64,000 nucleotides of DNA from Cyanophora paradoxa CCMP329 (taxonomy: Eukaryota > Plantae > Glaucophyta). The stretch is taken from contig QPMI01000430.1 of assembly GCA_004431415.1 (NCBI GenBank), positions 6,109-70,108 on the forward strand, in the 5' to 3' direction. The position numbers and the translations under genes were made by a program. Below are positions 1-64,000 of this stretch, one piece after another. The notes under the pieces were generated by a model. It was not told where the DNA came from. It ran no database searches and worked only from the letters and a program-made list of their open reading frames with translations. Numbering within the stretch: the first letter of the stretch is position 1; every line of letters starts with the position of its first letter.

Positions 1-1
1 A

Positions 2-1809
2 GTATTCCAGGCATCCGAGATAGGATCGGTCTCATATAGATATCTTGCAGGGGTTCCAGCGAGTTTTAATTTCACATTTGAGTCTCCATTTGTCTCTCCT
101 CCTACCATTGAAATTACAGACCCGAGTCTGTATGTGGTCAATGATGGCTCATCTACCTCTCTTCAAAATGCACCAGCTGGCTACTCCCCGTTTGTTGCAA
201 CTAACATAACAACCACCGGCTTTACGCTCGTGGAAATGCAACAGTGACATATGCTTTATCAGGGTATCCTATTGGGTTGTATTTTGCGAAATTTAATCTC
301 TCTGTTATCCAGCAGTTTCCCTTTCTCCTCCCTTCACTGTGAGTTGGAAGGCAACAGGAACTATTCCGCGATTTGACCCCGAAGACCGATTAAAAATAAG
401 GTATCCTCTCGATGTTACCGACATTCATACTACGAGGATCAATGGGCAGAACTTCGTATTTAATGGAACCAATGCTACTCTGATCGATAATCGAGTTACA
501 AATAATTACTTTTTCGATTCTCGATACATTAATACTTGCAACATTGTCATACATAAAACGTTTGAGGATCGCAGTAAGACCTTAACAGTCACCTTGCCCA
601 CTCATTCGAATGTCTCAGATGGATTTTACTATTATCTGTTAAATCGCTATTACACCTCTTATATTCCATATCCTTCTGAGACTGTCAGCATGAGCTATCC
701 CAAAGTCACCCTAACATCGACCAATGCTGACTTCTTTGGATCCACAGACTTCATGAGAGACTTCTTTTATTTTACATCCTCCACAGATGGTCTCTTAGTT
801 TATTACTCTTACAAATATGAGTCTATTGCTACCCAAATCGAAAGCCACCCAAACACTGATGTGATCACAGCAGGCGATAAGAAATATATAAAAACCGCTT
901 CCCCATGGGTTTGCACTGTCCGGCTCGATGACAGATACACTCCTAACCTAAATAACATTGGATTGCACTCGACATGCAATATTTATGTGCAAGGTGCGAT
1001 TTCGGCTTCGAAGTACTTTGAGGGTGGGAATTGTGATACAGGACATAGGTTGCTATCGCGAAATGGACTCTTTGAGTCATTCAGTGGGACGGCTCTACCG
1101 CCCTTTATCAGGGACACAGTCTATGATACCACATGCAATATTTGGGTGTGTCGATCTGTGAGCAATCCACCTGTGACACAGGAATTATACAAGTATCTCG
1201 CAGATACCTATGGTGCAATCTCAGGATCCTCCACAGGAAATCCAGCGACGGCTCCAATCGTGTTTGCGAATGCATACACAGCGCCAACCTCATTAGCAGG
1301 GTCGACGGAACCGCCCCCAGATTCAGATCCTAACTTGCCTCCTGATGAGTCAGACCCACAGACCCCACCTACCACTGATCCTACAACACCTAATAATCCC
1401 ACAAATCCTACTAATCCAGTCGGAGCACCGGATCTGATCCAGGAAATTTAGTGCTTATCATTCTCTTGCCGATTCTCGGTGCTCTTGGGCTTGTGCTTGC
1501 ATACAAATTCCGAGCTCTATGTTGTGCTTGCATAGACAGAACCATTGCAGGAGCAGGTAATAAATACTCAACACCAGAGCTTAATGTGACCCAAACAGCC
1601 GAAGGAGATGTGGGGTTAGAGGTGAGGTCAGCCGAGGGGCATGGTCTTAGTGTTGTGAGAACTGATCAACCACCAGCAAGTAGGGCAGCACCCAAAAATC
1701 ACGAGCAGAACGAATGGCTGAATCAATAATGAATGAAAATGCAGACTTTATGGCGGAAATTGCACAACGAGAAGGGAGAATATATGAACATGTTCCAAAT
1801 GTTATGTAA
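2..1809 (+). CDS. Probable single frameshift-interrupted viral type-I membrane/surface protein (lectin-like region, Pro/Thr stalk, TM helix, tail); 5' end outside window
   Basis: Open frame 2-247 (FTFESPFVSPPTI..TNITTTGFTL), ORF 339-1451 ending in a PT/PN-rich stalk, ORF 1451-1729 starting with hydrophobic LIILLPILGALGLVLAY, and a short ORF to TAA 1809. The pieces join by 1-nt shifts; joining them is inference. Confidence 0.45.
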
Positions 1810-1847
1810 CAACCTTAATTTTTGTAGTATGCCATAATAGAGAAATA

Positions 1848-3311
1848 ATGACGGAGCCCATAGTAGAAACGACAATAAAGAATGCTGTCTTGGATAATCA
1901 ATTTTATATAACCCATGCCAATATACCCAGTGAATCCAATGACCTGATAGTAGATCTAAAAGGGTATGTGATGGGAGCTATGGCTTCCAACCTGTGGAAT
2001 GACATTTTTGGTTACGAGTTTGGTCACATATATGACATAGCAAATGGGATTGGTTATGTGGATGCAATGGCAGGAACAGCCTTTCGAAATCTAAATTGCA
2101 ACTGTGTGGGTGGGTGGATGTTTCAGATCTGTTCAAATGTCGATCCTACTATTGATCCCGCCACGATAACCTTTGATTGCAATCTGTTTGCCCCCAAAAC
2201 CATTTTCTCCATCACTTGCAATCTCGTTAATTCGGATGTGCCCATAGTAGCACCTGTAATAGGTGCATCAAATATGTATATCCAAAGAAATCCGGTCGTG
2301 CATACAGGCGCCGAATTTATATTAGGCGACAACACCCCAATTAGTCGACTCGAATTGCCCACGAATTTCACCTTTAATCTCGTGGATGAGTTCCCTAACA
2401 GTCAAAGTCTCATGTATTTCACCTCTGAAAATCGCCTTTCGGGTGCATTCTCGCCCATCGAGCTCTCTATACCGAAGCAAAAGGTGAGCTATAAAGAGCT
2501 TACAGATGTGCCGGCGGGTTTTAGTGGGAAGTGGAGTGATATCATTCAGAAGCCGACTTGGAGTAGTGTAGCATACACAGGAAATTACTATGATTTAGTA
2601 GGAACTCCCGATTTCACAAGCTATATACCTCGTTGGATCGATCAAGGTGTAATTATATCAGAATCTACACTCCCTTTCAATGGGACATGGGATAGGTTAT
2701 TTACTAAGCCGAATTTGCATGCTGTTGCCACAAGTGGTGATTACAACGATTTAACTAACACCCCTATTGCACCGACCTTGCATGCTGTGGCTACAAGTGG
2801 GAGCTATACAGATTTAGTTAATACACCAAACTTGCATGCTGTGGCTACAAGCGGGAACTATGACGATTTAATTAACACACCCACTTCGCCACCTACTCAC
2901 AATCACAGCATCGAGTTGCTCACGAATTTCGGTAGTTATGTGAATCCAAATGCATATGTGCAACAAGGGACAATGGATGTAGTAATTCCTGCCGGAGTCT
3001 ATTACAAAGGGGATTTTACCACAGTATCGGGAACCGTTACATTCTCAACCCCATTTTTTAGTGATCCTGTAATTACTGCTACTCTCGAAAACAGTATTAT
3101 TTTAACAAGTGTCGATTTCACCAATAGCATATATCTCTCTGCTGAATATCAGTTCGGAAATCGCATTGGGTTCAAAAATAAATTCACTTGGATTGCGATA
3201 TTCACTTGTTACTCGGACATCAATTATAACAGTGTGATCCAAAGCAATCGCACTCTTAAACTCCATTGGATTGCTGTCGGACCTCTCCAAAACAATAATA
3301 TTCTCACTTAA
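1848..3311 (+). CDS. Fibre/tail-fibre-like virion protein
   Basis: LHAVATSG(D/S/N)Y.DL.NTP repeats typical of phage tail-fibre shafts, an HNH metal-type motif, and a C-terminal GTVTFSTPF..P.I...LHWIAVG lectin/gp53-like domain. Confidence 0.65.
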   Translation: MTEPIVETTIKNAVLDNQFYITHANIPSESNDLIVDLKGYVMGAMASNLWNDIFGYEFGHIYDIANGIGYVDAMAGTAFRNLNCNCVGGWMFQICSNVDPTIDPATITFDCNLFAPKTIFSITCNLVNSDVPIVAPVIGASNMYIQRNPVVHTGAEFILGDNTPISRLELPTNFTFNLVDEFPNSQSLMYFTSENRLSGAFSPIELSIPKQKVSYKELTDVPAGFSGKWSDIIQKPTWSSVAYTGNYYDLVGTPDFTSYIPRWIDQGVIISESTLPFNGTWDRLFTKPNLHAVATSGDYNDLTNTPIAPTLHAVATSGSYTDLVNTPNLHAVATSGNYDDLINTPTSPPTHNHSIELLTNFGSYVNPNAYVQQGTMDVVIPAGVYYKGDFTTVSGTVTFSTPFFSDPVITATLENSIILTSVDFTNSIYLSAEYQFGNRIGFKNKFTWIAIFTCYSDINYNSVIQSNRTLKLHWIAVGPLQNNNILT

Positions 3312-3332
3312 TAAGTAAAGAACAATCAAAAG

Positions 3333-4328
3333 ATGTCGACTGTATTCACGCCTGTGTTTTCTTTGAGTGCAAGTGCTGTCCATAATGTCCAACACACAGT
3401 CTATGATTTATCTCCGAGCCACCCTTCGACTGAGACAGCGAAAACCGATTCTTTTAATGACCAAAGCATACTCAGAGTCAAAGAACTCAGAGCTGACAAG
3501 ATTGATGGACTCGTTAAAGCTACTCAAATGATCGTATCGAATCGACCCGCAATCTCTTCGGGGCTGGTCACCAAAGAAAATCTATATGAAGGTCAACAGG
3601 ATTCCAAAACGGCTTTTAATCCGGCTGATAGGAATTCGGCGGCTTTCCAAGTTTACAGTGGTGGGGCATGGATTGGGACTGGCTTGGGTGTGAATGGTAA
3701 TGCGACAATTACTGGAAGCCTTACAGCTGGATCTTTTGGGACAGTTAAAACGACCACTATTGATTCAGGGGGAAATACAGATTTGGTGATCAAAAGGAAT
3801 AATGAGAATATCGCTTCTACATTTGCAAACAGCCACACAAATTCAACAGGTGGGGCGGTTGCTGGAACTTACAACTGGAAAGGTCTTACAATTAATGGGA
3901 CAAACTCTTATCTTGCTACTCCTAACCATCCACGGTTTTGTGTTGGAATTTCCACAACCCTATCAACTACCTCAGGAATATATTTAACCTCGTATGGAGA
4001 GGTATGGTTAAACAATGGAAATCACATTGATACTTCGAATGGTGTTTTCACAGCTCCTGTATCTGGTCACTACAAGTTCATTTTCACAGGTGCGACAAAA
4101 GAAGATAATTTACTTTCTCTTGTTCATCTACGAATAAATAATGCAACTCCTAATGGTAAATTTTGTATTGCTGTCGTATCGGCATTAAATGTGGTCTCTC
4201 TTAGACCCATCTGTTTGAACGTCTCAGTAGCAATGTCTGCTGGTGATACAGCCAGGCTTTATATTGTTTACGGAGGACTTACTGCTTCGAATTGTCAATG
4301 GAGTGGTGAATTAATTTCTGCAACATAA
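3333..4328 (+). CDS. Fibre protein with conserved PLV N-terminal domain and C-terminal C1q-like head
   Basis: N-terminal RVKELRADK..G.VK.T motif shared with 31209-32039 and 32607-33461. C-terminal NNGNHIDTSNGVFTAPVSGHYKF is a C1q/TNF-like signature. Confidence 0.7.
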   Translation: MSTVFTPVFSLSASAVHNVQHTVYDLSPSHPSTETAKTDSFNDQSILRVKELRADKIDGLVKATQMIVSNRPAISSGLVTKENLYEGQQDSKTAFNPADRNSAAFQVYSGGAWIGTGLGVNGNATITGSLTAGSFGTVKTTTIDSGGNTDLVIKRNNENIASTFANSHTNSTGGAVAGTYNWKGLTINGTNSYLATPNHPRFCVGISTTLSTTSGIYLTSYGEVWLNNGNHIDTSNGVFTAPVSGHYKFIFTGATKEDNLLSLVHLRINNATPNGKFCIAVVSALNVVSLRPICLNVSVAMSAGDTARLYIVYGGLTASNCQWSGELISAT

Positions 4329-4337
4329 AGTAAAAGA

Positions 4338-4601
4338 ATGTCGAACATCTACCAAGTGGTTTTAACTGATACTGAAAAACTCGGAATGGAATACTGTGCC
4401 TACTCTGTTCAGGATTGGATCGATAATGTTGTTCATAATAGGGCGAGAATTGCGATTGATGAGATTGTGGACAAAGAAGTTAAATCGTGTATTGCCGCTG
4501 GAATTCCGATTCCACTCACAAAGGAAGCGATTGTAGAGCAAGCGTTTAATCGGGGGACTGTTCAGAAGGCAAGCGAAATTAATGTGAGTGCTCCTATGTA
4601 A
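4338..4601 (+). CDS. Small protein resembling phage proteins encoded next to tail fibres
   Basis: 87-aa ORF directly after the C1q fibre gene. Motif Q.WIDN..HNRARIAIDEIV is recalled from marine phage fibre-adjacent hypotheticals, not verified by search. Confidence 0.55.
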   Translation: MSNIYQVVLTDTEKLGMEYCAYSVQDWIDNVVHNRARIAIDEIVDKEVKSCIAAGIPIPLTKEAIVEQAFNRGTVQKASEINVSAPM

Positions 4602-4812
4602 AGAAAGAATGAGAGAGGGGTTTATTGTTATTTTTCATAGATCATGCATAAGAAAGGCATGTATCTTGCATAGTGGGCGGGGCGCGAGTGGTTCCAGTGC
4701 ATTAAATGGAACATTTCGATTGAATTCGCGAGTTTGTGCAGGTGGGCATTTTCGGCATGCTTGCTCATGCACAAACTTGCTTTAAAAAGAATAGATAAAG
4801 TGCAATTCGGTT

Positions 4813-5136
4813 TTAACTCTTACGAGTTTTACTATAACATTCTCGGCATTGATAGTAGAGACCATCCTTTGTGCTTTGTTTTTTATTATACTCGCTTGCA
4901 GGCTTTTCAATCTTGCAGTGCGAGCATACCTTCGATTGTACTTCGATCTTCGGACGCGTTTTTAACACGAAATGATAAAGGTAATTGTGATACTCTCGAT
5001 CACAGTCTTTGCATCTCCACGACAATGTTTTATTCCCTGAGCTACTCTTTTTCAATTCATAACTTGATGCCGGTTTTACCTTGTCACAAACATTGCATTG
5101 CTTACTCTCAGGTAGATTTACTTGATTGCTTGCCAT
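4813..5136 (-). CDS. Tandem Cys4 zinc-finger protein (homing-endonuclease-associated type)
   Basis: Two repeats of K.C..C...KP.S.Y...(KDG)....C..C; no nuclease domain seen. Confidence 0.65.
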   Translation of the reverse strand: MASNQVNLPESKQCNVCDKVKPASSYELKKSSSGNKTLSWRCKDCDREYHNYLYHFVLKTRPKIEVQSKVCSHCKIEKPASEYNKKQSTKDGLYYQCRECYSKTRKS

Positions 5137-5269
5137 TGTTACAGTATATTAACGGGAAGTCTTTAAGTGGGGATCACTTGTTTAATTGGTGGGGCTCACC
5201 TTGATTTTTCAATTTGGCTAACTGAAAACAGTCCGGAAACGATCGGGAACATTTCATTAAAATAGGGGT

Positions 5270-5470
5270 CTTACTGTCCTTACTGAGAGATCGGGGGAAA
5301 GTTAAAGGGCTTACTGGGAATGGTAAGGAATTAGAAAAATGAAGAATGAAAGGGTTTCGTGATTGGTTTCAGTAAGGAGAGGTTAGATGTTTGAAAAATA
5401 CAGTGCTAATTTATAATTTGTTACTGAGCCTTACTGAGAAATTTGAAAATGGATAATGGGCTTACTGAGA
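5270..5470. repeat. Cluster of short CTTACTG/CAGTAAG motifs near the end of viral element 1
   Basis: About 7 copies of TTACTG or its complement within 200 bp of non-coding AT-rich DNA. Confidence 0.6.
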
Positions 5471-5530
5471 ATGGTAGTGGGGAAGGTCGCGCAATTGGTG
5501 GGGTTGGCCACCCAACGAGCCGGATCGATG

Positions 5531-8500
5531 TCATTCGGAGGGACCGGCGCCGTCCGGCGGCGGTGCGCCGGCCCGGGCCCTGGGCGCCGGCTGGGGGAGG
5601 GGGATCTTGCGAAGTAGATAGCCTGCGGAGCGGGACCGTGAGCGCCGGCGAGAGGTGATGCGGGGGGGCGGGGCGGGGCGGGGGCACCGTAGGGGAGGGA
5701 GGCGGCGGCGGGGGCGAGGGAGAGGGCCCAGAGGGTTGGGGGCAGGGGCACGGTGTCGAACCAGGGCCCGCCGAGCTGGACGATGGCGGCCTGGACGGCG
5801 GCCGAGGCGAGGAGGATGGCGACGAACAGCGGGTTCCGCCCCAGGCCCTCCAGCACCGACCCGTCCCCGTCCTCCAGCTTCCGGCAGTTCACCTCGTTCG
5901 CCAGCTGCCGTCCCGCCCCGGCCCCTCAGCGGCGCCGGCGGGACGGGGCCGGGGTGCGGGCCTGGCAGAAGACGAAGGCGTTGAAGAGGACGGTGTTGAC
6001 GACCTCGGGGCTCCCCGCCTCCGGGCCCGCCACCGCCGGCAGCAGCGCCCCGCCCAAATACAGCAGCGGGAACAGGAAGGCCAGCTGCGCGCGGGCGGAG
6101 GCACAGGTCAGGGACGAAGGTGGCGGGGGGCGCGGGGCGGGACGGGCCTGGAAGGCGGCGTGGCCGACGATGGCGCGGGCCATGGCCGGCGAGATGAGGC
6201 GCTCCCCGGGGGCCTGCGGGGCCCGCGCCAGCAGCGCCGCCGTCGGCCGCTCCGTCCCTGCCCCGGCCCTCAGCCGAGGAAGGCGCGCGGGGCGTGAGGC
6301 GCGGGGCGGGCAGGAGGCCCGGGCACCGAGGGCGAGGGCGCCGAGGGAGTCCATAATCATGTTCACCCAGAGTAGCTGCGGGCCGGGCAGGCGCGCCCAA
6401 GCTCAGATGCGTCGAATGGCGCCGGCCGGGGGGCAGTGCGGGCGGGGCGGGGCGGTGCGGGCCTGGGTTGGCTTGAGGGGCGTCCCCATGTCGGTGACGG
6501 CGGCGACGAGGGCGACGGAGAGGGCGACGACGTTGACGGTGAGCTGGAACTGCACGAACTTGCGGATGTTGTCGTACACGCAGCGCCCCCACAGCACCGC
6601 GTTCACGATCGACGTGAAGTTGTCGTCCATCAGCACGATGTCCTGTCCACGATGTCAGAGGGGGGGGGGGGCGGGGGCGCGGGGCGAGGGGCCGGGGCGG
6701 ACGGAGGCTTCCTTGGCGACCTCGGTGCCGGAGAGGCCCATGCTGAGCCCGACGTCGGCCTCGCGCAGCGCCGGCGCGTCGTTCGTCCCGTCCCCCGTCA
6801 CCGCCACCACCTCGCCCCGGCCCCGCAGCCGCCGCACCAGCGCCAGCTTGTCCGTCGGCGACGCCCGCGCCAGCACCTGCGGGCGGGGCGGGACGGGCTC
6901 GGAGGCGAGAGGGGCGGGGCATCGGGCGGGCGGGCGGGCCTGGAGGCGGGGGAGGACAGCGGTGTCGAAGTCGGGGCGGGCGAGGGCGGCCTGCAGCTCC
7001 TCCCCCGTGAGCGCCAGCCCGCCCTCCGTCATGATCCCGCACTCCCGCGCGATGTGCACCGCCGTCAGCGCGTCTGGCCCCCCGCCGTCGGCCCGCGGGG
7101 TCGCCCGTGAGGGAGGGGAGGGCCGGGGCGGCGCACTGTCGCCGGTGCACATGCGGACGGTGATGCCGGCGCGCTTGCAGGCCTCCACCGCCGCCGGCAC
7201 CTGCGGGGCCCTCAGAGGCGAGCGAGGCCGAGGCGGGAGCGCTGCGCGGGGCGCCGCGCCTCCTTGCGGACAGGGTCCTTGATGCCGACGAAGGCGAGGA
7301 AGGTGAGGGGCCCGCCCGGCGCCCCGGGGCCCTCCCACGCCGCCCCGCCATCCTCTTCCGCCTCCGCGTACGCGAGGCAGAGCGTCCGCAGGCCTGCGGC
7401 TGTCAGAGGCGGGCGGCGGGCGAGGGCGGCGGGGCGGGCGGGGGGCGGGGCACCGGAGGCGGCCATGCGCTCGACCTCCGCGAGGAGCGCCTCCCGCTCC
7501 GCCGGCCCCAGCGGCCCCTCCCGCCCGTCCGGCCCCGCCGCCCGCTCGCACCGCGCCAGCAGCCGCTCCGGCGCCCCCTTCACGTGCAGCCGGAACCCGC
7601 CATCCTCCTGCGCGCGTCGAGGGAACGTCGAGCGGAGCGGGGCGGCGGCGCGGGCGGCGTGGCGCTGACCGTGCGGACGATGGTGGTCATGGACTTGACC
7701 GCGGAGGAGAAGGGGAAGACGGCGCGGAGGGCGGCCCCGCGGCGGGCGGCGGCGAGCTCGGCCGGCCCGAGCCCCGCCTCGCGCTCGAGCCACGCGAGAA
7801 GGACGCACTCCGTGCGGCTCCCGACGCGCTCGAGGGCCCCCGAGGGGAGCGCCGCCACGCTCGCCGTCGAGTTGAGCGCCACGCCCTCCCGCAGCAGCGC
7901 CGCCGTCCGCCCGGGGAGGGAGGCGAGGGGCGGGCTGGGCCCCGCCGCCCCCGCCGCGCGCCACTCGACGACGCTCATGCGGTTCTCCGTCAGCGTGCCC
8001 GTCTTGTCGCTCAGGATGTCTGCCCGCGCCGCCCCGTCAGCCGGGCCGCAGAGACGCGCCCCGCCCAGCAGAGACGCGCGCACTGGTGGCGCCGCCCATC
8101 GTCTCCGCCGCGTCCAGGTGCCTCACGAGGTTCTGCGGGGCGGCCGTCCGCGTCGGACGCGGCGCGAGAGGCGCGGGGGCTGGAGGGCGGGGCGGGCGGG
8201 CACCTGGTCGGCGAGCATGGCGCGGACGGAGTACGCCAGCGAGACGGTCACCGCCACTGCGGCGCGGCTCGGTCGAGAGACAGCCGGGCCGGGCCGGGGC
8301 GGGGGCCGGGGGCCGGGGCGGGGCGGGGGCGCACGGGGCAGGCCCTCTGGGACGGCCATGACGAGGATGGTGACGCCCGTGATGAAGAAGGAGAGCAGCG
8401 TCGACGCGTCCGTCGCGTCCAGCGCCTCCCGCCCCGCCTGCGAGGGAGGGGGTGGGGGGAGGAGGGGGGGGTAGAGGCGCGAGAGCCCGCACCCCGACGT

Positions 8501-10141
8501 CGAGGCCCCAGCGGACGCAGAGGGCGGCGACGGTGAGCACCGCCGCCGCGAGGCCCACCCGCCCGATCGCTGTGCGAGGGAGAGGCTCGGGCGGGGCCGG
8601 GGGACGGGGCGGAGCGCGAGGAGGAGGGGTCACCCTCGGCGGTGACCTCGAGCTTCTTCTGCAGCGGCGTCTTCCGCTCGTCGTCCCGCTCTGCCCGCCG
8701 CGGCCGGCCCGCCGATCAGACGGGGCCCGAGGGGGCGGGCCGCGGGCGCACCGCGGAGGCGGCCCATGGCGGAGCCCATGCGCGTGGCCTCGCCGACGGC
8801 CGTCACGAGCATGCGGCCCACGCCCGTGCACACCTGCGCGCCCCGGCGCGGCGTGGGCCTGCGGCCTTGCTCTCAGCGGCCTGCCGGGCGGACCTGGGTG
8901 CCGGCGAGGAGGAGGGGGCTGGCGGGGCCCTTCTTGACGGCGTCGCTCTCGCCCGTGAGCCCGCTCTCGTCCGCCTCCAGCCCGAAGCCCGCCACCAGCA
9001 CCCCGTCCGCAGGCACCTGCCCCCAGAGTCAGGGGGAGAGGGGGGGAGTGGGGGGGGGGTACGGGGGCGGGCCTGGTCGCCGGCCTCGAGGAGGACGAGG
9101 TCGCCCACCACCAGCTCCGACGCCTGCACCTGTACCCCGGCGTCGGGGGAGGGGGCGGGGCGGCAAGGCGGGGCGGGGGGTACGGCGTGCCTCGCGGGGG
9201 GCGCCGCCGCGGACGACGCGGGCGCGGCGGTCGTTCTTCACGCGGTTCAGCGCCCGGAACTGCGCCTCCTTCCTGCGGCCGGCGGGGCTCAGAGGGGCCG
9301 CGGGGGGCTGCCGGAGCCGGAGCCGGGCGGGGTGCGGGCGCGCGTGTAGTTGTTGGCGGCGGTGACCGCCGAGACGAGGGCCACGGCGCCCAGGATGGAG
9401 ACCCCGTCCACCCAGGGGGGTACCCCCTCGTGCGGCACCACGACCATCGCCGCCCCCGGCGCCTCCCGCGGGCCCCTCGCGGCCTCCGCCTGCACCTCCT
9501 CCACCCCCGGCGGCGCGCCCGGCGCCGGCGGCGGGGCCTGCGTGCGTTCGGCGGCCGGCGGCGGCGGGGCGGGGCGGGGCGGAGGGGAAAGGCTTGGAGG
9601 CGGCGCACGGGGCCCTGTGTGGCGAGGGAGACGGCGATGGAGACGCCGGCGGCGGCGACGAGGATGCGCAGCGTGCCGTCCTGCAGCGCCTCCCACAGCA
9701 GCGACCCGAACGACCGGCCCGCCGCCTCCGCCACCGCGTTCGCCCCGCCCCTGCCCCCGCGTCGGCCACCCGACGGCCCCGCGGCGGAGAGCGCGTTCAA
9801 AGCGCTTCTGCGCACCGCGCGCGGCGCTCGGCGATGGCGGCGGGTCGTCGGGGAGGCCGTCCAACGCGTCGCTCCCGAGCCGCCGCGCCAGCTCCTCCGG
9901 CGGCTCCGGTGCAGCCTGCGGGGCGCCCGCCGGCGCCGACGAGGCCGGCCGCGGACCCGCCGGCCGCTCGGGCGCCGCATCCGCGACGGCCTGCGCATAC
10001 GATTCGAACGCGGCCGGTTCGGAGGGCGCGTCGGCGATCGGGCCGCGGGGGCGCGCGGGGCCGTGCAGCAGCACTCACGTGCTCCGAGGACACCACAAAG
10101 CGCCTCGGGTGCCTCCGTCTGCTGTCCTCGCTCGCGTGCAC
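5531..10141 (-). CDS. Host P-type IIB Ca2+-transporting ATPase (PMCA-like), ~24 short introns, apparently full length; start approximate
   Basis: Exon-borne motifs [32 protein letters not shown] (phospho-Asp), [59 protein letters not shown] and [16 protein letters not shown]. The last exon GYLLRKIP ends at TGA 5531-5533. Confidence 0.93.
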
Positions 10142-11099
10142 GCGTTGCGCGCCGAGGCCGAGGGAGGAACCGAGCTGGAACTGCCGCCTGGGCAGGACGC
10201 GGGCGTACGTGCGCTTTGCTCTTGCCCTGGAGCACTGCGAACGGGGCCGCGGAGGTCAGGGACGTGCCTCCCAGCGGAGATGACGCGCGTGCCGGCTGAG
10301 GGGAGACGGGTTGCTGGAGGCGCACCGAGCTTGCGCTGCTGCAATGCGCTCCCCCTGATCGATCTGCGGCGGCCCAAGGGGCCGCCGGCGCTAGCGGAGC
10401 GAGGAACATCGGAATGACGAGTACCCCCGTCAAAGCACGACCCCCCATCTCGAACTGGTTGTGCGTGAATGTTGATGGCGCAAAGCGGTGCTTCCGCGCG
10501 TGTATCGCGTTCTTGCGGTAGCGCCCGCTTTCGCTGCTCCGCTCAGCGCAGACGCCCAGACCCGCCCCAGCTCATCAGGCGCTGCGCATGCCGCTGCAGC
10601 GGTCCCTGCGGGCCCGCTGTGCGCACCGGCAGCAGCGATGCGGGGATCGACGCCACCTGGCCTGCCGGGCCCGCGCTCCGACAACGTGCGCGTCGACGCG
10701 TACGCGTACGAGTTCGAGGAGCTGGAATTCGAACCGGACCGGAATTTGACATGTACAGCGCTTACGACGTGCTCCACCGCTCTCGCGACGGCGTGCCCGA
10801 GCGCTATGAGGCGACGGAGCTCAAGTCTAGATCTCCTGCAGCTGCGTGGAACAGATGGCACGCGGACCGGGCGCGCGGCGCCGGCGCCGGCCCCCGCATG
10901 CATATGCCCGCTCAGGTGCGCTTGTTTGCTCGTTTGCGCATCGTCTTCACAGCCGTCAAGCGAGCTCCGCGTCGCGCTGCCTGACCTCTGGCGTGGCCAG
11001 CGCTAGCAGCAGCGGCAGCTGCAGCCGCAGACGATTCGAGTGACGGTCTCGCCGCCGATGGCCGCCCCGCCACCGCTCGGCTCCGCGGTCATGGTGCGC

Positions 11100-12330
11100 A
11101 CGCGCGCTTCGACAGCTTCGACGGCTCGCTCCTCTTCTCCGCTCGGCGCCGCGGCCTCGTCGCTGCTGCCGCCGCCCGAGAACCAGAGGCGGGGCGCTGA
11201 CCGCTCGGGCCGGGGCGGCAGGTGCGGGTCGTGCGGGTCGCGGAGCGCGCGGCGGCCGCGCGGAGCGGCCTGCGCCCGTCGTACGCCAACGTACCCGCCT
11301 TCCCCTCGGAGGCCCTCCCCGCGTTCCTCGCCCGGTCCGCCCCGCGCCCCGCCGCCCCCGCCCTCCCACCCTGCGCGACCGAGCGGGCAGGGTGGCCGAG
11401 CGGTTCGGGTGCGGCCGGCGCCCCCGACGCTGGGGAGGCTCTTCGTGGAGGCCGCCGGGGCGCGGCGGAGATCGCCGAGACCGCCGCCCTCCTCGCTGTG
11501 CGCGCCGCCGCTACCTCGCCCCCGGCCCGAGCCCCGCGTGACCGCCGGGGCCTTCGCGCAGGTCGGCTCCGACCTGGTCATCTACGCGGCCCCGGGGACC
11601 TGCTGCCCGGCCCGGCCCCGCCGGCCAGCCCCGCCGCGCCCGCCTCCGCCCCTCGGGCCCGCCCCGCGGCCGCGCCCCAGCGGGCCGGGCTCCGGCTCCG
11701 GCAGCTCGGGCTCGTCGGCCCTGAGCGGGTCGGCGTCGGCGGCCTCGGGCCCGGGCGCCCCTCCGGCGCCTCCGCATCGAGCCTCGAGGGGACACCCGTG
11801 CGCCCGTCTCTGACGGCCGCCCCGCCGCCGCCCCCGCGCCCCGCCGACGCCCGGCCCGCAGACCGCAGCCGGGAGATTTCGGGCCGTCTGCCGCCGGGGC
11901 CGGCGCCGCTGCTGAGCCCCGCCGTGCTCCCCGCGCCCACCGCGCGCCGCGTCCGCCTCTCGCCACTGGCCGCCTCCGCGCCCGGCGCGCTGCCGCCCTC
12001 CTCCGCGTGCCTGACGTACGCGCCGCCCTCGACGCACGTGCTCCCGCCGCCCCTGCTGCTGCCCGCCGCGCCCGAGGCCGCCGCCGGCGGCGCGCTCGCG
12101 CTCGCCTCGCCGGCGCCGTCGGCGCTCTCGGGGCGTCGTACCCGCCGACGCCGGGGAGCGCGCTGAGCCGGCGGACGGTGCACGAGGAGGCCGCCTTCCT
12201 CCACCGCCTCTACGGCGGCCGGCCCCGCGCGACGTCCGCCCGCCCGCCCCTCTTCTCGCGCGCCTCTGTCTGACGCCCGCCGGCCCCCCGCGCAGCTACG
12301 GAGCGCCGGCCGCGGGTCGCCGCCGGGGAG
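11100..12330 (+). pseudogene. 5' fragment of a host intron-containing gene (copy 1), truncated near 12330
   Basis: Near-identical to 21660-22930 and 62220-63470, where the gene continues into cellulose-synthase-like exons. Here similarity stops at gccggggagc, ~12330. Confidence 0.5.
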
Positions 12331-12869
12331 CCTCCAGGCTAGGGCGGCCATATGTACAGCTTGTACAGCCGACGTCGACGCCGCCGGGTTCGCTCCCTCG
12401 CGCCGCGAGGGAGCCTAGGGCCGCGAGGGAAATTTAAAGCCGACGAAAGCGACGGAAAAAAGATTCAGATTCATGATCAGTTTCGCCTTTATATTATATT
12501 AATTTATATATTTCGAGCGTGCTTCGATTCTCGCATTTGCAACCTGCAGCTGTGCCTCCAGCAAGCAGTCTGCCACCTACTACGGTTCTTTATTGTTCAT
12601 GATACAAGGAATAGTACAATGGGCGAAAGGCGAAATCAAAGCGAAAATTGCTGCAAAATTAATGCTTAAGAGCTTTCAGGCTTGGTCACATGAAAGCTAT
12701 GAATACGCTGCAGCATGAGATATCGACACATGTACACTCGCACGTAGCGAGCATTTATCATAGCTATATAGTTTCTGAGTTTAGTTTCCAAAGCACTGTC
12801 CGAACGTCCAACGACGTCAACGGGCCCTAGGCCTAGACCTGCATCGATCACGCGCAATGAACGCGCGGG

Positions 12870-14860
12870 CTGGCGTTGCCGACCGCAAACCCGAATTTGA
12901 AGCTGTACGTGGCAGCAAGGGCGATGGCGGCGCCCAGCAGGATGCCTGGCAGCTGCAGTGCCGAGAAGGAAGCAGGAGCGACGGAAAACACAGGGCTGCG
13001 ATTCCCAAATGCGCAGATCAGCCGGCGCCCGCGCGACATGTTCAGGTACGACCGCGAGAATTTCGAAGCGCACATCGAGGAGACACTCGAGCTTGCGGGC
13101 ACCCATGCGAAAGCCTGCACGTCGCCATGATCAGCAAAGGTCACGAAGATGATCAGCGAATTCAAGGTAGCGGTGCACATTCGCGAGCGTGAAATCCTGG
13201 AACCGCTTGTCAGCGCTTTGGATAACGATGGAATAGCCTTGGTTGACGTTGTAGGCCTGCTCGAGCAAAATGGGTCAAAGCTCTGACGCTGCAAGCGCAG
13301 TGTAAAAATGCGTGGGTTTCTGACCCCGAGGAGGTTGCGGGAGGAGTGGCGCAGGGCGTTGCAGGTCGCAAAAGACGGGGCGGCTGCGCATGTGCAAGAC
13401 AGAATCAGGAAGGGTTCACGATAGCGAGGCTTACGCAAGCGATGCTTCGCCAATATATATACGCGGAGCATCGGAGCGCGCGCACTGAACGTGATCTGGG
13501 TATCGCTTGGGATCTGAGGGTTGGTGGCCGGGCAGGACTTCCCCGTCCCGGGTGCAACGATGAGAATCGTAATTGGGGCGCCAACAGGGAAGCCTGAGCC
13601 CAAGATGGTCACCGTAGATCCCGCCTGTCGCATCGAATTTTGCTTTGGGTTACTTCATGATTCTAGGTTGGCGATGCAAACGCCGCGGTCGCCGCGGATT
13701 CGAAGCAAACGCGCGCGCCTGGGCGGATCTGACGGCGGGCTCCGGCAAAGTCGCGGTGTTGTTCGCGTCGAAAACAAGTGAAACTGGTTTGCCGCTCGAA
13801 ACACTCTGGCCCCCGACATTCTGAATCACAATCTGCGTGATTTTCTACGAAATTAAAGGGAACTTCGTCAGCGCGCGTACGATGGCATGGATATTCTAAC
13901 AAAATATTAATCCCCATTGCCAAGTTGAATTTGAAGCAGGCACCGGGCCAATCGCAATGAGTGCGGGCGCTGTAGTTGGCGTAGGAGTAACGCCGGAATT
14001 CGAAGTGGGCGGTGGTGTGGTGGGCGAGCCCGAGGGCGAGGGCGAAGGAGTCGGGATGGCGGCAGTGGCCATGGTACTGCAAGCACACAATTGCAAGTGA
14101 GCTCGAGGCGCGCATGAACGTCAGCGTTCGATAAATATGTATACGGTCTTACGTCGGGCTTGGAGATGGCGTTTGAATGGCGGATGGTGAGGGACTGGCC
14201 GACGGCGAGGGGCTGGCGGACGGGAGGGAGAAGGACTGCGAAATGATGCAAGGCTTTGTCAGCCGCGGATCACGAGGCTTCGTCAGCCGCTGATCACGAG
14301 CGGTGATTGATCAGACCTCGGCGTGGCGCTCGCGCTCGGTGACGGGCTTGGCGATGGTGATGGCGATGGCGTCGCCGGTGCGGTGCAGACGCCGCTCACG
14401 TTCGTGGAAGGCGCTTGACAAACGCAGAGGGGACTGTCGCGAGAAGCTGGCGTCCGACAACCGTTCGAGCGAGAAGACTGCGACGGCGGCTGCCAGTGGT
14501 GCCAAGGATTGTCTGGCCCGATGTGCAATTGTACCTGCGTTTTATATATATATGGCGCGCTGTCAGCTGCAGCCTTACGCACCAAACGCAGTAGTCTTTG
14601 TCTTCGTAAGACACGGTCGTGTGATTCGTGTAGAACTGTATGCCAGCAGGACCGGGGTTACCAAGGCCGTCGCAGTTAGCACCAGTTCCGTCACCAGTGC
14701 AGGCTGGGTTGATTTCGGGACTGTTGCATTTGCATCCGTCGATCCAGCCCCCATTAGGGCATTCCGCGGAATAGGAAATGGGGTTGCCGGATACGAGTGC
14801 CACCACAGATGCGAGGAGCAGGAGCTGCAGAACACACGGCACCACCGCCCATCGCGAGCG
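12870..14860 (-). CDS. Host secreted/cell-surface protein (signal peptide, Cys-rich N-terminus, SP repeats, IPT/TIG-like exon, hydrophobic C-terminus)
   Basis: VLQLLLLASVVALVSG signal-like segment, Cys-rich exon, PSPSPSP linkers, GSTVTILGSGF exon and LPGILLGAAIALAA tail. Exon structure not fully resolved. Confidence 0.45.
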
Positions 14861-15881
14861 CCCGTAGATCGCCGGCGAATGCATCTGCATGTCGCCCGAA
14901 ACCATGAAGAACTGCAGACAGCGGCCGACTTATGAAGAAGAACTAGAAATGAAGCAGTGATGAAGCGCTAGCGTGAACTACTAGGCTCAGGCCGCTCAGC
15001 GGCTACCGTCTACGTAGTACTAGTAACACGAAACCTCCGGCGGAACTTCAGTGACGCGTACGCCGGTCACCGTGCGGCGTGCACGTCACAGCACGTGGCA
15101 CGGCGGTGCGCAACTTGCGCATGCGGCATGCGCCGGCAAATGCCATGATATCGATACCGTGTATACGTATACGTACTACGGTAACACTTCACTGATCGTG
15201 AGTCGTGACTGATGATACCGCCCATACCGTGTAAAACGGTGTAATACTAGTACTTATTTTTTTTGTACTTAATCACTGCGCTGACATAACGTTAACTACT
15301 GCGCTACCATATGCATATTACTGCGCTCAAAATTTTTAGAACGCAGTAATTTGGTAGCGCAGACTGCGCAGTAAAGCGCTAACCGGCGCAGATATTTTAG
15401 AGCGCAGTAATTTGTGGCGCAGTAAATAAGTGAACGCAGTAAATTATAGTAATTTGCCGCGATTCTACACCCGGAAATCGCCAGAAAAAGGGCCGAAGTT
15501 CTGCCAGAGACCCCCCCGGGGCCCGGGCCCCATCCGATGATCCAGCCGCTGTTCAACGGTTTTACGTCCGACGGTCAAGTTTAATTTTACAAGGGTAGTA
15601 CTTTACTTACAAGTAAAACTTGACGTTTTACGTCAAGTTTTACAGGTGTCAACTCTGGCAAACTTGACAACGGCATCCCTAGCTATAGCCTATAGCGCCG
15701 GCCGGCGCCCGGCGGCCAATTTAAAAAAATTTGCAAGTTTTGGCTTAAGTTTATTATTAATTCCATCGATATCACTGCCGGCCAGACGTCGACTGGGCCA
15801 CTCAGTGACTGCCACTGACTGGGCCCGTGCCCGCCGAGTTGAGTCACCGGCGACTCACCGCCGGAGGTTTCTATATATATA

Positions 15882-16033
15882 CCGTAAAACACAATATTAA
15901 TGCGCTCAATATTAATGCGTTTTTGGACCCGGAACCCAAACTTGAAATTAATGCGTTTCCACGGCAAAAAAACGCATTAAATTAAATTGGGGACGCATTA
16001 ATATAATGCGCGCATTATTATTCTGTTTTACGG
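15882..16033. mobile_element. MITE, Tc1/mariner(pogo)-type
   Basis: TIRs ccgtaaaacacaatattaatgcgc / gcgcattattattctgttttacgg (2 mismatches) flanked by TA on both sides. Confidence 0.75.
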
Positions 16034-16120
16034 TAGCTACGTATACGTGACCCTACGTCTAGACGTCACCGTCGATATATTTACGGCGCCGGCCAAGTTG
16101 GGGGAACTTGGGGCCAACTA

Positions 16121-16349
16121 CTGTCAATCCACAAAGTTAGGCGACGACAAAGTTAGGCGCGGAAATCGCCGCGGATAGACGAGTTCACCCATTCGTCTAA
16201 CTTAATCCCCGTCTAACTGTGCCTAAAGGGGGTATGCCATAGTAACGCTTGTATGGAGCGACCAGCAGCTCGTCTATCTTTGTGAACGTCTATCACGACG
16301 GGTGGGCAAACGTCTAAGAAAAGCGACGCCTAACTTAATGACATGACAG
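16121..16349. mobile_element. MITE with TA target duplication
   Basis: TA|ctgtca...aagttaggcg at the left and cgcctaactt...tgacag|TA at the right. Confidence 0.6.
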
Positions 16350-16713
16350 TAGTACTTACGGGACCGTCACTGGTCCGTCATGATCAGTGGTCCGTCACGG
16401 CGTCACAGACTCACACTGTGACAGCTTAAATTGCCGCGTAGTTAAATTGCCGAATTCGACCCAAACCGGAATTGCCGTGGCGATAAATTGCCGAAACTCT
16501 GGATTTCTTCTAGATCTATGGCGCCATACAAAAGCGGCCGTTTAGCCCTACCCCCTGAGAATTGCCGTGGCTTAAAATTGCCGAATTCGGCCTCTCGGCA
16601 ATTTACGGCAATTTAAAACATCATGCTTCGTTCGCCGTCTCGATTGCGAGCCCCGGGCTTGCTGACTTGGCTGACAAGCCGGGGAAAACCGGCAAAACCC
16701 CTGGGCTGGCAAG

Positions 16714-17174
16714 TAGGGCACTGGCCAGCCAGGTCTCCCTCTGGCCAGCGGGCCAGCCCAAGCCGACGAAGCCTTGCCAGCGGCCCGGGGCTGGCCGCCA
16801 GCTTCCAGCGGAAACTTGGCCGGCCAGCTGGCAACCAGCCTCCAGCTAGGAGCCGAAGACTCGGCTAGGCCAGCTGGCCAGCCGACCAGCCGCAGAGCCC
16901 ACGTTCTTAAATGAAATCGGTGTCTTGGAAACGCTTTCGTAACTGTTTTAATGTGCACGGTTAAGAATATTAGCTGTTGATCTTATCAAGCCACCCCCTC
17001 AAGCCCCTCTCCTAGCCTGGAGCCGACCCCCTAGCCAGTGTCGCCGACCGGCTGGTCGCCCGATAAAGTCGAAAAAGGCTGGCCCGGCTGGTCAACAAAT
17101 CGGGCGGCTGGGCCAGCCTAAAAGTCCAAAACCAGCCAGCCAGCTGTTCGGCCGGGCCGCTGGCCAGTGCCCTA
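16714..17174. mobile_element. hAT-type MITE nested in a related element
   Basis: TIR tagggcactggcca / tggccagtgcccta, 8-bp TSD ctggcaag (16706-16713 and 17175-17182), and a further ccagtgcccta end at 17265. Confidence 0.8.
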
Positions 17175-17892
17175 CTGGCAAGCCAGGGTTTCGGCTGCCT
17201 AGCCCAGGCGCCCCCGCCCAAATTGGCCGGCTAGCTAGCCGGCTTGGCCGCCGGCCAGTGCCCTACCCAAATTAAAACTGACCGAAAACAACAAAACAAA
17301 AACACCGTAGGCTCTGCGGCCGCAGCCAATCGTGATTTTCCTTCGAAATAATGGTTCGTCCTCCTTCCAGAGGGGGTACATGTAACTTAGTAAGCGATAG
17401 CTAATTATAACTTAATATTATAAGAAGCTTAATTGCATCATGTTACATTAATTAGATGCATGATCGATCATGTCGCGATCGCATACTGGAGAACTAGAAA
17501 TGTTTAGTGGGCTGCATATTTATAGTACTAAAAGTTTTTGGGCGATCTACTAAATATTTCCCGCCAGCTAAAGCCGAGAATTTGCAGGGGTAGTCCCGTC
17601 TGCGCCATACAAAAGCCCTGTCAAGACTGAGTGACTGAGTCTCTGACTGACCTACTAAAGTTTTACCACCTGCTAAAGTGGCAGTTTTGGCGGAGTACTA
17701 ATTATTTTCCTGCACTAAATTAACTAGTTCTCCAGTATGCATGCGCTGCTGATGATGCGCAAATATATATGCATATGCGCATGCAATGCCATGCATGCGG
17801 CATGCCGAGTCATTCAAATGATTGCCGACACTGCGCATGCAGCGCTGACACAGTGACACTGTGTGACACGCGCCGCGCCGCGTCACCGGTAC

Positions 17893-18513
17893 TAGGCCTG
17901 CGGCTTGCAGGCAAGCCCTTGAGCCAAGCCCTTGAGCCGGGCTGGGGGGTCAAGCCCTTGCCCGGCTTTTGGCCGGCTCAAGCCGGCTCAAGCCCTGGAG
18001 GGGGAGGGGGGAGGGCGTCGGAGGGGGGTGCCGGACGCAGCTGCGCGCCTGCAGCGCATTCGAATCGAAGCTGATAAGAAGCTTAAGCTATAAGCCTGCG
18101 ACGGCAACGTGCATTAACAGACGCGCGCGCGCACACGTACGTATAAGTACGTATACCGGTACCGGTACCCCTCGCGTGCGCGGCCGCGGCCCGTCCGCGC
18201 GCCGCGGCGCGGCACGGCCGCGGCCGGCCGCGCTTTCTCGTTATAATTACAATTGCGCAAAAGATGATAAGAGTATATGTACATGCGTTTCTTTGTGAAT
18301 TCGAAGCTAAATATAAGCATTTCGCTGCGGTGCGAATGGCTTTCGAAACGGTACCCCCCCTCAGGCTTGCCGCAAGCCCGGCCAAGGGCTTGACCCCGCC
18401 GGGAGCCCAAGCCCTTGGGCCGGCCGGTCGACCGGCTTGGCTTGGCTTGACCGCGAGATCCCGGGGCTTGGCTTGGCTTAAGCCGACTTTTTGGCCGGCA
18501 AGCCGCACCCCTA
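17893..18513. mobile_element. hAT-type MITE
   Basis: TIR taggcctgcggcttgc / gcaagccgcaccccta, 8-bp TSD accggtac (17885-17892 and 18514-18521), and subterminal caagcc/ggcttg repeats. Confidence 0.8.
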
Positions 18514-18716
18514 ACCGGTACCCGGCCGGGCCCGCGTGACGCGCGAAGCCAATCGCGATCGTGATTTTCCTTCGATTAATTCAACGTTAACGTACACTGC
18601 GTGCAGCCGCTGAGCGCTAGCCAATCGTGATTTTCCTTCGAAATAATGGTTCGTCCTCGCGAGATCGAGTTCCTAATGGTTTTTCTAATAATTAATATTA
18701 ATAATTGTTTTATAAA

Positions 18717-21700
18717 GCAGCGGCCGCGCGTCCGACGGACCGGCGACGGTCCGACGCCGGACCGACGTCGACGGTCCCGACTCCCGGGTCCGGTCTTCCG
18801 AAGTTCCCGGTTCAAGGTGGTTCCCCCCGCCGCCGGGCCGCCGGGCCCCCGGGCCCCGGCCCCGAATCCGCTCGAGGCTCGAGCTCCGAGCCTCGGCCCG
18901 AGTCGGAGGGGCCGGCTCCGCGCCGCGGCCGCGGCGGCCGCGGCGACTCGCGATCGCCGGCGAGTGCCGATCGCGACTCAATTCGCGATCGCGCGAGCTC
19001 GAGGGCCCGAGCGCGCGCGAGGGCCGAGGGCCCGAGGGCCGAGGCTCGTCCGACTCGGACGTCCGGTCGATCGACTTCCCGGCCCGTCGGGAGTCCCGGC
19101 CCCCGGGGACTCGGCGGGGAGTCCCGCGGCCGGGGCCGACCGTCGGACTCCGGGACCGGGGACGTCGAGCCTCGGAGGGAGCGGCCCGGGCCCCGGAGTC
19201 GAGGGCCTCGAGGCCGACTCGGCGAGTCGACGCCGCCGACTCGACGGTCGAGGGAGAACCGCGGACTCGGGAGGTCCGACGGTCGCGGGCGGCCCATATG
19301 CATGTGGCGGACTCGCGGTCGCATGATGCATATGCCGCGGTGCGCGTGGCCATGGCCATCATGGCCATGGACTCGCCGACGACGGTGGCCTTCGCGATCG
19401 GACGAGCATGCGGCCGACGGCCCGACGCCCGCGCCGTCAGCACACCTGCGCCCCCGGACCCGCGCGCGGCGCGCGGGCGGTGCGTCGGCCTTGCTCTCAG
19501 CGGCCTGCCGCGCGGACCTGGGTGCCGGCGAGGAGGAGGGGGCTGGCGGGGCCCTTCTTGACGGCGTCGCTCTCGCCCGTGAGCCCGCTCTCGTCCGCCT
19601 CGAGCCCGAAGCCCACCACCAGCGCCCCGTCCGCCGGCACCTGCCCCCAGAGTCAGGGGGAGAGGGGGGGAGTGGGGGGGGTACGGGGCGGGCCTGGTCG
19701 CCGGCCTCGAGGAGGACGAGGTCGCCCACCACCAGCTCCGACGCCTGCACCTGTACCCCGGCGTCGGGGGGGGGGCGGGGCGGCAAGGCGGGGCGGGGGG
19801 TACGGCGTGCCTCGCGGGGGGCGCCGCCGCGGACGACGCGGGCGCGGCGGTCGTTCTTCACGCGGTTCAGCGCCCGGAACTGCGCCTCCTTCCTGCGGCC
19901 GGCGCGGCTCAGCGGCTCAGAGGGGCCGTGGGGGCGCCGGGGCCGGGCCGGTGCCGGGCGGGCGCGCGTGTAGTTGTTGGCGGCGGTGACGGCCGAGACG
20001 AGGGCCACGGCGCCCAGGATCGAGACCCCGTCCACCCAGGGGGGCACCCCCTCGTGCGGCACCACGACCATCGCCGCCCCCGGCGCCTCCCGCGGGCCCC
20101 GCGCGGCCTCTGCCTGCACCTCCTCCACCCCCGGCGGCGCGCCCGGCGCCGGCGGCGGGGCCTGCGGGCGTTCGGCGGCGGGCGGCGGCAGGGGCGGGGC
20201 GGGGCGGAGGGGAAAGCCGGCGGCGCACGGGCCCTGTGTGGCGAGGGAGACGGCGATAGAGACGCCGGCGGCGGCGACGAGGATGCGCAGCGTGCCGTCC
20301 TGCAGCGCCTCCCACAGCAGCGACCCGAACGACCGGCCCGCCGCCTCCGGCACCGCGTTCGCCCCGCCCCTGCCCCCGCGTCGGCCGCCCGACGGCCCGC
20401 GGCGGCAGAGAGTGCGTTCGGAGAGCTTCTGCGCACCGCGCGCGGCGCTCGGCGATGGCGGCGGGGTCGTCGGGGAGGCCGTCCACCGCGTCGCTCCCGA
20501 GCCGCCGCGCCAGCTCCTCCGGCGGCTCCGGCGCAGCCTGCGGGGCGCCCGCCGGCGCCGACGGGGCCGGCCGCGGACCCGCCGGCCGCTCGGGCGCCGC
20601 ATCCGCGACGGCCTGCGCATACGATTCGAACGCGGCCGGTTCGGAGGGCGCGTCGGCGATCGGGCCGCGGGGGCGCGCGCGGCCGTGCAGCAGCACTCAC
20701 GTGCTCCGAGGACACCACAAAGCGCATCGGGAACCTTCGTCTGCTGTCCTCGCTCGCGTGCAGGCGTTGCGCGCCGGCGCCGAGGCCGAAGGAGGAACCG
20801 AGCTGGAACTGCCACCTAGGCAGGACGCGGGCGTACGTGCACTTTGCTCTCGCCCTGGCGCACTGCGAACGGGGCCGGGGGGGTCAGGGACGTGCCTCCC
20901 AGCGGAGATGACGCGCGTGCGGGCTGAGGGGAGACGGGTTACAGGGGGCGCACCGAGCTTGCGCTGCTGCAATGCGCTCCCCCTGATCGCTCTGCGGCGG
21001 CCGAGGGGGCCGCCAGCGCTAGCGGAGCCAGGAACATCGGAATGACGAGTACCCCCGTCAAAGTACGACCCCCCATCTCGAACTGGTTGTGCGTGAATGT
21101 TGATGGCGCAAAGCGGTGCTTCCGAGCGCGTATCGCGTTCTTGCGGTAGCGCGCACTTTCGCTGCTCCGCCCAGCGCAGACGCCCAGACCCGCCCCAGCT
21201 CAACAGGCGCCGCCGCTGCAGCGGTCCCTGCGGGCCCGCTGTGCGTCACCGGCAGCAGCGATGCGGCGATCGACGCCACCTGGCCTGCCGGGCCCGCGCT
21301 CCGACAACGTGCGCGTCGACGAGTACTAGTTCGAGGAGCTGGAACCGGACTTTGACAGCGCTTACGACGTCCTCCACCGCTCTCGCGACGGCGTGCCCGA
21401 GCGCTATGAGGCGGAGGAGGTCAAGTCTCCTGCGGCTGCGTGGAACAGATGGCACGCGGACCGGGCCCGCGGCCCCCGCATGCCCGCTCAGGTGCGGCGG
21501 CTCGCTCGCCTGCGCATCGTCCTCACAACATTAAGCGGGCTCTGCGTCGCGCTAATTGAGCTCTGGCGTGGCCCACAGCAGCGGCAGCAGCAGACAATTC
21601 GCGTGACGGTCTCGCCGCCGATGGCCGCCCCGCCACCGCTCGGCTCCGCGGTCATGGTGCGCACGCGCGCTTCGACAGCTTCGACGACTCACTCTTCTCC

Positions 21701-23540
21701 TCCGCTCGGCGCCGCGGCCTCGCCGCTGCCGCTGCCGCCAACCAGAGGCGGTTCGCTGACCGCTCGGGCCGGGGCGGCAGGTGCGGGTCGTGCGGGTCGC
21801 GGAGCACGCGGCGGCCGCGCGGGTCGCGGAGCACGCGGCGGCCGCGCGGAGCGGCCTGCGCCCGTCGTACGCCAGTGTGCCCGCCTTCCCCTCGGAGGCC
21901 CTCCCCGCGTTCCTCGCCCGGTCCGCCCCGCGCCCCGCCGACCCCCCGCCGCCGGCCGTCGCTGACGGGCGCGACCGCGAGCGCGCAGGGTGGCCGAGCG
22001 GTTCGGGGTGCGGCCGGCGCCCCCGGCGCTGGGTCGGCTCTTCGTGGAGGCCGCCGGGGGCGCGGCGGAGATCGCCGAGACCGCCGCCCGGGCGCCGTGC
22101 GCGCCGCCGCCCCGGGCGCCGCCTGCCCCCGGCCCCGAGCCCGCGTGACCGCCCGGGCCCCCGCGCAGGTCGGATCCGACCCGGTCATCTACGCGGCCCC
22201 GGGGGACCCGCTGCCCGGCCCCGCCGGCCAGCCCCGCCGCGCCCGCCTCCGCCCCTCGGGCCCCGCCCGCGGCCGCGCCCCAGCGGGCCGGGCTCCGGCT
22301 CCGGCAGCTCGGGCTCGTCGGCCCTGAGCGGGTCGGCGTCAACGGCCTCGGGCCCGGGCGCCCCCTCCGGCGCCTCCGCATCGAGCCTCGAGGGGGACAC
22401 CCGTGCGCCCGTCTCTGACGGCCGCCCCGCCGCCGCCCCCGCGCCCCGCCGACGCCCGGCCCGCAGACCACAGCCGGGAGATGTCGGGCCGGCTGCTGTC
22501 GGGGCCGGCGCCGCTGCTGAGCCCCGCCGTGCTCCCCGCGCCCACCGCGCGCCGCGTCCGCCTCTCGCCGCCGGCCGCCTCCGCGCCCGGCGCGCTGCCG
22601 CCCTCCTCCGCGCGCCTGACGTACGCGCTGCCCTCGTCGCACGTGCTCCCGCCGCCCCTGCTGCTGCCCGCCGCGCCCGAGGCCGCCGCCGGCGACGCGC
22701 TGGCGCTCGCCTCGCCGGCGCCGTCGGCGCTCTCGGCGGGTCGTACCCGGCGACGCCGGGAGCGCGCTGAGCCGGCGGACAGTCCACGAGGAGGCCGCCT
22801 TCCTCCACCGCCTCTACGGCGGCCGGCCCCGCGACGTCCGCCCGCCCGCCCCTCTTCTCGCGCGCCTCTGTCTGACGCCCGCCGGCCCCCGCGCAGCTAC
22901 GGAGCGGCGGGTCGCCGCCGGGGAGCCCCGGGGGCGGCGGGGCGTGGGCGGCGAGCCTGGACGGCTCGGCGTACGGCTCGCTGCCCTCGCTGCGCGGCCT
23001 CAAGTCCCGCCACCGCGCCTCCGAGATGGCCTCCTCCGACGTCTACTGGGTTCCCCCCCCTCCCCTCCGCCTTCCTCCCCGCCTCCGCCGCCGCCGCTCA
23101 CGCCGCCCCCGCGCCCCCGTGCCGCAGAACGAGAGCAGCAACATGCGGAGCCGGCTGCGGCCCTACGTCTGGTTCCGCATCGCCTGTGCGCGCCTCCCGC
23201 GGCAGCCTCGCGCGCCGGGGTCCGAGCGGGGGCGCGCAGGCGTGCTGCAGGCGGCGGCGGGCGTGTACTACTTCTACTGGCGCTTCAGCGCGACGGTGCC
23301 GGGGCGCGGCCTCGCCACGACGACCTCGTCGAACCTGGCCGTGTGGACCCTGTTCATGGCTTTCGACCTGTGGACCTTCCTTACCTGCAACCTTTTCCTC
23401 CTCAACCTCTGGAAGCGCAACGAGCGCGACACGCGGCCCCTCGACGACTGTGCATGCAAGCCCGGTGCCCCCGCCCCTCCCCTCCTCCCCTCCCGCTCGT
23501 CTGACCCTGCCCCGCCCGCCAGCCTTCCCCCGGGAGTAAC
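18717..23540. repeat. Segmental duplicate (copy 2): 5' part of the Ca-ATPase gene plus divergent neighbouring gene, both truncated
   Basis: High identity to 8661-12330 and 59801-64000. The ATPase lacks everything downstream of the KTPLQ region, and both edges are degenerate. Confidence 0.85.
23026..23460 (+). pseudogene. Exons of a cellulose-synthase-like (BcsA/GT2-type) membrane protein, truncated
   Basis: YYFYWRFSATVP...WTLFMAFDLWTF..NLFLLNLWKRNER.TRPL resembles the Y..WR...T TM hairpin preceding the GT2 domain in BcsA-type synthases. Catalytic motifs are not visible. Confidence 0.45.
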
Positions 23541-24379
23541 TCGGTACCTTAGCTGCCTCTACCCCGCTTTTGTACTTTCGAGGTCCTTTCGAGTTTTTTC
23601 ATGGTACTTGAGGAGGTTTACGGGTGGAAATTTCTGCCGGTTCCTAATTATAAATCGCTGTGGGCTGGGGAGTCAGTGGGGACGGGCGCGTTCCGGTACG
23701 CTTCGGGGTACCGGTACGTATACGCTACGGTCGCCCCTGGGCGATCGGCCAAGCTCGAGGCTCGCGTGCCGAGTCAGCAAGCTCGTATACGTACGTGGGT
23801 CGGGGGAGAGCTCGGCAAGGAGGAGCTCGAGCTCAGCGCGGCCGCCGGCTGATCATGACCGGCCGGGGCCCTGCAACCCCGGACCCTAGGCCTGAGCCAG
23901 TTGGCGAGCTAGCGTGCGAGATTCGCGTGCGATGATCAGCGACTCGCTTGTGAGTCCGCAGGCAGAGGGGGAGGGGGGGGGGAGGGGGGGGGAGGGGGAG
24001 GGGGAGGAGCATGGCAGAGGAGCTCAGAGCCGCCGCCGGGCACTGGAGCTCGAGCTCGAGGCAAGCCTCGGGCAGCGCACGGATTCGGCGAAGCTTAAGC
24101 TCGAGGGTTGACCCGCGAGAGGGTGCCACGAGAGAGTGAAGCGGGCCCGGGATCCGGAGGAAGAGGGAGGATCCGGAGGAAGTTCTACATCGACAGCCAG
24201 TGCAGTGCTATGAATCTGGAACGCCGAACACGCGATTGGCGCCCGCGTGCCGGCGCCGGGCAGCTACAGGCAGTGGAAAGGCGCTGACTCGCGATATCGA
24301 TCGTCTGCCAACCTTTCTTCGAATTTCTCAACGCTAAACATGTACACAGTACTATCATAGAGACTGGCCGGTAATTCAC

Positions 24380-27736
<3,357 letters not shown>

Positions 27737-28056
27737 GGCGTTGCCAAGTACTAGTTGTGTATCAACCGTATCAACTTGTGATCGGCGCGGCCGGCGCCCT
27801 TCGTTCAATCTGGATACGCGGCTCGGCGGACGCTTTCAAGTTTGCAACTGCGCTCAGCAGCTTTCCCGGCCGCGGCCGCGGGCTACTAGGCTATCCTAGT
27901 AACTCAGTGACCGACTAACAACTGAGTAGGCTATTCCTACTAGAGTGACACTGAGTTTTTATCTGTAGATGTAGAAACGTTCGTCGAGACTTAATTTCGA
28001 CAAAACCGGTACCCGAAAATCGTGACGAAAATATGGTTCGACAGCATCATAATTTC

Positions 28057-28133
28057 GTCAGCCCCGCGACTCCGCCATAGACGAGTCAGCCCCGCGACTC
28101 CGCCATAGACGGGTCAGCCCCGCGACTCCGCCA
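28057..28133. repeat. 28-bp tandem repeat, ~2.7 copies
   Basis: gtcagccccgcgactccgccatagacg(a/g) repeated. Confidence 0.85.
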
Positions 28134-28504
28134 GAGATCTAGACGGGTCCGACTCGTCCGAGTCACCGACGCACCGTGGTCCGTACGCGTGGTCCCGGAG
28201 TCCGTGGACCGTGACCGTGGCCCTGACTGTGACTGAATCAGTCAACCCGAGGTTCAGTCAGGCTACCGTGCAAAAGCCGGGGAAAATGACCAGGAAATGG
28301 CAGGAATTGACCCAAGCGCGATCTATCTACTTCATTCAAGTTGCCAAGCATCAGGCAAGGCACGTTATGCGAGCAGAGAGGACGAGAAAAGGAGATTCGG
28401 CCCCCGCCTAGCGCAAGTCAGACTCCATTAGCCTCTTTCCATGCACATGGGCGCGCGGTTTCTTGAAGATTTCGACGACAGAAGATCATTTTTTGGTCGA
28501 CCCA

Positions 28505-28589
28505 ACACATAAAGAAATACAAATTTAAATCCCTCCGCTTCGCGCTTCGCGCTTCGCTCCTGGATTTAAATTTGTATTTCTTTATGTGT
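28505..28589. other. Terminal 85-nt hairpin (28-bp perfect stem, loop with 3x GCTTCGC)
   Basis: 28505-28532 acacataaagaaatacaaatttaaatcc pairs with 28562-28589. Confidence 0.95.
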
Positions 28590-28778
28590 AAATTAATCGA
28601 AAATATTTAAAAAATAAATCAAAATGTTTAATAAAATCAATTAAATTTAAATAAATTCGATTAAATTAATTGGTATAATATCAATTAAATTATGATTTTA
28701 TGAAATTTATATAAATTTTTGATAAATTACGTATTTCTCAATTGATTCAATGATATAAACGCGATATAACACAGAGTT

Positions 28779-29190
28779 GCATTATGTCCAATTAAACAAT
28801 CGATGAGATTGCGGCATATTTTGTTGGAAGAGATGGTTACTGCATTATGTCCAATTAAACAATCGATGAAATATCGGATGAAAATAATTCACTCGTTACT
28901 GCATTATGTCCAATTAAACAATCGTTGAGATTGCGGCGTATTTTGTTGGAAGAGATGGTTACTGCATCAGGTCCAATTAAACAATCGATGAGATTCGGGT
29001 AAGCTTTTTACTGTATCGAAAATGACCCCAGAGTTGCATTATGTCCAATTAAACAATTGATAAGATTGGATTCTGTTTTTTACTGTAAAAACATTGTATC
29101 TTAGGTGTATCAATCTCAATTGAATTAATCGATGTAATTTTGTTGGAAGAGATGGTTACAGCATTATGTCCAATTAAACAATCGATGAGA
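28779..29190 (+). repeat. Array of ~30-bp direct repeats in the TIR (iteron-like)
   Basis: gcattatgtccaattaaacaatcgatgaga at 28779, 28842, 28901, 28964, 29036 and 29161, plus a degenerate copy near 29107; mirrored in the right TIR. Confidence 0.9.
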
Positions 29191-29491
29191 TTTCGCTGAG
29201 ATGAAAACGGTTAGGCACTTTTTTATCGTGATCGGCGGATATCATTTAGATATAAAACGGGCTACTGAAATGGAGCGGGTTAATCGAAGTAGGCACTTTT
29301 TTTAATCGCGGTAGGCAGCGTAGGCGCGTTAGGCACTTCCTTATCGAGAATTAAAAAGAAGTCCCAAATACATCAACTTGTGTTTTTCAAAACGTTGATT
29401 TTATTTTTTATAGAGAGTTTCCAGAAAAGGTGCCTAAGTGCCTAACGTCAATTAAAAGTGCCTAACTTCAATTAAAAGTGCCTAACTTCAA

Positions 29492-29896
29492 TTAAAAGAT
29501 CCCTGAAAAGATCTCTGTTATTCTCTCATCTATGTTAACCAACCCTGAAAAGATCTCTGTTATTCTCTCATCTATCAATTTAGATATTACGGAGGTCTTA
29601 CTTTGCGCTTCGGTTCCGCAAGTGAATACATCAATCGCTAACATTCCTTGATCAGAGTAGCAATGAGCGGTGCAATGGCTCTCATCGAGAAGTAATACCA
29701 TCGCAAAACCCGGTGGCGAAACACCACCATCGAAAATCTCGCAATGCTTGTGAACAACTCGGATACCTTGTTCTTGAATAATAGTTTGTAAAAATTGCAT
29801 TAACCATGTTGTTGTGGTTTCCAAGTTCTCCAATCCCACCATCAATGGATGATTGAACTTGTAATCTAACATTACATGGGAACCGCGATGATTCAT
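29492..29896 (-). CDS. speD: S-adenosylmethionine decarboxylase proenzyme (pyruvoyl-dependent, small bacterial/archaeal class)
   Basis: G.H..LD N-terminus, LLLDESH autocleavage site, and H.Y...G..AIDVFTCG motif. The C-terminus is rearranged. Confidence 0.88.
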   Translation of the reverse strand: MNHRGSHVMLDYKFNHPLMVGLENLETTTTWLMQFLQTIIQEQGIRVVHKHCEIFDGGVSPPGFAMVLLLDESHCTAHCYSDQGMLAIDVFTCGTEAQSKTSVISKLIDERITEIFSGLVNIDERITEIFSGIF

Positions 29897-29936
29897 TTAT
29901 GAATTATATAGAAAAATAAAAAACGAAATTGGTAGG

Positions 29937-30092
29937 ATGCGAACCATCTTAGCGAAAGTATTTCCGTTTGAGTTGGTCGATATCATAATGCTCCATTATC
30001 ATAAGACATGTCCGAATTGCTTCGATACTTGCATTATTACAAGAAACAAGACTGGTAAAGTCTTAATTTCTTTATCCCGTCTCCATATGTAA
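29937..30092 (+). CDS. Small hypothetical protein (51 aa)
   Basis: ATG..TAA ORF MRTILAKVFPFELVDIIMLHYHKTCPNC.. filling the speD-methyltransferase gap. Confidence 0.4.
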   Translation: MRTILAKVFPFELVDIIMLHYHKTCPNCFDTCIITRNKTGKVLISLSRLHM

Positions 30093-30116
30093 TTTGTTTT
30101 TCTTTATCTATGGTAA

Positions 30117-30932
30117 ATGAAGACTCACTTTTACCATAAGTATGTCGGTAATAAATACAATGAAATGGATACAATCAATCCTTTTATCGATTTAGAAGGC
30201 ATAAATAAAATAATAGAACCATTTTGTGGTTCAGGTGCATTTAGTTTCTATCTTTGGGAAAAGCATAAAGAACGTTTTGATTACTTTATGAATGATAACG
30301 ACGAAACACATATACTTTTTTTGAATACAATGAAAGACCCTAACAGTAAAGTAAAACTTTTAGATAGTCTTCAACAGTTCGAAGCAGTAAGCAATATAGA
30401 AGAGCATAAAGAAGTTTATAAGAGTTTTCTACAACATGATCGTAAAGATGTAATGGATTACTTAGCCCATCATTTCTATCTTCTTAAAAACAGCGTTTTA
30501 AATGTTAAAACCCTCCGTGATTTCAAAAAACGGAACGTGAAGTTGAGTGCATATACAACTCTTAAAAAGAAGATACCTTACGATGATTTCCTACAAGATG
30601 TTAACTTATCTCTTGGGGATTATCTGGATATTGTGTTGAAATACAAAGATGATGAGGATGCATTCATATTTCTTGATCCTCCATACGTTAATAGCAATAA
30701 TGACTTTTACGAAAATGTAGAATCCGATTTGGAAAAATTCTTTTTGGATTTAGAAGATCTATTGAAGACCGCGAAATGCAAAGTTATGATGGTTGTTAAT
30801 GATGCTTTATTAATGAAATTGCTATTTAAACCCTTTATTCGACATACATATGGTAAAGTGTATGGTATATCAAAAAAGAAAAGGAAACATCTCATTATGA
30901 CTAACTACGAAATCAATCAAAATACAACATAA
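30117..30932 (+). CDS. DNA N6-adenine methyltransferase (Dam/D12-like)
   Basis: Y.G.K start, EPFCGSG AdoMet-binding motif, and FLDPPY catalytic motif. Confidence 0.92.
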   Translation: MKTHFYHKYVGNKYNEMDTINPFIDLEGINKIIEPFCGSGAFSFYLWEKHKERFDYFMNDNDETHILFLNTMKDPNSKVKLLDSLQQFEAVSNIEEHKEVYKSFLQHDRKDVMDYLAHHFYLLKNSVLNVKTLRDFKKRNVKLSAYTTLKKKIPYDDFLQDVNLSLGDYLDIVLKYKDDEDAFIFLDPPYVNSNNDFYENVESDLEKFFLDLEDLLKTAKCKVMMVVNDALLMKLLFKPFIRHTYGKVYGISKKKRKHLIMTNYEINQNTT

Positions 30933-31185
30933 TTGGCTTCTCTTCTATTACTATTCCCCATGTAGTTTTTTTTCTGTATGCATGTGAGTGTTTCTTAGAA
31001 CACTGTCGGCAACCTGACCCCTTAATGTGATTAAATCCGTAGGTTTGGAACGTCTTATTACATTGTAAACATCTAACGGATACCTTCTCTTGTGCTTTCT
31101 TATAGACAGTCTCACTGTAATCGAATTTAGCATCACCATGAATCATAATCGCAGATTCAATAAATCTTTTAGTTTTTTCATCCAT
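30913..31185 (-). CDS. Zn-ribbon protein (endonuclease-associated DNA-binding repeat)
   Basis: FI..A..IHG..FDYS...Y.....KV...C..C...F....NH..G.GC..C motif common in large DNA virus/phage endonucleases. Confidence 0.65.
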   Translation of the reverse strand: MDEKTKRFIESAIMIHGDAKFDYSETVYKKAQEKVSVRCLQCNKTFQTYGFNHIKGSGCRQCSKKHSHAYRKKTTWGIVIEEKPIMLYFD

Positions 31186-31208
31186 TCCTCTATATATACC
31201 TTAGAAAT

Positions 31209-32039
31209 CTATGGTGCAGTATCTGACCCAAAAATGGGAAAATATCGGTTTGTGCCGTAATACTCCGCATATGTATTCTGTTTTGCGATAGCATCGGTTC
31301 TTTCAGCATAGAGAATGCATTTGTAGATACCAAACCTGGTAGCTCTGACTAAAAACTGGTAATCTTCTAATCCAAAATTCACACCATGATATGCAATACC
31401 GAAATTATCGTAAGGAGTGATAACCACCGCAATATTGGGCGTTCCGCCTTCCACTTGACAGACAGCATAAACATCTGGTGGGATATCGACAACCACCTTG
31501 TAGTGGTCACCAATCTCAACAAGAGAATCAACTACTGATGTCTGCTCATTCACAACAATTGGGAAGATCTTGATAATATATGGTGCATTCATACTGGGGA
31601 CATAGGTGCGAATTCTGGTGTTGGGATCAATGGGATTGGGTTGATCATTTACGAAAAGAGGCGCACCAACAGCTCCACCAATCCGAAGACCATCACCAAT
31701 ATATGCTCCCCCCGTTTTGCAGTTAATAGCTCCCGACCGAGATTCAAAAGAATAAGTAGAAAGAGGATCACCATAACTGTCTGGGTCTCCATAGTGGGCA
31801 GAAAAGTTTGCATTTGTGACAAGGAGTTTCGTTGTCTTAACTATACCATTATTTTTATCACACCTGAGTTCTTGCAATCTCAGTTTGTGGGTGGAACCAA
31901 ATGTATTCATTGTGGGTTGCACTTCTGTGGATTGGAGACCTTCTACATCATCAAAGGTAGCATGCTGCAAAACGTGATTCGCAGGTGCTGCTAATGAGAG
32001 TTGGGGTGTAATAATTCGTTCTGGTATTGGGGCAGCCAT
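31209..32039 (-). CDS. Putative virion fibre/adaptor protein, paralogue B
   Basis: LRLQELRCDKNNGIVKTTKLLVTNANF N-terminal domain shared with 32607-33461 and 3333-4328. Confidence 0.6.
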   Translation of the reverse strand: MAAPIPERIITPQLSLAAPANHVLQHATFDDVEGLQSTEVQPTMNTFGSTHKLRLQELRCDKNNGIVKTTKLLVTNANFSAHYGDPDSYGDPLSTYSFESRSGAINCKTGGAYIGDGLRIGGAVGAPLFVNDQPNPIDPNTRIRTYVPSMNAPYIIKIFPIVVNEQTSVVDSLVEIGDHYKVVVDIPPDVYAVCQVEGGTPNIAVVITPYDNFGIAYHGVNFGLEDYQFLVRATRFGIYKCILYAERTDAIAKQNTYAEYYGTNRYFPIFGSDTAP

Positions 32040-32062
32040 TTTACATTAAAGTGATATATAAT

Positions 32063-32557
32063 TTATGGGGTTGGGTTATCAATCACATTCAAATATGCAA
32101 ACTCTCCTTTAATTTCGATTGCCCGGGCATTGTATGCTCTTGCAGCGTCTTCTTCTTTTTCAAAGTAGCCAATTATAATTTGTTTATAGTTGTGTCTGAT
32201 TTTTGCAAGCCATTTCTTCATTCCTTTACTCCAAGAGACACCTTTGTATTTACTGGTGGATTCTTTTGTAGTTTTGGGTTTGTTCATCTGATTCTGTGCA
32301 TGTGTGCATCTCCGAAGATTGGTTTTTCTATTGTCCAACTTGTCGTGATTGATATGATCAATCTGAATCTTAGGGTCAATTTCAGACATTGCATATCTGT
32401 GCGCCCTGGTGAGTGTTTGACCAATTCTGCAATTTACATAACCTCTCGTATCAATTGACCAAGTATACCTCTCAAACCGTTCTTTATCTTCATAATCAAT
32501 TTTCATAAACTTCCCATGACCTTTTTTTCCTGAGAGAGCGATTAAAGCATAATCCAT
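32063..32557 (-). CDS. HNH endonuclease with C-terminal AP2 domain (free-standing homing endonuclease)
   Basis: IDHINHDKLDNRKTNLR HNH motif and SKYKGV..W.A.I......GYF..EEDAARAYN AP2 motif. Confidence 0.92.
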   Translation of the reverse strand: MDYALIALSGKKGHGKFMKIDYEDKERFERYTWSIDTRGYVNCRIGQTLTRAHRYAMSEIDPKIQIDHINHDKLDNRKTNLRRCTHAQNQMNKPKTTKESTSKYKGVSWSKGMKKWLAKIRHNYKQIIIGYFEKEEDAARAYNARAIEIKGEFAYLNVIDNPTP

Positions 32558-32606
32558 GATGGTGAATTCTTATACGTTTTACCAAGCTATTTTTTATATC
32601 ATTTTT

Positions 32607-33461
32607 TTATGGGGTGGGGTCATCGATTATATCTGGTTCCGAATAAAACCCTGTTGTGAAGATATCTGCAACGTTTACCCCTCGAAGTGCCGAAACAGCT
32701 GCTATATCTGTCCTCAGTCCCATAATCATAGTATTGTAAACTCCAACCTCAGTTACAAACAAATCATAGGTAAATGTCAAATTGTTATAAACACAATATC
32801 CTCGACCGAAATGGTTTGATGCTTGAACAAAGAATAGGTAATTATGACCTGTTTGATTGTTGTTTGCTCTGCACATAGATAGCATTGCTGTGGGAAGCGG
32901 AATATTTCTTCTTACTCGATCAGTTCCTGTTATAATAACCAATTCCGAATTTTCAAGAGTGACAGAGGAAGCAACATAGAAATGTAGAAAAGGTTGCTGT
33001 GCAACTGGTGTATAGAAACGTATTCGTTGGGGATTCTCTACATTTTGTTCAAGAGTATCTGGGACATCATTATACGAAATTGAGGATGAAAGTTGACCTG
33101 AAATTCGACAGCCACCCCCAATAAATGCTCCTCCTGATCTCACAGTAACAGCAGCAGAATTCTTATCGAAATCAAGGGCTTTCAGATCAACACTGTAAGC
33201 ATCAGGACCTCCATTGGTAGGCTGGAAAAAGTTAGCATTTGTGACAAGAAGTCGAGTTGTTTTAACCACACCAGAATTCTTATCAGCTCTCAGCTCTTTA
33301 ACTCGAATAATCGAATTTTTATCAAAGGAGTTCCCATTGGAGTTGGGTCTCTCTGTGGATTCTAAACCACGAACCTCATCATTTACTTCATGCTGGCGAA
33401 AGTGCATAGCAGGGGATCCAAGGGAATATATTGGAAGTTGAACTCGATTATATTCACCCAT
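32607..33461 (-). CDS. Putative virion fibre/adaptor protein, paralogue A
   Basis: RVKELRADKNSGVVKTTRLLVTNANF; similar along its length to 31209-32039. Likely start at ATG 33461. Confidence 0.6.
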   Translation of the reverse strand: MGEYNRVQLPIYSLGSPAMHFRQHEVNDEVRGLESTERPNSNGNSFDKNSIIRVKELRADKNSGVVKTTRLLVTNANFFQPTNGGPDAYSVDLKALDFDKNSAAVTVRSGGAFIGGGCRISGQLSSSISYNDVPDTLEQNVENPQRIRFYTPVAQQPFLHFYVASSVTLENSELVIITGTDRVRRNIPLPTAMLSMCRANNNQTGHNYLFFVQASNHFGRGYCVYNNLTFTYDLFVTEVGVYNTMIMGLRTDIAAVSALRGVNVADIFTTGFYSEPDIIDDPTP

Positions 33462-33500
33462 TGCTTCTTTTACTAAGAAGGAAAGAAAAATAAACACCAT

Positions 33501-33809
33501 TCAAGCCAAAGCAATTAGATTGGATCCAAGAGATTGGTAAGCGGTTGTTAGACATTGGATGTTGGATGTCATCGCTTTGAGGTTAGAATCACATTCACCA
33601 TATTTTGTTACTGGGTCACCATAAGCCGATTGCGCGAGGACATTAACCAAGAGGTTTTTATATTCATGAACAACTGGGGACAGTTTGTTAGTTTGCTGAA
33701 TTGTTTTTTCGACGTTTTGTAGCGCGGCTACAAGTTTAATAGTATCGAATGCAAGAGCGACAGGCTCAGTAGTAGTGGAAGGAGATCCACCAAGTGGATA
33801 GGTCGCCAT
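33501..33809 (-). CDS. Hypothetical helical protein (102 aa)
   Basis: ATG-start ORF packed between fibre genes. Confidence 0.55.
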   Translation of the reverse strand: MATYPLGGSPSTTTEPVALAFDTIKLVAALQNVEKTIQQTNKLSPVVHEYKNLLVNVLAQSAYGDPVTKYGECDSNLKAMTSNIQCLTTAYQSLGSNLIALA

Positions 33810-33812
33810 TTA

Positions 33813-36800
33813 CTATACTGTGACATTTTTAATTTGGTCTATTTGACTTTGGAGATTTTCACATGTTTGTGTTAAATCTTTGCATTTCTTAGATAACTCT
33901 TTAACGGCTTCTATGAGAACTGGAATTAAACCCGTGTATTCGAGAGAAAGGTAACCATCTTCTTTTGTGACACTTACAATTTCTGGTATTACCTTTTCTA
34001 CATCTTGCGCAATTAAACCTAATTTTGTTCCGTCTTTTTCACTCCCAATTCGTTTAAAACTCACTCCTTCTAATTTTTCGATTGCTGAAAGAGCGCCGGT
34101 TATCTTTTTAATATCTGTTTTGTATCTTCTGTCACTTCCTTGTGTTAAATAATTGTTTATCCACATCCGCCCGTCATGATCGATCCAACAAATATCAGAA
34201 TCTAATTCATTTCGAAATCTTATTGGATAAGTTCCTCTTCCTTTCAAATATGTAGAACCATTGTTACCGAAATGAATTCGATTATATCCATCACTGGAAT
34301 TAAACCAAGTCTCCACAGCTCCTGTTAAGATATTTGGTTTACTATAAACATTATTCCAATGAATATAGCCGGTGTGACCACCATAGCTATGCCCAACCCA
34401 TATTTTCATATAACTTATACCCATAATATGAACTCTTCCTATCTTTGGTCTAATCCGAATAGTGAGGAATCGATTACCAAGATGTATTGGAACATTATTT
34501 ATACCACTGTGGTTACCATCAGGCGATGTGGCGTATGGTTGATAACTATTCACTGATGTAATAAAAACTTCATTCCCTTGTCTATTAACTCCCCAAATTT
34601 CAAAAAGTCGTGAGTTAGTCCAAGGTAAATAGGTTAAAAATGCTGTTCCTGTGTGGTATCCATCGGGTATATCGAAGTCAATCCAAGCGGTAGAAGTTTG
34701 GTCATCAGATTGATTATTATGGACATATGAACCATAATTATAATGTGGATCCCATGCTGAACTCCACGCCCATGTCCAACCCTCAGAACATCTATTAAAT
34801 GCAATGCCTCCTACTGTTTTATCTGCTGTGTGAAACTTTGGGACATCATTACCGTTTATTTGGAGTTTGGTAGTAGCATTAATAGTAGGTGCTGTAATAG
34901 TATTATTCACCCAAAAGTTACCATTGTTATAAGATTTTAAAATGGCTGTATCTGCTGAGTTTCTGAATTCAATTGACACAGCATCACCATTTGGTCTCCC
35001 TCGTATATATGTGCAATCGCCATTACCAAACCAAATTCGCTCGACTGCATCTACTGATTTTAACCATGTATTTGTTGGCCATGTTGCGGTTTGTGGAAGG
35101 TCTGCGGCTGAGTAAAATGATGGTTTACTAAATACATTATCCCAAGAGATCATGCCCAATTCATTATCTGTTGCTCTCTGTCTACTCCAACCGAAAACAC
35201 CCGTTAGATGAATGCGACCTTTTCGACCTTGAACATAAATATATTTGTAAAACTCACAATTGATTGAGGCAAACAAAATACAATTGTGTGTTCCATCTTG
35301 ATTAACTTCCTGAATTACTTGATAAGCATTTACACGCTTTAAGAAATGTTGATATCCATTAACAGTTTGCCCGTAGATATCGAAATATCTACAATTACCC
35401 CAAGGCATGTGCTGAATATAAAACGATTTCATACCTGTCGGAACAACCCACCTCATCCAACATCCGCTACAATCATCATCATTTTGTGGTGTTGTATAAC
35501 ATCCTGTTTGTCCGGTTCTTGGTGTCCATCCTGTAACAGTCCAATTATTTGCGCTTCTATCTGATGAAACCACATCTAATTGGTCGAAATCGTAACCTTT
35601 TGGTATTGTGGTTCCGCCAATTTGTAAAGTGGTAGCATTCACAGTTCCTGTTACAGTTCCACCTGTTAGAGGTAGATAATTAGCAAGTGCCGCCGTTAAA
35701 TCGGTATCTGTAACAAAATCTGTAACAGCTAACTGTAATTCTGTATTTGTAACATAATCTTTGTTTTCTAAGTAATCATCTGTAACAACACCGGAAAGGG
35801 TTGTATTGTGTAAGTTTTTCGCCGCCATTCTCTGATTGACTTCTAAGGCGCCACCTGATAACGTTTTTATCCACGCCATCTCACATTTTCCGTGATCATC
35901 TGTGGGTTGTCCCACAACAGGAAGGTAGTTTACAACTTTCTCCCTTGTGAAAACTATCTTAGGTCTTGCTCCATCATATGCGCTTTGATCTGTTACATTT
36001 ACTTGTATCGCTGCTGAAAAATCCGCTACTTGTCCTGTTTCACCCGGGTGATAATTCGTGACATAGATACTGGGGAAAGTATCATTAATTCCTACATTAA
36101 AATCGCCACTATACACTCCATTTACGATTGGATCCCTGGGTAATCTTACTGCAAGAGTTCCCACCATCGGTGTGCCGTCTTGACCTGTAAATGAACCATT
36201 GAGACTAACATAATGATCATTCAAAAATAGCCTTTCAGGTGTATTACTCGATTGGTAAAGTGTGACTCCATTAAAAACGTTTCCGATTGCATTCAATTGG
36301 GCAAAAACTGGCTGTTCGTCTATTTCGTCCCAATTGTGCCTATGTGCAAAATCTGTGATTTGCGCTTTTGTGTGAGTATGGTCAAAATCTGTGATTTGCG
36401 CTTTTGTGTGAGTATGGTCAAAATCTGTGATTTGCGCTTTTGTGTGAGTATGGTCAAAATCTGTGATTTGCGCTTTTGTGTGAGTATGGTCAAAATCTGT
36501 GATTTGCGCTTTTGTGTGAGTATGGTCAAAATCTGTGATTTGCGCTTTTGTGTGAGTATGGTCAAAATCTGTTATTTGCGCTTTTGTGTGAGTATGGGCA
36601 AAATCTGTGATCTGATCTTTGGTGTGTGTGTGGTTTTGTATCCAACCTTGAACCACATTAGAGGTTGGATGATGAGGTAAATTTGCATTGCTTATAACTG
36701 TAAGGTAATCTATTACAGTATCAGGTGAGGTTATTTTTAATCCTCTGTAAATATTCAGAGTCTGGGTATGAGTGAATCCATATTTTTGTTGAATGTAATA

Positions 36801-39703
36801 CCTCACAGCATTCTTTTCAGAAGTTGTCAAAGCCCTATTGAAAACAATCAACTCGGAAATACCACCATTCACAATATTACCAAATCCGAAATGATTGACA
36901 GTATTATCTGGTAGATAATTCGTTCCTACAAGTGTTTGAATATCTACTCCATTTAACCCGACTGTGTAGCTGTTTGGAGTAATTGTTTGGTCAGTGTAAT
37001 ACCATGTATTTATTAAAGAAGGAACCGTAATAACTGGGCGGGTTTGGGATACTCCATTAATAGTAAACTGGTTCATTCCAATAGCAGTAGAAGATGTTGC
37101 CCCATAATAACAATATCGTGATGGAGAGGCGCTTCTGTAAAGTCTCAAATGAACTTGCATAGAAGAGGTAGTTGGATGATATTTTCCCACAAAGAAAAAT
37201 GTAAGCCCATTTGAGAAATCAATAGTCCTTGTAGCAGAGGTATATGCATAAAAAGTGCCTGTTGGGTTTGAAACACTAACTTGGTTGTTGATTTCGGGAT
37301 TGGTGTAATAGGAACTGACTCCGGAGATAAACAAGTCTGGAACAACTGAATTTGGGACTCTACTTATTATAGTTGTATACGTTGCTGATTGACCTGGTTC
37401 TCCTGATGCCTTCCAAGCAAAAATGCAGTTCGAGATATTTAATGCTGGATCAAAGCTTGCTGGAACATCATACCATTCTCTGTAAACTTGATTCATGGTA
37501 TTAAAATTGCCTGAACCAACTGTAAGAATTCCATTCACTTTTAGGTTGCTGGTCTCTATGTTGCTACTGTAAATATTACTATTAACCGTAAGATCTCCTG
37601 TGATCGTCCACCAACAAGCGGAAGATATTTAGATAATTCCGCGGCAAATTCAGGTTTTGTTACATAATTTCCAAGCATAGCAAGAGTAACGAAATTAACG
37701 AGAATTACAGCCGTTAGGTAATCTTCTGTTACCACTCTCGAAATATCTTCATTGTGTATATTTTTTGCAGCCATTCTTTGATTGGCTTCGAGAACCCCAC
37801 CATAATCTGTTTTAATCCATGCAAGCTCTGCCCTTCCATAATTATCATTTGCAGTTCCCACTATGGGAATGTAGGAATACTTATCTCTGCTGAATACTAT
37901 CATTGGTCTTGAACCATCTAAGCTGCTTACATCTGCTACATGAACCTGTATAGCAGAGTTGTAATTTTGGTAGGTTGCTGGGTCTGTTGGGACTCTGAAT
38001 GTATCTGTGGGAATGTCAGCCTCCATGTAGCTTGACACAAAGATATTTGGTATGGTTGCTCCTGGTTCAGGTGGTGGATTATAAGAGCCTGGTAATGTCC
38101 TAATATGAAGTGGTCCTCTCATAGCTGAATTCGCAAGTGTCCCATTCACATGAACATAGTGTTCATTCAAAAAGATCCTTTCAGGGACATTGCAAGTCTG
38201 GTAAAGAGAAACTCCCAGAGTAGCAAGAGGCTCTACTTTTGCGAATTCTGGTTGGTCATTGATCTCATCCCAGGTGTGTTCATGGTTGCTTGCTGCAAAC
38301 TTATCTGGTATCCCATCCAGATCACCCCAATCATGCCTGTGATCCTCTGGTGGGAATTTCTCTGGTTTACCTAAGATCTCATCCCAGTCATGGTTGTGAT
38401 CCTCTGGTGGAAATCTTGCTGGTTTGTTATTGATCTGCTCCCAATCTGGGAAGAACTCCCAAATCTCTGGGCGAAATCCATCTGGTAATAATTCTTCATG
38501 GGGTTCATATGGTTGCTCATAATCAACAACTGGTGGTTCGAGACCATCTGCTAAATATTCCTCATGGGGTTCATAATTCTGCTCATATTCATACTCTTGT
38601 GGATCTAAACCATCTGGTAAATACTCTTCCTCATTGGGATCATATTGATCATATTCATACTCTTGTGGGTCGAAACCATCAGGTAGGTATTCCTCCTCAT
38701 CTGGAACGAATTGGTATTCGTCAAGCTCCAAAATATCAATTTCAGGAGGTAAATATTGCTCATCAATTTGCTTTCTTGGTTCAATTATAGGTTTATTTCG
38801 AACTTGCTCCCAACTCACAATGTGTTGACCAAAAGGAACTGTCTCATCTGCTGTGTATTCTCTTCCGGGTTGTTTTTTTGGTGTAAGATCTGGTGGATCC
38901 CATGGTAACGGAAATGGAACTGGAACAGGTCCGTAATGTTCAAATATTTCTCTTATCGTTTTCTCACTAACAAGTTTCTCGCCATTTGCATACACGTTGC
39001 TACCGTGAATATTTCGCCACTGTCGGGTTCTAATACCAAGATCTTTTGTGTTTGAAAACAAAGGTAGTAAATGTCGATCCATTTCGACAAGATCGGGATG
39101 TAGATGAATCGCTACTGGTTGAGTGGGACTACTATTAATGGTTATTGATGGTTTTTGTTGGTGAACGTCTTTCGGAGTAAAAAACCCAAAAGGTTCATTT
39201 TTCGCAAAATCATAAGTAATGTCTTTTGGGTATACATTATTTGTGATACATACTTGATTCGCATTAGGAAAACTACCTACTTGTAAGATTTGTGATGACT
39301 CGACGATTGGTGTGCTACCTTCATTATAAATTCTTAGACCTGTATTCTGTTTACCTTTCTCATCTTGAACATTAAACACTAATCGCCCACTATCGAAACG
39401 CGTCGGAATATCGGGATGGGTTTTACTTGTTTTAAGTTTCCGTTGTCTTCTTGTTGCTTTAATTTCGGCAACTTCGTTTTTTTTAACGTCTCCCAAACTG
39501 AAAGCAATACTTACATCTTCTCTGTTTGGGTCTGTTTGATTCAGCGATAAAGCATGCTCTCTGGATTGCGTCTTACTGGGTTTATCTGCGCTCTGATCAA
39601 TAGAAGCCGACCCTTTGATGGTGATATTATCGAAATTCACATGTTTCGGGTTTGTTTTACCACCACTTATTGTTTGTAAATTTGCTGGATAATTGAAACT
39701 CAT
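33813..39703 (-). CDS. Giant fibre protein (~1960 aa) with C-terminal peptidase S74 intramolecular chaperone; split by a 1-nt frameshift at ~37607
   Basis: Restoring one base gives YLPLVGG-TITGDLTVN.., matching the internal repeat YLPLTGGTVTG. Also has HxH fibre repeats, a LamG-like domain (ISELIVFNRALT), and SDRRYKTDI..GLIAQDVEKVIPEIV..LIEAVKEL. Confidence 0.82.
36340..36635 (-). repeat. 36-bp coding tandem repeat (HTHTKAQITDFD, ~8 copies)
   Basis: aaaatctgtgatttgcgcttttgtgtgagtatggtc repeated almost perfectly. Confidence 0.95.
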
Positions 39704-39752
39704 CCCTGCATGCTCTACATATAGAGATTTATTAAATTTCGATAAAGTAAAG

Positions 39753-41309
39753 ATGCCTCAAAAGATCGTTTTAGCGTTGTCTGGTGGAGGTGCGCGTGGT
39801 ATCATCATAACAAGGTTACTAACAGAAATTGAAAATAGAACTGGTAGACGTATAATAAATCTTGTCGATCTTGTAAGCGGAACATCCACAGGTGGTATAA
39901 TTGCTATTGGGTTAAACATCAGACATCCTGAGATGCCCTATGAACCGAAACTAACCGCTAACGATTTGCATAATATATATCTAACACAACTACCGTTAAT
40001 TTTTGCGAATCCGCGAAATATCATTGAAAATGCCCTTTTCAATACAAAATACGATGCTACACCACTGGAAAGTGCGATTTATTCAGTAACTGGTGAATCA
40101 CTCATAAGAGATTCTCTAAAAGACATTGTGATTACATCTTTTGATACTCAATATATGAAACCAATATTTATAACAAACGATAACAAATACAATTTTTTGC
40201 CGAATAAAATAGTAGCGCGTGCTACATCTGCTGCTCCAACATACTTTTCACCTGTTAGCATTGTAGATTTCAATAATGGCGTAATTGCTTCTCTGATTGA
40301 TGGCGCAATTTCAGGAAACAATAACCCAAGTGTATGCGGTTATAGTCATGCAAAAAAGATTTATAATGAAGATGATGAAATTATAGTTATAAGTATATCT
40401 TGTGGTGAGGTTGATGCAAATTTAGAATCTGAATATTTCGGATATGCTTATGAGACTGTGAATAGCTGGGGTATTCTTTCATGGATTGCTTCAACAGAAG
40501 GAAGCCCATTAATTAATATGCTAATGGCTGCAAGCGAACTATCCGCTCTTGATAAAATGGAAGAATTACTACCTCCAAATCTTGACCAAGGATATAATAG
40601 ATATTTCCGTCTTTCTGTTCCGCTTCCAAATGATATAGTTCGATCACTTGATGATACATCTAAGATACCTGAAATGCTCGCATTCACTGAAACGTATATT
40701 GCTGCAAATGACGCTATGATAAATAGACTCTGTGATTTACTTGTAACAAATTATGAGATTAATAACCCTGTCAGATCGTATATATCTTCCACTCTTAATA
40801 ACATACCTCCCATTGACGCTAATTGGTATCTTCTGTCAGATAATGCGTTTTCTGCTTCGTCTGCGAAATTCGGAAAAGAGGCATTTAAAGCCCGCCCATC
40901 ATTAACAGGATGGGAAGCGAACGCATCCGCCATAAACGGAGTATGGGAAACGCCAACTGAATATTTGCAAATTGCTTTTCCATATACATATGAAATCGCT
41001 TCTATAATTGCTTATGGTTCAGGTATAACAACTGCGTTTATTAAAACTTTCAATGTTGCGACATCGCAAGATGGTTTAACATGGTCCTTCATCAAATCTG
41101 ATGGTGTAAATAGAATCTTTGTATGTGAAAATATAAATAATGCTAATAACTCTGGGGATGTATCATATAACGGGGGCTTTCCGCTTGCAATAAACGATGT
41201 TTTCTATATAGGTTTCCCACTGAGAACAAGATATATACGAATATATCCGTTGGTATATATAAATGCTCCGACCATGAGAGTCGATGTGACGGGCGCATTT
41301 ATACGGTAG
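39753..41309 (+). CDS. Patatin-like phospholipase fused to a discoidin (F5/8 type C) domain
   Basis: LSGGGARG oxyanion motif, GTSTG nucleophile, ATSAAPTYF and DGA. C-terminal EYLQI..F.V..SQDG..W..TRYIRIYP..MRVD. Confidence 0.9.
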   Translation: MPQKIVLALSGGGARGIIITRLLTEIENRTGRRIINLVDLVSGTSTGGIIAIGLNIRHPEMPYEPKLTANDLHNIYLTQLPLIFANPRNIIENALFNTKYDATPLESAIYSVTGESLIRDSLKDIVITSFDTQYMKPIFITNDNKYNFLPNKIVARATSAAPTYFSPVSIVDFNNGVIASLIDGAISGNNNPSVCGYSHAKKIYNEDDEIIVISISCGEVDANLESEYFGYAYETVNSWGILSWIASTEGSPLINMLMAASELSALDKMEELLPPNLDQGYNRYFRLSVPLPNDIVRSLDDTSKIPEMLAFTETYIAANDAMINRLCDLLVTNYEINNPVRSYISSTLNNIPPIDANWYLLSDNAFSASSAKFGKEAFKARPSLTGWEANASAINGVWETPTEYLQIAFPYTYEIASIIAYGSGITTAFIKTFNVATSQDGLTWSFIKSDGVNRIFVCENINNANNSGDVSYNGGFPLAINDVFYIGFPLRTRYIRIYPLVYINAPTMRVDVTGAFIR

Positions 41310-41505
41310 AAAAAAGAGGGAATTTTTTCCGATTTTTTGATTATATATATGTATATGTATATATAATAATATTATTTAATATTATTTATTATTTTTCCAA
41401 ACATTTTTTTCTTGGTCAACCGGCAATACGGAGGTTTCGGTATATATAGTATATATATTTCGTGACGTCACGTGTATATATACGGTATATATGTCGGAGG
41501 TTTAG

Positions 41506-41692
41506 AGGGGGGAATGAGTATCGTTATTAAAGGGGGGGAATGAGTATCGTTATTAAGGGGGGAATGAGTATCGTTATGGGGGGAATGAGTATCGTTATTG
41601 GGGGGAATGAGTATCGTTATTATCGTTATTATCGTTATCATCGTTATTATCGTTATCTTATCGTTATCATCGTTCTTATCGTTATCTTATCT
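41506..41692 (+). repeat. Intergenic tandem array ggggaatgagtatcgttat (5 copies) decaying into (atcgtt-att/atc)n
   Basis: Directly visible between the convergent patatin and integrase genes. Confidence 0.9.
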
Positions 41693-41827
41693 TTTTCATC
41701 GAAATTCCGGGAAAGTTCGCGAAATTCCAAGAAAATCATACAAACTGCTGTAACTCTTCACCAACTCATCAACTATTAAAACCGCGACCATCACCGGAAT
41801 CCTCTTTGCATCCTCTACACATCTATG

Positions 41828-43228
41828 CTACTTTCGCGAACCGGATCTTAGATTTACCCGGGTTTGAGGTGCTGAATATGTCTCTTTTGAGGTCTGGAAG
41901 TCTGTATACCATCTCTGACTGTTGACTTCTGATAGTTTCTGGGTTCCTGCTATGGTTAACTTCTTTAATTCACGCTCCGCCTTCGCTTTCTTCTTTGTTC
42001 TGGCTTGTGTTAACGGTTCTTCTGGGACGTCATCCGCTTTTTCGATGCCTTCCTTACGAATCGCCGAATCGACCCGGGCTTCTTCTTTCGCTTGTTCAAG
42101 TGCATCCACTGTGGGCGCTTCGTGATACTCAACACCTTTGATAGGTAACAGTTCGTGGAAAGCGAATCTCCCTTCGACCATTTCGCCGTTCGGATTTCGC
42201 AACCTGAACTTGAAACCCTCTCTCCCTTCGACAGTATAGACGATTCGCGACCAATTGACACCTTGTTTAGCGAATGGGTTCTTTTCTATTCTCACTCTCA
42301 CAAACATACCCTGTTTCACACCATCTAAGTAAGCCATTGACTTCTTGAACCTCTCATCTTCTAATCCGATAATCTCACGGTAATGATCTTCCGTCGTTTC
42401 TGCTGGTTTTCTCTTGGTTGCTGAGTGGATGGTATTATTATAGTTATACTCAATGTCTCCCAATACATCGAAGAATCGCGCTGTGTTGTTTGCTATGCAA
42501 TAGTTCGTGATCAATCGTTTGATCTGCTTGTTAAACGCTTCGATTCTACCTTGGCTTCGATGATCTGCGACATCGCTTATCTGATGGTCTATGAACTTCT
42601 TAGCAAGGTAATTCGTGAACATGTTATTTGTGAACTCGCTTCCGCTGTCACTCTGAACGCGTGCGATAGGTCGAGGAACTCTTCGTTGTAGCTGTTCAAA
42701 CGCCGCAAGCGCCGTAAGAGCGCTCTTATCTCTCATCGGAATGATGTAACCCGTGCGTAAGGTAGATTCCATCGCGGACATGAACGTATCGTATCCGTCG
42801 TTTTGGTTCTTGTATGCTGGGAAGAAGAGCAGATCGATTACGTAGGTATCGAGAGGTTGCCGAATCGGAATCATCGGATCTCTCTTTCTTGAAAGGGTCG
42901 GTGCGTTTATCTGAACGACTTCCTGTTTATCATACCATTCTCTCATCTTCTTGTAGTCTTCCTCTGGTAGTTCCTTTCTCATTGCCCCGAAACCTTTGTA
43001 ACCTGTGCGCGGATCGTAAAACTTCTTCGCGATCTTCGATTCTTTCGTTGCAGTCTCAGTAGGTAATGCCTCCGGGATCAGTTCTTTAACCATCTCAGAC
43101 TTCTTCAAGATTCGCGTGTTCTTCTCTTCGACCGGAATAGTGATCGGTAGCATGTTCCCTTGGTCTTCTTTCATGCTCTTCTTTACAATTTTAGGGACTG
43201 GTCGCAATCCTATCTGTGCTGAGGGCAT
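41828..43228 (-). CDS. Retroviral-type (rve, DDE) integrase
   Basis: YVIDL, VQSDSGSEF and GRIEAFNKQIK catalytic D-D-E, plus YNNTIHSAT. Intact ORF, consistent with the 6-bp TSD. Confidence 0.93.
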   Translation of the reverse strand: MPSAQIGLRPVPKIVKKSMKEDQGNMLPITIPVEEKNTRILKKSEMVKELIPEALPTETATKESKIAKKFYDPRTGYKGFGAMRKELPEEDYKKMREWYDKQEVVQINAPTLSRKRDPMIPIRQPLDTYVIDLLFFPAYKNQNDGYDTFMSAMESTLRTGYIIPMRDKSALTALAAFEQLQRRVPRPIARVQSDSGSEFTNNMFTNYLAKKFIDHQISDVADHRSQGRIEAFNKQIKRLITNYCIANNTARFFDVLGDIEYNYNNTIHSATKRKPAETTEDHYREIIGLEDERFKKSMAYLDGVKQGMFVRVRIEKNPFAKQGVNWSRIVYTVEGREGFKFRLRNPNGEMVEGRFAFHELLPIKGVEYHEAPTVDALEQAKEEARVDSAIRKEGIEKADDVPEEPLTQARTKKKAKAERELKKLTIAGTQKLSEVNSQRWYTDFQTSKETYSAPQTRVNLRSGSRK

Positions 43229-43413
43229 CTTTACTTTATTTTCAATATATTAATAATGGACGAGCCGGTTTGGACAGAACACCCAAAACCAAACTACTTT
43301 GCGATCGATCCAAACGACCCCGGTTTAAGGTGCATATGGTTGCTGCATCTGATCCGTGGTTTACTGCTACTTGGAGATCGAAAAAATAAAAAGAGAAGTA
43401 TTGAGCAAGTATA

Positions 43414-46400
43414 TTAAAGACCAAATGGAATGCTGTGAATGCCGTCGGCTGATATCTTCCGTTTGCTATCGAGTTGGTTTAGAGCGACCCTTCTGCTCTC
43501 CAAGTCATATAAGTTGTGGTCTTGCCTTCGCTTGTTTGTTACTGATACTGTTTTTATGATGCCTTCGAACAGACATCTCTTAAAATCATCAAAATGAACC
43601 TCTTTCGAGGAAGTCCCCGACATCTTTACTCTTTCGTTGGTCTCAGTTCTGAAAGCATAGAGTTTCGATCTCAGACCCACATACTCCATGATCTTTGCAT
43701 TTGGGAACTCATTTTTATATTTACCTGGAACCATGCGGTTTTTGATACTCACGAGAGGATGGGATTTATCGTAATTGCTCCTATCGAGATACTCACCTAT
43801 CTCTTTCATATCTTCGTTCAGATTATTGGTTTTCAGGAAAAGACAGAACGAATCGGTATCGTGGAACAGTAATTTAGCGGTTTCCCACTTCCTCCTTACC
43901 ACATCGTAGAAGAACCGATAATTATGCAGCTTCGCGAAATCCAAAACGAAAGCGCCAATTGCTACGGGTTTATCTAAGTTAACATGCTTCGAATACATCT
44001 CAAAGGCAACTGCGTTTTCGTTTAATACATTGGTCGCCTTGATAAGCGGACTTGCTGCGTATTTCTTACAGAGTTTCTCACTGTTAGCGATCTTGACAGT
44101 TGAGCGACCCCTGCAAGATTCCAAACATTTACCGTAAATTGCATTGTTCATGAGTTTAAAGAAGTCGCTTTCGAAATGGTTAGTAGATTCATGCCTGAGA
44201 AGAGTATTCAGACCAATGTAAGACTTCATGAATGGGGAAGTAGCGAAAGAGAGAACCTTATTTATTTTCTTGATTTCAACACCCTTCTTAACGATGTAAT
44301 TAAGAAGAGGTCGAGCAATCACGTATTTATTCTTGGGTGTAAATGTCGCTGTAAGTTTGGGGTCTTTGCTGATCTTTTCGCCCGTCAGATCTAATAGTTT
44401 CTGTTGATAATCACCAAGCATCTCATTGGTGATCACTTCTTTATTCACAATCAGTGGGAAATCATAATGTTCTTCAAGCGATGTGGGGTATTCAAGGTCA
44501 ACTTCAATAAATGCGCTTCGACCCTCTACCTCTTTAAGTGCCTCTGTGACATCTTCCCATCGATAATCTCCGATAGGTAGTGGTTGGCTGAGAGCATACC
44601 CATAAAGATTATTTGCATCCAACAGAACTATATGATCGTCAGCATTCTCTACCTTTGCGTATCGTGTGGGCATGGTAGCAAATCCACCTCTAATGGCTCT
44701 CTCAACAAATTCGTATTTCTCTACATCATCGATAAGTTCAATCTTAACTTTCGTATGTTTGAGCATAGCGTCCCAAGAGAGACCTGGTGCGCTAACATAA
44801 TGTGCGGGATCCAATCCATATTGAGAAAACGCCAATTTGCGGAATGCTTCAAACTTTCTCATTAAATCGCCCACATCCACAGATTGGAAATCCATGAAAT
44901 GGGAAGCATCAATGAACTTCCACATGCCCATTGAAGCGATAGGTATTGATCGAAATTCTTGCTCAGAATCTCAACACGAAGTTTATCGTCTTGCTGTGCA
45001 ATCTTGCGGAATATTCCGTGTCCGCATTCATCCATGTGATCCACCACGATAGCTACTTTGGTTTGCTTCGAAATTCGCCGGTGGAGGTTACAGTTTCGGC
45101 ATGCCTTTCCGATGAAATCGCCGGATTGGTGGCAATGATCTCGAACCGGGAAGTTTTCGTGGGTGAATCTCTGAGAGCAAATGTAACAGTGTTTTGTTAC
45201 CTTGTATTCCGCCTTCTGATCATCTGTGAGTGGATGCATCGGAATATTTCTAAATAGCGTCTCAACGATTTCGGGTCTGATATCTTGGAGAGTTACAAAG
45301 AGAGAACCGAGCGGATCGATTCCCTCGAAATGGTATGCTCTCACTTCGTCTCCCATTACCACTCGCAATGAAACCGCTTTAATCTCACGTTTACTCCTCT
45401 GAGCATCAATAGCGACCGAATGATCTTCGACTTTAACGTAACAGATCACAGGGAGCCACACAGTTTTACGCAAGTGTTGCAGACCGAATTCAATTACGCT
45501 TCCCGCTTTTGGGCATTTGCCTTTGCTCTCCCTCCAATCAATGCAGCGATTCGCTTCAACATGCATGTCTAATTTCTCCTGAGTTCTGAAACGCGACAAG
45601 CAGGTTTCACAGTAGTAAATGCGACCATCACATGCTTTATCAAACGTAGTTTTCAGAAGACGACTAAAAGACATGATAGTAATGTAGTGTCCCCGATCAT
45701 CTTCGGTGTTTTCGATAAGTAAAAGATTAATCTTGGTCTTTCTTCTTGGGTTACTTGATTGATGGAGAGGATAGAAACACTCTTTGGCGTTATCGGCTCC
45801 GTAAATGTTAATAGAGAGTTCGGGGTTCAGTTCTTCGAATCGATCGATTACCTCAGCATCACAGGCAACGGGAAACTGAATACCATCGAAATTGAGTTCA
45901 TTTAACCATCGGCGGTATTGGCTCGGTTCGTTACTCTTGTGTTTATTGATGTCCTTTCGATGCAGGTAAGCCAAAATCGCATACTTGAAGCAATCTTGCC
46001 CGTCGATATTCTTAACATTCACCGTCGCTTTCTTGGATGCGATCCATTCGGGAGTTGCGAAATAGCATCCTCCCACAGGTGCATAAGACATGATAATGCC
46101 TCTAAGTATTTCGATCTTCTCTAAACGGTAACTATCCACTTGCGTCATCTCCTCTTGCATTTTCTGTAACGCTTTGCGAACTTCTGTGTCTATGTTGCGG
46201 GATCGGGTAATTACGAAATAATCGCTGTAAATGAATTTGGTGATATAGATGCGCGGATTACCTACTTTGGTGAATTTGCAAACGAAAGTAAGACGGACTT
46301 TAACCGCTCTCAGTTGATCTAAGCGGGTTCTAATGCGTTGCGGTAGACTTGGTGCGATTCTTTCGAGGAATTCGATAGCATCCACGACAACTTCATTTCG

Positions 46401-46694
46401 GGCGCGATAGGTCAACCACGAATACGCTTGATTCATTGCTTGACCATCTTCAATGTCCGGGTCAATTGCTCCTAATCTCTGTCCTTCATCCATGAACTCC
46501 TCCATCCTCTGCATGCGATTGTAGAGGTCATTTGCAATCTCAGTGAGTTGTCCTAATCGCGGTCGTCTATCTAAGATGGCGGCTTCTCTATCGTATTCCG
46601 CTTCGGTGATCTCACCTGTAACTAAGAGAGTTCCTAACAATCCAAGTATTTCATTTTTCTTTTCTTTGATCAGTCTGTTCGTTTGGCGGGGCAT
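43414..46694 (-). CDS. polB: Protein-primed family B DNA polymerase, split by a 1-nt frameshift at ~44930
   Basis: Motifs DANNLYG, KLMNNAIYGK, HDTDS and GLRSKLYA. Polinton-type N-terminal N..DCFKYAI..GHY region and C..C..VRDHCH.SG..G.AC..CN Zn insert. Confidence 0.93.
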
Positions 46695-46715
46695 CTTTGC
46701 TATAAAGGAACATTT

Positions 46716-47024
46716 TTATTTTAGAGTTTGAACGCGTTTTGAAAGTTTATCTTGAAGTCGCTTTCGTGCATGGTTCACATCATGGCGACCCTGTCCCGCT
46801 CTCATTTCCTCGAAATCATTTGCGCACTGGTGGCCTCTTCCATTTTCGCAGTATCTATCTAATTTCTTTCTGAAATGCCTGGGCATCTGATCATATTTAC
46901 ATCCTCCTTTCTCCAAGATCAACCGAAGCACTTTTTTTCTTTGCTCTGCATCTGTCAGAACTGGATCAGATCCAAAGCATTCATGATTGAGTCGGGCGAA
47001 ATCTTCTTTTGAGAATGTGGTCAT
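46716..47024 (-). CDS. Hypothetical protein (102 aa)
   Basis: ATG ORF upstream of polB, preceded by an AAAAAATGAC motif. Confidence 0.55.
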   Translation of the reverse strand: MTTFSKEDFARLNHECFGSDPVLTDAEQRKKVLRLILEKGGCKYDQMPRHFRKKLDRYCENGRGHQCANDFEEMRAGQGRHDVNHARKRLQDKLSKRVQTLK

Positions 47025-47067
47025 TGTGGTGCTCTTGGATCACATCTCTGAAATCGCGTCATTTTTT

Positions 47068-47265
47068 GTAGGCGCTTGTAGGCAGTTAGGCACTTCTTAA
47101 TCGAGAATTAAAAAGAAGTCCCAAATATATCAACTTGTGTTTTTCAAAACGTTGATTTTATTTTTTATAGAGAGTTTCCAGAAAAGGTGCCTAAGTGCCT
47201 AACGTCAATTAAAAGTGCCTAACCTCAATTGAAAAGTGCCTACTTCAATTATTCAAGTGCCTACT
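47068..47265 (+). repeat. Internal third copy of the inner TIR segment (TAGGCAC/GTGCCTA motif block)
   Basis: Near-identical to ~29310-29490 (atcgagaattaaaaagaagtcccaaata...gtgcctaagtgcctaacgtcaattaaaagtgcctaac). Confidence 0.92.
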
Positions 47266-47328
47266 GTCCATTTCCAGTAAGGTATAAAAAAGAATGTATA
47301 TAGAAATCAGAATCATAACAGAAGTATT

Positions 47329-49718
47329 TTACTCATCATCATCATCAAACTCAACAACAGTAGGTGTCTTATCAATCTTCTTCACACCCTTGTAGCCACG
47401 ATCATAACCAGTTCCAACCTTCTTGCGAACTGCATTCTTGTCATATTTCGCTCCAAGCAAACCCATCACAGTTTTAATGCGATTTGCAGACATATTCAGT
47501 CTCAGTTGCTTGATCTCTTGCTCAACCATCTTGGAAGTTACAGAGTCGGATGAATTTCGAGTGAATTCGAACACTGATCTGATCAGAGACATTTCATCAC
47601 CTGCATCTTCCCGGAATTCATTAATATCCTCAGCAACCTTCCAGAAACCACGAATTTCTGAGATTTGTAGGCTTCAAACACCATCCATTCGAATGCTCTA
47701 ATTATCTCAGGACTTTTTAGCAGAACACTCTTGATATCTTCCGAAGCCAATCTCACACAAGGAGAGTTCATTTCCTCAACAGTCTTTTGATCAACGAATT
47801 TGTGGGGGTGCTTGAACAATACCATGGTTTGAAGGGTATCAGATGGGGAAATGGGTGGAACATCATTCATGATCATCCACAAACGACTTTGGAGGCGAAT
47901 ATTGACCTCATTTTCATATAGAACACGCATGCATTGAACATCACCACCAGATTCCTTCTTTTTGATCATTGCACCATTCACCTTAATATTTGTGTTTGAG
48001 ACATCGAATTTCATCTCTTGGGTGAATGTCAGACGACGAAATTCACAAGGTTTCATCCACTTTAACTTGGAGGTATCGTTGTCATCTGAGTTCTTATTCA
48101 GCAAGAATGCCTCCCCACTGATGGTGTGCACATATCCACTTCCCCAGGTATTTTCATTGAGATTCACATAAACCCCTTACCACAATTGCGTTCACCAATT
48201 GATAATCCCCACTGTTTATCTTCGTATTTCCCAGCCATTGCACGAGCTGTAAATTCCAGAGCAGAAGAAATCGAATCATTTCCGAAAACGGGTTCCAGAA
48301 TCTTGTCGAAAAGGGTTTGAATATCCGAATCAGATGGCTTGATCACATATCCATCTTTGTCAACAAGAAGATCCCTCTCGATTCGAGTGGTAGAATAGAT
48401 CTTGTCACATTTGTCCCATGGTGTGAGCTTCTTTGTCTCGAAATCATACACACCATTTCGGTAGCACAATTTTCCAATGGTCGATGACCACATAATATCA
48501 TTGTAGAACACACGATTATTGGGCAGAAATGCTTTGGCTGTCTTGATAATTCGATCTGCCCCAGTAAGATTGGTAGAATATGGCTTCAAGTTACCTTTGT
48601 CATCCTCCTTGAACATATAGCACTCCATGCACAATTTCAACATTATATTGTAGACCATTGTGGAATCATCAGTCCACAGAAAATCGTCTGTCTGAGCGAA
48701 TATACGACCATCAGACATGACCACTCGCCCTCAATCGATTTAACAAATGTGAGAGCAGCTTCACGATCATCCCGAACAATATTAAGAGGAGAGGATACAC
48801 TTTTTGAATTTGTTGGAATCGTAAATCCTTGATCCATTGGTTTAATCATCAACTCAATCTTGTAGCCAGTGACATTCTCAATATACTTGGTAGCATCACA
48901 GAGAATATTGTGGAGACGAGTTTCGGGTAATTCAGGGCTTTTTCAACCATGCAACCATCATAAACGAGAACGCCAACTTTTACAGCAAGTGAGGTTAAAT
49001 ACTGACAAAGCGCAATCAGACATTCATTCTCCAATTTGCAGAGAACCATATTAATGGTTGAACCAAAGATGTTATACTCCTTCTTTCGCTTGCAAATCAA
49101 GAAGAAGTTGTGGTTTTCGGGCATGCTTGCAATTTGAGCGTGAATTCCTGTGATTTCGTTCTTAACTGCTTTGAACTTGGGTGGTTCAGCAGTTCCTTGT
49201 TATCAATTGAGCCCCACCCCGTTTACAACAGAAAGAAACGCTTTCTTGATATCTTCGCGAGAAAGTCCCGATTTCTTGCTTATATCAGCAATGATACTAT
49301 CACGATTGTCGACATAATCAGTAAGACCCTCACAAACGATTTCATTTTTTTCACAATACTGAATGAGAAGTGTGGGATGCGCATTTTTCATATCGATATC
49401 GTAGTAGAAATCGCGAGCAAGAGTGTGGCGGAATTCTCTGGGCATTCCTTGCATTGATGCTTGCTTCTTCTTGATGTGTTCAAGATTCACGAAATAACGA
49501 CCAGTATTATGCTTGCATTGATGATATTTAACTTCAATGCGCCCATCTCGCTTCAAATCCTTGAAATAACGTTGGAGAAGGGTGAGAGTAGCAGTTGCAT
49601 CAATATCAGGTCGATACTCCAAAGTCTCGAAATTATCAATCAGGTATTTGAGAGTGGAGCGATCCACCTTCTCAAAGAGAGCGATTTTAAGTCCGTTCGG
49701 TTGCTGAGAGTTGAACAT
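47329..49718 (-). pseudogene. PolA-like primase-polymerase (TVpol-type) fused to an SF3/D5-like helicase, broken by multiple frameshifts
   Basis: GRY..SMQGMPREFR..YDIDMKNAHP (PolA motif A-like), LVYDG (motif C-like), Y.NGVYDF (D5-N) and GERNCGKG Walker A, spread over 6 ORF fragments. Confidence 0.8.
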
Positions 49719-49917
49719 CTTGGGCTCTTCTTATACTTAATGGAGAAAAGAGTTTCTCCGGATTCCTGTCATTTTTTGGCGGCTAACCTTTAAGTGCTTG
49801 ATATCTCCTCAATTACCAAAAACGGCAATCGGGAGATGGTTACGGATCTATCGAAGAATATCGATAGACCGCTCGAAAAATGAGTAATTGGGTTCAGCGG
49901 TCAAATGGGTGTTTTCC

Positions 49918-50154
49918 TTAATACTTTCGTGGACGTCCCCGCGACTTGTTTTCGATTCCCTCCCGCTCCTTACGACGATAATATGAAGCGAGCGATTGCG
50001 CCTTCTTATACTCCCGATAAACCGGGTCTTCGTTGTAAAGCGTTCGCTTCCTGAGAGCATCTCTCATCTTGTAATTGGCGCGGGTCTCCTCTTCTTCTTC
50101 GCCGAATTCGACAACGCTAATCATGTCTTCGGTTATATGAATTACAGTCGCCAT
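49918..50154 (-). CDS. Small basic DNA-binding protein with C-terminal AT-hook
   Basis: Ends in RGRPRKY. Confidence 0.6.
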   Translation of the reverse strand: MATVIHITEDMISVVEFGEEEEETRANYKMRDALRKRTLYNEDPVYREYKKAQSLASYYRRKEREGIENKSRGRPRKY

Positions 50155-50362
50155 GTTCCCCTTTATATGTAGTTGAGAAAATGTTTTACCACTCTGTATT
50201 ATGCGTTACGTCTTTAAGTAGTTTATGGTGTCATTTTTTGGTGACCAAAGCCAGTTGGTGTCTACGTTCTTCAATTGCAGATTTAACGGCGTAAATCTGT
50301 CGTTTCGATAGTATGATGGCGTAGATCTTTTCGTATGACATTTGATACCATAACCAAAGATA

Positions 50363-50617
50363 TTATTTATGATCGTTTTGCGCAAACGATCGGCGACGGA
50401 CAGTCTCTGTTTCTGTAACGGTGACTGTCTCAGTTGTTATCGAATCTTGTGATTGCCTTCGCCCTCCATCGCTTCCACCATCTGAGAAATCCATTTCGAA
50501 TTTCGTATCGCAGCAATCATTGTGACAATCGGTTATGCAATGCATCTCAAACATCTCAATGATCTTTTTCAGAAACTCCATTGATTCCCTCTTTAAACAA
50601 TATATAATTAAAGCCAA
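50363..50617 (-). CDS. Hypothetical Cys-containing protein
   Basis: ORF in the co-oriented gene run; the start may be the internal Met. Confidence 0.45.
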   Translation of the reverse strand: MALIIYCLKRESMEFLKKIIEMFEMHCITDCHNDCCDTKFEMDFSDGGSDGGRRQSQDSITTETVTVTETETVRRRSFAQNDHK

Positions 50618-51339
50618 ACTCTCCGCTTGTATGCTGTGGGAGCTACACCTTTGTCGACTTCCGCTTTGGTTGCGCCAGGTTCAACTGTTCCCTTTTGGGT
50701 CTTTGTCTTCAACTCATCTACCGCTTGTTCATCAATTTGAGTCTCCTTCTTACCAATAAACTGCTTATCGGGAAGACCGGTAATACCCATTCGGAATACT
50801 TCTTTGCGCAGCATTTCCTTGATTTTAGCGCGTTCTTTCTTCTCAGTTACATACTGTTCAAGAGCGCTTGATTTCGCTTCCAGATCCTTTAATTTAGCGG
50901 TCATCTCATCCCATTGCGCTTTCGGGATTCGGTGGATGTTTTGAGTTGGCGCAACCTTGTAAGTAACTTCACCAGCCATCGATTGAATTACCTTATCGGA
51001 TTCTTTGGAAACACCTTCACCCTTGCGAGCGAGTGAAAGATCTTTTAGACCAAGTTCACGATCATCGGCAGCACCGATAATCCGGCGCGCACCTTCACCG
51101 ACCGCCTTCATCTTCGAGACTTCCGGCGTAATGTTCAGTTGCTCACTTTGGGAGGTTTGCGGCGCTTTATCACCGGGCGCTTCTTCATACGCCGCATTTA
51201 AGGGGTCTTCTTCCTGTTGCGATGGTTTCACTTCGCTCATTCCGTTGAATTTCATGGGTGTAGTGTTGAGAGATCCGTGACTTTCACCGCCGGAATATGA
51301 CATAGCACCAGCGGGAACACCTCTACGTTTCGGCGGCAT
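50608..51339 (-). CDS. Hypothetical charged protein (possible core protein)
   Basis: 243-aa ORF with an MPPKRR basic N-terminus, downstream of the ATPase. Confidence 0.6.
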   Translation of the reverse strand: MPPKRRGVPAGAMSYSGGESHGSLNTTPMKFNGMSEVKPSQQEEDPLNAAYEEAPGDKAPQTSQSEQLNITPEVSKMKAVGEGARRIIGAADDRELGLKDLSLARKGEGVSKESDKVIQSMAGEVTYKVAPTQNIHRIPKAQWDEMTAKLKDLEAKSSALEQYVTEKKERAKIKEMLRKEVFRMGITGLPDKQFIGKKETQIDEQAVDELKTKTQKGTVEPGATKAEVDKGVAPTAYKRRVWL

Positions 51340-51367
51340 TGTATATTTATAACATACAGAGATAATT

Positions 51368-52150
51368 TTACAGTCCCCTCTTATATCGCATCAACTTATT
51401 CGTGTGAACAGCGCTTTTAATCTCTTTCGGCGCTTCCTCCTTCTCAGGCGGTTTTAATTCATCTTCTTTCTTTTTAGGTTTGCGATGGAAACGCGGGAAA
51501 TCAAAATCACCAACTAATTCCGCTTTATCAACATAATACCCTACGTTATATTTGAATGACGTATAAACGATAAATTGGTATGAGTGGACATACTCTTCAA
51601 ACATCTTATAGAAATCTTCTTTACGGGGAAACGTAGAATACTCTTCGGCGAAAGCTTCTAATTCTTTCTGATTACTTGCACAAACCATAATTACGATATC
51701 ACAATTACAGCGAATCACACTTGCAACCTTGCGCAGTTTTTGCGAAATGCAGACGAGGGAACAGTTCACATGTCTTGATCTTACGAAAAGCATTCCCACT
51801 GTTTTGTCTCGTGTTAAATCCAATTGGTCATTTTCAACCATATCTTCTAAAATAATCAGCATATGGTTAAGTTCTTCTCCTCTTTCCTTCTTTTCTTCAC
51901 GATCTTTAAGAACCTTAGAAATGTATTTTGCATCCCAGGCGCCCAATTGAACAGTAGCCGCTTTATCCCAGTAATGCGTGAAACTTGTAGCGGAGATAAT
52001 TAACGTTGTATCGATCTTTTTCGCATCATGAAGCTGTTTCAAATAATATTTTACCGCCTCAGTTTTCCCGCACGCCGACTTCCCAAGTATCAATAATCGG
52101 AACGGTGGCTCAATCATTTCAGCGGCATTAAACTCTTCTAAATCCACCAT
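51368..52150 (-). CDS. A32/FtsK-family genome packaging ATPase
   Basis: LILGKSACGKT Walker A, LIILED Walker B, RSRHVNCSLVCISQ and IRCN. Confidence 0.93.
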   Translation of the reverse strand: MVDLEEFNAAEMIEPPFRLLILGKSACGKTEAVKYYLKQLHDAKKIDTTLIISATSFTHYWDKAATVQLGAWDAKYISKVLKDREEKKERGEELNHMLIILEDMVENDQLDLTRDKTVGMLFVRSRHVNCSLVCISQKLRKVASVIRCNCDIVIMVCASNQKELEAFAEEYSTFPRKEDFYKMFEEYVHSYQFIVYTSFKYNVGYYVDKAELVGDFDFPRFHRKPKKKEDELKPPEKEEAPKEIKSAVHTNKLMRYKRGL

Positions 52151-52210
52151 GGCGTTGTAGATCTTCTTAATAAAGATAGATAAAAATAACGAAATGTGAC
52201 TGATAATGGT

Positions 52211-53608
52211 TTACATATTTATACGCCTTATTCCATCTTTGTCCAAAATTACGAACGAATGCATGAGAGCGCGGACGTTAACAGTAATTGTGCGATCAGC
52301 AGGAAGATACAGAGTGAGGAACGATGAAGACGAGTTCGTAAGGTCAACATATCCAGATTGGGCAATGTTGCGAATCGCCTTCTCACCATCAACACAGAAT
52401 GGAAGACCAGTAAGGACGTAACGGTTTGCTTCCTTGTCCATATTCGAGCATTTGAAGGCATCGGCGATGAGTTCCGCACCTTTAAGTAGCGGGATTGGCT
52501 CAGTTGAATACAGACGCTGTCCGTTAATCTCACAGGTCATCGTGATATCCTTCGCATTCGCAAGCGTTTTAAGGACGCTGTGAGAACCGTTAGAAGAATC
52601 GACACCATCAGCATCACGAACAGAGACAAGAAGAGCATAAACCAGACCAGAGATTTGGCTAAGATTGATTCGGTTGGGTTGAGTGTTACCTTTCGCAGCA
52701 ACACCAATAGCATCGACGAAACCGATATCGAGAGCAGGAATAGCCATCCCCGTGGTCTTAACCTTCTCAATAACAGTTGCAAACAGTTCATCTGAAACGT
52801 TGATAGCATGCATGTAGAGACGAGGAGACTTAATGGAGATGTAATGGGTCATTGGTGGAACAGTTCCAGCAACTTCGAACCCAGTAATACCGCCAGTGGT
52901 AATGTTTTGACCGACATTAGCAAGAGTTACACCAGTAGCGCTTCCGAGACCGTCATTTGCGGTTTGATCCGCAGCGGTTGTCACAACTGGAAGAGCGCGA
53001 CCGCCATAAGAAGTTTCAAGATATCCCTTGTTAGCTTCTTTGAACCAAACAGTGATTACGGCTTCACCGCTCAGAGCGCCAAGAGGTAGGTAGTGGTTCA
53101 ACCACGGCACCGGAATTTCAACGAAGAAAGCGCCACCTTTACGGTTGGTTCCGTGAGCGGGAATTCCATGAAGCATTCCCATTGAACGCTTCTTTTTCGC
53201 CAGCTGATCCTCAGAATAGTAGACCAGTGGGAAAATCGCAAGAAAATCGCTTGGGACGTGGTAGGTATACGATCCATACGAGAATTCAAGACGCTCTACA
53301 AGCGCACCGATGGGACGGGTGTAACCATTTCGCACCAGGTCGGTATCACCTTCAAAAGCCGTTAGTTCGGGAAGGTCGAAAGCGAGTTCGATTTTACCAA
53401 CAAAGTTGTAGCGGGGAAGTTTGAAAGAAACGCGTTGACCAACGTTGTTGTCATAGGTTGTCGAGGGACTAACGGTTACCAGAACGGGTTTCGTCTTCGA
53501 TTCGAGACCAAGCATAAGCGAGTTATCGAGGAAGAACGCTTTGGCTTCCTCGGGCGTTGTTAGCGCCTCTTTCAGAGAAAGACGTTGAAGGGTCGAGGTA
53601 ACATCCAT
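52211..53608 (-). CDS. Double jelly-roll major capsid protein
   Basis: 465 aa, beta-rich, with F.LPR..FVGKIELAFDLPEL and LVERLEFSYG as in PLV/NCLDV capsids. Sits between the ATPase and penton genes. Confidence 0.82.
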   Translation of the reverse strand: MDVTSTLQRLSLKEALTTPEEAKAFFLDNSLMLGLESKTKPVLVTVSPSTTYDNNVGQRVSFKLPRYNFVGKIELAFDLPELTAFEGDTDLVRNGYTRPIGALVERLEFSYGSYTYHVPSDFLAIFPLVYYSEDQLAKKKRSMGMLHGIPAHGTNRKGGAFFVEIPVPWLNHYLPLGALSGEAVITVWFKEANKGYLETSYGGRALPVVTTAADQTANDGLGSATGVTLANVGQNITTGGITGFEVAGTVPPMTHYISIKSPRLYMHAINVSDELFATVIEKVKTTGMAIPALDIGFVDAIGVAAKGNTQPNRINLSQISGLVYALLVSVRDADGVDSSNGSHSVLKTLANAKDITMTCEINGQRLYSTEPIPLLKGAELIADAFKCSNMDKEANRYVLTGLPFCVDGEKAIRNIAQSGYVDLTNSSSSFLTLYLPADRTITVNVRALMHSFVILDKDGIRRINM

Positions 53609-53662
53609 TCTGTTTTGCTTTTACTATACAAAAATATAAAAATTCTGTGAATGATCCTTAAT

Positions 53663-54667
53663 TTACGCGAATCCCGCAATATTTGGATAGAAGGGGTGGG
53701 TCTCTCTCATTCTCATTTTGAAATACTCATAAATTGGATCACCGGCGGGTTCATCACCATAACGGATTTCGAATGTCAGATGCACAGGTTGACCTTCGAA
53801 ATCAATTAATTCATTTTGAGCATTCACTACATCTACCGAGAGTTGTGATAGTGACATCTTCTTATTATAGTATTTATACAGCGGATTTGCTTCGGTCGAA
53901 TTGTAAACAACGTGTTCCGCAAATTCTTTATCTTGAACCATAAGTTTATGGAAGTATCCAGTTAGGAGACCATCGGCACATTGGACGAGGTCACCCAGTT
54001 CTTTTACTCTCACAAAAAAGACGTTATCTTTGCAGGTTTCAGTGGGGAATGTTGAGATAATACCGTTTACATTTGCACCTGTAAAAACGGAGCTTGTATC
54101 TGTTCCATAGGTCTGTGATTTAATAAACTTGTTTCCCCAGCGTCCAGCATCCAAACCCAAGATTCGAGCATGTCGTAGCGCTTTTTCGATTGCAGAAACA
54201 GAAGGATCTTTTGCATATGAGAAGCAAATATAGAACTCCACAGGAGCATAAAAGATTACTTTTTTTTGGGTTACATCCCAACCACAGCGAATTGTAGAAG
54301 GAGGCGAGAGATTCTCAAAACGGTTATTGATTCGGGCAACGAGTTGCTGATGAGTATTGATTGGGGTTTTTAGACCTGCACCAGGTCTAATAGAACGCCA
54401 ACTATCATATAGAATCTCAGGAGCATTTGCACCGGTGGATGTGGACTTTTGGCTGAAATTGATAATAAAGGCATCCTCTATTGTTGCATCCCCAGGTTCT
54501 GTTTCACCGCTAATGAGTGGGATGGAGTTATAGAATTCAGCGGAGACGAGGCGAACCGCTCTTACATTCTCATACGTCTTTGGAAGATCCGCAACAAATC
54601 GTGATGTTGGAGCATCCAGATTAGGTATTGTTTTGAAGGAAGACACTTCAACGTATTCCACAGGCAT
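53663..54667 (-). CDS. Minor capsid (penton) protein 1
   Basis: F...LP..YENV..VRLVSAEFYNS ... LSQLSVDVVN..NELIDFEG..HLTFEI single-jelly-roll signature. Confidence 0.8.
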   Translation of the reverse strand: MPVEYVEVSSFKTIPNLDAPTSRFVADLPKTYENVRAVRLVSAEFYNSIPLISGETEPGDATIEDAFIINFSQKSTSTGANAPEILYDSWRSIRPGAGLKTPINTHQQLVARINNRFENLSPPSTIRCGWDVTQKKVIFYAPVEFYICFSYAKDPSVSAIEKALRHARILGLDAGRWGNKFIKSQTYGTDTSSVFTGANVNGIISTFPTETCKDNVFFVRVKELGDLVQCADGLLTGYFHKLMVQDKEFAEHVVYNSTEANPLYKYYNKKMSLSQLSVDVVNAQNELIDFEGQPVHLTFEIRYGDEPAGDPIYEYFKMRMRETHPFYPNIAGFA

Positions 54668-54695
54668 CTTCTTTTATCTATAACCATATAATAAA

Positions 54696-55598
54696 ATGAT
54701 TCGGCTTGTCAATGTCGATAGTAGAGATCGATTAGATGGACAGAAAGAAAATGCTTACAAGGTCTCACTTACCACACCAATAACCAGACCGCGACAGTGT
54801 CGTATCTTATATGCAGAGATTCCCAACAGCATTTATAATTCGATTGGAACCGATTATATTATAGTTCGTTATAACATTGGTGGTTTCATCCTTAATCAGC
54901 AAGTATTCCCATTACCAAGTGGTTACATAAACCAAGGACACTTTGGAGTTACTCAACCATATAATTACGGTTTAAACTACGAAGTTCTTGAAAATACATT
55001 CTTTAAGATATACTACAACCCGACAACATACAAGTTAGAGTTTTATAGCAGCGTTCCATTCGAAATAGCAGCGTCAAACAATAGAATCGCCAAACTACTT
55101 GGTCTTGCTTCAACATTATTGTTAAGCCAGCAACACAATTTAGAAGATAACAGGTCTGTATTCGCTCCTGAGAATTTCTTATCGTATGCAGGAAGACCAA
55201 TAACACCTGATCACCCACAATGGGGAATTACGTTTGAAGGTGTAGATCCAGTGCCGTTGCAACACAAAGCAACAAGTCCAAAGATGGCGGATATGAACGC
55301 TGAGCAATACTTGTATATGCACATCAAAGAACTCTCTTCTTTTGCATCCAACCACAATATAGTCCCGAAATCGCAACCGCAGAATCAAGGCGCGATCTTG
55401 CGATTACAATTGAGTCAGGACATCGGGAAGTATGTTTACCATAGCGGAGAGCATGGTGAATACATAAAAATAACAGACAAAAACCTTGTTTTTCGTGAAT
55501 TAACAGTTGAGTTTCGTGATTATTTTGGTGATCTTGTAGATATGAATGGTATCGATAATTCGTTTCAGTTGGAGTTTGTAGCTATTGGATACGATTAA
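54696..55598 (+). CDS. Minor capsid (penton) protein 2
   Basis: VDSRDR..Y.V.L..PI......YAEIPNS ... LTVEFRDYFGDLVDMNGIDNSFQLEF. Confidence 0.82.
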   Translation: MIRLVNVDSRDRLDGQKENAYKVSLTTPITRPRQCRILYAEIPNSIYNSIGTDYIIVRYNIGGFILNQQVFPLPSGYINQGHFGVTQPYNYGLNYEVLENTFFKIYYNPTTYKLEFYSSVPFEIAASNNRIAKLLGLASTLLLSQQHNLEDNRSVFAPENFLSYAGRPITPDHPQWGITFEGVDPVPLQHKATSPKMADMNAEQYLYMHIKELSSFASNHNIVPKSQPQNQGAILRLQLSQDIGKYVYHSGEHGEYIKITDKNLVFRELTVEFRDYFGDLVDMNGIDNSFQLEFVAIGYD

Positions 55599-56199
55599 CT
55601 ATTGGGATATATGGTTTGAAGATATCAGCGACAACACCATTCTGATCCTCTGTATACCATCTGTTGTTTTCGCGAACCCAACGAGCGCCATTTTGTTTAA
55701 GGTATTTACGTAGAGTCGCTCGGTTCACAATCTTCCATCCATGCTCTTCAAACTTAGCATGATAAGCACGAAGATCTCTTGGAATGTGGAAATAGTAACG
55801 TTCACGATGTTCTTCTTGTCCATAGCATATCCCAATTGCATTAATTACGTCATCGTGAGTCTTTGTAGTGTTGAAAAGAAGATCATGAAAATTAACAACA
55901 ACGATGAAATCAAGTTCAGCATTACGCACTTCATTAAGATGGCTAAACTTACCATGATCGTTATAATTCACATGATTATAGAAGAACCGATCATCGCGAG
56001 TTCTCGCACAAATCCGATCAGAATTTCTTGGAAAATAACCAAAACAAACCATTTGATCCATTCCAGGATAAGAGTATGTTCCAATCTTTCGATGCAAAAC
56101 CTCAATAGTTTCAGCAAGATCAAGAATATCCTTCACACCAAATCGCATTTCAGCAATCGGAACCGAGAAGATCGGCTCACCTTCGAAGAGATACGCCAT
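55582..56199 (-). CDS. Hypothetical protein (205 aa)
   Basis: ATG ORF next to the right TIR with an upstream AAAAAATGA motif. Confidence 0.6.
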   Translation of the reverse strand: MAYLFEGEPIFSVPIAEMRFGVKDILDLAETIEVLHRKIGTYSYPGMDQMVCFGYFPRNSDRICARTRDDRFFYNHVNYNDHGKFSHLNEVRNAELDFIVVVNFHDLLFNTTKTHDDVINAIGICYGQEEHRERYYFHIPRDLRAYHAKFEEHGWKIVNRATLRKYLKQNGARWVRENNRWYTEDQNGVVADIFKPYIPIVNRIQ

Positions 56200-56299
56200 G
56201 ACACTGAATTACGTCTGAGAAAATCTTTTACCCGGTTTACTCTATACTGTCGCTTCTTCCTTAAATCATTTTGGGTTGCCCACGAGCATCATTTTTTTG

Positions 56300-57672
56300 A
56301 AAGTAAGACCTCCGTAATATCTAAATTGATAGATGAGAGAATAACAGAGATCTTTTCAGGGTTGGAGAAAGCGGAGAAGCAGATAGCAGCGCGATTTCCG
56401 AGTTAATCACACTGTTAATGGTTTGGTAGGCACTTTATATTTCTCAGATAATGAAAGTGAATATATCATATCTCTATGATTCATAGATGTCTTACTGAAT
56501 ATCGTTTGGTAGGCACTTTTTAATTGAAGTTAGGCACTTTTAATTGAAGTTAGGCACTTTTAATTGACGTTAGGCACTTAGGCACCTTTTCTGGAAACTC
56601 TCTATAAAAAATAAAATCAACGTTTTGAAAAACACAAGTTGATGTATTTGGGACTTCTTTTTAATTCTCGATAAGGAAGTGCCTAACGCGCCTACGCTGC
56701 CTACCGCGATTAAAAAAAGTGCCTACTTCGATTAACCCGCTCCATTTCAGTAGCCCGTTTTATATCTAAATGATATCCGCCGATCACGATAAAAAAGTGC
56801 CTAACCGTTTTCATCTCAGCGAAATCTCATCGATTGTTTAATTGGACATAATGCTGTAACCATCTCTTCCAACAAAATTACATCGATTAATTCAATTGAG
56901 ATTGATACACCTAAGATACAATGTTTTTACAGTAAAAAACAGAATCCAATCTTATCAATTGTTTAATTGGACATAATGCAACTCTGGGGTCATTTTCGAT
57001 ACAGTAAAAAGCTTACCCGAATCTCATCGATTGTTTAATTGGACCTGATGCAGTAACCATCTCTTCCAACAAAATACGCCGCAATCTCAACGATTGTTTA
57101 ATTGGACATAATGCAGTAACGAGTGAATTATTTTCATCCGATATTTCATCGATTGTTTAATTGGACATAATGCAGTAACCATCTCTTCCAACAAAATATG
57201 CCGCAATCTCATCGATTGTTTAATTGGACATAATGCAACTCTGTGTGAATTTTTGCGTTTTACGATAGAATGGGCGGTGGATTACTACAATCGTGATTAT
57301 ATCACAAATTTATGTTCCGTCAATCGAGATTATATCGAATTTGCATAAAATACATATTAATCGCGTTTATATCAATCGCAAAATACGTATTTTACATTTA
57401 AATACAAATTAATCGCGTTTATATCATTGAATCAATTGAGAAATACGTAATTTATCAAAAATTTATATAAATTTCATAAAATCATAATTTAATTGATATT
57501 ATACCAATTAATTTAATCGAATTTATTTAAATTTAATTGATTTTATTAAACATTTTGATTTATTTTTTAAATATTTTCGATTAATTTACACATAAAGAAA
57601 TACAAATTTAAATCCAGGAGCGAAGCGCGAAGCGCGAAGCGGAGGGATTTAAATTTGTATTTCTTTATGTGT
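56300..57672 (-). repeat. Right terminal inverted repeat (terminal hairpin at 57588-57672)
   Basis: Reverse complement of the left TIR; carries two blocks absent on the left. Confidence 0.93.
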
Positions 57673-57785
57673 GACCCACGTCAGCTTTAGATGGAAAAAG
57701 CCCACAGGGGGGCACGCGCTCCCAGCAGGGTGCTGTATGGGAGATAATGGGACTGAGAAAACGTCAGTCAGCCAAAAGCTGCCAG

Positions 57786-58255
57786 GCCCTGACTGTGACT
57801 GAGTCATGAATCATGATCAGTCAATCTAAGGTTCAGGCCACCGTGCAAAATTAAAATGTGAAAAATGATTCGGAATTCGAAATGACCCAAGTGTGATATC
57901 GCTCTATCTACTTCATTTAAGTTGCAATTGCGAAGCATGACCGTCGGACTCAGGCTGCATATGCATGAGGGCCATGATGAGGCACGAGCAGTACGGGGTG
58001 AATATGCGAGCAGAGAGGACGAAAAAAGGACATTCTGCCCCCACCAGGTGTCAACTTGGCAAATGCCGTTATAAATTAGCCTAGCTAAAAATAGTAGCCT
58101 CGTGCATTAGCGTGGGCCGTTTAATTTCTTGAAGATTTCGACGGCAGAAGATTATTTTTTGGTCAACCCACGTGATTTTTATTTTTATTTTTTGGGCCAC
58201 GTCAAGCTTTAGATATCGATGGGAAAAACCCACAGGGGGGCACGCTCCCAGCAGC
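57786..58255 (+). repeat. Diverged second copy of the host repeat into which the provirus inserted
   Basis: Matches 28220-28504 joined to 57673-57730 (ttcttgaagatttcgac..ttttttggtc(g/a)acccacgt..cccacaggggggcacgc). Confidence 0.8.
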
Positions 58256-59800
58256 CCTGGAAGGGACGTCGACCTGCAGCCTGCAGGCTGCAGCGGCCGT
58301 GCAGCCACTGTCACAGTGTGCAGGGCCGGGGCGGCTGTGCAGCCTGCGCGGGGTGTTGTATCATCTTGTATGGGAGTCCACTCACTGAGTCATGACTCAT
58401 GATCAGTCATGACACACCGTGCCAGTGAGTCCCGTGACGCGTCGCCGCGGCGTCGGTCCGGTCCGTTGATTCAATCGTGAATTACTAAAAAAAGTTAGTG
58501 CAACGTTTAACTTACTAGTTAACTTGACTGTTCGCGGTCCCGGAGTCCGACGGTCAGTACTAGTGTTCAACGGTTTGCTAATAACTTTGATTTACTTTCA
58601 CTGAGTCACTTGCAATTGCAAGCTTTCAAGTTCGAATTCACAGTAGTAGTGACAGTACTGTAAACGTAGAAAAGACTCTGAAAAGTTCGTTGATCATGAG
58701 ACTTAATTTCAACAAAACCCGAAAATCGTGACGAAAATATGGTTCGACAGCATCATATTTTCGTCAGCCCCCCGACTCCGCTAGTACCCTTCTCCATACA
58801 AAATTTCCGTTCAAGAGTATCAAATATTCGTCAAAGTGCAGGTCTGACGAATATAGACGAAATAAAGACGCTAACTTCCGAGTAACTTCCGTCATACTGG
58901 CCCAGTGGAGAGCTAGAAATATTTAGAGCTGTATGAGCGCCTGTATATCACGCTCAAAACAATTCTGAAGTTCTGCAATTTGCTCAAAAATAGCTGTTCG
59001 TCCGAATTAATTTCGGACTCTGTTTAATATTAAAAGTAGACGTAGACGTCGACGTTATAAACTTATAATTACGGGCCCCCGGGACCGTCAGACGGCTCGT
59101 CGACGACGACTCGACGTCAGTACTACCGGTAGTGGTCCGTCACGGCGTCACAGCCGGAGGTTCTAGCTAGTAACGTTGACTTTTATATTAGCTCTAGTTA
59201 TATAATTACCGGTAGTAGTAACTAACAGTGGTAATTTATAATGGACCAACACTGGTCCGTTACTTATATATAATTACGGACCTTTACGGTTACTAAGTTA
59301 GTCGGCCGCGGTACCGGTACCGCCGTACGTACCGGTGCGAATTCGAATATCGTCACGGCGTGCGGCGTGGTACTTACGGAACTTACGGTACAGTCGACGT
59401 ACTTACTACTTATAATTAGCTTGGGGATGACAATCATGACATAATAAACTTTGAAAGTGCAGCCTTTTTTTTTGGTGAATTACCGGCCACAGCCTCTAGT
59501 GTGAGTCTAGTCTACTCCTAGTACTCCAGCACTGTGGGGGCGTATACTAGGAGTACAGTTTACCCGGGACCAGCTGCTAAGGTGGCATTTTTAATTTGGC
59601 GAAGCACTAATTATTTTCTTGTACTAAATGACCTAGTTCTCCAGTCCTTGCAGGAAGCTTTCAGAAAGCTTTCATGAACTTCGGATCGGAAATTTGAAAG
59701 CTTTCAGGGCCCCAAATTCAGGCCCCTCATGATCATATCCTCGGCGGTGAGTCGACGTGTGACTCGAGTTTAATTCCTCTGCACTGCGCATGCGGCGCCG

Positions 59801-62800
59801 GCAGCGGCGTCTTCCGCTCGTCGTCCGAGTCCCGCTCTTCAGCTGCCCGCCGGGCCGCGGCGCCGGCCCGCCGATCATACGGGGCCCGGGCCCGGGGCAG
59901 GCGGGACGAGGGCGCACCGCGGAGGCGGCCCATGGCGGAGCCCATGCGCGTGGCCTCGCCGACGGCCGTCACGAGCATGCGGCCCACGCCCGTGCACACC
60001 TGCGCGCCCCGGCGCGGCGCGGCGTCGGCCCGCGGCCTCGCTCTCAGCAGACCGGCCTGCCGTGCGGACCTGGGTGCCGGCGAGGAGCAGGGGGCTGGCG
60101 GGGCCCTTCTTGACGGCGTCGCTCTCGCCCGTGAGCCCGCTCTCGTCCGCCTCCAGCCCGAAGCCCGCCACCAGCACCCCGTCCGCAGGCACCTGCCCCC
60201 AGAGTCAGGGGGGGGAGGGGGAAGGGAGAAAGGGAGGCGAGGGGCACGGGGGCACGCCTGGTCGCCGGCCTCGAGGAGGACGAGGTCCCCCACCACCAGC
60301 TCCGACGCCTGCACCTGTACCCCGGCGTCGGGGGGGCAAGGAGGGGCCGGGGGGTACGGCGTGCCTCGCGGGGGGCGCCGCCGCGGACGACGCGGGCGCG
60401 GCGGTCGTTCTTCACGCGGTTCAGGGCCCGGAACTACGCCTCCTTCCTGCGGCCGGCGCGCCTCAGAGGGGCCGCGGGGGGCGCCGGGGCCGGGGCCGGG
60501 CGGGGGACGGGCGTGTAGTTGTTGGCGGCGGTGACCACCGAGACGAGAGCCACGGCGCCCAGGATGGAGACCCCGTCCACCCAGGGGGGTACCCCCTCGT
60601 GCGGCACCACGACCATCGCCGCCCCCGGCGCCTCCCGCGGGCCCCGCGCGGCCTCCGCCCGCCGCTCCTCCACCCCCGGCGGAGCGCCCGGCGGCGGCGG
60701 CGGGCCTGCGGGCGTTCGGCGGGGCGGAGGCGGGGCGGGACGGAGGGGAAAGGCTTGGAGGCGGCGCACGGGGCCCTGTGTGGCGAGGGAGACGGCGATG
60801 GAGACGCCGGCGGCGGCGACGAGGATGCGCAGCGTGCCGTCCTGCAGCGCCTCCCACAGCCTGGCAGCAGCGACCCGAACGACCGGCCCGCCGCCTCCGG
60901 CACCGCGTTCGCCCCGCCCCTGCCCCCGCGTCGGCCGCCCGACGGCCCGCGGCGGCAGAGAGTGCGTTCGGAGAGCTTCTGCGCACCGCGCGCGGCGCTC
61001 GGCGATGGCGGCGGGGTCGTCGGGGAGGCCGTCCACCGCGTCGCTCCCGAGCCGCCGCGCCAGCTCCTCCGGCGGCTCCGGCGCAGCCTGCGGGGCGCCC
61101 GCCGGCGCCGACGGGGCCGGCCGCGGACCCGCCGGCCGCTCGGGCGCCGCATCCGCGACGGCCTGCGCATACGATTCGAACGCGGCCGGTTCGGAGGGCG
61201 CGTCGGCGATCGGGCCGCGGGGGCGCGCGCGGCCGTGCAGCAGCACTCACGTGCTCCGAGGAGACCACAAAGCGCATCGGGAACCTTCGTCTGCTGTCCT
61301 CGCTCGCGTGCAGGCGTTGCGCGCCGGCGCCGAGGCGCCGGCCGAAGGAGGAACCGAGCTGGAACTGCCGCCTAGGCAGGACGCGGGCGTACGTGCACCT
61401 TGCTCTCGCCCTGGCGCACTGCGAACGGGGCCGGGGGGGTCAGGGACGTGCCTCGCAGACGAGATGACGCGCGTGCGGGCTGAGGGGAGACGGGTTGCAG
61501 GGGGCGCACCGAGCTTGCGCTGCTGCAATGCTCCCCCCCCTGATCGCTCTGCGGCGGCCGAGGGGGCCGCCAGCGCTAGCGGAGCGAGGAACATCGGAAT
61601 CACGAGTACCCCCGTCAAAGTACGACCCCCCATCTCGAACTGGTTGTGCGTGAATGTTGATGGCGCAAAGCGGTGCTTCCGAGCGCCTGTCGCGTTCTTG
61701 CGGTAGCCCCCGCTTTCGCTGCTCCGCTCAGCGCAGACGCACAGACCCGCTCCAGCTCGTCAGGCGCCGCCGCTGCAGCGGTCCCTGCGGGCCCGCTGTG
61801 CGTCACCGGCAGCAGCGATGCGGCGATCGACGACACCTGGCCTGCCGGGCCCGCGCTCCGACAACGTGCGCGTCGACGAGTTCGAGGAGCTGGAACCGGA
61901 CTTTGACAGCTGCAGCGCTTACGACGTTCTCCACCGCTCTCGCGACGCCGTGCCCGAGCGCTATAAGGCGGAGGAGGTCAAGTCTCCTGCAGCTGCGTGG
62001 AACAGATGGCACGCGGACCGGGCCCGCGGCCCCCGCATGCCCGCTCAGGTGCGGCGGCTCGCTCGCCTGCGCATCGTCCTCACAACATTAAGCGGGCTCT
62101 GCGTCGCGCTAACTGAGCTCTGGCGTGGCCCACAGCAGCGGCAGCAGCAGACAATTCGCGTGACGGTCTCGAGCTCGCCGCCGATGGCCGCCCCGCCACC
62201 GCTCGGCTCCGCGGTCATGGTGCGCACGCGCGCTTCGACAGCTTCGACGGCTCACTCTTCTCCTCCGCTCGGCGCCGCGGCCTCGCCGCTGCCGCTGCCG
62301 CCAACCAGAGGCGGTTCGCTGACCGCTCGGGCCGGGGCGGCAGGTGCGGGTCGTGCGGGTCGCGGAGCACGCGGCGGCCGCGCGGGTCGCGGAGCACGCG
62401 GCGGCCGCGCGGAGCGGCCTGCGCCCGTCGTACGCCAGCGTGCCCGCCTTCCCTCGGAGGCCTCCCGCGTTCCTCGCCCGGTCCGCCCGCGCCCCGCCGC
62501 CCCACCCGCCGCCGGCCTTCGCTGACGGGCGCGACCGCGAGCGCGCAGGGTGGCCGAGCGGTTCGGGGTGCGGCCGGCGCCCCGGCGCTGGGTCGGCTCT
62601 TCGTGGAGGCCGCCGGGGGCGCGGCGGAGATCGCTGAGACCGCCGCCCTTCTCGCCGTGCGCCCCGCCGCTGCCCGCCCCCGGCCCAAGGCCCGCCTTAC
62701 CGCCCGGGCCCCCCGCAGGTCGGCTCCGACCCGGTCATCTACGCGGCCCCGGGGGACCGCTGCCCGGCCCCGCCGGCCAGCCCCGCGCCCGCCTCCGCCC

Positions 62801-64000
62801 CTCGGGCCCGCCCCGCGGCCGCGCCCAGCGGGCCGGGCTCCGGCTCCGGCAGCTCGGGCTCGTCGGCCCTGAGCGGGTCGGCGTCGGCGGCTCGGGCCCG
62901 GGCGCCCCCCCGGCTCCTCCGCATCGAGCCTCGAGGGGGACACCCGTGCGCCCGTCTCTGACGGCCGCCCCGCCGCCGCCCCGCGCCCCGCCGACGCCCG
63001 GCCGCAGACCACAGCCGGGAGATGTCGGGCCGGCTGCTGTCGGGGCCGGCGCCGCTGCTGAGCCCCGCCGTGCTCCCCGCGCCCACCGCGCGCCGCGTCC
63101 GCCTCTCGCCGCCGGCCGCCTCCGCGCCGGCGCGCTGCCGCCCTCCTCCGCGCGCCTGACGTACGCGCTGCCCTCGTCGCACGTGCTCCCGCCGCCCCTG
63201 CTGCTGCCCGCCGCGCCCGAGGCCGCCGCCGGCGACGCGCTGGCGCTCGCCTCGCCGGCGGCGTCGGCGCTCTCGGCGGGGTCGTACCCGGCGACGCCGG
63301 GGAGCGCGCTGAGCCGGCGGACGGTGCACGAGGAGGCCGCCTTCCTCCACCGCCTCTACGGCGGCGGGCCCGCGACGTCCGCCCGCCCGCCCCTCTTCTC
63401 GCGCGCCTCTGTCTGACGCCCGCCGGCCCCCCGCCCAGCTGCGGAGCGCCGGGTCGCCGCCGGGGAGCCCCGGGGGCGGCGGGGCGTGGGCGGCGAGCCT
63501 GGACGGCTCGGCGTACGGCTCGCTGCCCTCGCTGCGCGGCCTCAAGTCCCGCCGCCGCGCCTCCGAGATGGCCTCCTCCGACGTCTACTGGGTACCCCGC
63601 CTCGCCTTCCTCCCCGCCGCCTTCCTCCCCGCCTCCGCCGCCGCCGCTCACGCCGCCCCCGCGCCCCCGTGCCGCAGAACGAGAGCAGCAACATGCGGAG
63701 CCGGCTGCGGCCCTACGTCTGGTTCCGCATCGCCTGTGCGCGCCTCCCGCGGCAGCCTCGCGCGCCGGGGTCCGAGCGGGGGCGCGCAGGCGTGCTGCAG
63801 GCGGCGGCGGGCGTGTACTACTTCTACTGGCGCTTCAGCGCGACGGTGCCGGGGCGCGGCCTCGCCACGACAACCTCGTCGAACCTGGCGGTGTGGACGC
63901 TCTTCATGGCCTTCGACCTGTGGACCTTCCTCACCTGCAACCTCTTCCTGCTGAACCTCTGGAAGCGCAACGAGCGCGACACGCGGCCCCTCGACGACTG
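59801..64000. repeat. Segmental duplicate (copy 3): 5' Ca-ATPase fragment (-) and cellulose-synthase-like gene (+) running off the window
   Basis: High identity to copy 2 and to 8661-12330. Confidence 0.85.

Follow-up and report, generated by a model that had tools for sequence, protein, structure and literature searches.

The window examined here is a 64,000-nucleotide stretch of Cyanophora paradoxa CCMP329 contig QPMI01000430.1 (positions 6,109 to 70,108). The hexamer GACCCA occurs at 28499..28504 and 57673..57678 (both on the forward strand), forming the exact 6-bp target duplication that a first-pass annotation had reported, and the two copies delimit an element of 29,168 bp (28505-57672). 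Its GC content was 0.31 to 0.46 in the ten blocks measured, compared with ~0.47 to 0.51 in the immediate flanks and 0.7 to 0.8 in host genes. The element is bounded by terminal inverted repeats (TIRs), the left of ~1,000 bp (28505..29504, forward) and the right of ~1,162 bp (56511..57672, reverse); over arms of 261 and 736 nt the two show 100% complementarity with no substitutions, an identity that polishing may have inflated. The near-identity claimed earlier for the TIRs holds for these arms but not for their lengths, as the right TIR contains ~162 extra bases (57247-57408) with no left counterpart.

Each end opens with a short AC repeat that would suit protein priming, and the first 100 nt are the same at both. 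An 85-nt terminal palindrome with a perfect 28-bp stem is the same at both ends (28505..28589, forward, at the left), and its predicted fold (−29.8 kcal/mol, z −10.5) was equaled by 0 of 200 shuffled sequences. Six copies of a 19-bp repeat lie within the left TIR (28784..29184, forward) and the other six in the right TIR (12 matches versus 0 expected). A 9-bp iteron-like repeat occurs 19 times in the window (0.35 expected), always within three clusters: block 1 (29212..29484), in which convergent repeats flank an AT-rich core; block 2 (47068..47264, forward), which lies between the pPolB and TVpol-SF3 genes and repeats the TIR inner block at 93 to 94% identity; and block 3 (56427..56803), at the inner edge of the right TIR. 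Block 2 is diverged from both TIRs, and a sigma-70 scan of it remained at chance level. We infer that block 1 is origin- or regulator-like. The first-pass annotation had omitted the terminal hairpins, the internal block, and the loss of polymerase exonuclease motifs described below.

The major capsid protein (MCP) is encoded by a single open frame of 465 aa (52211..53608, reverse). Its structural model is poor (pLDDT 44, built from three sequences), but all top matches agree: a Foldseek search of the PDB returned PBCV-1 capsid proteins as the best matches (E = 4e-8), and in VIA, double-jelly-roll proteins filled ranks 1 to 9 (top Z 10.7, rmsd 12.9, 289 aligned), with mavirus (Z 6.5) and Sputnik (Z 5.8) ranked below the giant-virus MCPs. 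Its Atlas features scored 0.98 to Capsid_N clusters, a sequence search against the PDB gave no match, and neither did a Polinton MCP profile (six sequences, run with no positive control). The structure search proposed earlier as a check thus points to a double-jelly-roll capsid throughout its top ranks. The closest MCP is a named C. paradoxa protein (57 to 60% identical). In the available part of Bellas et al. 2023 (PMC10120064), Table S2 contains a closer one, a 465-aa C. paradoxa MCP in which, by eye, 55 of the first 60 residues equal those of the element, together with an MCP relative (P0001) assigned by HHpred at 98.5% to an iridovirus MCP; the same part reports 366 MCP hits in the Cyanophora genome, in two clusters of 272 and 94 that are unnamed (“iterative HMM”).

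The A32-type packaging ATPase (51368..52150, reverse) matches PF04665 above the cutoff (E = 4e-12), contains Walker A and B motifs, and has one homologue (64%); the earlier calls of this gene and of the MCP gene were confirmed. The two pentons annotated earlier are weakly supported: the one at 53663..54667 (reverse) is a probable penton, with a match at E = 0.001 to a six-sequence Polinton penton profile, and the one at 54696..55598 (forward) is a possible second penton by its sequence pattern, for which no tool recovered a penton match, that profile included. A penton model was too poor for use (pLDDT 37). The reported absence of an adenain-type maturation protease was borne out: the best E value of a six-sequence Polinton-type profile was 0.88 among 492 six-frame segments, and the same procedure recovered 6 of 6 held-out proteases at E ≤ 3e-4. 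Of the operational features of a Polinton-like virus (PLV), a double-jelly-roll MCP, an A32-like ATPase, and the lack of a maturation protease are found here, and the minor capsid protein (penton) has the one candidate at E = 0.001. Pfam, PHROG, and NCBIfam scans gave no family match for a 243-aa ORF adjoining the ATPase gene (50608..51339, reverse) or a 205-aa ORF (55582..56199, reverse), nor any match to HUH endonuclease or VLTF2/3 with these general profiles, several ORFs being unannotated. Exact look-up of 16 element proteins in a protein collection returned 0 matches, there was no Rfam match, and IMG/VR and JGI contigs contained no true relatives of the MCP, the ATPase, the helicase pieces, or the terminal 28-mer.

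The left part of the element carries further genes. These include an S-adenosylmethionine decarboxylase (29492..29896, reverse; PF02675, E = 4e-12), which is not mentioned in the literature among the matches listed; a D12-class adenine methyltransferase with a DPPY motif (30117..30932, forward; PF02086, E = 4e-17); a small zinc-finger ORF of the homing-endonuclease kind (30913..31185, reverse; phrog_681, E = 2e-10); and an HNH-AP2 endonuclease (32063..32557, reverse; PF13392, PF00847, and phrog_99, E = 5e-40). The 3′ end of the decarboxylase gene appears rearranged, and 66 bp are repeated at 56300-56365. The ORF at 31209..32039 (reverse) is a paralogue, by sequence comparison, of that at 32607..33500 (reverse) and of another at 3315-4325 of the window (33% identity, E = 3e-36). 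A phage-type fibre with a C-terminal S74 chaperone (33813..39703, reverse; PF13884, E = 8e-16; PHROG tail-fibre matches) is assembled as two ORFs; the downstream frame is open up to 37628, and a frameshift near 37610 probably divides what is a single gene of ~1,960 aa. It is followed by a patatin-like phospholipase-discoidin fusion (39753..41309, forward; PF01734, E = 8e-17; PF00754) in which the motifs are present and which is likely an entry protein. The ~10-kb fibre and entry block described earlier does exist (31209-41309), but domain support within it covers only the fibre (5.9 kb) and the patatin-discoidin gene (1.6 kb). Both types of gene are known from glaucophyte and other PLVs (PMC12220804).

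The rve (DDE) integrase (41828..43228, reverse) matches NF033577 at E = 5e-14 and PF00665 below the cutoff (E = 2e-4); its frame is open and its D-D(35)-E triad is present, in agreement with its description as intact. The adjacent pPolB gene (43414..46694, reverse) is split into two pieces by one frameshift near 44930. The protein aligns end to end with Polinton-type enzymes, which are also its nearest full-length polymerases (35 to 39%), and it keeps the vOTU Cys/His residues and polymerase motifs A to C. Motifs ExoI to ExoIII are absent, the Exo III region is ~90 aa shorter, and an eroded exonuclease scaffold with an Endonuclease-VII-like zinc finger is retained. The earlier “Maverick/mavirus-like” label was thus right about the presence of rve and pPolB and misleading as to mavirus.

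A relative of this polymerase, P0004 (1,083 aa in a single frame, with 41% and 47% identity to the two pPolB pieces), has the same eroded Exo motifs and the same deletion; among 120 pPolB matches, no other lacks all three motifs. Marker spacing is 34 residues in both proteins, against a median of 127 in the 115 measurable matches. A quick tree, which lacked mavirus, adenovirus, and PLV references and omitted 2 of 36 intended rows, pairs the two on long branches (SH-aLRT 100); as long-branch placement is unreliable, this pairing is the sole part used. Judged from the alignments, exonuclease loss is a lineage trait common to the element and its intact relative. In environmental contigs, a first pPolB scan found 8 ordinary Polinton-like loci, in which 7 of 7 aligned full-length polymerases keep the Exo motifs, and a second found 10 loci, with at least one Exo motif in 7 of 7 judgeable cases. 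A literature search found no Polinton-type pPolB lacking all three motifs and ~90 residues. Loss of the pPolB exonuclease accompanying helicase gain has been described from end states only, mavirus and pPolB-SF1 fusions (Krupovic 2024). In the present enzyme, proofreading would have been lost independently and alongside an SF3 helicase, a pairing seen in this one element.

That helicase gene (47329..49718, reverse) is assembled as six overlapping pieces with matches to D5_N (E = 0.006), phrog_1156 primase (E = 7e-6), and, weakly, TIGR01613. The pieces contain putative PolA-like motifs, which we take to be those of TVpol, and the Atlas DNA_pol_A lead reaches only 0.80; the TVpol-SF3 gene annotated earlier is therefore present, in fragments, with a putative PolA-like part. 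Searches for an intact homologue, including those with the helicase pieces against IMG/VR and JGI contigs, found none. NCG accounts for 11 of 137 NCN codons in the helicase and 46 of 457 in the fibre, compared with 76 of 292 in integrase plus pPolB and 72 of 313 in the capsid genes; helicase use is lower than that of integrase plus pPolB (p = 9e-6) and of the capsid genes (p = 1e-4), and these differences suggest a mosaic history for the helicase and fibre.

The first-pass description of the whole element as intact does not hold for the sequence as assembled, given the split pPolB, helicase, and probably fibre genes. The strongest competing explanation, although we consider it rather unlikely, is a replicase replacement in progress, in which a pPolB and rve cassette took over replication and integration and TVpol-SF3 then decayed into a true pseudogene. 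Six of the eight frame changes in element genes lie within the helicase, which represents 10% of the coding length (p = 2e-5), a distribution that uniform error does not predict; one break consists of two adjacent in-frame stops, which could be explained away only by a pair of compensating frameshifts; pPolB and DDE integrase move as a pair; and terminal palindromes are reported mainly with non-pPolB replicases (10.64898/2026.07.28.741278), so that TVpol would be the native enzyme. However, 7 of the 8 frame changes are in the direction expected for a missing base, the codon CpG outlier relative to the capsid genes is the helicase and not pPolB, and decay would have to precede insertion, since no substitution is found across the ~1 kb of TIR arms. 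According to the available passages of Bellas 2023, stops of this kind in protist EVEs frequently turn out to be artefacts. For these reasons of direction, TIR identity, and precedent, assembly errors are the more likely source of the helicase, pPolB, and fibre breaks. Homopolymer context was rejected as proof of sequencing error: a run of at least 3 occurs in 7 of 8 break windows but also in 66% of random windows.

An improbable alternative assigns initiation to the terminal hairpins, the 85-nt palindromes folding back to prime TVpol-SF3 while the exonuclease-less pPolB is a passenger. The perfect stems at both ends, the iteron-like blocks that adjoin the helicase gene and occupy both TIRs, and the same model proposed for Halocafeteria elements (10.64898/2026.07.28.741278) are in its favor, but in pPolB the vOTU Cys/His residues and every polymerase motif have survived 41 to 47% divergence, and the AC repeat at the ends would suit protein priming. 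Least probable is a chimeric assembly in which two sibling elements were fused at a common iteron block, despite the 93 to 94% identity of the internal block to the TIR inner end, the error-rich stretch that begins beside it, and the hundreds of related capsid genes given for the Cyanophora genome in the available text of Bellas et al. 2023, because perfectly matching outer ends flanked by one 6-bp duplication are not expected from a misjoin of two separate insertions, and the internal block differs in sequence from both TIRs.

We therefore regard the element as, on balance, a PLV inserted between exact 6-bp duplications, likely recently, with a Polinton-type pPolB that lacks the motifs for proofreading and a TVpol-SF3 gene that looks broken in the assembly but probably has an unbroken frame in the cell. 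The earlier reading of a recently integrated PLV is in line with its predicted double-jelly-roll MCP, rve and pPolB, TVpol-SF3 gene, and lack of adenain, and the proposal that it can be reactivated depends on whether the replication- and fibre-gene breaks are real. In our model, the rve integrase would insert the linear genome, generating the 6-bp duplication; once excised, the genome would be replicated from its ends by protein-primed pPolB, the vOTU domain would free the terminal protein, and the SF3 helicase would unwind ahead of the non-proofreading polymerase, as proposed for mavirus. The TVpol-SF3 gene and fibre block were likely acquired later by recombination with sibling elements, and the helicase acquisition may have brought along a piece of a sibling's TIR. 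Particle assembly would use MCP, penton, and ATPase but no maturation protease, with attachment via the fibre and patatin-discoidin protein. Host CpG methylation probably keeps the present copy silent until a trigger, perhaps a giant virus, activates it.

Considered as one endogenous PLV among hundreds in the Cyanophora genome, the element is ordinary; as a single TSD-bounded example of replicase mosaicism, its junction is visible, and it appears to be an independent halfway case in which the exonuclease scaffold is kept, the motifs are lost, and an SF3 helicase adjoins. More tentatively, it could represent a live, inducible glaucophyte lineage with a giant-virus-like capsid, a Polinton polymerase whose proofreading loss is separate from mavirus and the pPolB-SF1 fusions, and a TVpol-SF3 helicase, acquired by capture, that loads at three iteron arrays. 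If so, a culturable alga would harbor a virus partway through exonuclease loss and helicase gain, and induction would give the first glaucophyte PLV particle. The host grows axenically and methylation data are published, so expression, induction, and polymerase fidelity are testable.

The capsid family and most of the gene mix are already recorded, and two-replicase PLVs, phage-type fibres, patatin-discoidin genes, and terminal palindromes have all been published. The MCP family is that of the C. paradoxa endogenous PLVs (Bellas et al. 2023), for which the available passages and tables give no replication module, exonuclease loss, or end structure, and whose element maps may include this element. 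Multi-replicase polisuviruses (Barth, Ha and Aylward 2026, 10.64898/2026.10.13.758929), as far as the accessible part of that report goes, likewise combine two replicase classes per element and pair pPolB with a DDE integrase, with non-TIR repeats setting off one replicase; their Cyanophora case comprises three tandem elements with an AEP gene, whereas ours is one TSD-bounded element with pPolB and TVpol-SF3 whose internal repeat is a piece of its own TIR. The distinct lineage claimed earlier stands only in the sense that the capsid cluster has no name; a C. paradoxa MCP that matches, by eye, at 55 of the first 60 residues and these multi-replicase elements are already recorded. Zoravirus VC102 and VC218, Zephyrvirus, and Mriyaviruses also have 20- to 30-kb genomes and giant-virus-like MCPs, RVE being common in VC102 and VC218 and pPolB or TVpol variable (Bellas and Sommaruga 2026). 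Halocafeteria seosinensis PLVs and virophages (10.64898/2026.07.28.741278) share palindromes within TIRs by the target duplication and an RVE integrase, but their palindromes occur mostly with non-pPolB replicases, whereas the present element holds both replicase types. Maverick/Polintons and adintoviruses (Polintoviricetes) share pPolB with vOTU, rve integrase, A32 ATPase, TIRs, and a 6-bp duplication; the element differs in lacking adenain and exonuclease motifs and in its additional TVpol-SF3 and phage-type fibre. Mavirus and its endogenous forms (Virophaviricetes) similarly possess an rve integrase, a reduced-exonuclease pPolB, a separate SF3 helicase gene, TIRs, and a target duplication. 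Compared with mavirus, however, the element has no maturation (cysteine) protease by a profile built from Polinton-type proteases, its MCP is nearer to giant-virus capsids in a poor model, its pPolB is Polinton-type with an eroded exonuclease scaffold, and its helicase carries a putative PolA-like domain.

The Polinton-like virus (PLV) at 28505-57672 is flanked by an exact target duplication, GACCCA (28499-28504 and 57673-57678), enclosing 29,168 bp. Its terminal inverted repeat (TIR) arms of 261 and 736 nt match at 100% between the ends, to be read with the caveat that polishing can homogenise repeats. Duplication and arms together bear out the element recognized in the first-pass annotation. 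The right TIR carries ~162 extra bases, so that the TIR lengths are about 1,000 and 1,162 bp, and GC is 0.31 to 0.46 inside the element versus 0.47 to 0.51 in the flanks and 0.7 to 0.8 in host genes. The lack of any substitution between the TIR arms suggests a recent insertion. The flanks (27600-28504 and 57679-58800) have several stretches of 43 to 149 bp in common, with 67 to 93% identity; the target of the insertion was thus a host tandem repeat whose copies have diverged. A (TA)n tract of ~100 bp lies in the host flank at 26258-26358.

The element ends have a structure that was previously overlooked, composed of terminal hairpins and repeat clusters. The outermost 85 nt on either side fold into a hairpin whose 28-bp stem has no mismatch (z of -10.5; 0/200 shuffles fold as well), and each TIR contains six copies of a 19-mer repeat. 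A 9-mer occurs 19 times (0.35 expected) and is confined to three clusters, located at the inner ends of the left and right TIRs and at 47087-47263. Its copies are convergent across an AT-rich core in each cluster, many of them spaced 20 to 21 bp apart, and the internal cluster, between the pPolB and helicase genes, is a 93 to 94% copy of the TIR inner end. On the model of iterons, these clusters may serve as an origin or protein-binding array; no report of iteron-like arrays in Polintons was found by literature search. Terminal palindromes are described in the Halocafeteria preprint (10.64898/2026.07.28.741278).

The protein-primed polymerase (pPolB, 43414-46694) is split over two frames and can be aligned along its whole length with Polinton-type enzymes. 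Polymerase motifs A to C, the Endonuclease-VII-like zinc finger, and the Cys and His residues of the vOTU domain are all retained. In the exonuclease, other residues stand in place of the acidic motifs of Exo I and Exo II, and a deletion has taken out the Exo III region. The exonuclease loss is not damage to this copy, because an intact relative (P0004; single open frame of 1,083 aa, 41% and 47% identity to the two pPolB pieces) is in the identical state. The three Exo motifs are found in 115, 118, and 113 of the 120 matches listed, among which only P0004 is missing all three, and a marker spacing is 34 residues in pPolB and P0004 versus a median of 127 in 115 measurable matches. In a quick 34-row tree built without outgroups, the two proteins group together on a long branch (SH-aLRT of 100). 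Exonuclease loss is reported for mavirus and pPolB-SF1 fusions, with a helicase always present, in Krupovic et al. 2024 (PMC11161782); our literature search found no report of it in a Polinton-type pPolB. Judging from the domain layout rather than from a mavirus-containing tree, the loss would be independent of that in mavirus.

The second replicase, a putative TVpol-SF3 (47329-49718), appears in the assembly as six overlapping pieces; its rear part is a D5-like SF3 helicase, and for the motifs at its front, which we take to be PolA-like, there is an Atlas lead only. The element contains eight frame changes when two adjacent stops are counted as a compensating pair, with six in TVpol-SF3, one in pPolB, and one in the fibre gene (33813-39703), and its earlier description as intact was partly overstated. 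The direction is that of a missing base in 7/8 cases, and the clustering in the helicase is non-random (p=2e-5); homopolymer context at the breaks was uninformative on their origin. Decay after insertion is hard to reconcile with TIRs that carry no mutation, and comparable breaks in another protist were gone after strict re-mapping, according to Bellas 2023 (PMC10120064). Assembly error is estimated to be roughly twice as probable as decay.

Ahead of its own ATG, the downstream fibre frame stays open for 132 bases and runs into the last part of the upstream ORF; the two fibre ORFs thus probably represent a single gene of ~1,960 aa. Two in-frame tandem repeats are located in this gene, one of eight 36-bp copies (36347-36634; phage tail repeat) and one of about three 66-bp copies (38472-38695). 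Bulzu et al. 2025 (PMC12220804) describe fibres with an S74 chaperone as occurring throughout PLVs and list 11 glaucophyte PLVs with discoidin domains, alone or patatin-fused. Positions 1-5400 hold the terminal part of another low-GC virus-like element, which runs off the left edge of the window and also has fibre-like ORFs; ORF 3315-4325 is paralogous to the main element's 31209 and 32607 ORFs (37 to 39%, E of 1e-12 to 3e-16), and the two elements have no TIR sequence in common.

Codon CpG use (NCG) divides the genes of the main element into two classes, being low in the helicase (11/137) and fibre (46/457) and high in integrase plus pPolB (76/292) and the capsid genes (72/313). The low CpG use and the TIR-derived block at the helicase 3' end suggest that the helicase and fibre block was acquired from sibling elements; the alternative is the reverse order, in which a TVpol element would have captured pPolB and rve. 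A SAM decarboxylase gene (29492-29896), not mentioned for PLVs among the literature matches listed, has its 3' end locally duplicated at the left. At the right end, 66 bp (56300-56365) resemble its original C terminus; hence, the TIR formerly extended further inward.

In the capsid module, the packaging ATPase is A32-type by family match, and the pentons are tentative candidates. The 465-aa MCP has no sequence match in Pfam, PHROG, or PDB, and a search of 1.8 billion representatives gave just two homologues. Its model, built from three sequences, is poor (pLDDT of 44); with it, Foldseek placed PBCV-1 and iridovirus capsids on top (E=4e-8), the top nine VIA matches were all double-jelly-roll proteins (Z of 10.7 to 7.4, rmsd of 9 to 13), and the named BFVD matches were mostly giant-virus MCPs. 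Atlas features were concordant with capsid identity (0.98). Since all four favour double-jelly-roll or giant-virus capsids, the fold on which the first-pass annotation had staked its MCP candidate is upheld. The missing maturation protease was likewise confirmed, as a profile recovering 6/6 held-out proteases found no adenain-type protease among 492 six-frame segments. In an IMG/VR Polinton-like contig (L007:2740-4248), a single 503-aa ORF apparently has an adenain-like protease fused ahead of an rve integrase.

The calcium-pump genes in the flanks are GC-rich and intron-rich, a style that we take to be Cyanophora-type, and are consistent with such a host. Three host duplications (8674-12332, 19427-23450, and 59832-64000; 89 to 94% identical) contain a P-type calcium pump gene in part, together with a gene next to it; the pump gene extends furthest at 5400-9700. 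Among MCPs in the database, a named protein of Cyanophora paradoxa comes closest; it is listed, with a closer 465-aa protein, in the Bellas et al. 2023 supplement (PMC10120064), and the host is therefore probably Cyanophora or closely related to it. The same source reports 366 MCP hits in the C. paradoxa genome, in two unnamed clusters. The element is real, and its standing as a new lineage was partly overstated. Related Cyanophora contigs are mentioned in Starrett et al. 2021 (PMC8502044). Elements that combine more than one replicase with internal repeats, one of them from C. paradoxa, are described in the Barth et al. 2026 preprint (10.64898/2026.10.13.758929), and RVE-bearing groups with giant-virus-like capsids in Bellas and Sommaruga 2026. 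The element itself may already be present in preprint supplements or the 2023 element maps. According to Sarre et al. 2025 (PMC12344493), C. paradoxa methylates viral genes and inserted giant-virus DNA at CpG sites.

The element would insert by means of its rve integrase, be copied by protein priming with a non-proofreading pPolB aided by the SF3 helicase, build its capsid without a protease, use fibre and patatin-discoidin proteins for entry, and be silenced under host methylation. It is best placed among unclassified PLVs. Unlike Polintons and virophages, in which a protease is expected, it has none; its integration works like that of Polintons, its replication would resemble that of mavirus, and its particle building is like that of PLVs.

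Follow-up and report, generated by a model that had tools for sequence, protein, structure and literature searches.

The Element and Its Insertion Site

The window (the whole stretch of 64,000 nucleotides analysed here, from Cyanophora paradoxa CCMP329) contains an endogenous Polinton-like virus (PLV), recognized by its terminal inverted repeats (TIRs), its target-site duplication (TSD) and its gene content (Table 1). The host region around the virus is mostly GC-richer than the virus itself. The insertion target is a tandem host repeat of roughly 500 bp (27900-28504 and 57673-58400); both host flanks are copies of this repeat, and an empty paralogous site is found at 58156-58175. The TIRs, which are about 1.0-1.15 kb long, hold an array of ~60-nt repeats (28770-29200 and 56820-57250; about six units, with ATCGAT in the core) that differs strongly between the copies found in contigs from public sequencing runs. 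An internal copy of the inner TIR segment (29311-29494) is located between the pPolB-integrase module and the PolA-helicase-like gene, and the inner-TIR copies thus bracket 47068-56690, i.e., the PolA-helicase-like gene together with the capsid module, as inverted repeats. This region may represent the older element, or else the site where one replicase was swapped for another, and an internal TIR copy of this kind has been reported for replicase turnover in the accessible part of a preprint (bioRxiv 10.64898/2026.10.13.758929).

Upstream of the virus, positions 1-5520 correspond to a fragment of a second AT-rich PLV-like element, which has a protein family in common with 32607-33500 (tblastx E 2e-14); no comparable terminal palindrome was found at its apparent edge near 5520. 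A GC-rich host segment with a P-type ATPase-like coding sequence is present in three copies (8800-12200, 19500-23400 and 60000-63900). At the left TIR lies an S-adenosylmethionine decarboxylase-like gene (29492-29896), the 3' end of which is duplicated and is also copied, in inverted orientation, near the right TIR (56300-56365). The virus further contains a patatin-like phospholipase joined to an F5/8 type C domain (39753-41309) and two long fibre-like genes (33813-39703). One of them combines an array of 12-aa repeats (36263-36694) with an endosialidase chaperone domain at its C-terminus, and the other shares a block with the first and may be frame-broken at its end.

Table 1. Features of the endogenous virus and of its ends (window coordinates).
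Feature	Position	Strand	Remarks
Endogenous Polinton-like virus	28505..57672		29,168 bp; GC about 0.36-0.45
TSD GACCCA, left copy	28499..28504	+	6 bp
Left TIR	28505..29497	+	265 nt at 99.6% and 729 nt at 100% to right TIR; internal ~60-nt repeat array
Left terminal palindrome	28505..28589	-	outer arm 28505-28532, loop 28533-28561, inner arm 28562-28589; purine-rich loop on minus (3'-terminal) strand
Three tandem GCGAAGC, left end	28537..28557	-	
rve/DDE integrase	41828..43228	-	unbroken ORF, 466 aa; Pfam rve E 2e-4; IS481-type DDE E 5e-14, below cut-off
pPolB, C-terminal part	43414..44931	-	palm motifs intact; one frame break parts it from N-terminal part
pPolB, N-terminal part	44862..46694	-	terminal-protein-like domain (about aa 88-208), vOTU with C235/H336, zinc finger, degenerate exonuclease with endonuclease-VII-like insert
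Internal copy of inner TIR segment	47068..47251	+	94%
Presumed PolA-like (TVpol-type) polymerase fused to D5/SF3 helicase	47329..49718	-	in pieces: four frame changes and one in-frame double stop
A32-like packaging ATPase	51368..52150	-	Pfam Pox_A32 E 3.5e-12
Major capsid protein, predicted double jelly-roll	52211..53608	-	closest folds NCLDV-type; model pLDDT 67.9
Two divergent ORFs, candidate minor capsid proteins	53663..55598		334 aa (minus), 300 aa (plus)
Right TIR	56518..57672	-	162 extra nt at about 57247-57408
Right terminal palindrome	57588..57672	+	inner arm 57588-57615, loop 57616-57644, outer arm 57645-57672; tip is dinucleotide repeat TGTGT-3'
Three tandem GCGAAGC, right end	57620..57640	+	central GCGC-GAA-GCGC at 57625-57635
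TSD GACCCA, right copy	57673..57678	+	6 bp

Capsid Genes and Class Assignment

The major capsid protein (MCP) is predicted to be a double jelly-roll protein of the non-virophage type. Indeed, a model built from 7 sequences matches the MCPs of PBCV-1 and iridoviruses (PBCV-1 capsid, E 2e-19, TM 0.6). Its family is scarce, with 6 representatives among 1.84 billion proteins and one homologue at 57% in EukProt, and a search of viral and metagenome contigs returned no DNA locus. Judging from this homologue and from the GC-rich host genes, the host would be a eukaryote and probably a unicellular one. The two divergent ORFs, which are candidate minor capsid proteins by their N-terminal pattern, are weakly alike (E 0.02) and had no match in family searches, Pfam included. 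Likewise, no maturation protease was found by Pfam among 24 of the 33 listed ORFs, 10 of these 24 being fragments or without any match.

PLVs have been defined by a double jelly-roll MCP of this type, a packaging ATPase, a minor capsid protein, the lack of a maturation protease and a size of 15-40 kb with TIRs (PMC4642659). That no protease was found hence fits a PLV, and the 29.2-kb size and the TIRs lie within the PLV range. The element also displays traits of Polintons/Mavericks and adenoviruses, namely TIRs, a 6-bp TSD, an rve integrase, a TP-vOTU-pPolB and a dinucleotide tip (PMC11071308, accessible text). It differs from Polintons/Mavericks in that its pPolB is devoid of exonuclease motifs; the maturation cysteine protease, present in nearly all members, was not found here.

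Two Replicases

The virus has both replicase types named in the original prediction, namely a terminal-protein pPolB and a PolA-helicase-like gene, each of them with breaks. Compared with 7 full-length relatives, pPolB keeps the Cys and His of the vOTU and the palm motifs, and it is without the Exo I and Exo II aspartates and ~100 residues holding Exo III, a deletion shared by none of the 7. In the accessible sections of PMC11071308, a similar TP-vOTU layout is described, and the loss of the proofreading domain has a parallel in mavirus. The structural model of the pPolB N-terminus resembles the little-finger domain of the Y family (Z 9.2, rmsd 2.9, 108 aligned) and an OTU (Z 7.4, rmsd 3.1, 105 aligned). 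Foldseek gave no match under E 0.001 for the N-terminal model (the best being Y-family polymerases at 3e-3), and word-based searches and phmmer against the PDB gave none for this part of the protein. The endonuclease-VII-like insert has a weak Endonuclease_7 match (E 0.006; PHROG E 7e-5). Eight relatives of pPolB were identified at 30-36%, and neither a TIR nor a terminal palindrome was found at the ~6 contig ends that they reach, these contigs being partial and uninformative on this point.

Regarding the PolA-helicase-like gene, the assignment of which to a PolA polymerase and an SF3 helicase is our assumption from motifs, searches returned a weak D5_N match (E 0.006) and unnamed viral clusters at 0.96-0.97, and for the PolA-like piece no DNA locus and no phage match. 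Five of the 6 counted breaks fall in this gene, which represents 15% of the counted coding length (p 3.5e-4), in a count that omits a 715-aa ORF which may hold another break. Since the assembly has at least one base that is missing from all contigs (56292), assembly errors are possible among the counted breaks. As the TIRs are near-identical, decay may have affected this gene and spared the ends, and the internal TIR copy suggests that the pPolB module may be a later acquisition.

Terminal Palindromes and Their Purine-Rich Loop

At both ends, a palindrome sits within the TIR, directly adjoined by the GACCCA duplication, and forms the tip of the terminal repeats of the virus. The ends of Polintons/Mavericks and adenoviruses are not described as self-complementary. 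The stretches 28505-28589 and 57588-57672 are exact reverse complements of one another. As stated in the original prediction, each consists of two perfectly paired 28-bp arms, terminal base included, which enclose a 29-nt loop. On the 3'-terminal strand this loop reads AGGA-(GCGAAGC)x3-GGAG at both ends, the middle A of the right triple (57630) being the exact centre of the 85-mer. The palindrome is not due to chance, because none of 200 dinucleotide shuffles folded as well as the ends (z -12.3 and -11.6), arms reached at most 15 when the last 300 nt were shuffled 200 times, as against the 28 seen, and 4 matches to the doubled heptamer occur in the window for 0.00 expected. Taken alone, the 21-nt repeat has an ordinary Watson-Crick folding energy (z 0.34). 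Moreover, short-read contigs tile the 85-mer without any difference in both runs placed on the tip (X13, perhaps the source sample, and X4, from another study code), so that the palindrome is not an assembly fold-back artefact. The terminal palindromes are real.

Across the centre of the loop, 14/14 positions can pair, 6 by Watson-Crick and 8 by purine-purine pairs (six G-A, one A-A and one G-G), and a GAA loop closes this pairing. Symmetry is built into the central 21 nt; it is not built into the four flanking pairs (AGGA/GGAG), yet these are also purine-purine. On the opposite strand these purine-purine positions become pyrimidine mismatches and only the 3' strand can pair in this way; the GNA mini-hairpin sequence is on this strand, as had been predicted. 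For the three-armed top that had been proposed, nearest-neighbour calculations give a fold that is less stable than the unbranched one by 8.3 (2004 set) or 12.7 (1999 set) kcal/mol, but they underrate mini-hairpins: a lone GCGAAGC is scored at +1.2 kcal/mol despite a measured Tm of 76.5 C (PMC13037366, accessible part). As every loop position can pair in one of the two ways, an unbranched rod is no less plausible than three arms, and mini-hairpins may take over once the stem opens. According to the same portion of PMC13037366, GAA mini-hairpins sit at primase signals and bind SSB poorly.

Sister Ends and the Covariation of Their Arms

The host carries many copies of the element, 20 public run entries holding over half of its words. 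We used contigs from 4 of the 20 entries for the TIR comparison and from 2 of the 20 for the tip comparison. On 57545-57700, 37 contig records were placed; 16 were read as pieces and all 11 loose ends were read. This tip list is incomplete, with one further X13 contig known; it reflects integrated copies and comes from contigs, which lose rare variants. Besides the window type, at least 4 other end types occur among these contigs. In sister type 1, two loose ends, one from either side of the loop, match as exact reverse complements across 18 nt and probably belong to one molecule; the arm has the same length as in the window, 28 nt, and differs from it at 7/18 positions. Type 2 has 4 differences in each arm (positions partly shown) and type 4 has differences inside the inner arm only. 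Type 3 (a 128-nt contig, X4) has a purine-rich loop of roughly 50 nt in which GCGA recurs and a single complete GCGAAGC is retained, inside a central GCGC-GAA-GCGC; one change in its outer arm may be unmirrored.

The arms hence co-vary between sister ends, as expected of the predicted stem, and, the changes being mirrored, it is the pairing of the arms and not their sequence that is kept. The central GNA hairpin is kept across sister ends as well. The three tandem units are not, one sister end retaining the central one only, which removes the three mini-hairpins as a conserved unit.

These data bear on the possibility that the palindrome works double-stranded in integration or excision, either as a dyad site for the integrase or as a cruciform at which the endonuclease-VII-like domain would cut the provirus free. 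Its position next to the TSD, the link between palindromes and particular RVE integrases in the accessible text of a preprint on Halocafeteria seosinensis (bioRxiv 10.64898/2026.07.28.741278) and the weak Endonuclease_7 match inside pPolB all point in this direction. However, arm changes as numerous as those of sister type 1 are unlike a protein-binding site, the insert matches over ~40 aa only and is found in pPolB relatives too, and the strand-specific purine loop is left unexplained. We therefore consider such a function improbable.

Loop Polarity

Polarity was read as the strand that carries the purine loop, which is the 3' strand at both window ends. AAV-type resolution and closed poxvirus-type ends yield flip and flop forms. 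In X13, 3/3 other host junctions run on from the outer arm (two shown as pieces begin at 57643), and inner junctions enter the purine loop with no branching, both in X13 (57356-57617) and in X17 (57338-57635); a common flipped form would break such contigs, which run from the TIR through the inner arm into the loop. The inner junctions of three variant ends also have the purine loop on the 3' strand. The inner-arm depth of X13 (1267.7) is fully explained by three records of window polarity, and a depth fit for this run with six inferred record groups (free parameters) closes within 0.2, with no room for a flipped host junction on the inner arm; from a group of depth ~2800 on the outer arm, it would seem that there are many more ends, with other loops. 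For X4, where a break in the inner contig falls at the arm-loop border, at most about 9% could be flipped (depth 120 of ~1290). This tally leaves out the sister variant with 4 changes per arm. As the two polarities do not differ in their outer 28 bp, a filtering of polarities by integration would be unlikely.

The loop inversion expected from the original prediction was thus absent from the readable contig records of integrated copies. The ends do resemble parvovirus hairpins (AAV ITR, MVM), with a fold-back bearing a paired 3'-OH and a structured top, and the overall fold-back geometry together with the GC-rich structured loop would suit AAV-type or poxvirus-type ends, the model closest to that prediction, in which hairpin priming is followed by a terminal resolution inverting the loop at each round. 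Unlike parvoviruses, we deal here with an integrating dsDNA virus for which no Rep/NS1 was found, no flip/flop was seen and a T-shaped top is not established. With no flipped end in the readable X13 and X17 records, the ceiling given above for X4 and no Rep family match among 24 ORFs, AAV-type behaviour is largely refuted for integrated copies, and we give this model hardly any credence.

Fixed polarity is also expected from self-priming with asymmetric resolution, as at the left end of autonomous parvoviruses, where this type of resolution keeps polarity. Here, the folded 3' end would prime its own copying (rolling hairpin) and the junction would be nicked by the integrase, the HNH-AP2 protein or the endonuclease-VII-like domain, candidate nucleases that were recognized with Pfam. 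The claim that a fold-back with a paired 3'-OH could form holds at the level of the sequence, the terminal base being paired and the template running on inward, and mirrored arms are also what this mechanism predicts. The presence of a PolA-helicase-like gene, bracketed with the capsid module by the inner-TIR copies, is in line with the link between palindromes and non-pPolB replicases (bioRxiv 10.64898/2026.07.28.741278, accessible text). Nevertheless, Pfam detected no HUH/Rep protein and no telomere resolvase among 24 ORFs, the PolA-helicase-like gene, with most of the counted breaks, may have decayed while the ends remained intact, and a TP-bearing pPolB needs no DNA primer. Self-priming with asymmetric resolution thus appears rather unlikely, while deserving serious attention.

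A Proposed Template-Side Fold-Back Cap

The reading we prefer, to which we would give slightly less than an even chance, is that the end folds back on the template side, where it would act both as a cap and as an initiation signal and would undergo fold-back repair, much as the telomeres of Streptomyces do. It is favoured by the fixed polarity, the mirrored arms, the strand-specific stable loop, the dinucleotide tip and the terminal-protein polymerase, a short dinucleotide repeat at the tip being typical of protein-primed origins. When displaced or unreplicated, and hence single-stranded during replication, the 3'-terminal strand would fold into the 28-bp stem, the purine-purine pairs and the GCGC-GAA-GCGC cap. 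This fold would shield the end from nucleases and provide a short duplex origin marking the start for the terminal-protein polymerase or for a primase-type polymerase. With a protein or de novo primer, the copying of each strand would run from one end to the other, and the loop would therefore never be inverted. Trimmed or damaged ends would be rebuilt when the folded 3' end is extended over a short distance along the inner arm, in which case both arms would change together. Folding in vivo, the nature of the initiating enzyme and fold-back repair are all inferred here. Of the roles considered in the original prediction, end protection, which it had named as an alternative, fits best.

Several points argue against this cap. 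The Halocafeteria palindromes occur mainly in non-pPolB elements, which favours a hairpin replacing protein priming; pPolB is without exonuclease motifs, so that trimming would need another nuclease; and the pPolB gene has one frame break.

Streptomyces telomeres combine GNA-loop palindromes on the 3' overhang with protein priming and fold-back repair, according to the accessible portions of PMC5449611 and PMC4513846, the latter of which also mentions parvovirus terminal hairpins. In the same sources, GNA loops are closed by sheared G-A pairs, protein priming takes place on a folded template and no inversion is expected. The ends described here have in common with them, at the sequence level, a GNA-loop palindrome on the 3' strand and a terminal base paired inward. 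Telomeres of this type also bear a covalently attached protein at their 5' ends, and the virus encodes a TP-like domain. Streptomyces differs by several palindromes spread over ~180 nt, by Tap/Tpg, by the lack of a family B polymerase and by an internal origin, and the likeness would be one of analogy, with no homology. One may go further and propose a Streptomyces-style telomere in a eukaryotic virus lineage, in which a sheared-purine 3' fold-back with a GNA cap would protect the end, allow its self-repair and serve as template for a TP polymerase devoid of proofreading; long-loop palindromes would then be missed by current screens and might be widespread in PLVs. We advance this broader proposal as possible, with more doubt than confidence.

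Relation to Other Palindromic Ends

In July 2026, a preprint reported terminal palindromes beside the TSD in endogenous virophages of H. seosinensis (subtypes 1, 2, 5 and 6) as well as in subtype 4 of the PLVs, and proposed hairpin priming by analogy with parvoviruses and poxviruses (model D) (bioRxiv 10.64898/2026.07.28.741278, accessible text). The arrangement and the priming model put forward in the original prediction are hence not new. As in the Halocafeteria elements, the palindrome lies here inside the TIR next to the TSD of an element with an RVE integrase. That screen asked for arms of 20 bp or more and a loop of at most 10 nt, whereas the present ends, with 28-bp arms and a 29-nt loop, fall outside this setting. 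Also in contrast to the bias of the Halocafeteria palindromes, a TP-bearing pPolB is present, and the loop is purine-rich and structured, longer than 29 nt in one variant and fixed in polarity. In the accessible main text of that preprint, the words loop, flip, orientation and GCGAA do not occur.

GCGAAGC-type motifs are also known from the phage G4 origin, RSF1010 ssiA and the N4 promoter, where they lie on the strand that is single-stranded in replication; these signals differ in being internal, in prokaryotic replicons, and not at genome ends (PMC13037366, accessible part). In the literature searched, most subscription papers being outside it, we found no paper on GNA loops or polarity at PLV ends. 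PMC12220804, PMC10120064 and 10.1101/2025.10.09.676808 have no mention of hairpins or palindromes, and those in PMC11296320 are irrelevant. Palindromic ends are thus already known, and polarity and loop chemistry are the new and testable part.

Terminal palindromes have been read as primers, by analogy with parvoviruses. The present family, represented by numerous sister copies within a single cultured host, offers the first handle on polarity that we found. Moreover, mirrored arms, the lack of inversion and a loop chemistry restricted to one strand make the choice between a primer and a template-side cap directly testable.

The GCGAAGC Triple Outside the Element

Outside the family, the triple heptamer was found in at least 129 unrelated stretches (8 viral and at least 121 metagenome). 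Among the matches listed, 1/129 lies in a stem of 20 bp or more, and it is GC-rich, unlike the window end. The triple was therefore rejected as a family marker, being common elsewhere and almost never inside a long stem.

Its frequency agrees with the ends being a by-product, that is, accidental fold-back repair of broken ends, passively copied, with a loop that is only a short tandem repeat; such accidental repair is an alternative offered in the accessible text of bioRxiv 10.64898/2026.07.28.741278. It accounts for the mirrored arms, any triple of a near-palindromic heptamer is symmetric by construction, and loop length varies. However, diverged variants keep arm length and polarity, the central GCGC-GAA-GCGC is kept in a rearranged, longer loop, the flanking AGGA/GGAG also pair purine to purine, and the other triples are, as noted, hardly ever found in a long stem. 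A by-product is, in our view, more improbable still than a function in integration.

In viral contigs L002, L004, L006, L008, L001 and L005, arrays of GCGAAGC mixed with GCGTAGC occupy AT-rich intergenic DNA. They reach up to 15-18 copies and vary only at the N of the GNA loop, which suggests selection for GNA mini-hairpins in other viruses.

Follow-up and report, generated by a model that had tools for sequence, protein, structure and literature searches.

The question raised by this locus is what a gene of the speD family is doing in a virus integrated in the genome of Cyanophora paradoxa CCMP329, and whether it has any business with the DNA methyltransferase (MTase) gene beside it. The first-pass annotation had taken the product for an AdoMet decarboxylase (AdoMetDC) that might supply polyamines or, by draining SAM and making dcSAM, blunt host silencing while the virus methylates its own DNA. 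By the window we mean the whole stretch of 64,000 nucleotides that was analysed (contig QPMI01000430.1, positions 6,109 to 70,108), and all coordinates are those of the window. The locus consists of:

29492..29896, minus strand: SpeD-fold pyruvoyl decarboxylase, likely an arginine decarboxylase (ADC) of the SpeDA type (Pfam, motifs, fold, tree)
29937..30092, plus strand: 51-aa ORF between speD and the MTase gene (a diverged sister copy retains the frame)
30117..30932, plus strand: D12/Dam-class N6-adenine DNA MTase (Pfam, motifs; candidate target GATC)

The described head-to-head arrangement is right as to the divergent orientation of the two outer genes but not as to direct adjacency, since the 51-codon ORF at 29937-30092 lies between them. 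This ORF has no match in NCBIfam or PHROG; in the diverged sister contig 6 of 9 residues are alike, on a by-eye reading of a loose contig end.

The element that carries these genes, 28505-57672 (29.2 kb), is an endogenous Polinton-like virus (PLV), with a GC content of about 36-45% against 50-84% in the surrounding host DNA. Its parts, apart from the locus itself, are:

28499..28504, plus strand: target-site duplication, left copy (GACCCA, 6 bp, matching 57673-57678)
28505..29504, no strand assigned: left TIR, two blocks of 261 and 736 nt, both 100% identical to the right arm
32063..32557, minus strand: HNH-AP2 endonuclease (Pfam)
33813..37538, minus strand: fibre-like protein with an S74 chaperone domain (Pfam)
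39753..41309, plus strand: patatin-like phospholipase with an F5/8 domain (Pfam)
41828..43228, minus strand: rve-type integrase (weak Pfam match; consistent with the 6-bp duplication)
43414..46694, minus strand: family B DNA polymerase in two frames, with a break near 44930 (PHROG, tblastn)
47583..49718, minus strand: primase-helicase in several ORFs, disrupted by a stop codon in frame near 49203 and by frame changes
51368..52150, minus strand: A32-like packaging ATPase (Pfam)
52211..53608, minus strand: likely double-jelly-roll major capsid protein (MCP; ESM Atlas features)
56511..57672, no strand assigned: right TIR (repeat comparison with the left arm)
57673..57678, plus strand: target-site duplication, right copy (GACCCA, 6 bp)

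The earlier description of a small integrating virus is thus borne out by the fully identical TIR arms, the GACCCA on both sides, the integrase, the A32 ATPase and the capsid gene. The PLV hallmarks found are the TIRs, the target duplication, the integrase and a size within the 15-40 kb range, together with core genes recognized by Pfam (A32), by PHROG and tblastn (polymerase B) and by Atlas features only (MCP). For the MCP these features match the Capsid_N/Capsid_NCLDV clusters with a score of 0.98 at a low recognition value, and a single eukaryote record is 57% identical; a scan of viral contigs with the single MCP sequence gave no matches. The right TIR arm holds 165 nt more than the left between its two blocks. 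The copy in the window is decaying, its polymerase and primase-helicase genes being broken and the 3' end of speD altered, and the HNH-AP2 endonuclease gene is present in some sister copies only, certain contigs skipping 32063..32557. A promoter scan returned fewer sites than shuffled sequence did. Two further features of the element were seen: a 187-nt internal copy of TIR sequence (47078-47264, 94-95% identical), situated between the genes for polymerase and helicase, and, at the termini (28519-28589 and 57588-57672), a long palindrome that is GC-rich at its centre and has the potential to form a hairpin.

The speD product is a protein of 134 amino acids that matches Pfam AdoMet_dc above the cut-off (E 4e-12). 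The cleavage site ESH (E72-S73-H74), H78 and the TCG motif with C93 are all kept, and S73, H78 and C93 align with S63, H68 and C83 of the Thermotoga maritima AdoMetDC. An AlphaFold model (pLDDT 89.6) found AdoMetDCs as its five best Foldseek matches, those of T. maritima and Aquifex among them (E 1e-7 to 4e-7), and the protein is a class 1b SpeD fold. The claim of a SpeD with intact ESH and TCG motifs therefore stands, and so does that of a missing spermidine synthase, for which there was no match in the 27 main element ORFs (>=80 aa) scanned; nor was there a match to agmatine deiminase or agmatinase among the element ORFs scanned. Hypermodification of the DNA with polyamines was also considered and dropped, any transferase or kinase of such pathways being absent from the ORFs scanned.

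Fold and catalytic residues are compatible with more than one substrate, and here the sequence following the cleavage site is informative. In the window protein the post-cleavage motif is HCYSD, against HTWPE in AdoMetDC; the validated AdoMetDCs that were compared all have WPE, and the window SpeD lacks its proline. A homologue search with the single sequence gave 125 matches, 120 of which were listed and 119 of these bore ESH; among the matches listed, none of the 119 had WPE and 97 had AHCYS, and the named ones came from Thalassarchaeaceae, Thermoplasmatota, Planctomycetota and Hydrogenedentes. According to PMC10407285, ADC activity is marked by the loss of one conserved proline, which we infer to be that of WPE. 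In two trees the window gene falls inside a clade with Poseidoniales (support 100/100 and 99/100) and outside the WPE-type sequences; the assayed ADC proteins themselves stand outside these trees, so that the link to ADC is made through taxon, gene order and motif. As to gene order, a deoxyhypusine-synthase-like speY lies within 5 kb at 77 of 80 GTDB loci (the best 80 of 531), a count that covers near-relatives, as the alignment used for the scan was rich in Poseidoniales. A spermidine synthase match was absent from 4 of 4 Poseidoniales genomes, and in a fifth genome (G005) a speD of the WPE type lies next to speE and an HCY-type gene next to speY; the genomes may be incomplete.

PMC10407285 places proteins of Ca. 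Poseidonales, marine group II/III, Gimesia, Solirubrobacter, Nannochloropsis and Tribonema in one clade, for which it gives arginine as the sole substrate among the amino acids tested; those of Poseidonales, marine group II/III, Gimesia, Nannochloropsis and Tribonema were assayed as ADC. Members of the SpeDA clade failed, where tested, to complement an E. coli ΔspeD mutant (PMC10407285). Judged from these sequence relationships, the substrate of the window SpeD is probably arginine. A supply of polyamines remains plausible, most likely by way of arginine and agmatine and not by way of SAM, since the assayed members of the lineage decarboxylate arginine. For the same reason the idea of a SAM drain is unsupported: it requires a true AdoMetDC, and the protein falls in a lineage published as arginine decarboxylases, members of which did not replace one in E. 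coli where this was tried. The same source holds speDA to be useful only where enzymes leading from agmatine to putrescine exist (PMC10407285).

One alternative explanation is that the gene encodes a true AdoMetDC after all, which would either feed a host spermidine synthase, making a viral one unnecessary, or deplete SAM and produce dcSAM against host silencing. The fold and catalytic residues are the same as those of AdoMetDC. Moreover, the view that SpeD homologues of viruses have changed substrate holds for those of phages, whereas the eukaryotic-virus homologues tested are true AdoMetDCs (PMC9992855). Against this, the score with the AdoMetDC equivalog TIGR03330 is 50.1 bits, below the cut-off of 75.65, the WPE proline is missing and the gene is nested in the speY-linked clade. 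A drain on SAM would, we reason, also starve the virus's own MTase. This alternative draws further on the neighbouring gene, since in one phage (L001:7253-8894) an N6_N4 methylase gene lies directly upstream of a speD that retains the proline, near the terminase, and a second phage (L002) has the same order. However, no SpeDA-type speD was found at any of 79 Dam-like viral loci collected with an alignment of the MTase, and the one speD among them, in a T4-like phage (L244), is of the WPE type, at a distance of about 7 kb. Taken together we consider a true AdoMetDC unlikely.

A general link between speD and MTase genes is not seen from the other side either: a Dam-like/D12 gene was found at none of the six small-virus SpeDA loci, in the parts examined, four of the loci being partial and other MTase classes having been sought by Pfam in selected ORFs. 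A scan of viral contigs with the single MTase sequence gave no matches. The two genes are likely neighbours by coincidence, and a separate role for the MTase is suggested by the composition of the element. The MTase has FxGxG and DPPY motifs and scores 63.3 bits with PF02086 against a cut-off of 22, though it falls below the cut-off of TIGR00571. In the element (29605-56300), observed over expected counts are 0/76 for CTAG, 0/76 for CTNNAG, 0/75 for GTAC, 2/44 for GGCC and 4/44 for GGNCC, and TGSCA occurs once; GATC, at 140/147, is at expectation, and several other palindromes are likewise unavoided. Flanking host DNA has the avoided sites at normal levels. This pattern fits a genome that meets restriction nucleases, with some sites purged and others methylated. 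MTases occur in most PLVs and have been proposed to protect them from giant-virus restriction (PMC10120064; bioRxiv 10.64898/2026.06.19.733378; 2026.05.28.728513), and here too the MTase likely protects the element's DNA. The MTase is thereby accounted for without SAM draining, because the site pattern fits avoidance combined with methylation against nucleases. The avoidance is an independent clue that this PLV family replicates alongside a nuclease-armed partner, and we found no report of restriction-site avoidance in virophages in the literature. A second AT-rich element, at 1-5300 of the window, is also without CTNNAG, CTAG and GGCC.

As to where the gene came from, the closest loci with DNA context, at 48-52% identity to the window gene, are on giant-virus contigs. 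One (L003:9959-10384) accompanies an NCLDV capsid gene, an mRNA triphosphatase and D5; another (L004:3656-4045; the closest set also includes L005) accompanies chitosanase, Erv1, RNase III and D5. The window gene shares a clade with L003 and L004 (support 97/85, 98/99; 95/98). The affinity to giant viruses is that of the sequences with known gene context; P0001-P0003, P0004 and P0008, also in the clade, come without context. On this phylogenetic placement the likely source of speD is a giant virus that infected the same cell, the direction of transfer being the one we infer. A eukaryotic host may have been the donor instead, as most of the nearest sequences are without known context and the identity to the nearest sequences in the trees is 48-54%.

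Giant-virus contigs (L003, L004, L083, L084, L247, L249) carry SpeDA-type genes, of two subclades. A wider viral scan added six small viral contigs of 4-20 kb with a SpeDA-type gene (L248, L250, L252, L253, L254 and L085, the last being the least certain), four with an A32 ATPase and four with a primase-helicase. L252 has a capsid-like protein by Atlas features, with a predicted fold at pLDDT 29.5, and its profile matched neither the window MCP nor the PDB. The SpeDs of the small viruses, a group defined by gene content prior to the tree, form a separate subclade beside other giant-virus sequences. At least two separate exchanges of speD between giant and small viruses are implied, whichever way each would have gone, because a single clade of the small-virus SpeDs and the window gene was rejected (AU p=0.011). 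The INPHARED phages gave 4 weak matches only.

We propose, with a probability of about two in three, that this PLV encodes a SpeDA under purifying selection that was derived from a giant virus and makes agmatine from arginine, and that the MTase has a separate job. The proenzyme would cleave itself between E72 and S73 to create the pyruvoyl cofactor, and the mature enzyme would convert arginine to agmatine. During virus replication, enzymes of the host or helper virus could then turn agmatine into putrescine and further into spermidine or homospermidine. The MTase, for its part, would mark sites, GATC being the candidate, against restriction nucleases, which may be the same pressure that purged CTAG, CTNNAG, GTAC, GGCC and GGNCC.

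The same enzyme evidence would equally suit an ADC turned against the helper, in which the virus, once reactivated, would draw off arginine or swamp the cell with agmatine and in this way lower the yield of the giant virus, so protecting the host population. PLVs have been described as antiviral in protists (PMC12220804), and the element ORFs scanned include no downstream agmatine enzyme. However, a pro-viral use is suggested by the closest relatives, which are genes of giant viruses, and marine members of the clade have a low kcat/Km and would make a poor sink (PMC10407285). We hold this use of the enzyme to be quite improbable.

Another possibility is that the viral subclade has shifted once more, to ornithine or some other substrate. 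The branch of the window SpeD is long (0.56-0.66 in two trees), shifts recur in the SpeD fold (PMC10407285; PMC9992855), and decarboxylation of ornithine would need no downstream enzyme. Nevertheless, the four residues typical of SpeDC (Gln, Thr, Phe and Tyr near the cleavage site, as seen in the SpeDC domains of Fig. S5) are replaced in the window protein by Leu, Glu, Cys and Ala, and the SpeDC enzymes form one separate clade (PMC10407285). The chance of such a further shift appears very slim.

The proposal of a SpeDA in use by the virus is strengthened by variation among sister copies, which was collected from nineteen DNA runs of one organism that held at least half of the sampled words. 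From 74 variant rows the 40 best supported were taken; 38 lay inside the ORF, and once 4 located in a gapped zone had been left out, 34 changes were counted, of which 25 were synonymous against 21% expected (p 5e-11, to be read as indicative, since the rows combine several copies and are those with the best support). Absence of speD from sister copies together with a lack of purifying selection, which had been named as a refutation, is contradicted: the gene is present and its changes are mostly synonymous, and speD is clearly maintained as a protein by purifying selection across the sister copies. That speD is a neutral passenger without function in the virus is scarcely credible, for although in the window copy the C-terminus is altered and the replication genes are broken, the strong synonymous bias contradicts this for the family and the gene also occurs in separate small viruses. 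A stop at codon 75 was considered as a sign of a pseudogene and rejected, a second change in the same contigs turning the stop into a missense codon. For the MTase, 4 of 12 variant rows were synonymous, these being few and selected.

The 3' part of speD sits in TIR-derived sequence and has been rearranged in the window copy. The features concerned are:

29501..29575, no strand assigned: 33-nt direct repeat (29501-29533 and 29543-29575) altering the SpeD C-terminus
29539..29604, no strand assigned: 66-nt speD segment common to the right end (56300-56365; repeat comparison)
56300..56406, plus strand: right-end copy of the 3' part of speD, with a frame ending in an RF motif

The repeat gives a duplicated stretch of 11 residues at the C-terminus, taking the place of the last beta-strand, in which the register and the Phe are kept and the Arg is lost. 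A conserved Arg in the last strand of the SpeD fold matters for processing. In the clade of the window gene this residue is part of RF, in the Fig. S5 domains of AdoMetDC part of RG, and it is missing from the window copy; a C-terminal RF or RY is present in 112 of 117 full-tailed homologues among the matches listed and absent from the window SpeD. In 4 of 4 runs there are sister contigs that pass at 29539 into the form seen at the right end; a single X20 contig covers both the speD core and the RF-type ending. The usual allele carries the RF ending of the family, and the window allele is the altered one, because it is into the right-end form that the sister contigs continue. The window allele may be impaired. 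In the AlphaFold model, on the other hand, the duplicated stretch still forms a strand (E119-129), so that the altered end may leave activity in place. The junction (29470-29537) has zero contig cover in 4 of 4 runs, which fits a single-copy lesion and an assembly error alike, as contigs drop rare variants. Loose contig ends at 29606 (X3) and 29686 were seen to belong to a more diverged speD subfamily of the same organism with an ending unlike the TIR-borne form, and speD is older than the present TIR because this subfamily ends differently.

Among known systems, the window gene most resembles the SpeDA described in PMC10407285, sharing the class 1b fold, the Ser/His/Cys triad and the lack of the WPE proline, with close relatives in Poseidoniales that lie beside speY and are without speE. 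It differs from that SpeDA in being encoded by a PLV that is without speY, agmatinase or deiminase, in being nearest to giant-virus genes and in missing, in the window copy, the C-terminal RF. The pyruvoyl ADC of pelagiphage HTVC201P and the SpeD-derived ornithine decarboxylases (ODCs) of phages are also viral SpeD homologues without a spermidine synthase, and are thought to raise putrescine via host enzymes (PMC9992855); they belong, however, to bacteriophages and to a different branch, close to SpeDC, whereas the window gene is from a eukaryotic integrating virus. The class 1b AdoMetDCs (T. maritima 1tlu and 1vr7; HaV01; Yellowstone Lake phycodnavirus 2) share the fold (TM about 0.6), the cleavage site and the catalytic Cys, but the window protein has HCYSD and not HTWPE, is 19-23% identical to the solved structures and scores below the equivalog cut-off. 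In chlorovirus PBCV-1, a DNA virus of eukaryotes, agmatine likewise comes from arginine; the enzyme there is an unrelated, PLP-dependent, ODC-derived ADC within a full pathway (AIH, NCPAH and HSS) (PMC9992855). The element itself is like other endogenous PLVs in its TIRs, polymerase B, rve integrase, ATPase, MCP, MTase and GC contrast with the host, for a published size range of 15-30 kb, but a search of main text of those surveys found no SpeD or polyamine gene named (PMC10120064; 2026.06.19.733378; 2026.05.28.728513).

Polyamine genes of viruses and the SpeDA enzymes are already known, as are MTases and auxiliary genes in PLVs. The statement that metabolic genes are rare in PLVs is right only in part. 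Polyamine enzymes of viruses have been described from phages and large eukaryotic viruses, with SpeD-derived ADCs among viruses only in phages (PMC9992855), and in the available text of that paper we found no mention of SpeDA-type genes in giant viruses. The literature search found no report of a polyamine enzyme in a PLV or virophage, although the supplements of the PLV surveys could list one, and a search for speDA in viruses likewise turned up none for these groups. Should the enzyme be an ADC, part of the coding capacity of a 29-kb virus goes, under selection, into a polyamine enzyme, other small viruses gained SpeDA separately and giant viruses carry unrecognized SpeDA; viral polyamine metabolism would then extend to the smallest integrating DNA viruses, and there would be a concrete handle on the interaction between PLV and helper virus. 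Perhaps, as a tentative and rather doubtful extension, a pyruvoyl ADC has passed repeatedly from giant viruses to PLVs and virophage-like elements, which use it to control the flux from arginine to polyamines in the co-infected cell, fuelling their own replication or starving the helper. This would be the first polyamine enzyme in the PLV/virophage class and, among all viruses of eukaryotes, the first SpeDA.

Some minor observations complete the description of the window. Two of the top profile matches, P0156 (328 aa) and P0157 (309 aa), have two SpeD-type stretches each and are possible tandem fusions within this clade. The host flanks (5.5-12 kb, 18.6-23.9 kb and 59.7-64 kb) consist of three GC-rich blocks, paralogous and in tandem, that match P-type cation ATPases weakly, and the PLV is inserted between two of them. 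The second AT-rich element is represented in the window by its end, with five or six ORFs on one strand, of which one with a C1q domain (3333-4328) has an N-terminus in common with 31209-32039 and 32607-33500 in the PLV.
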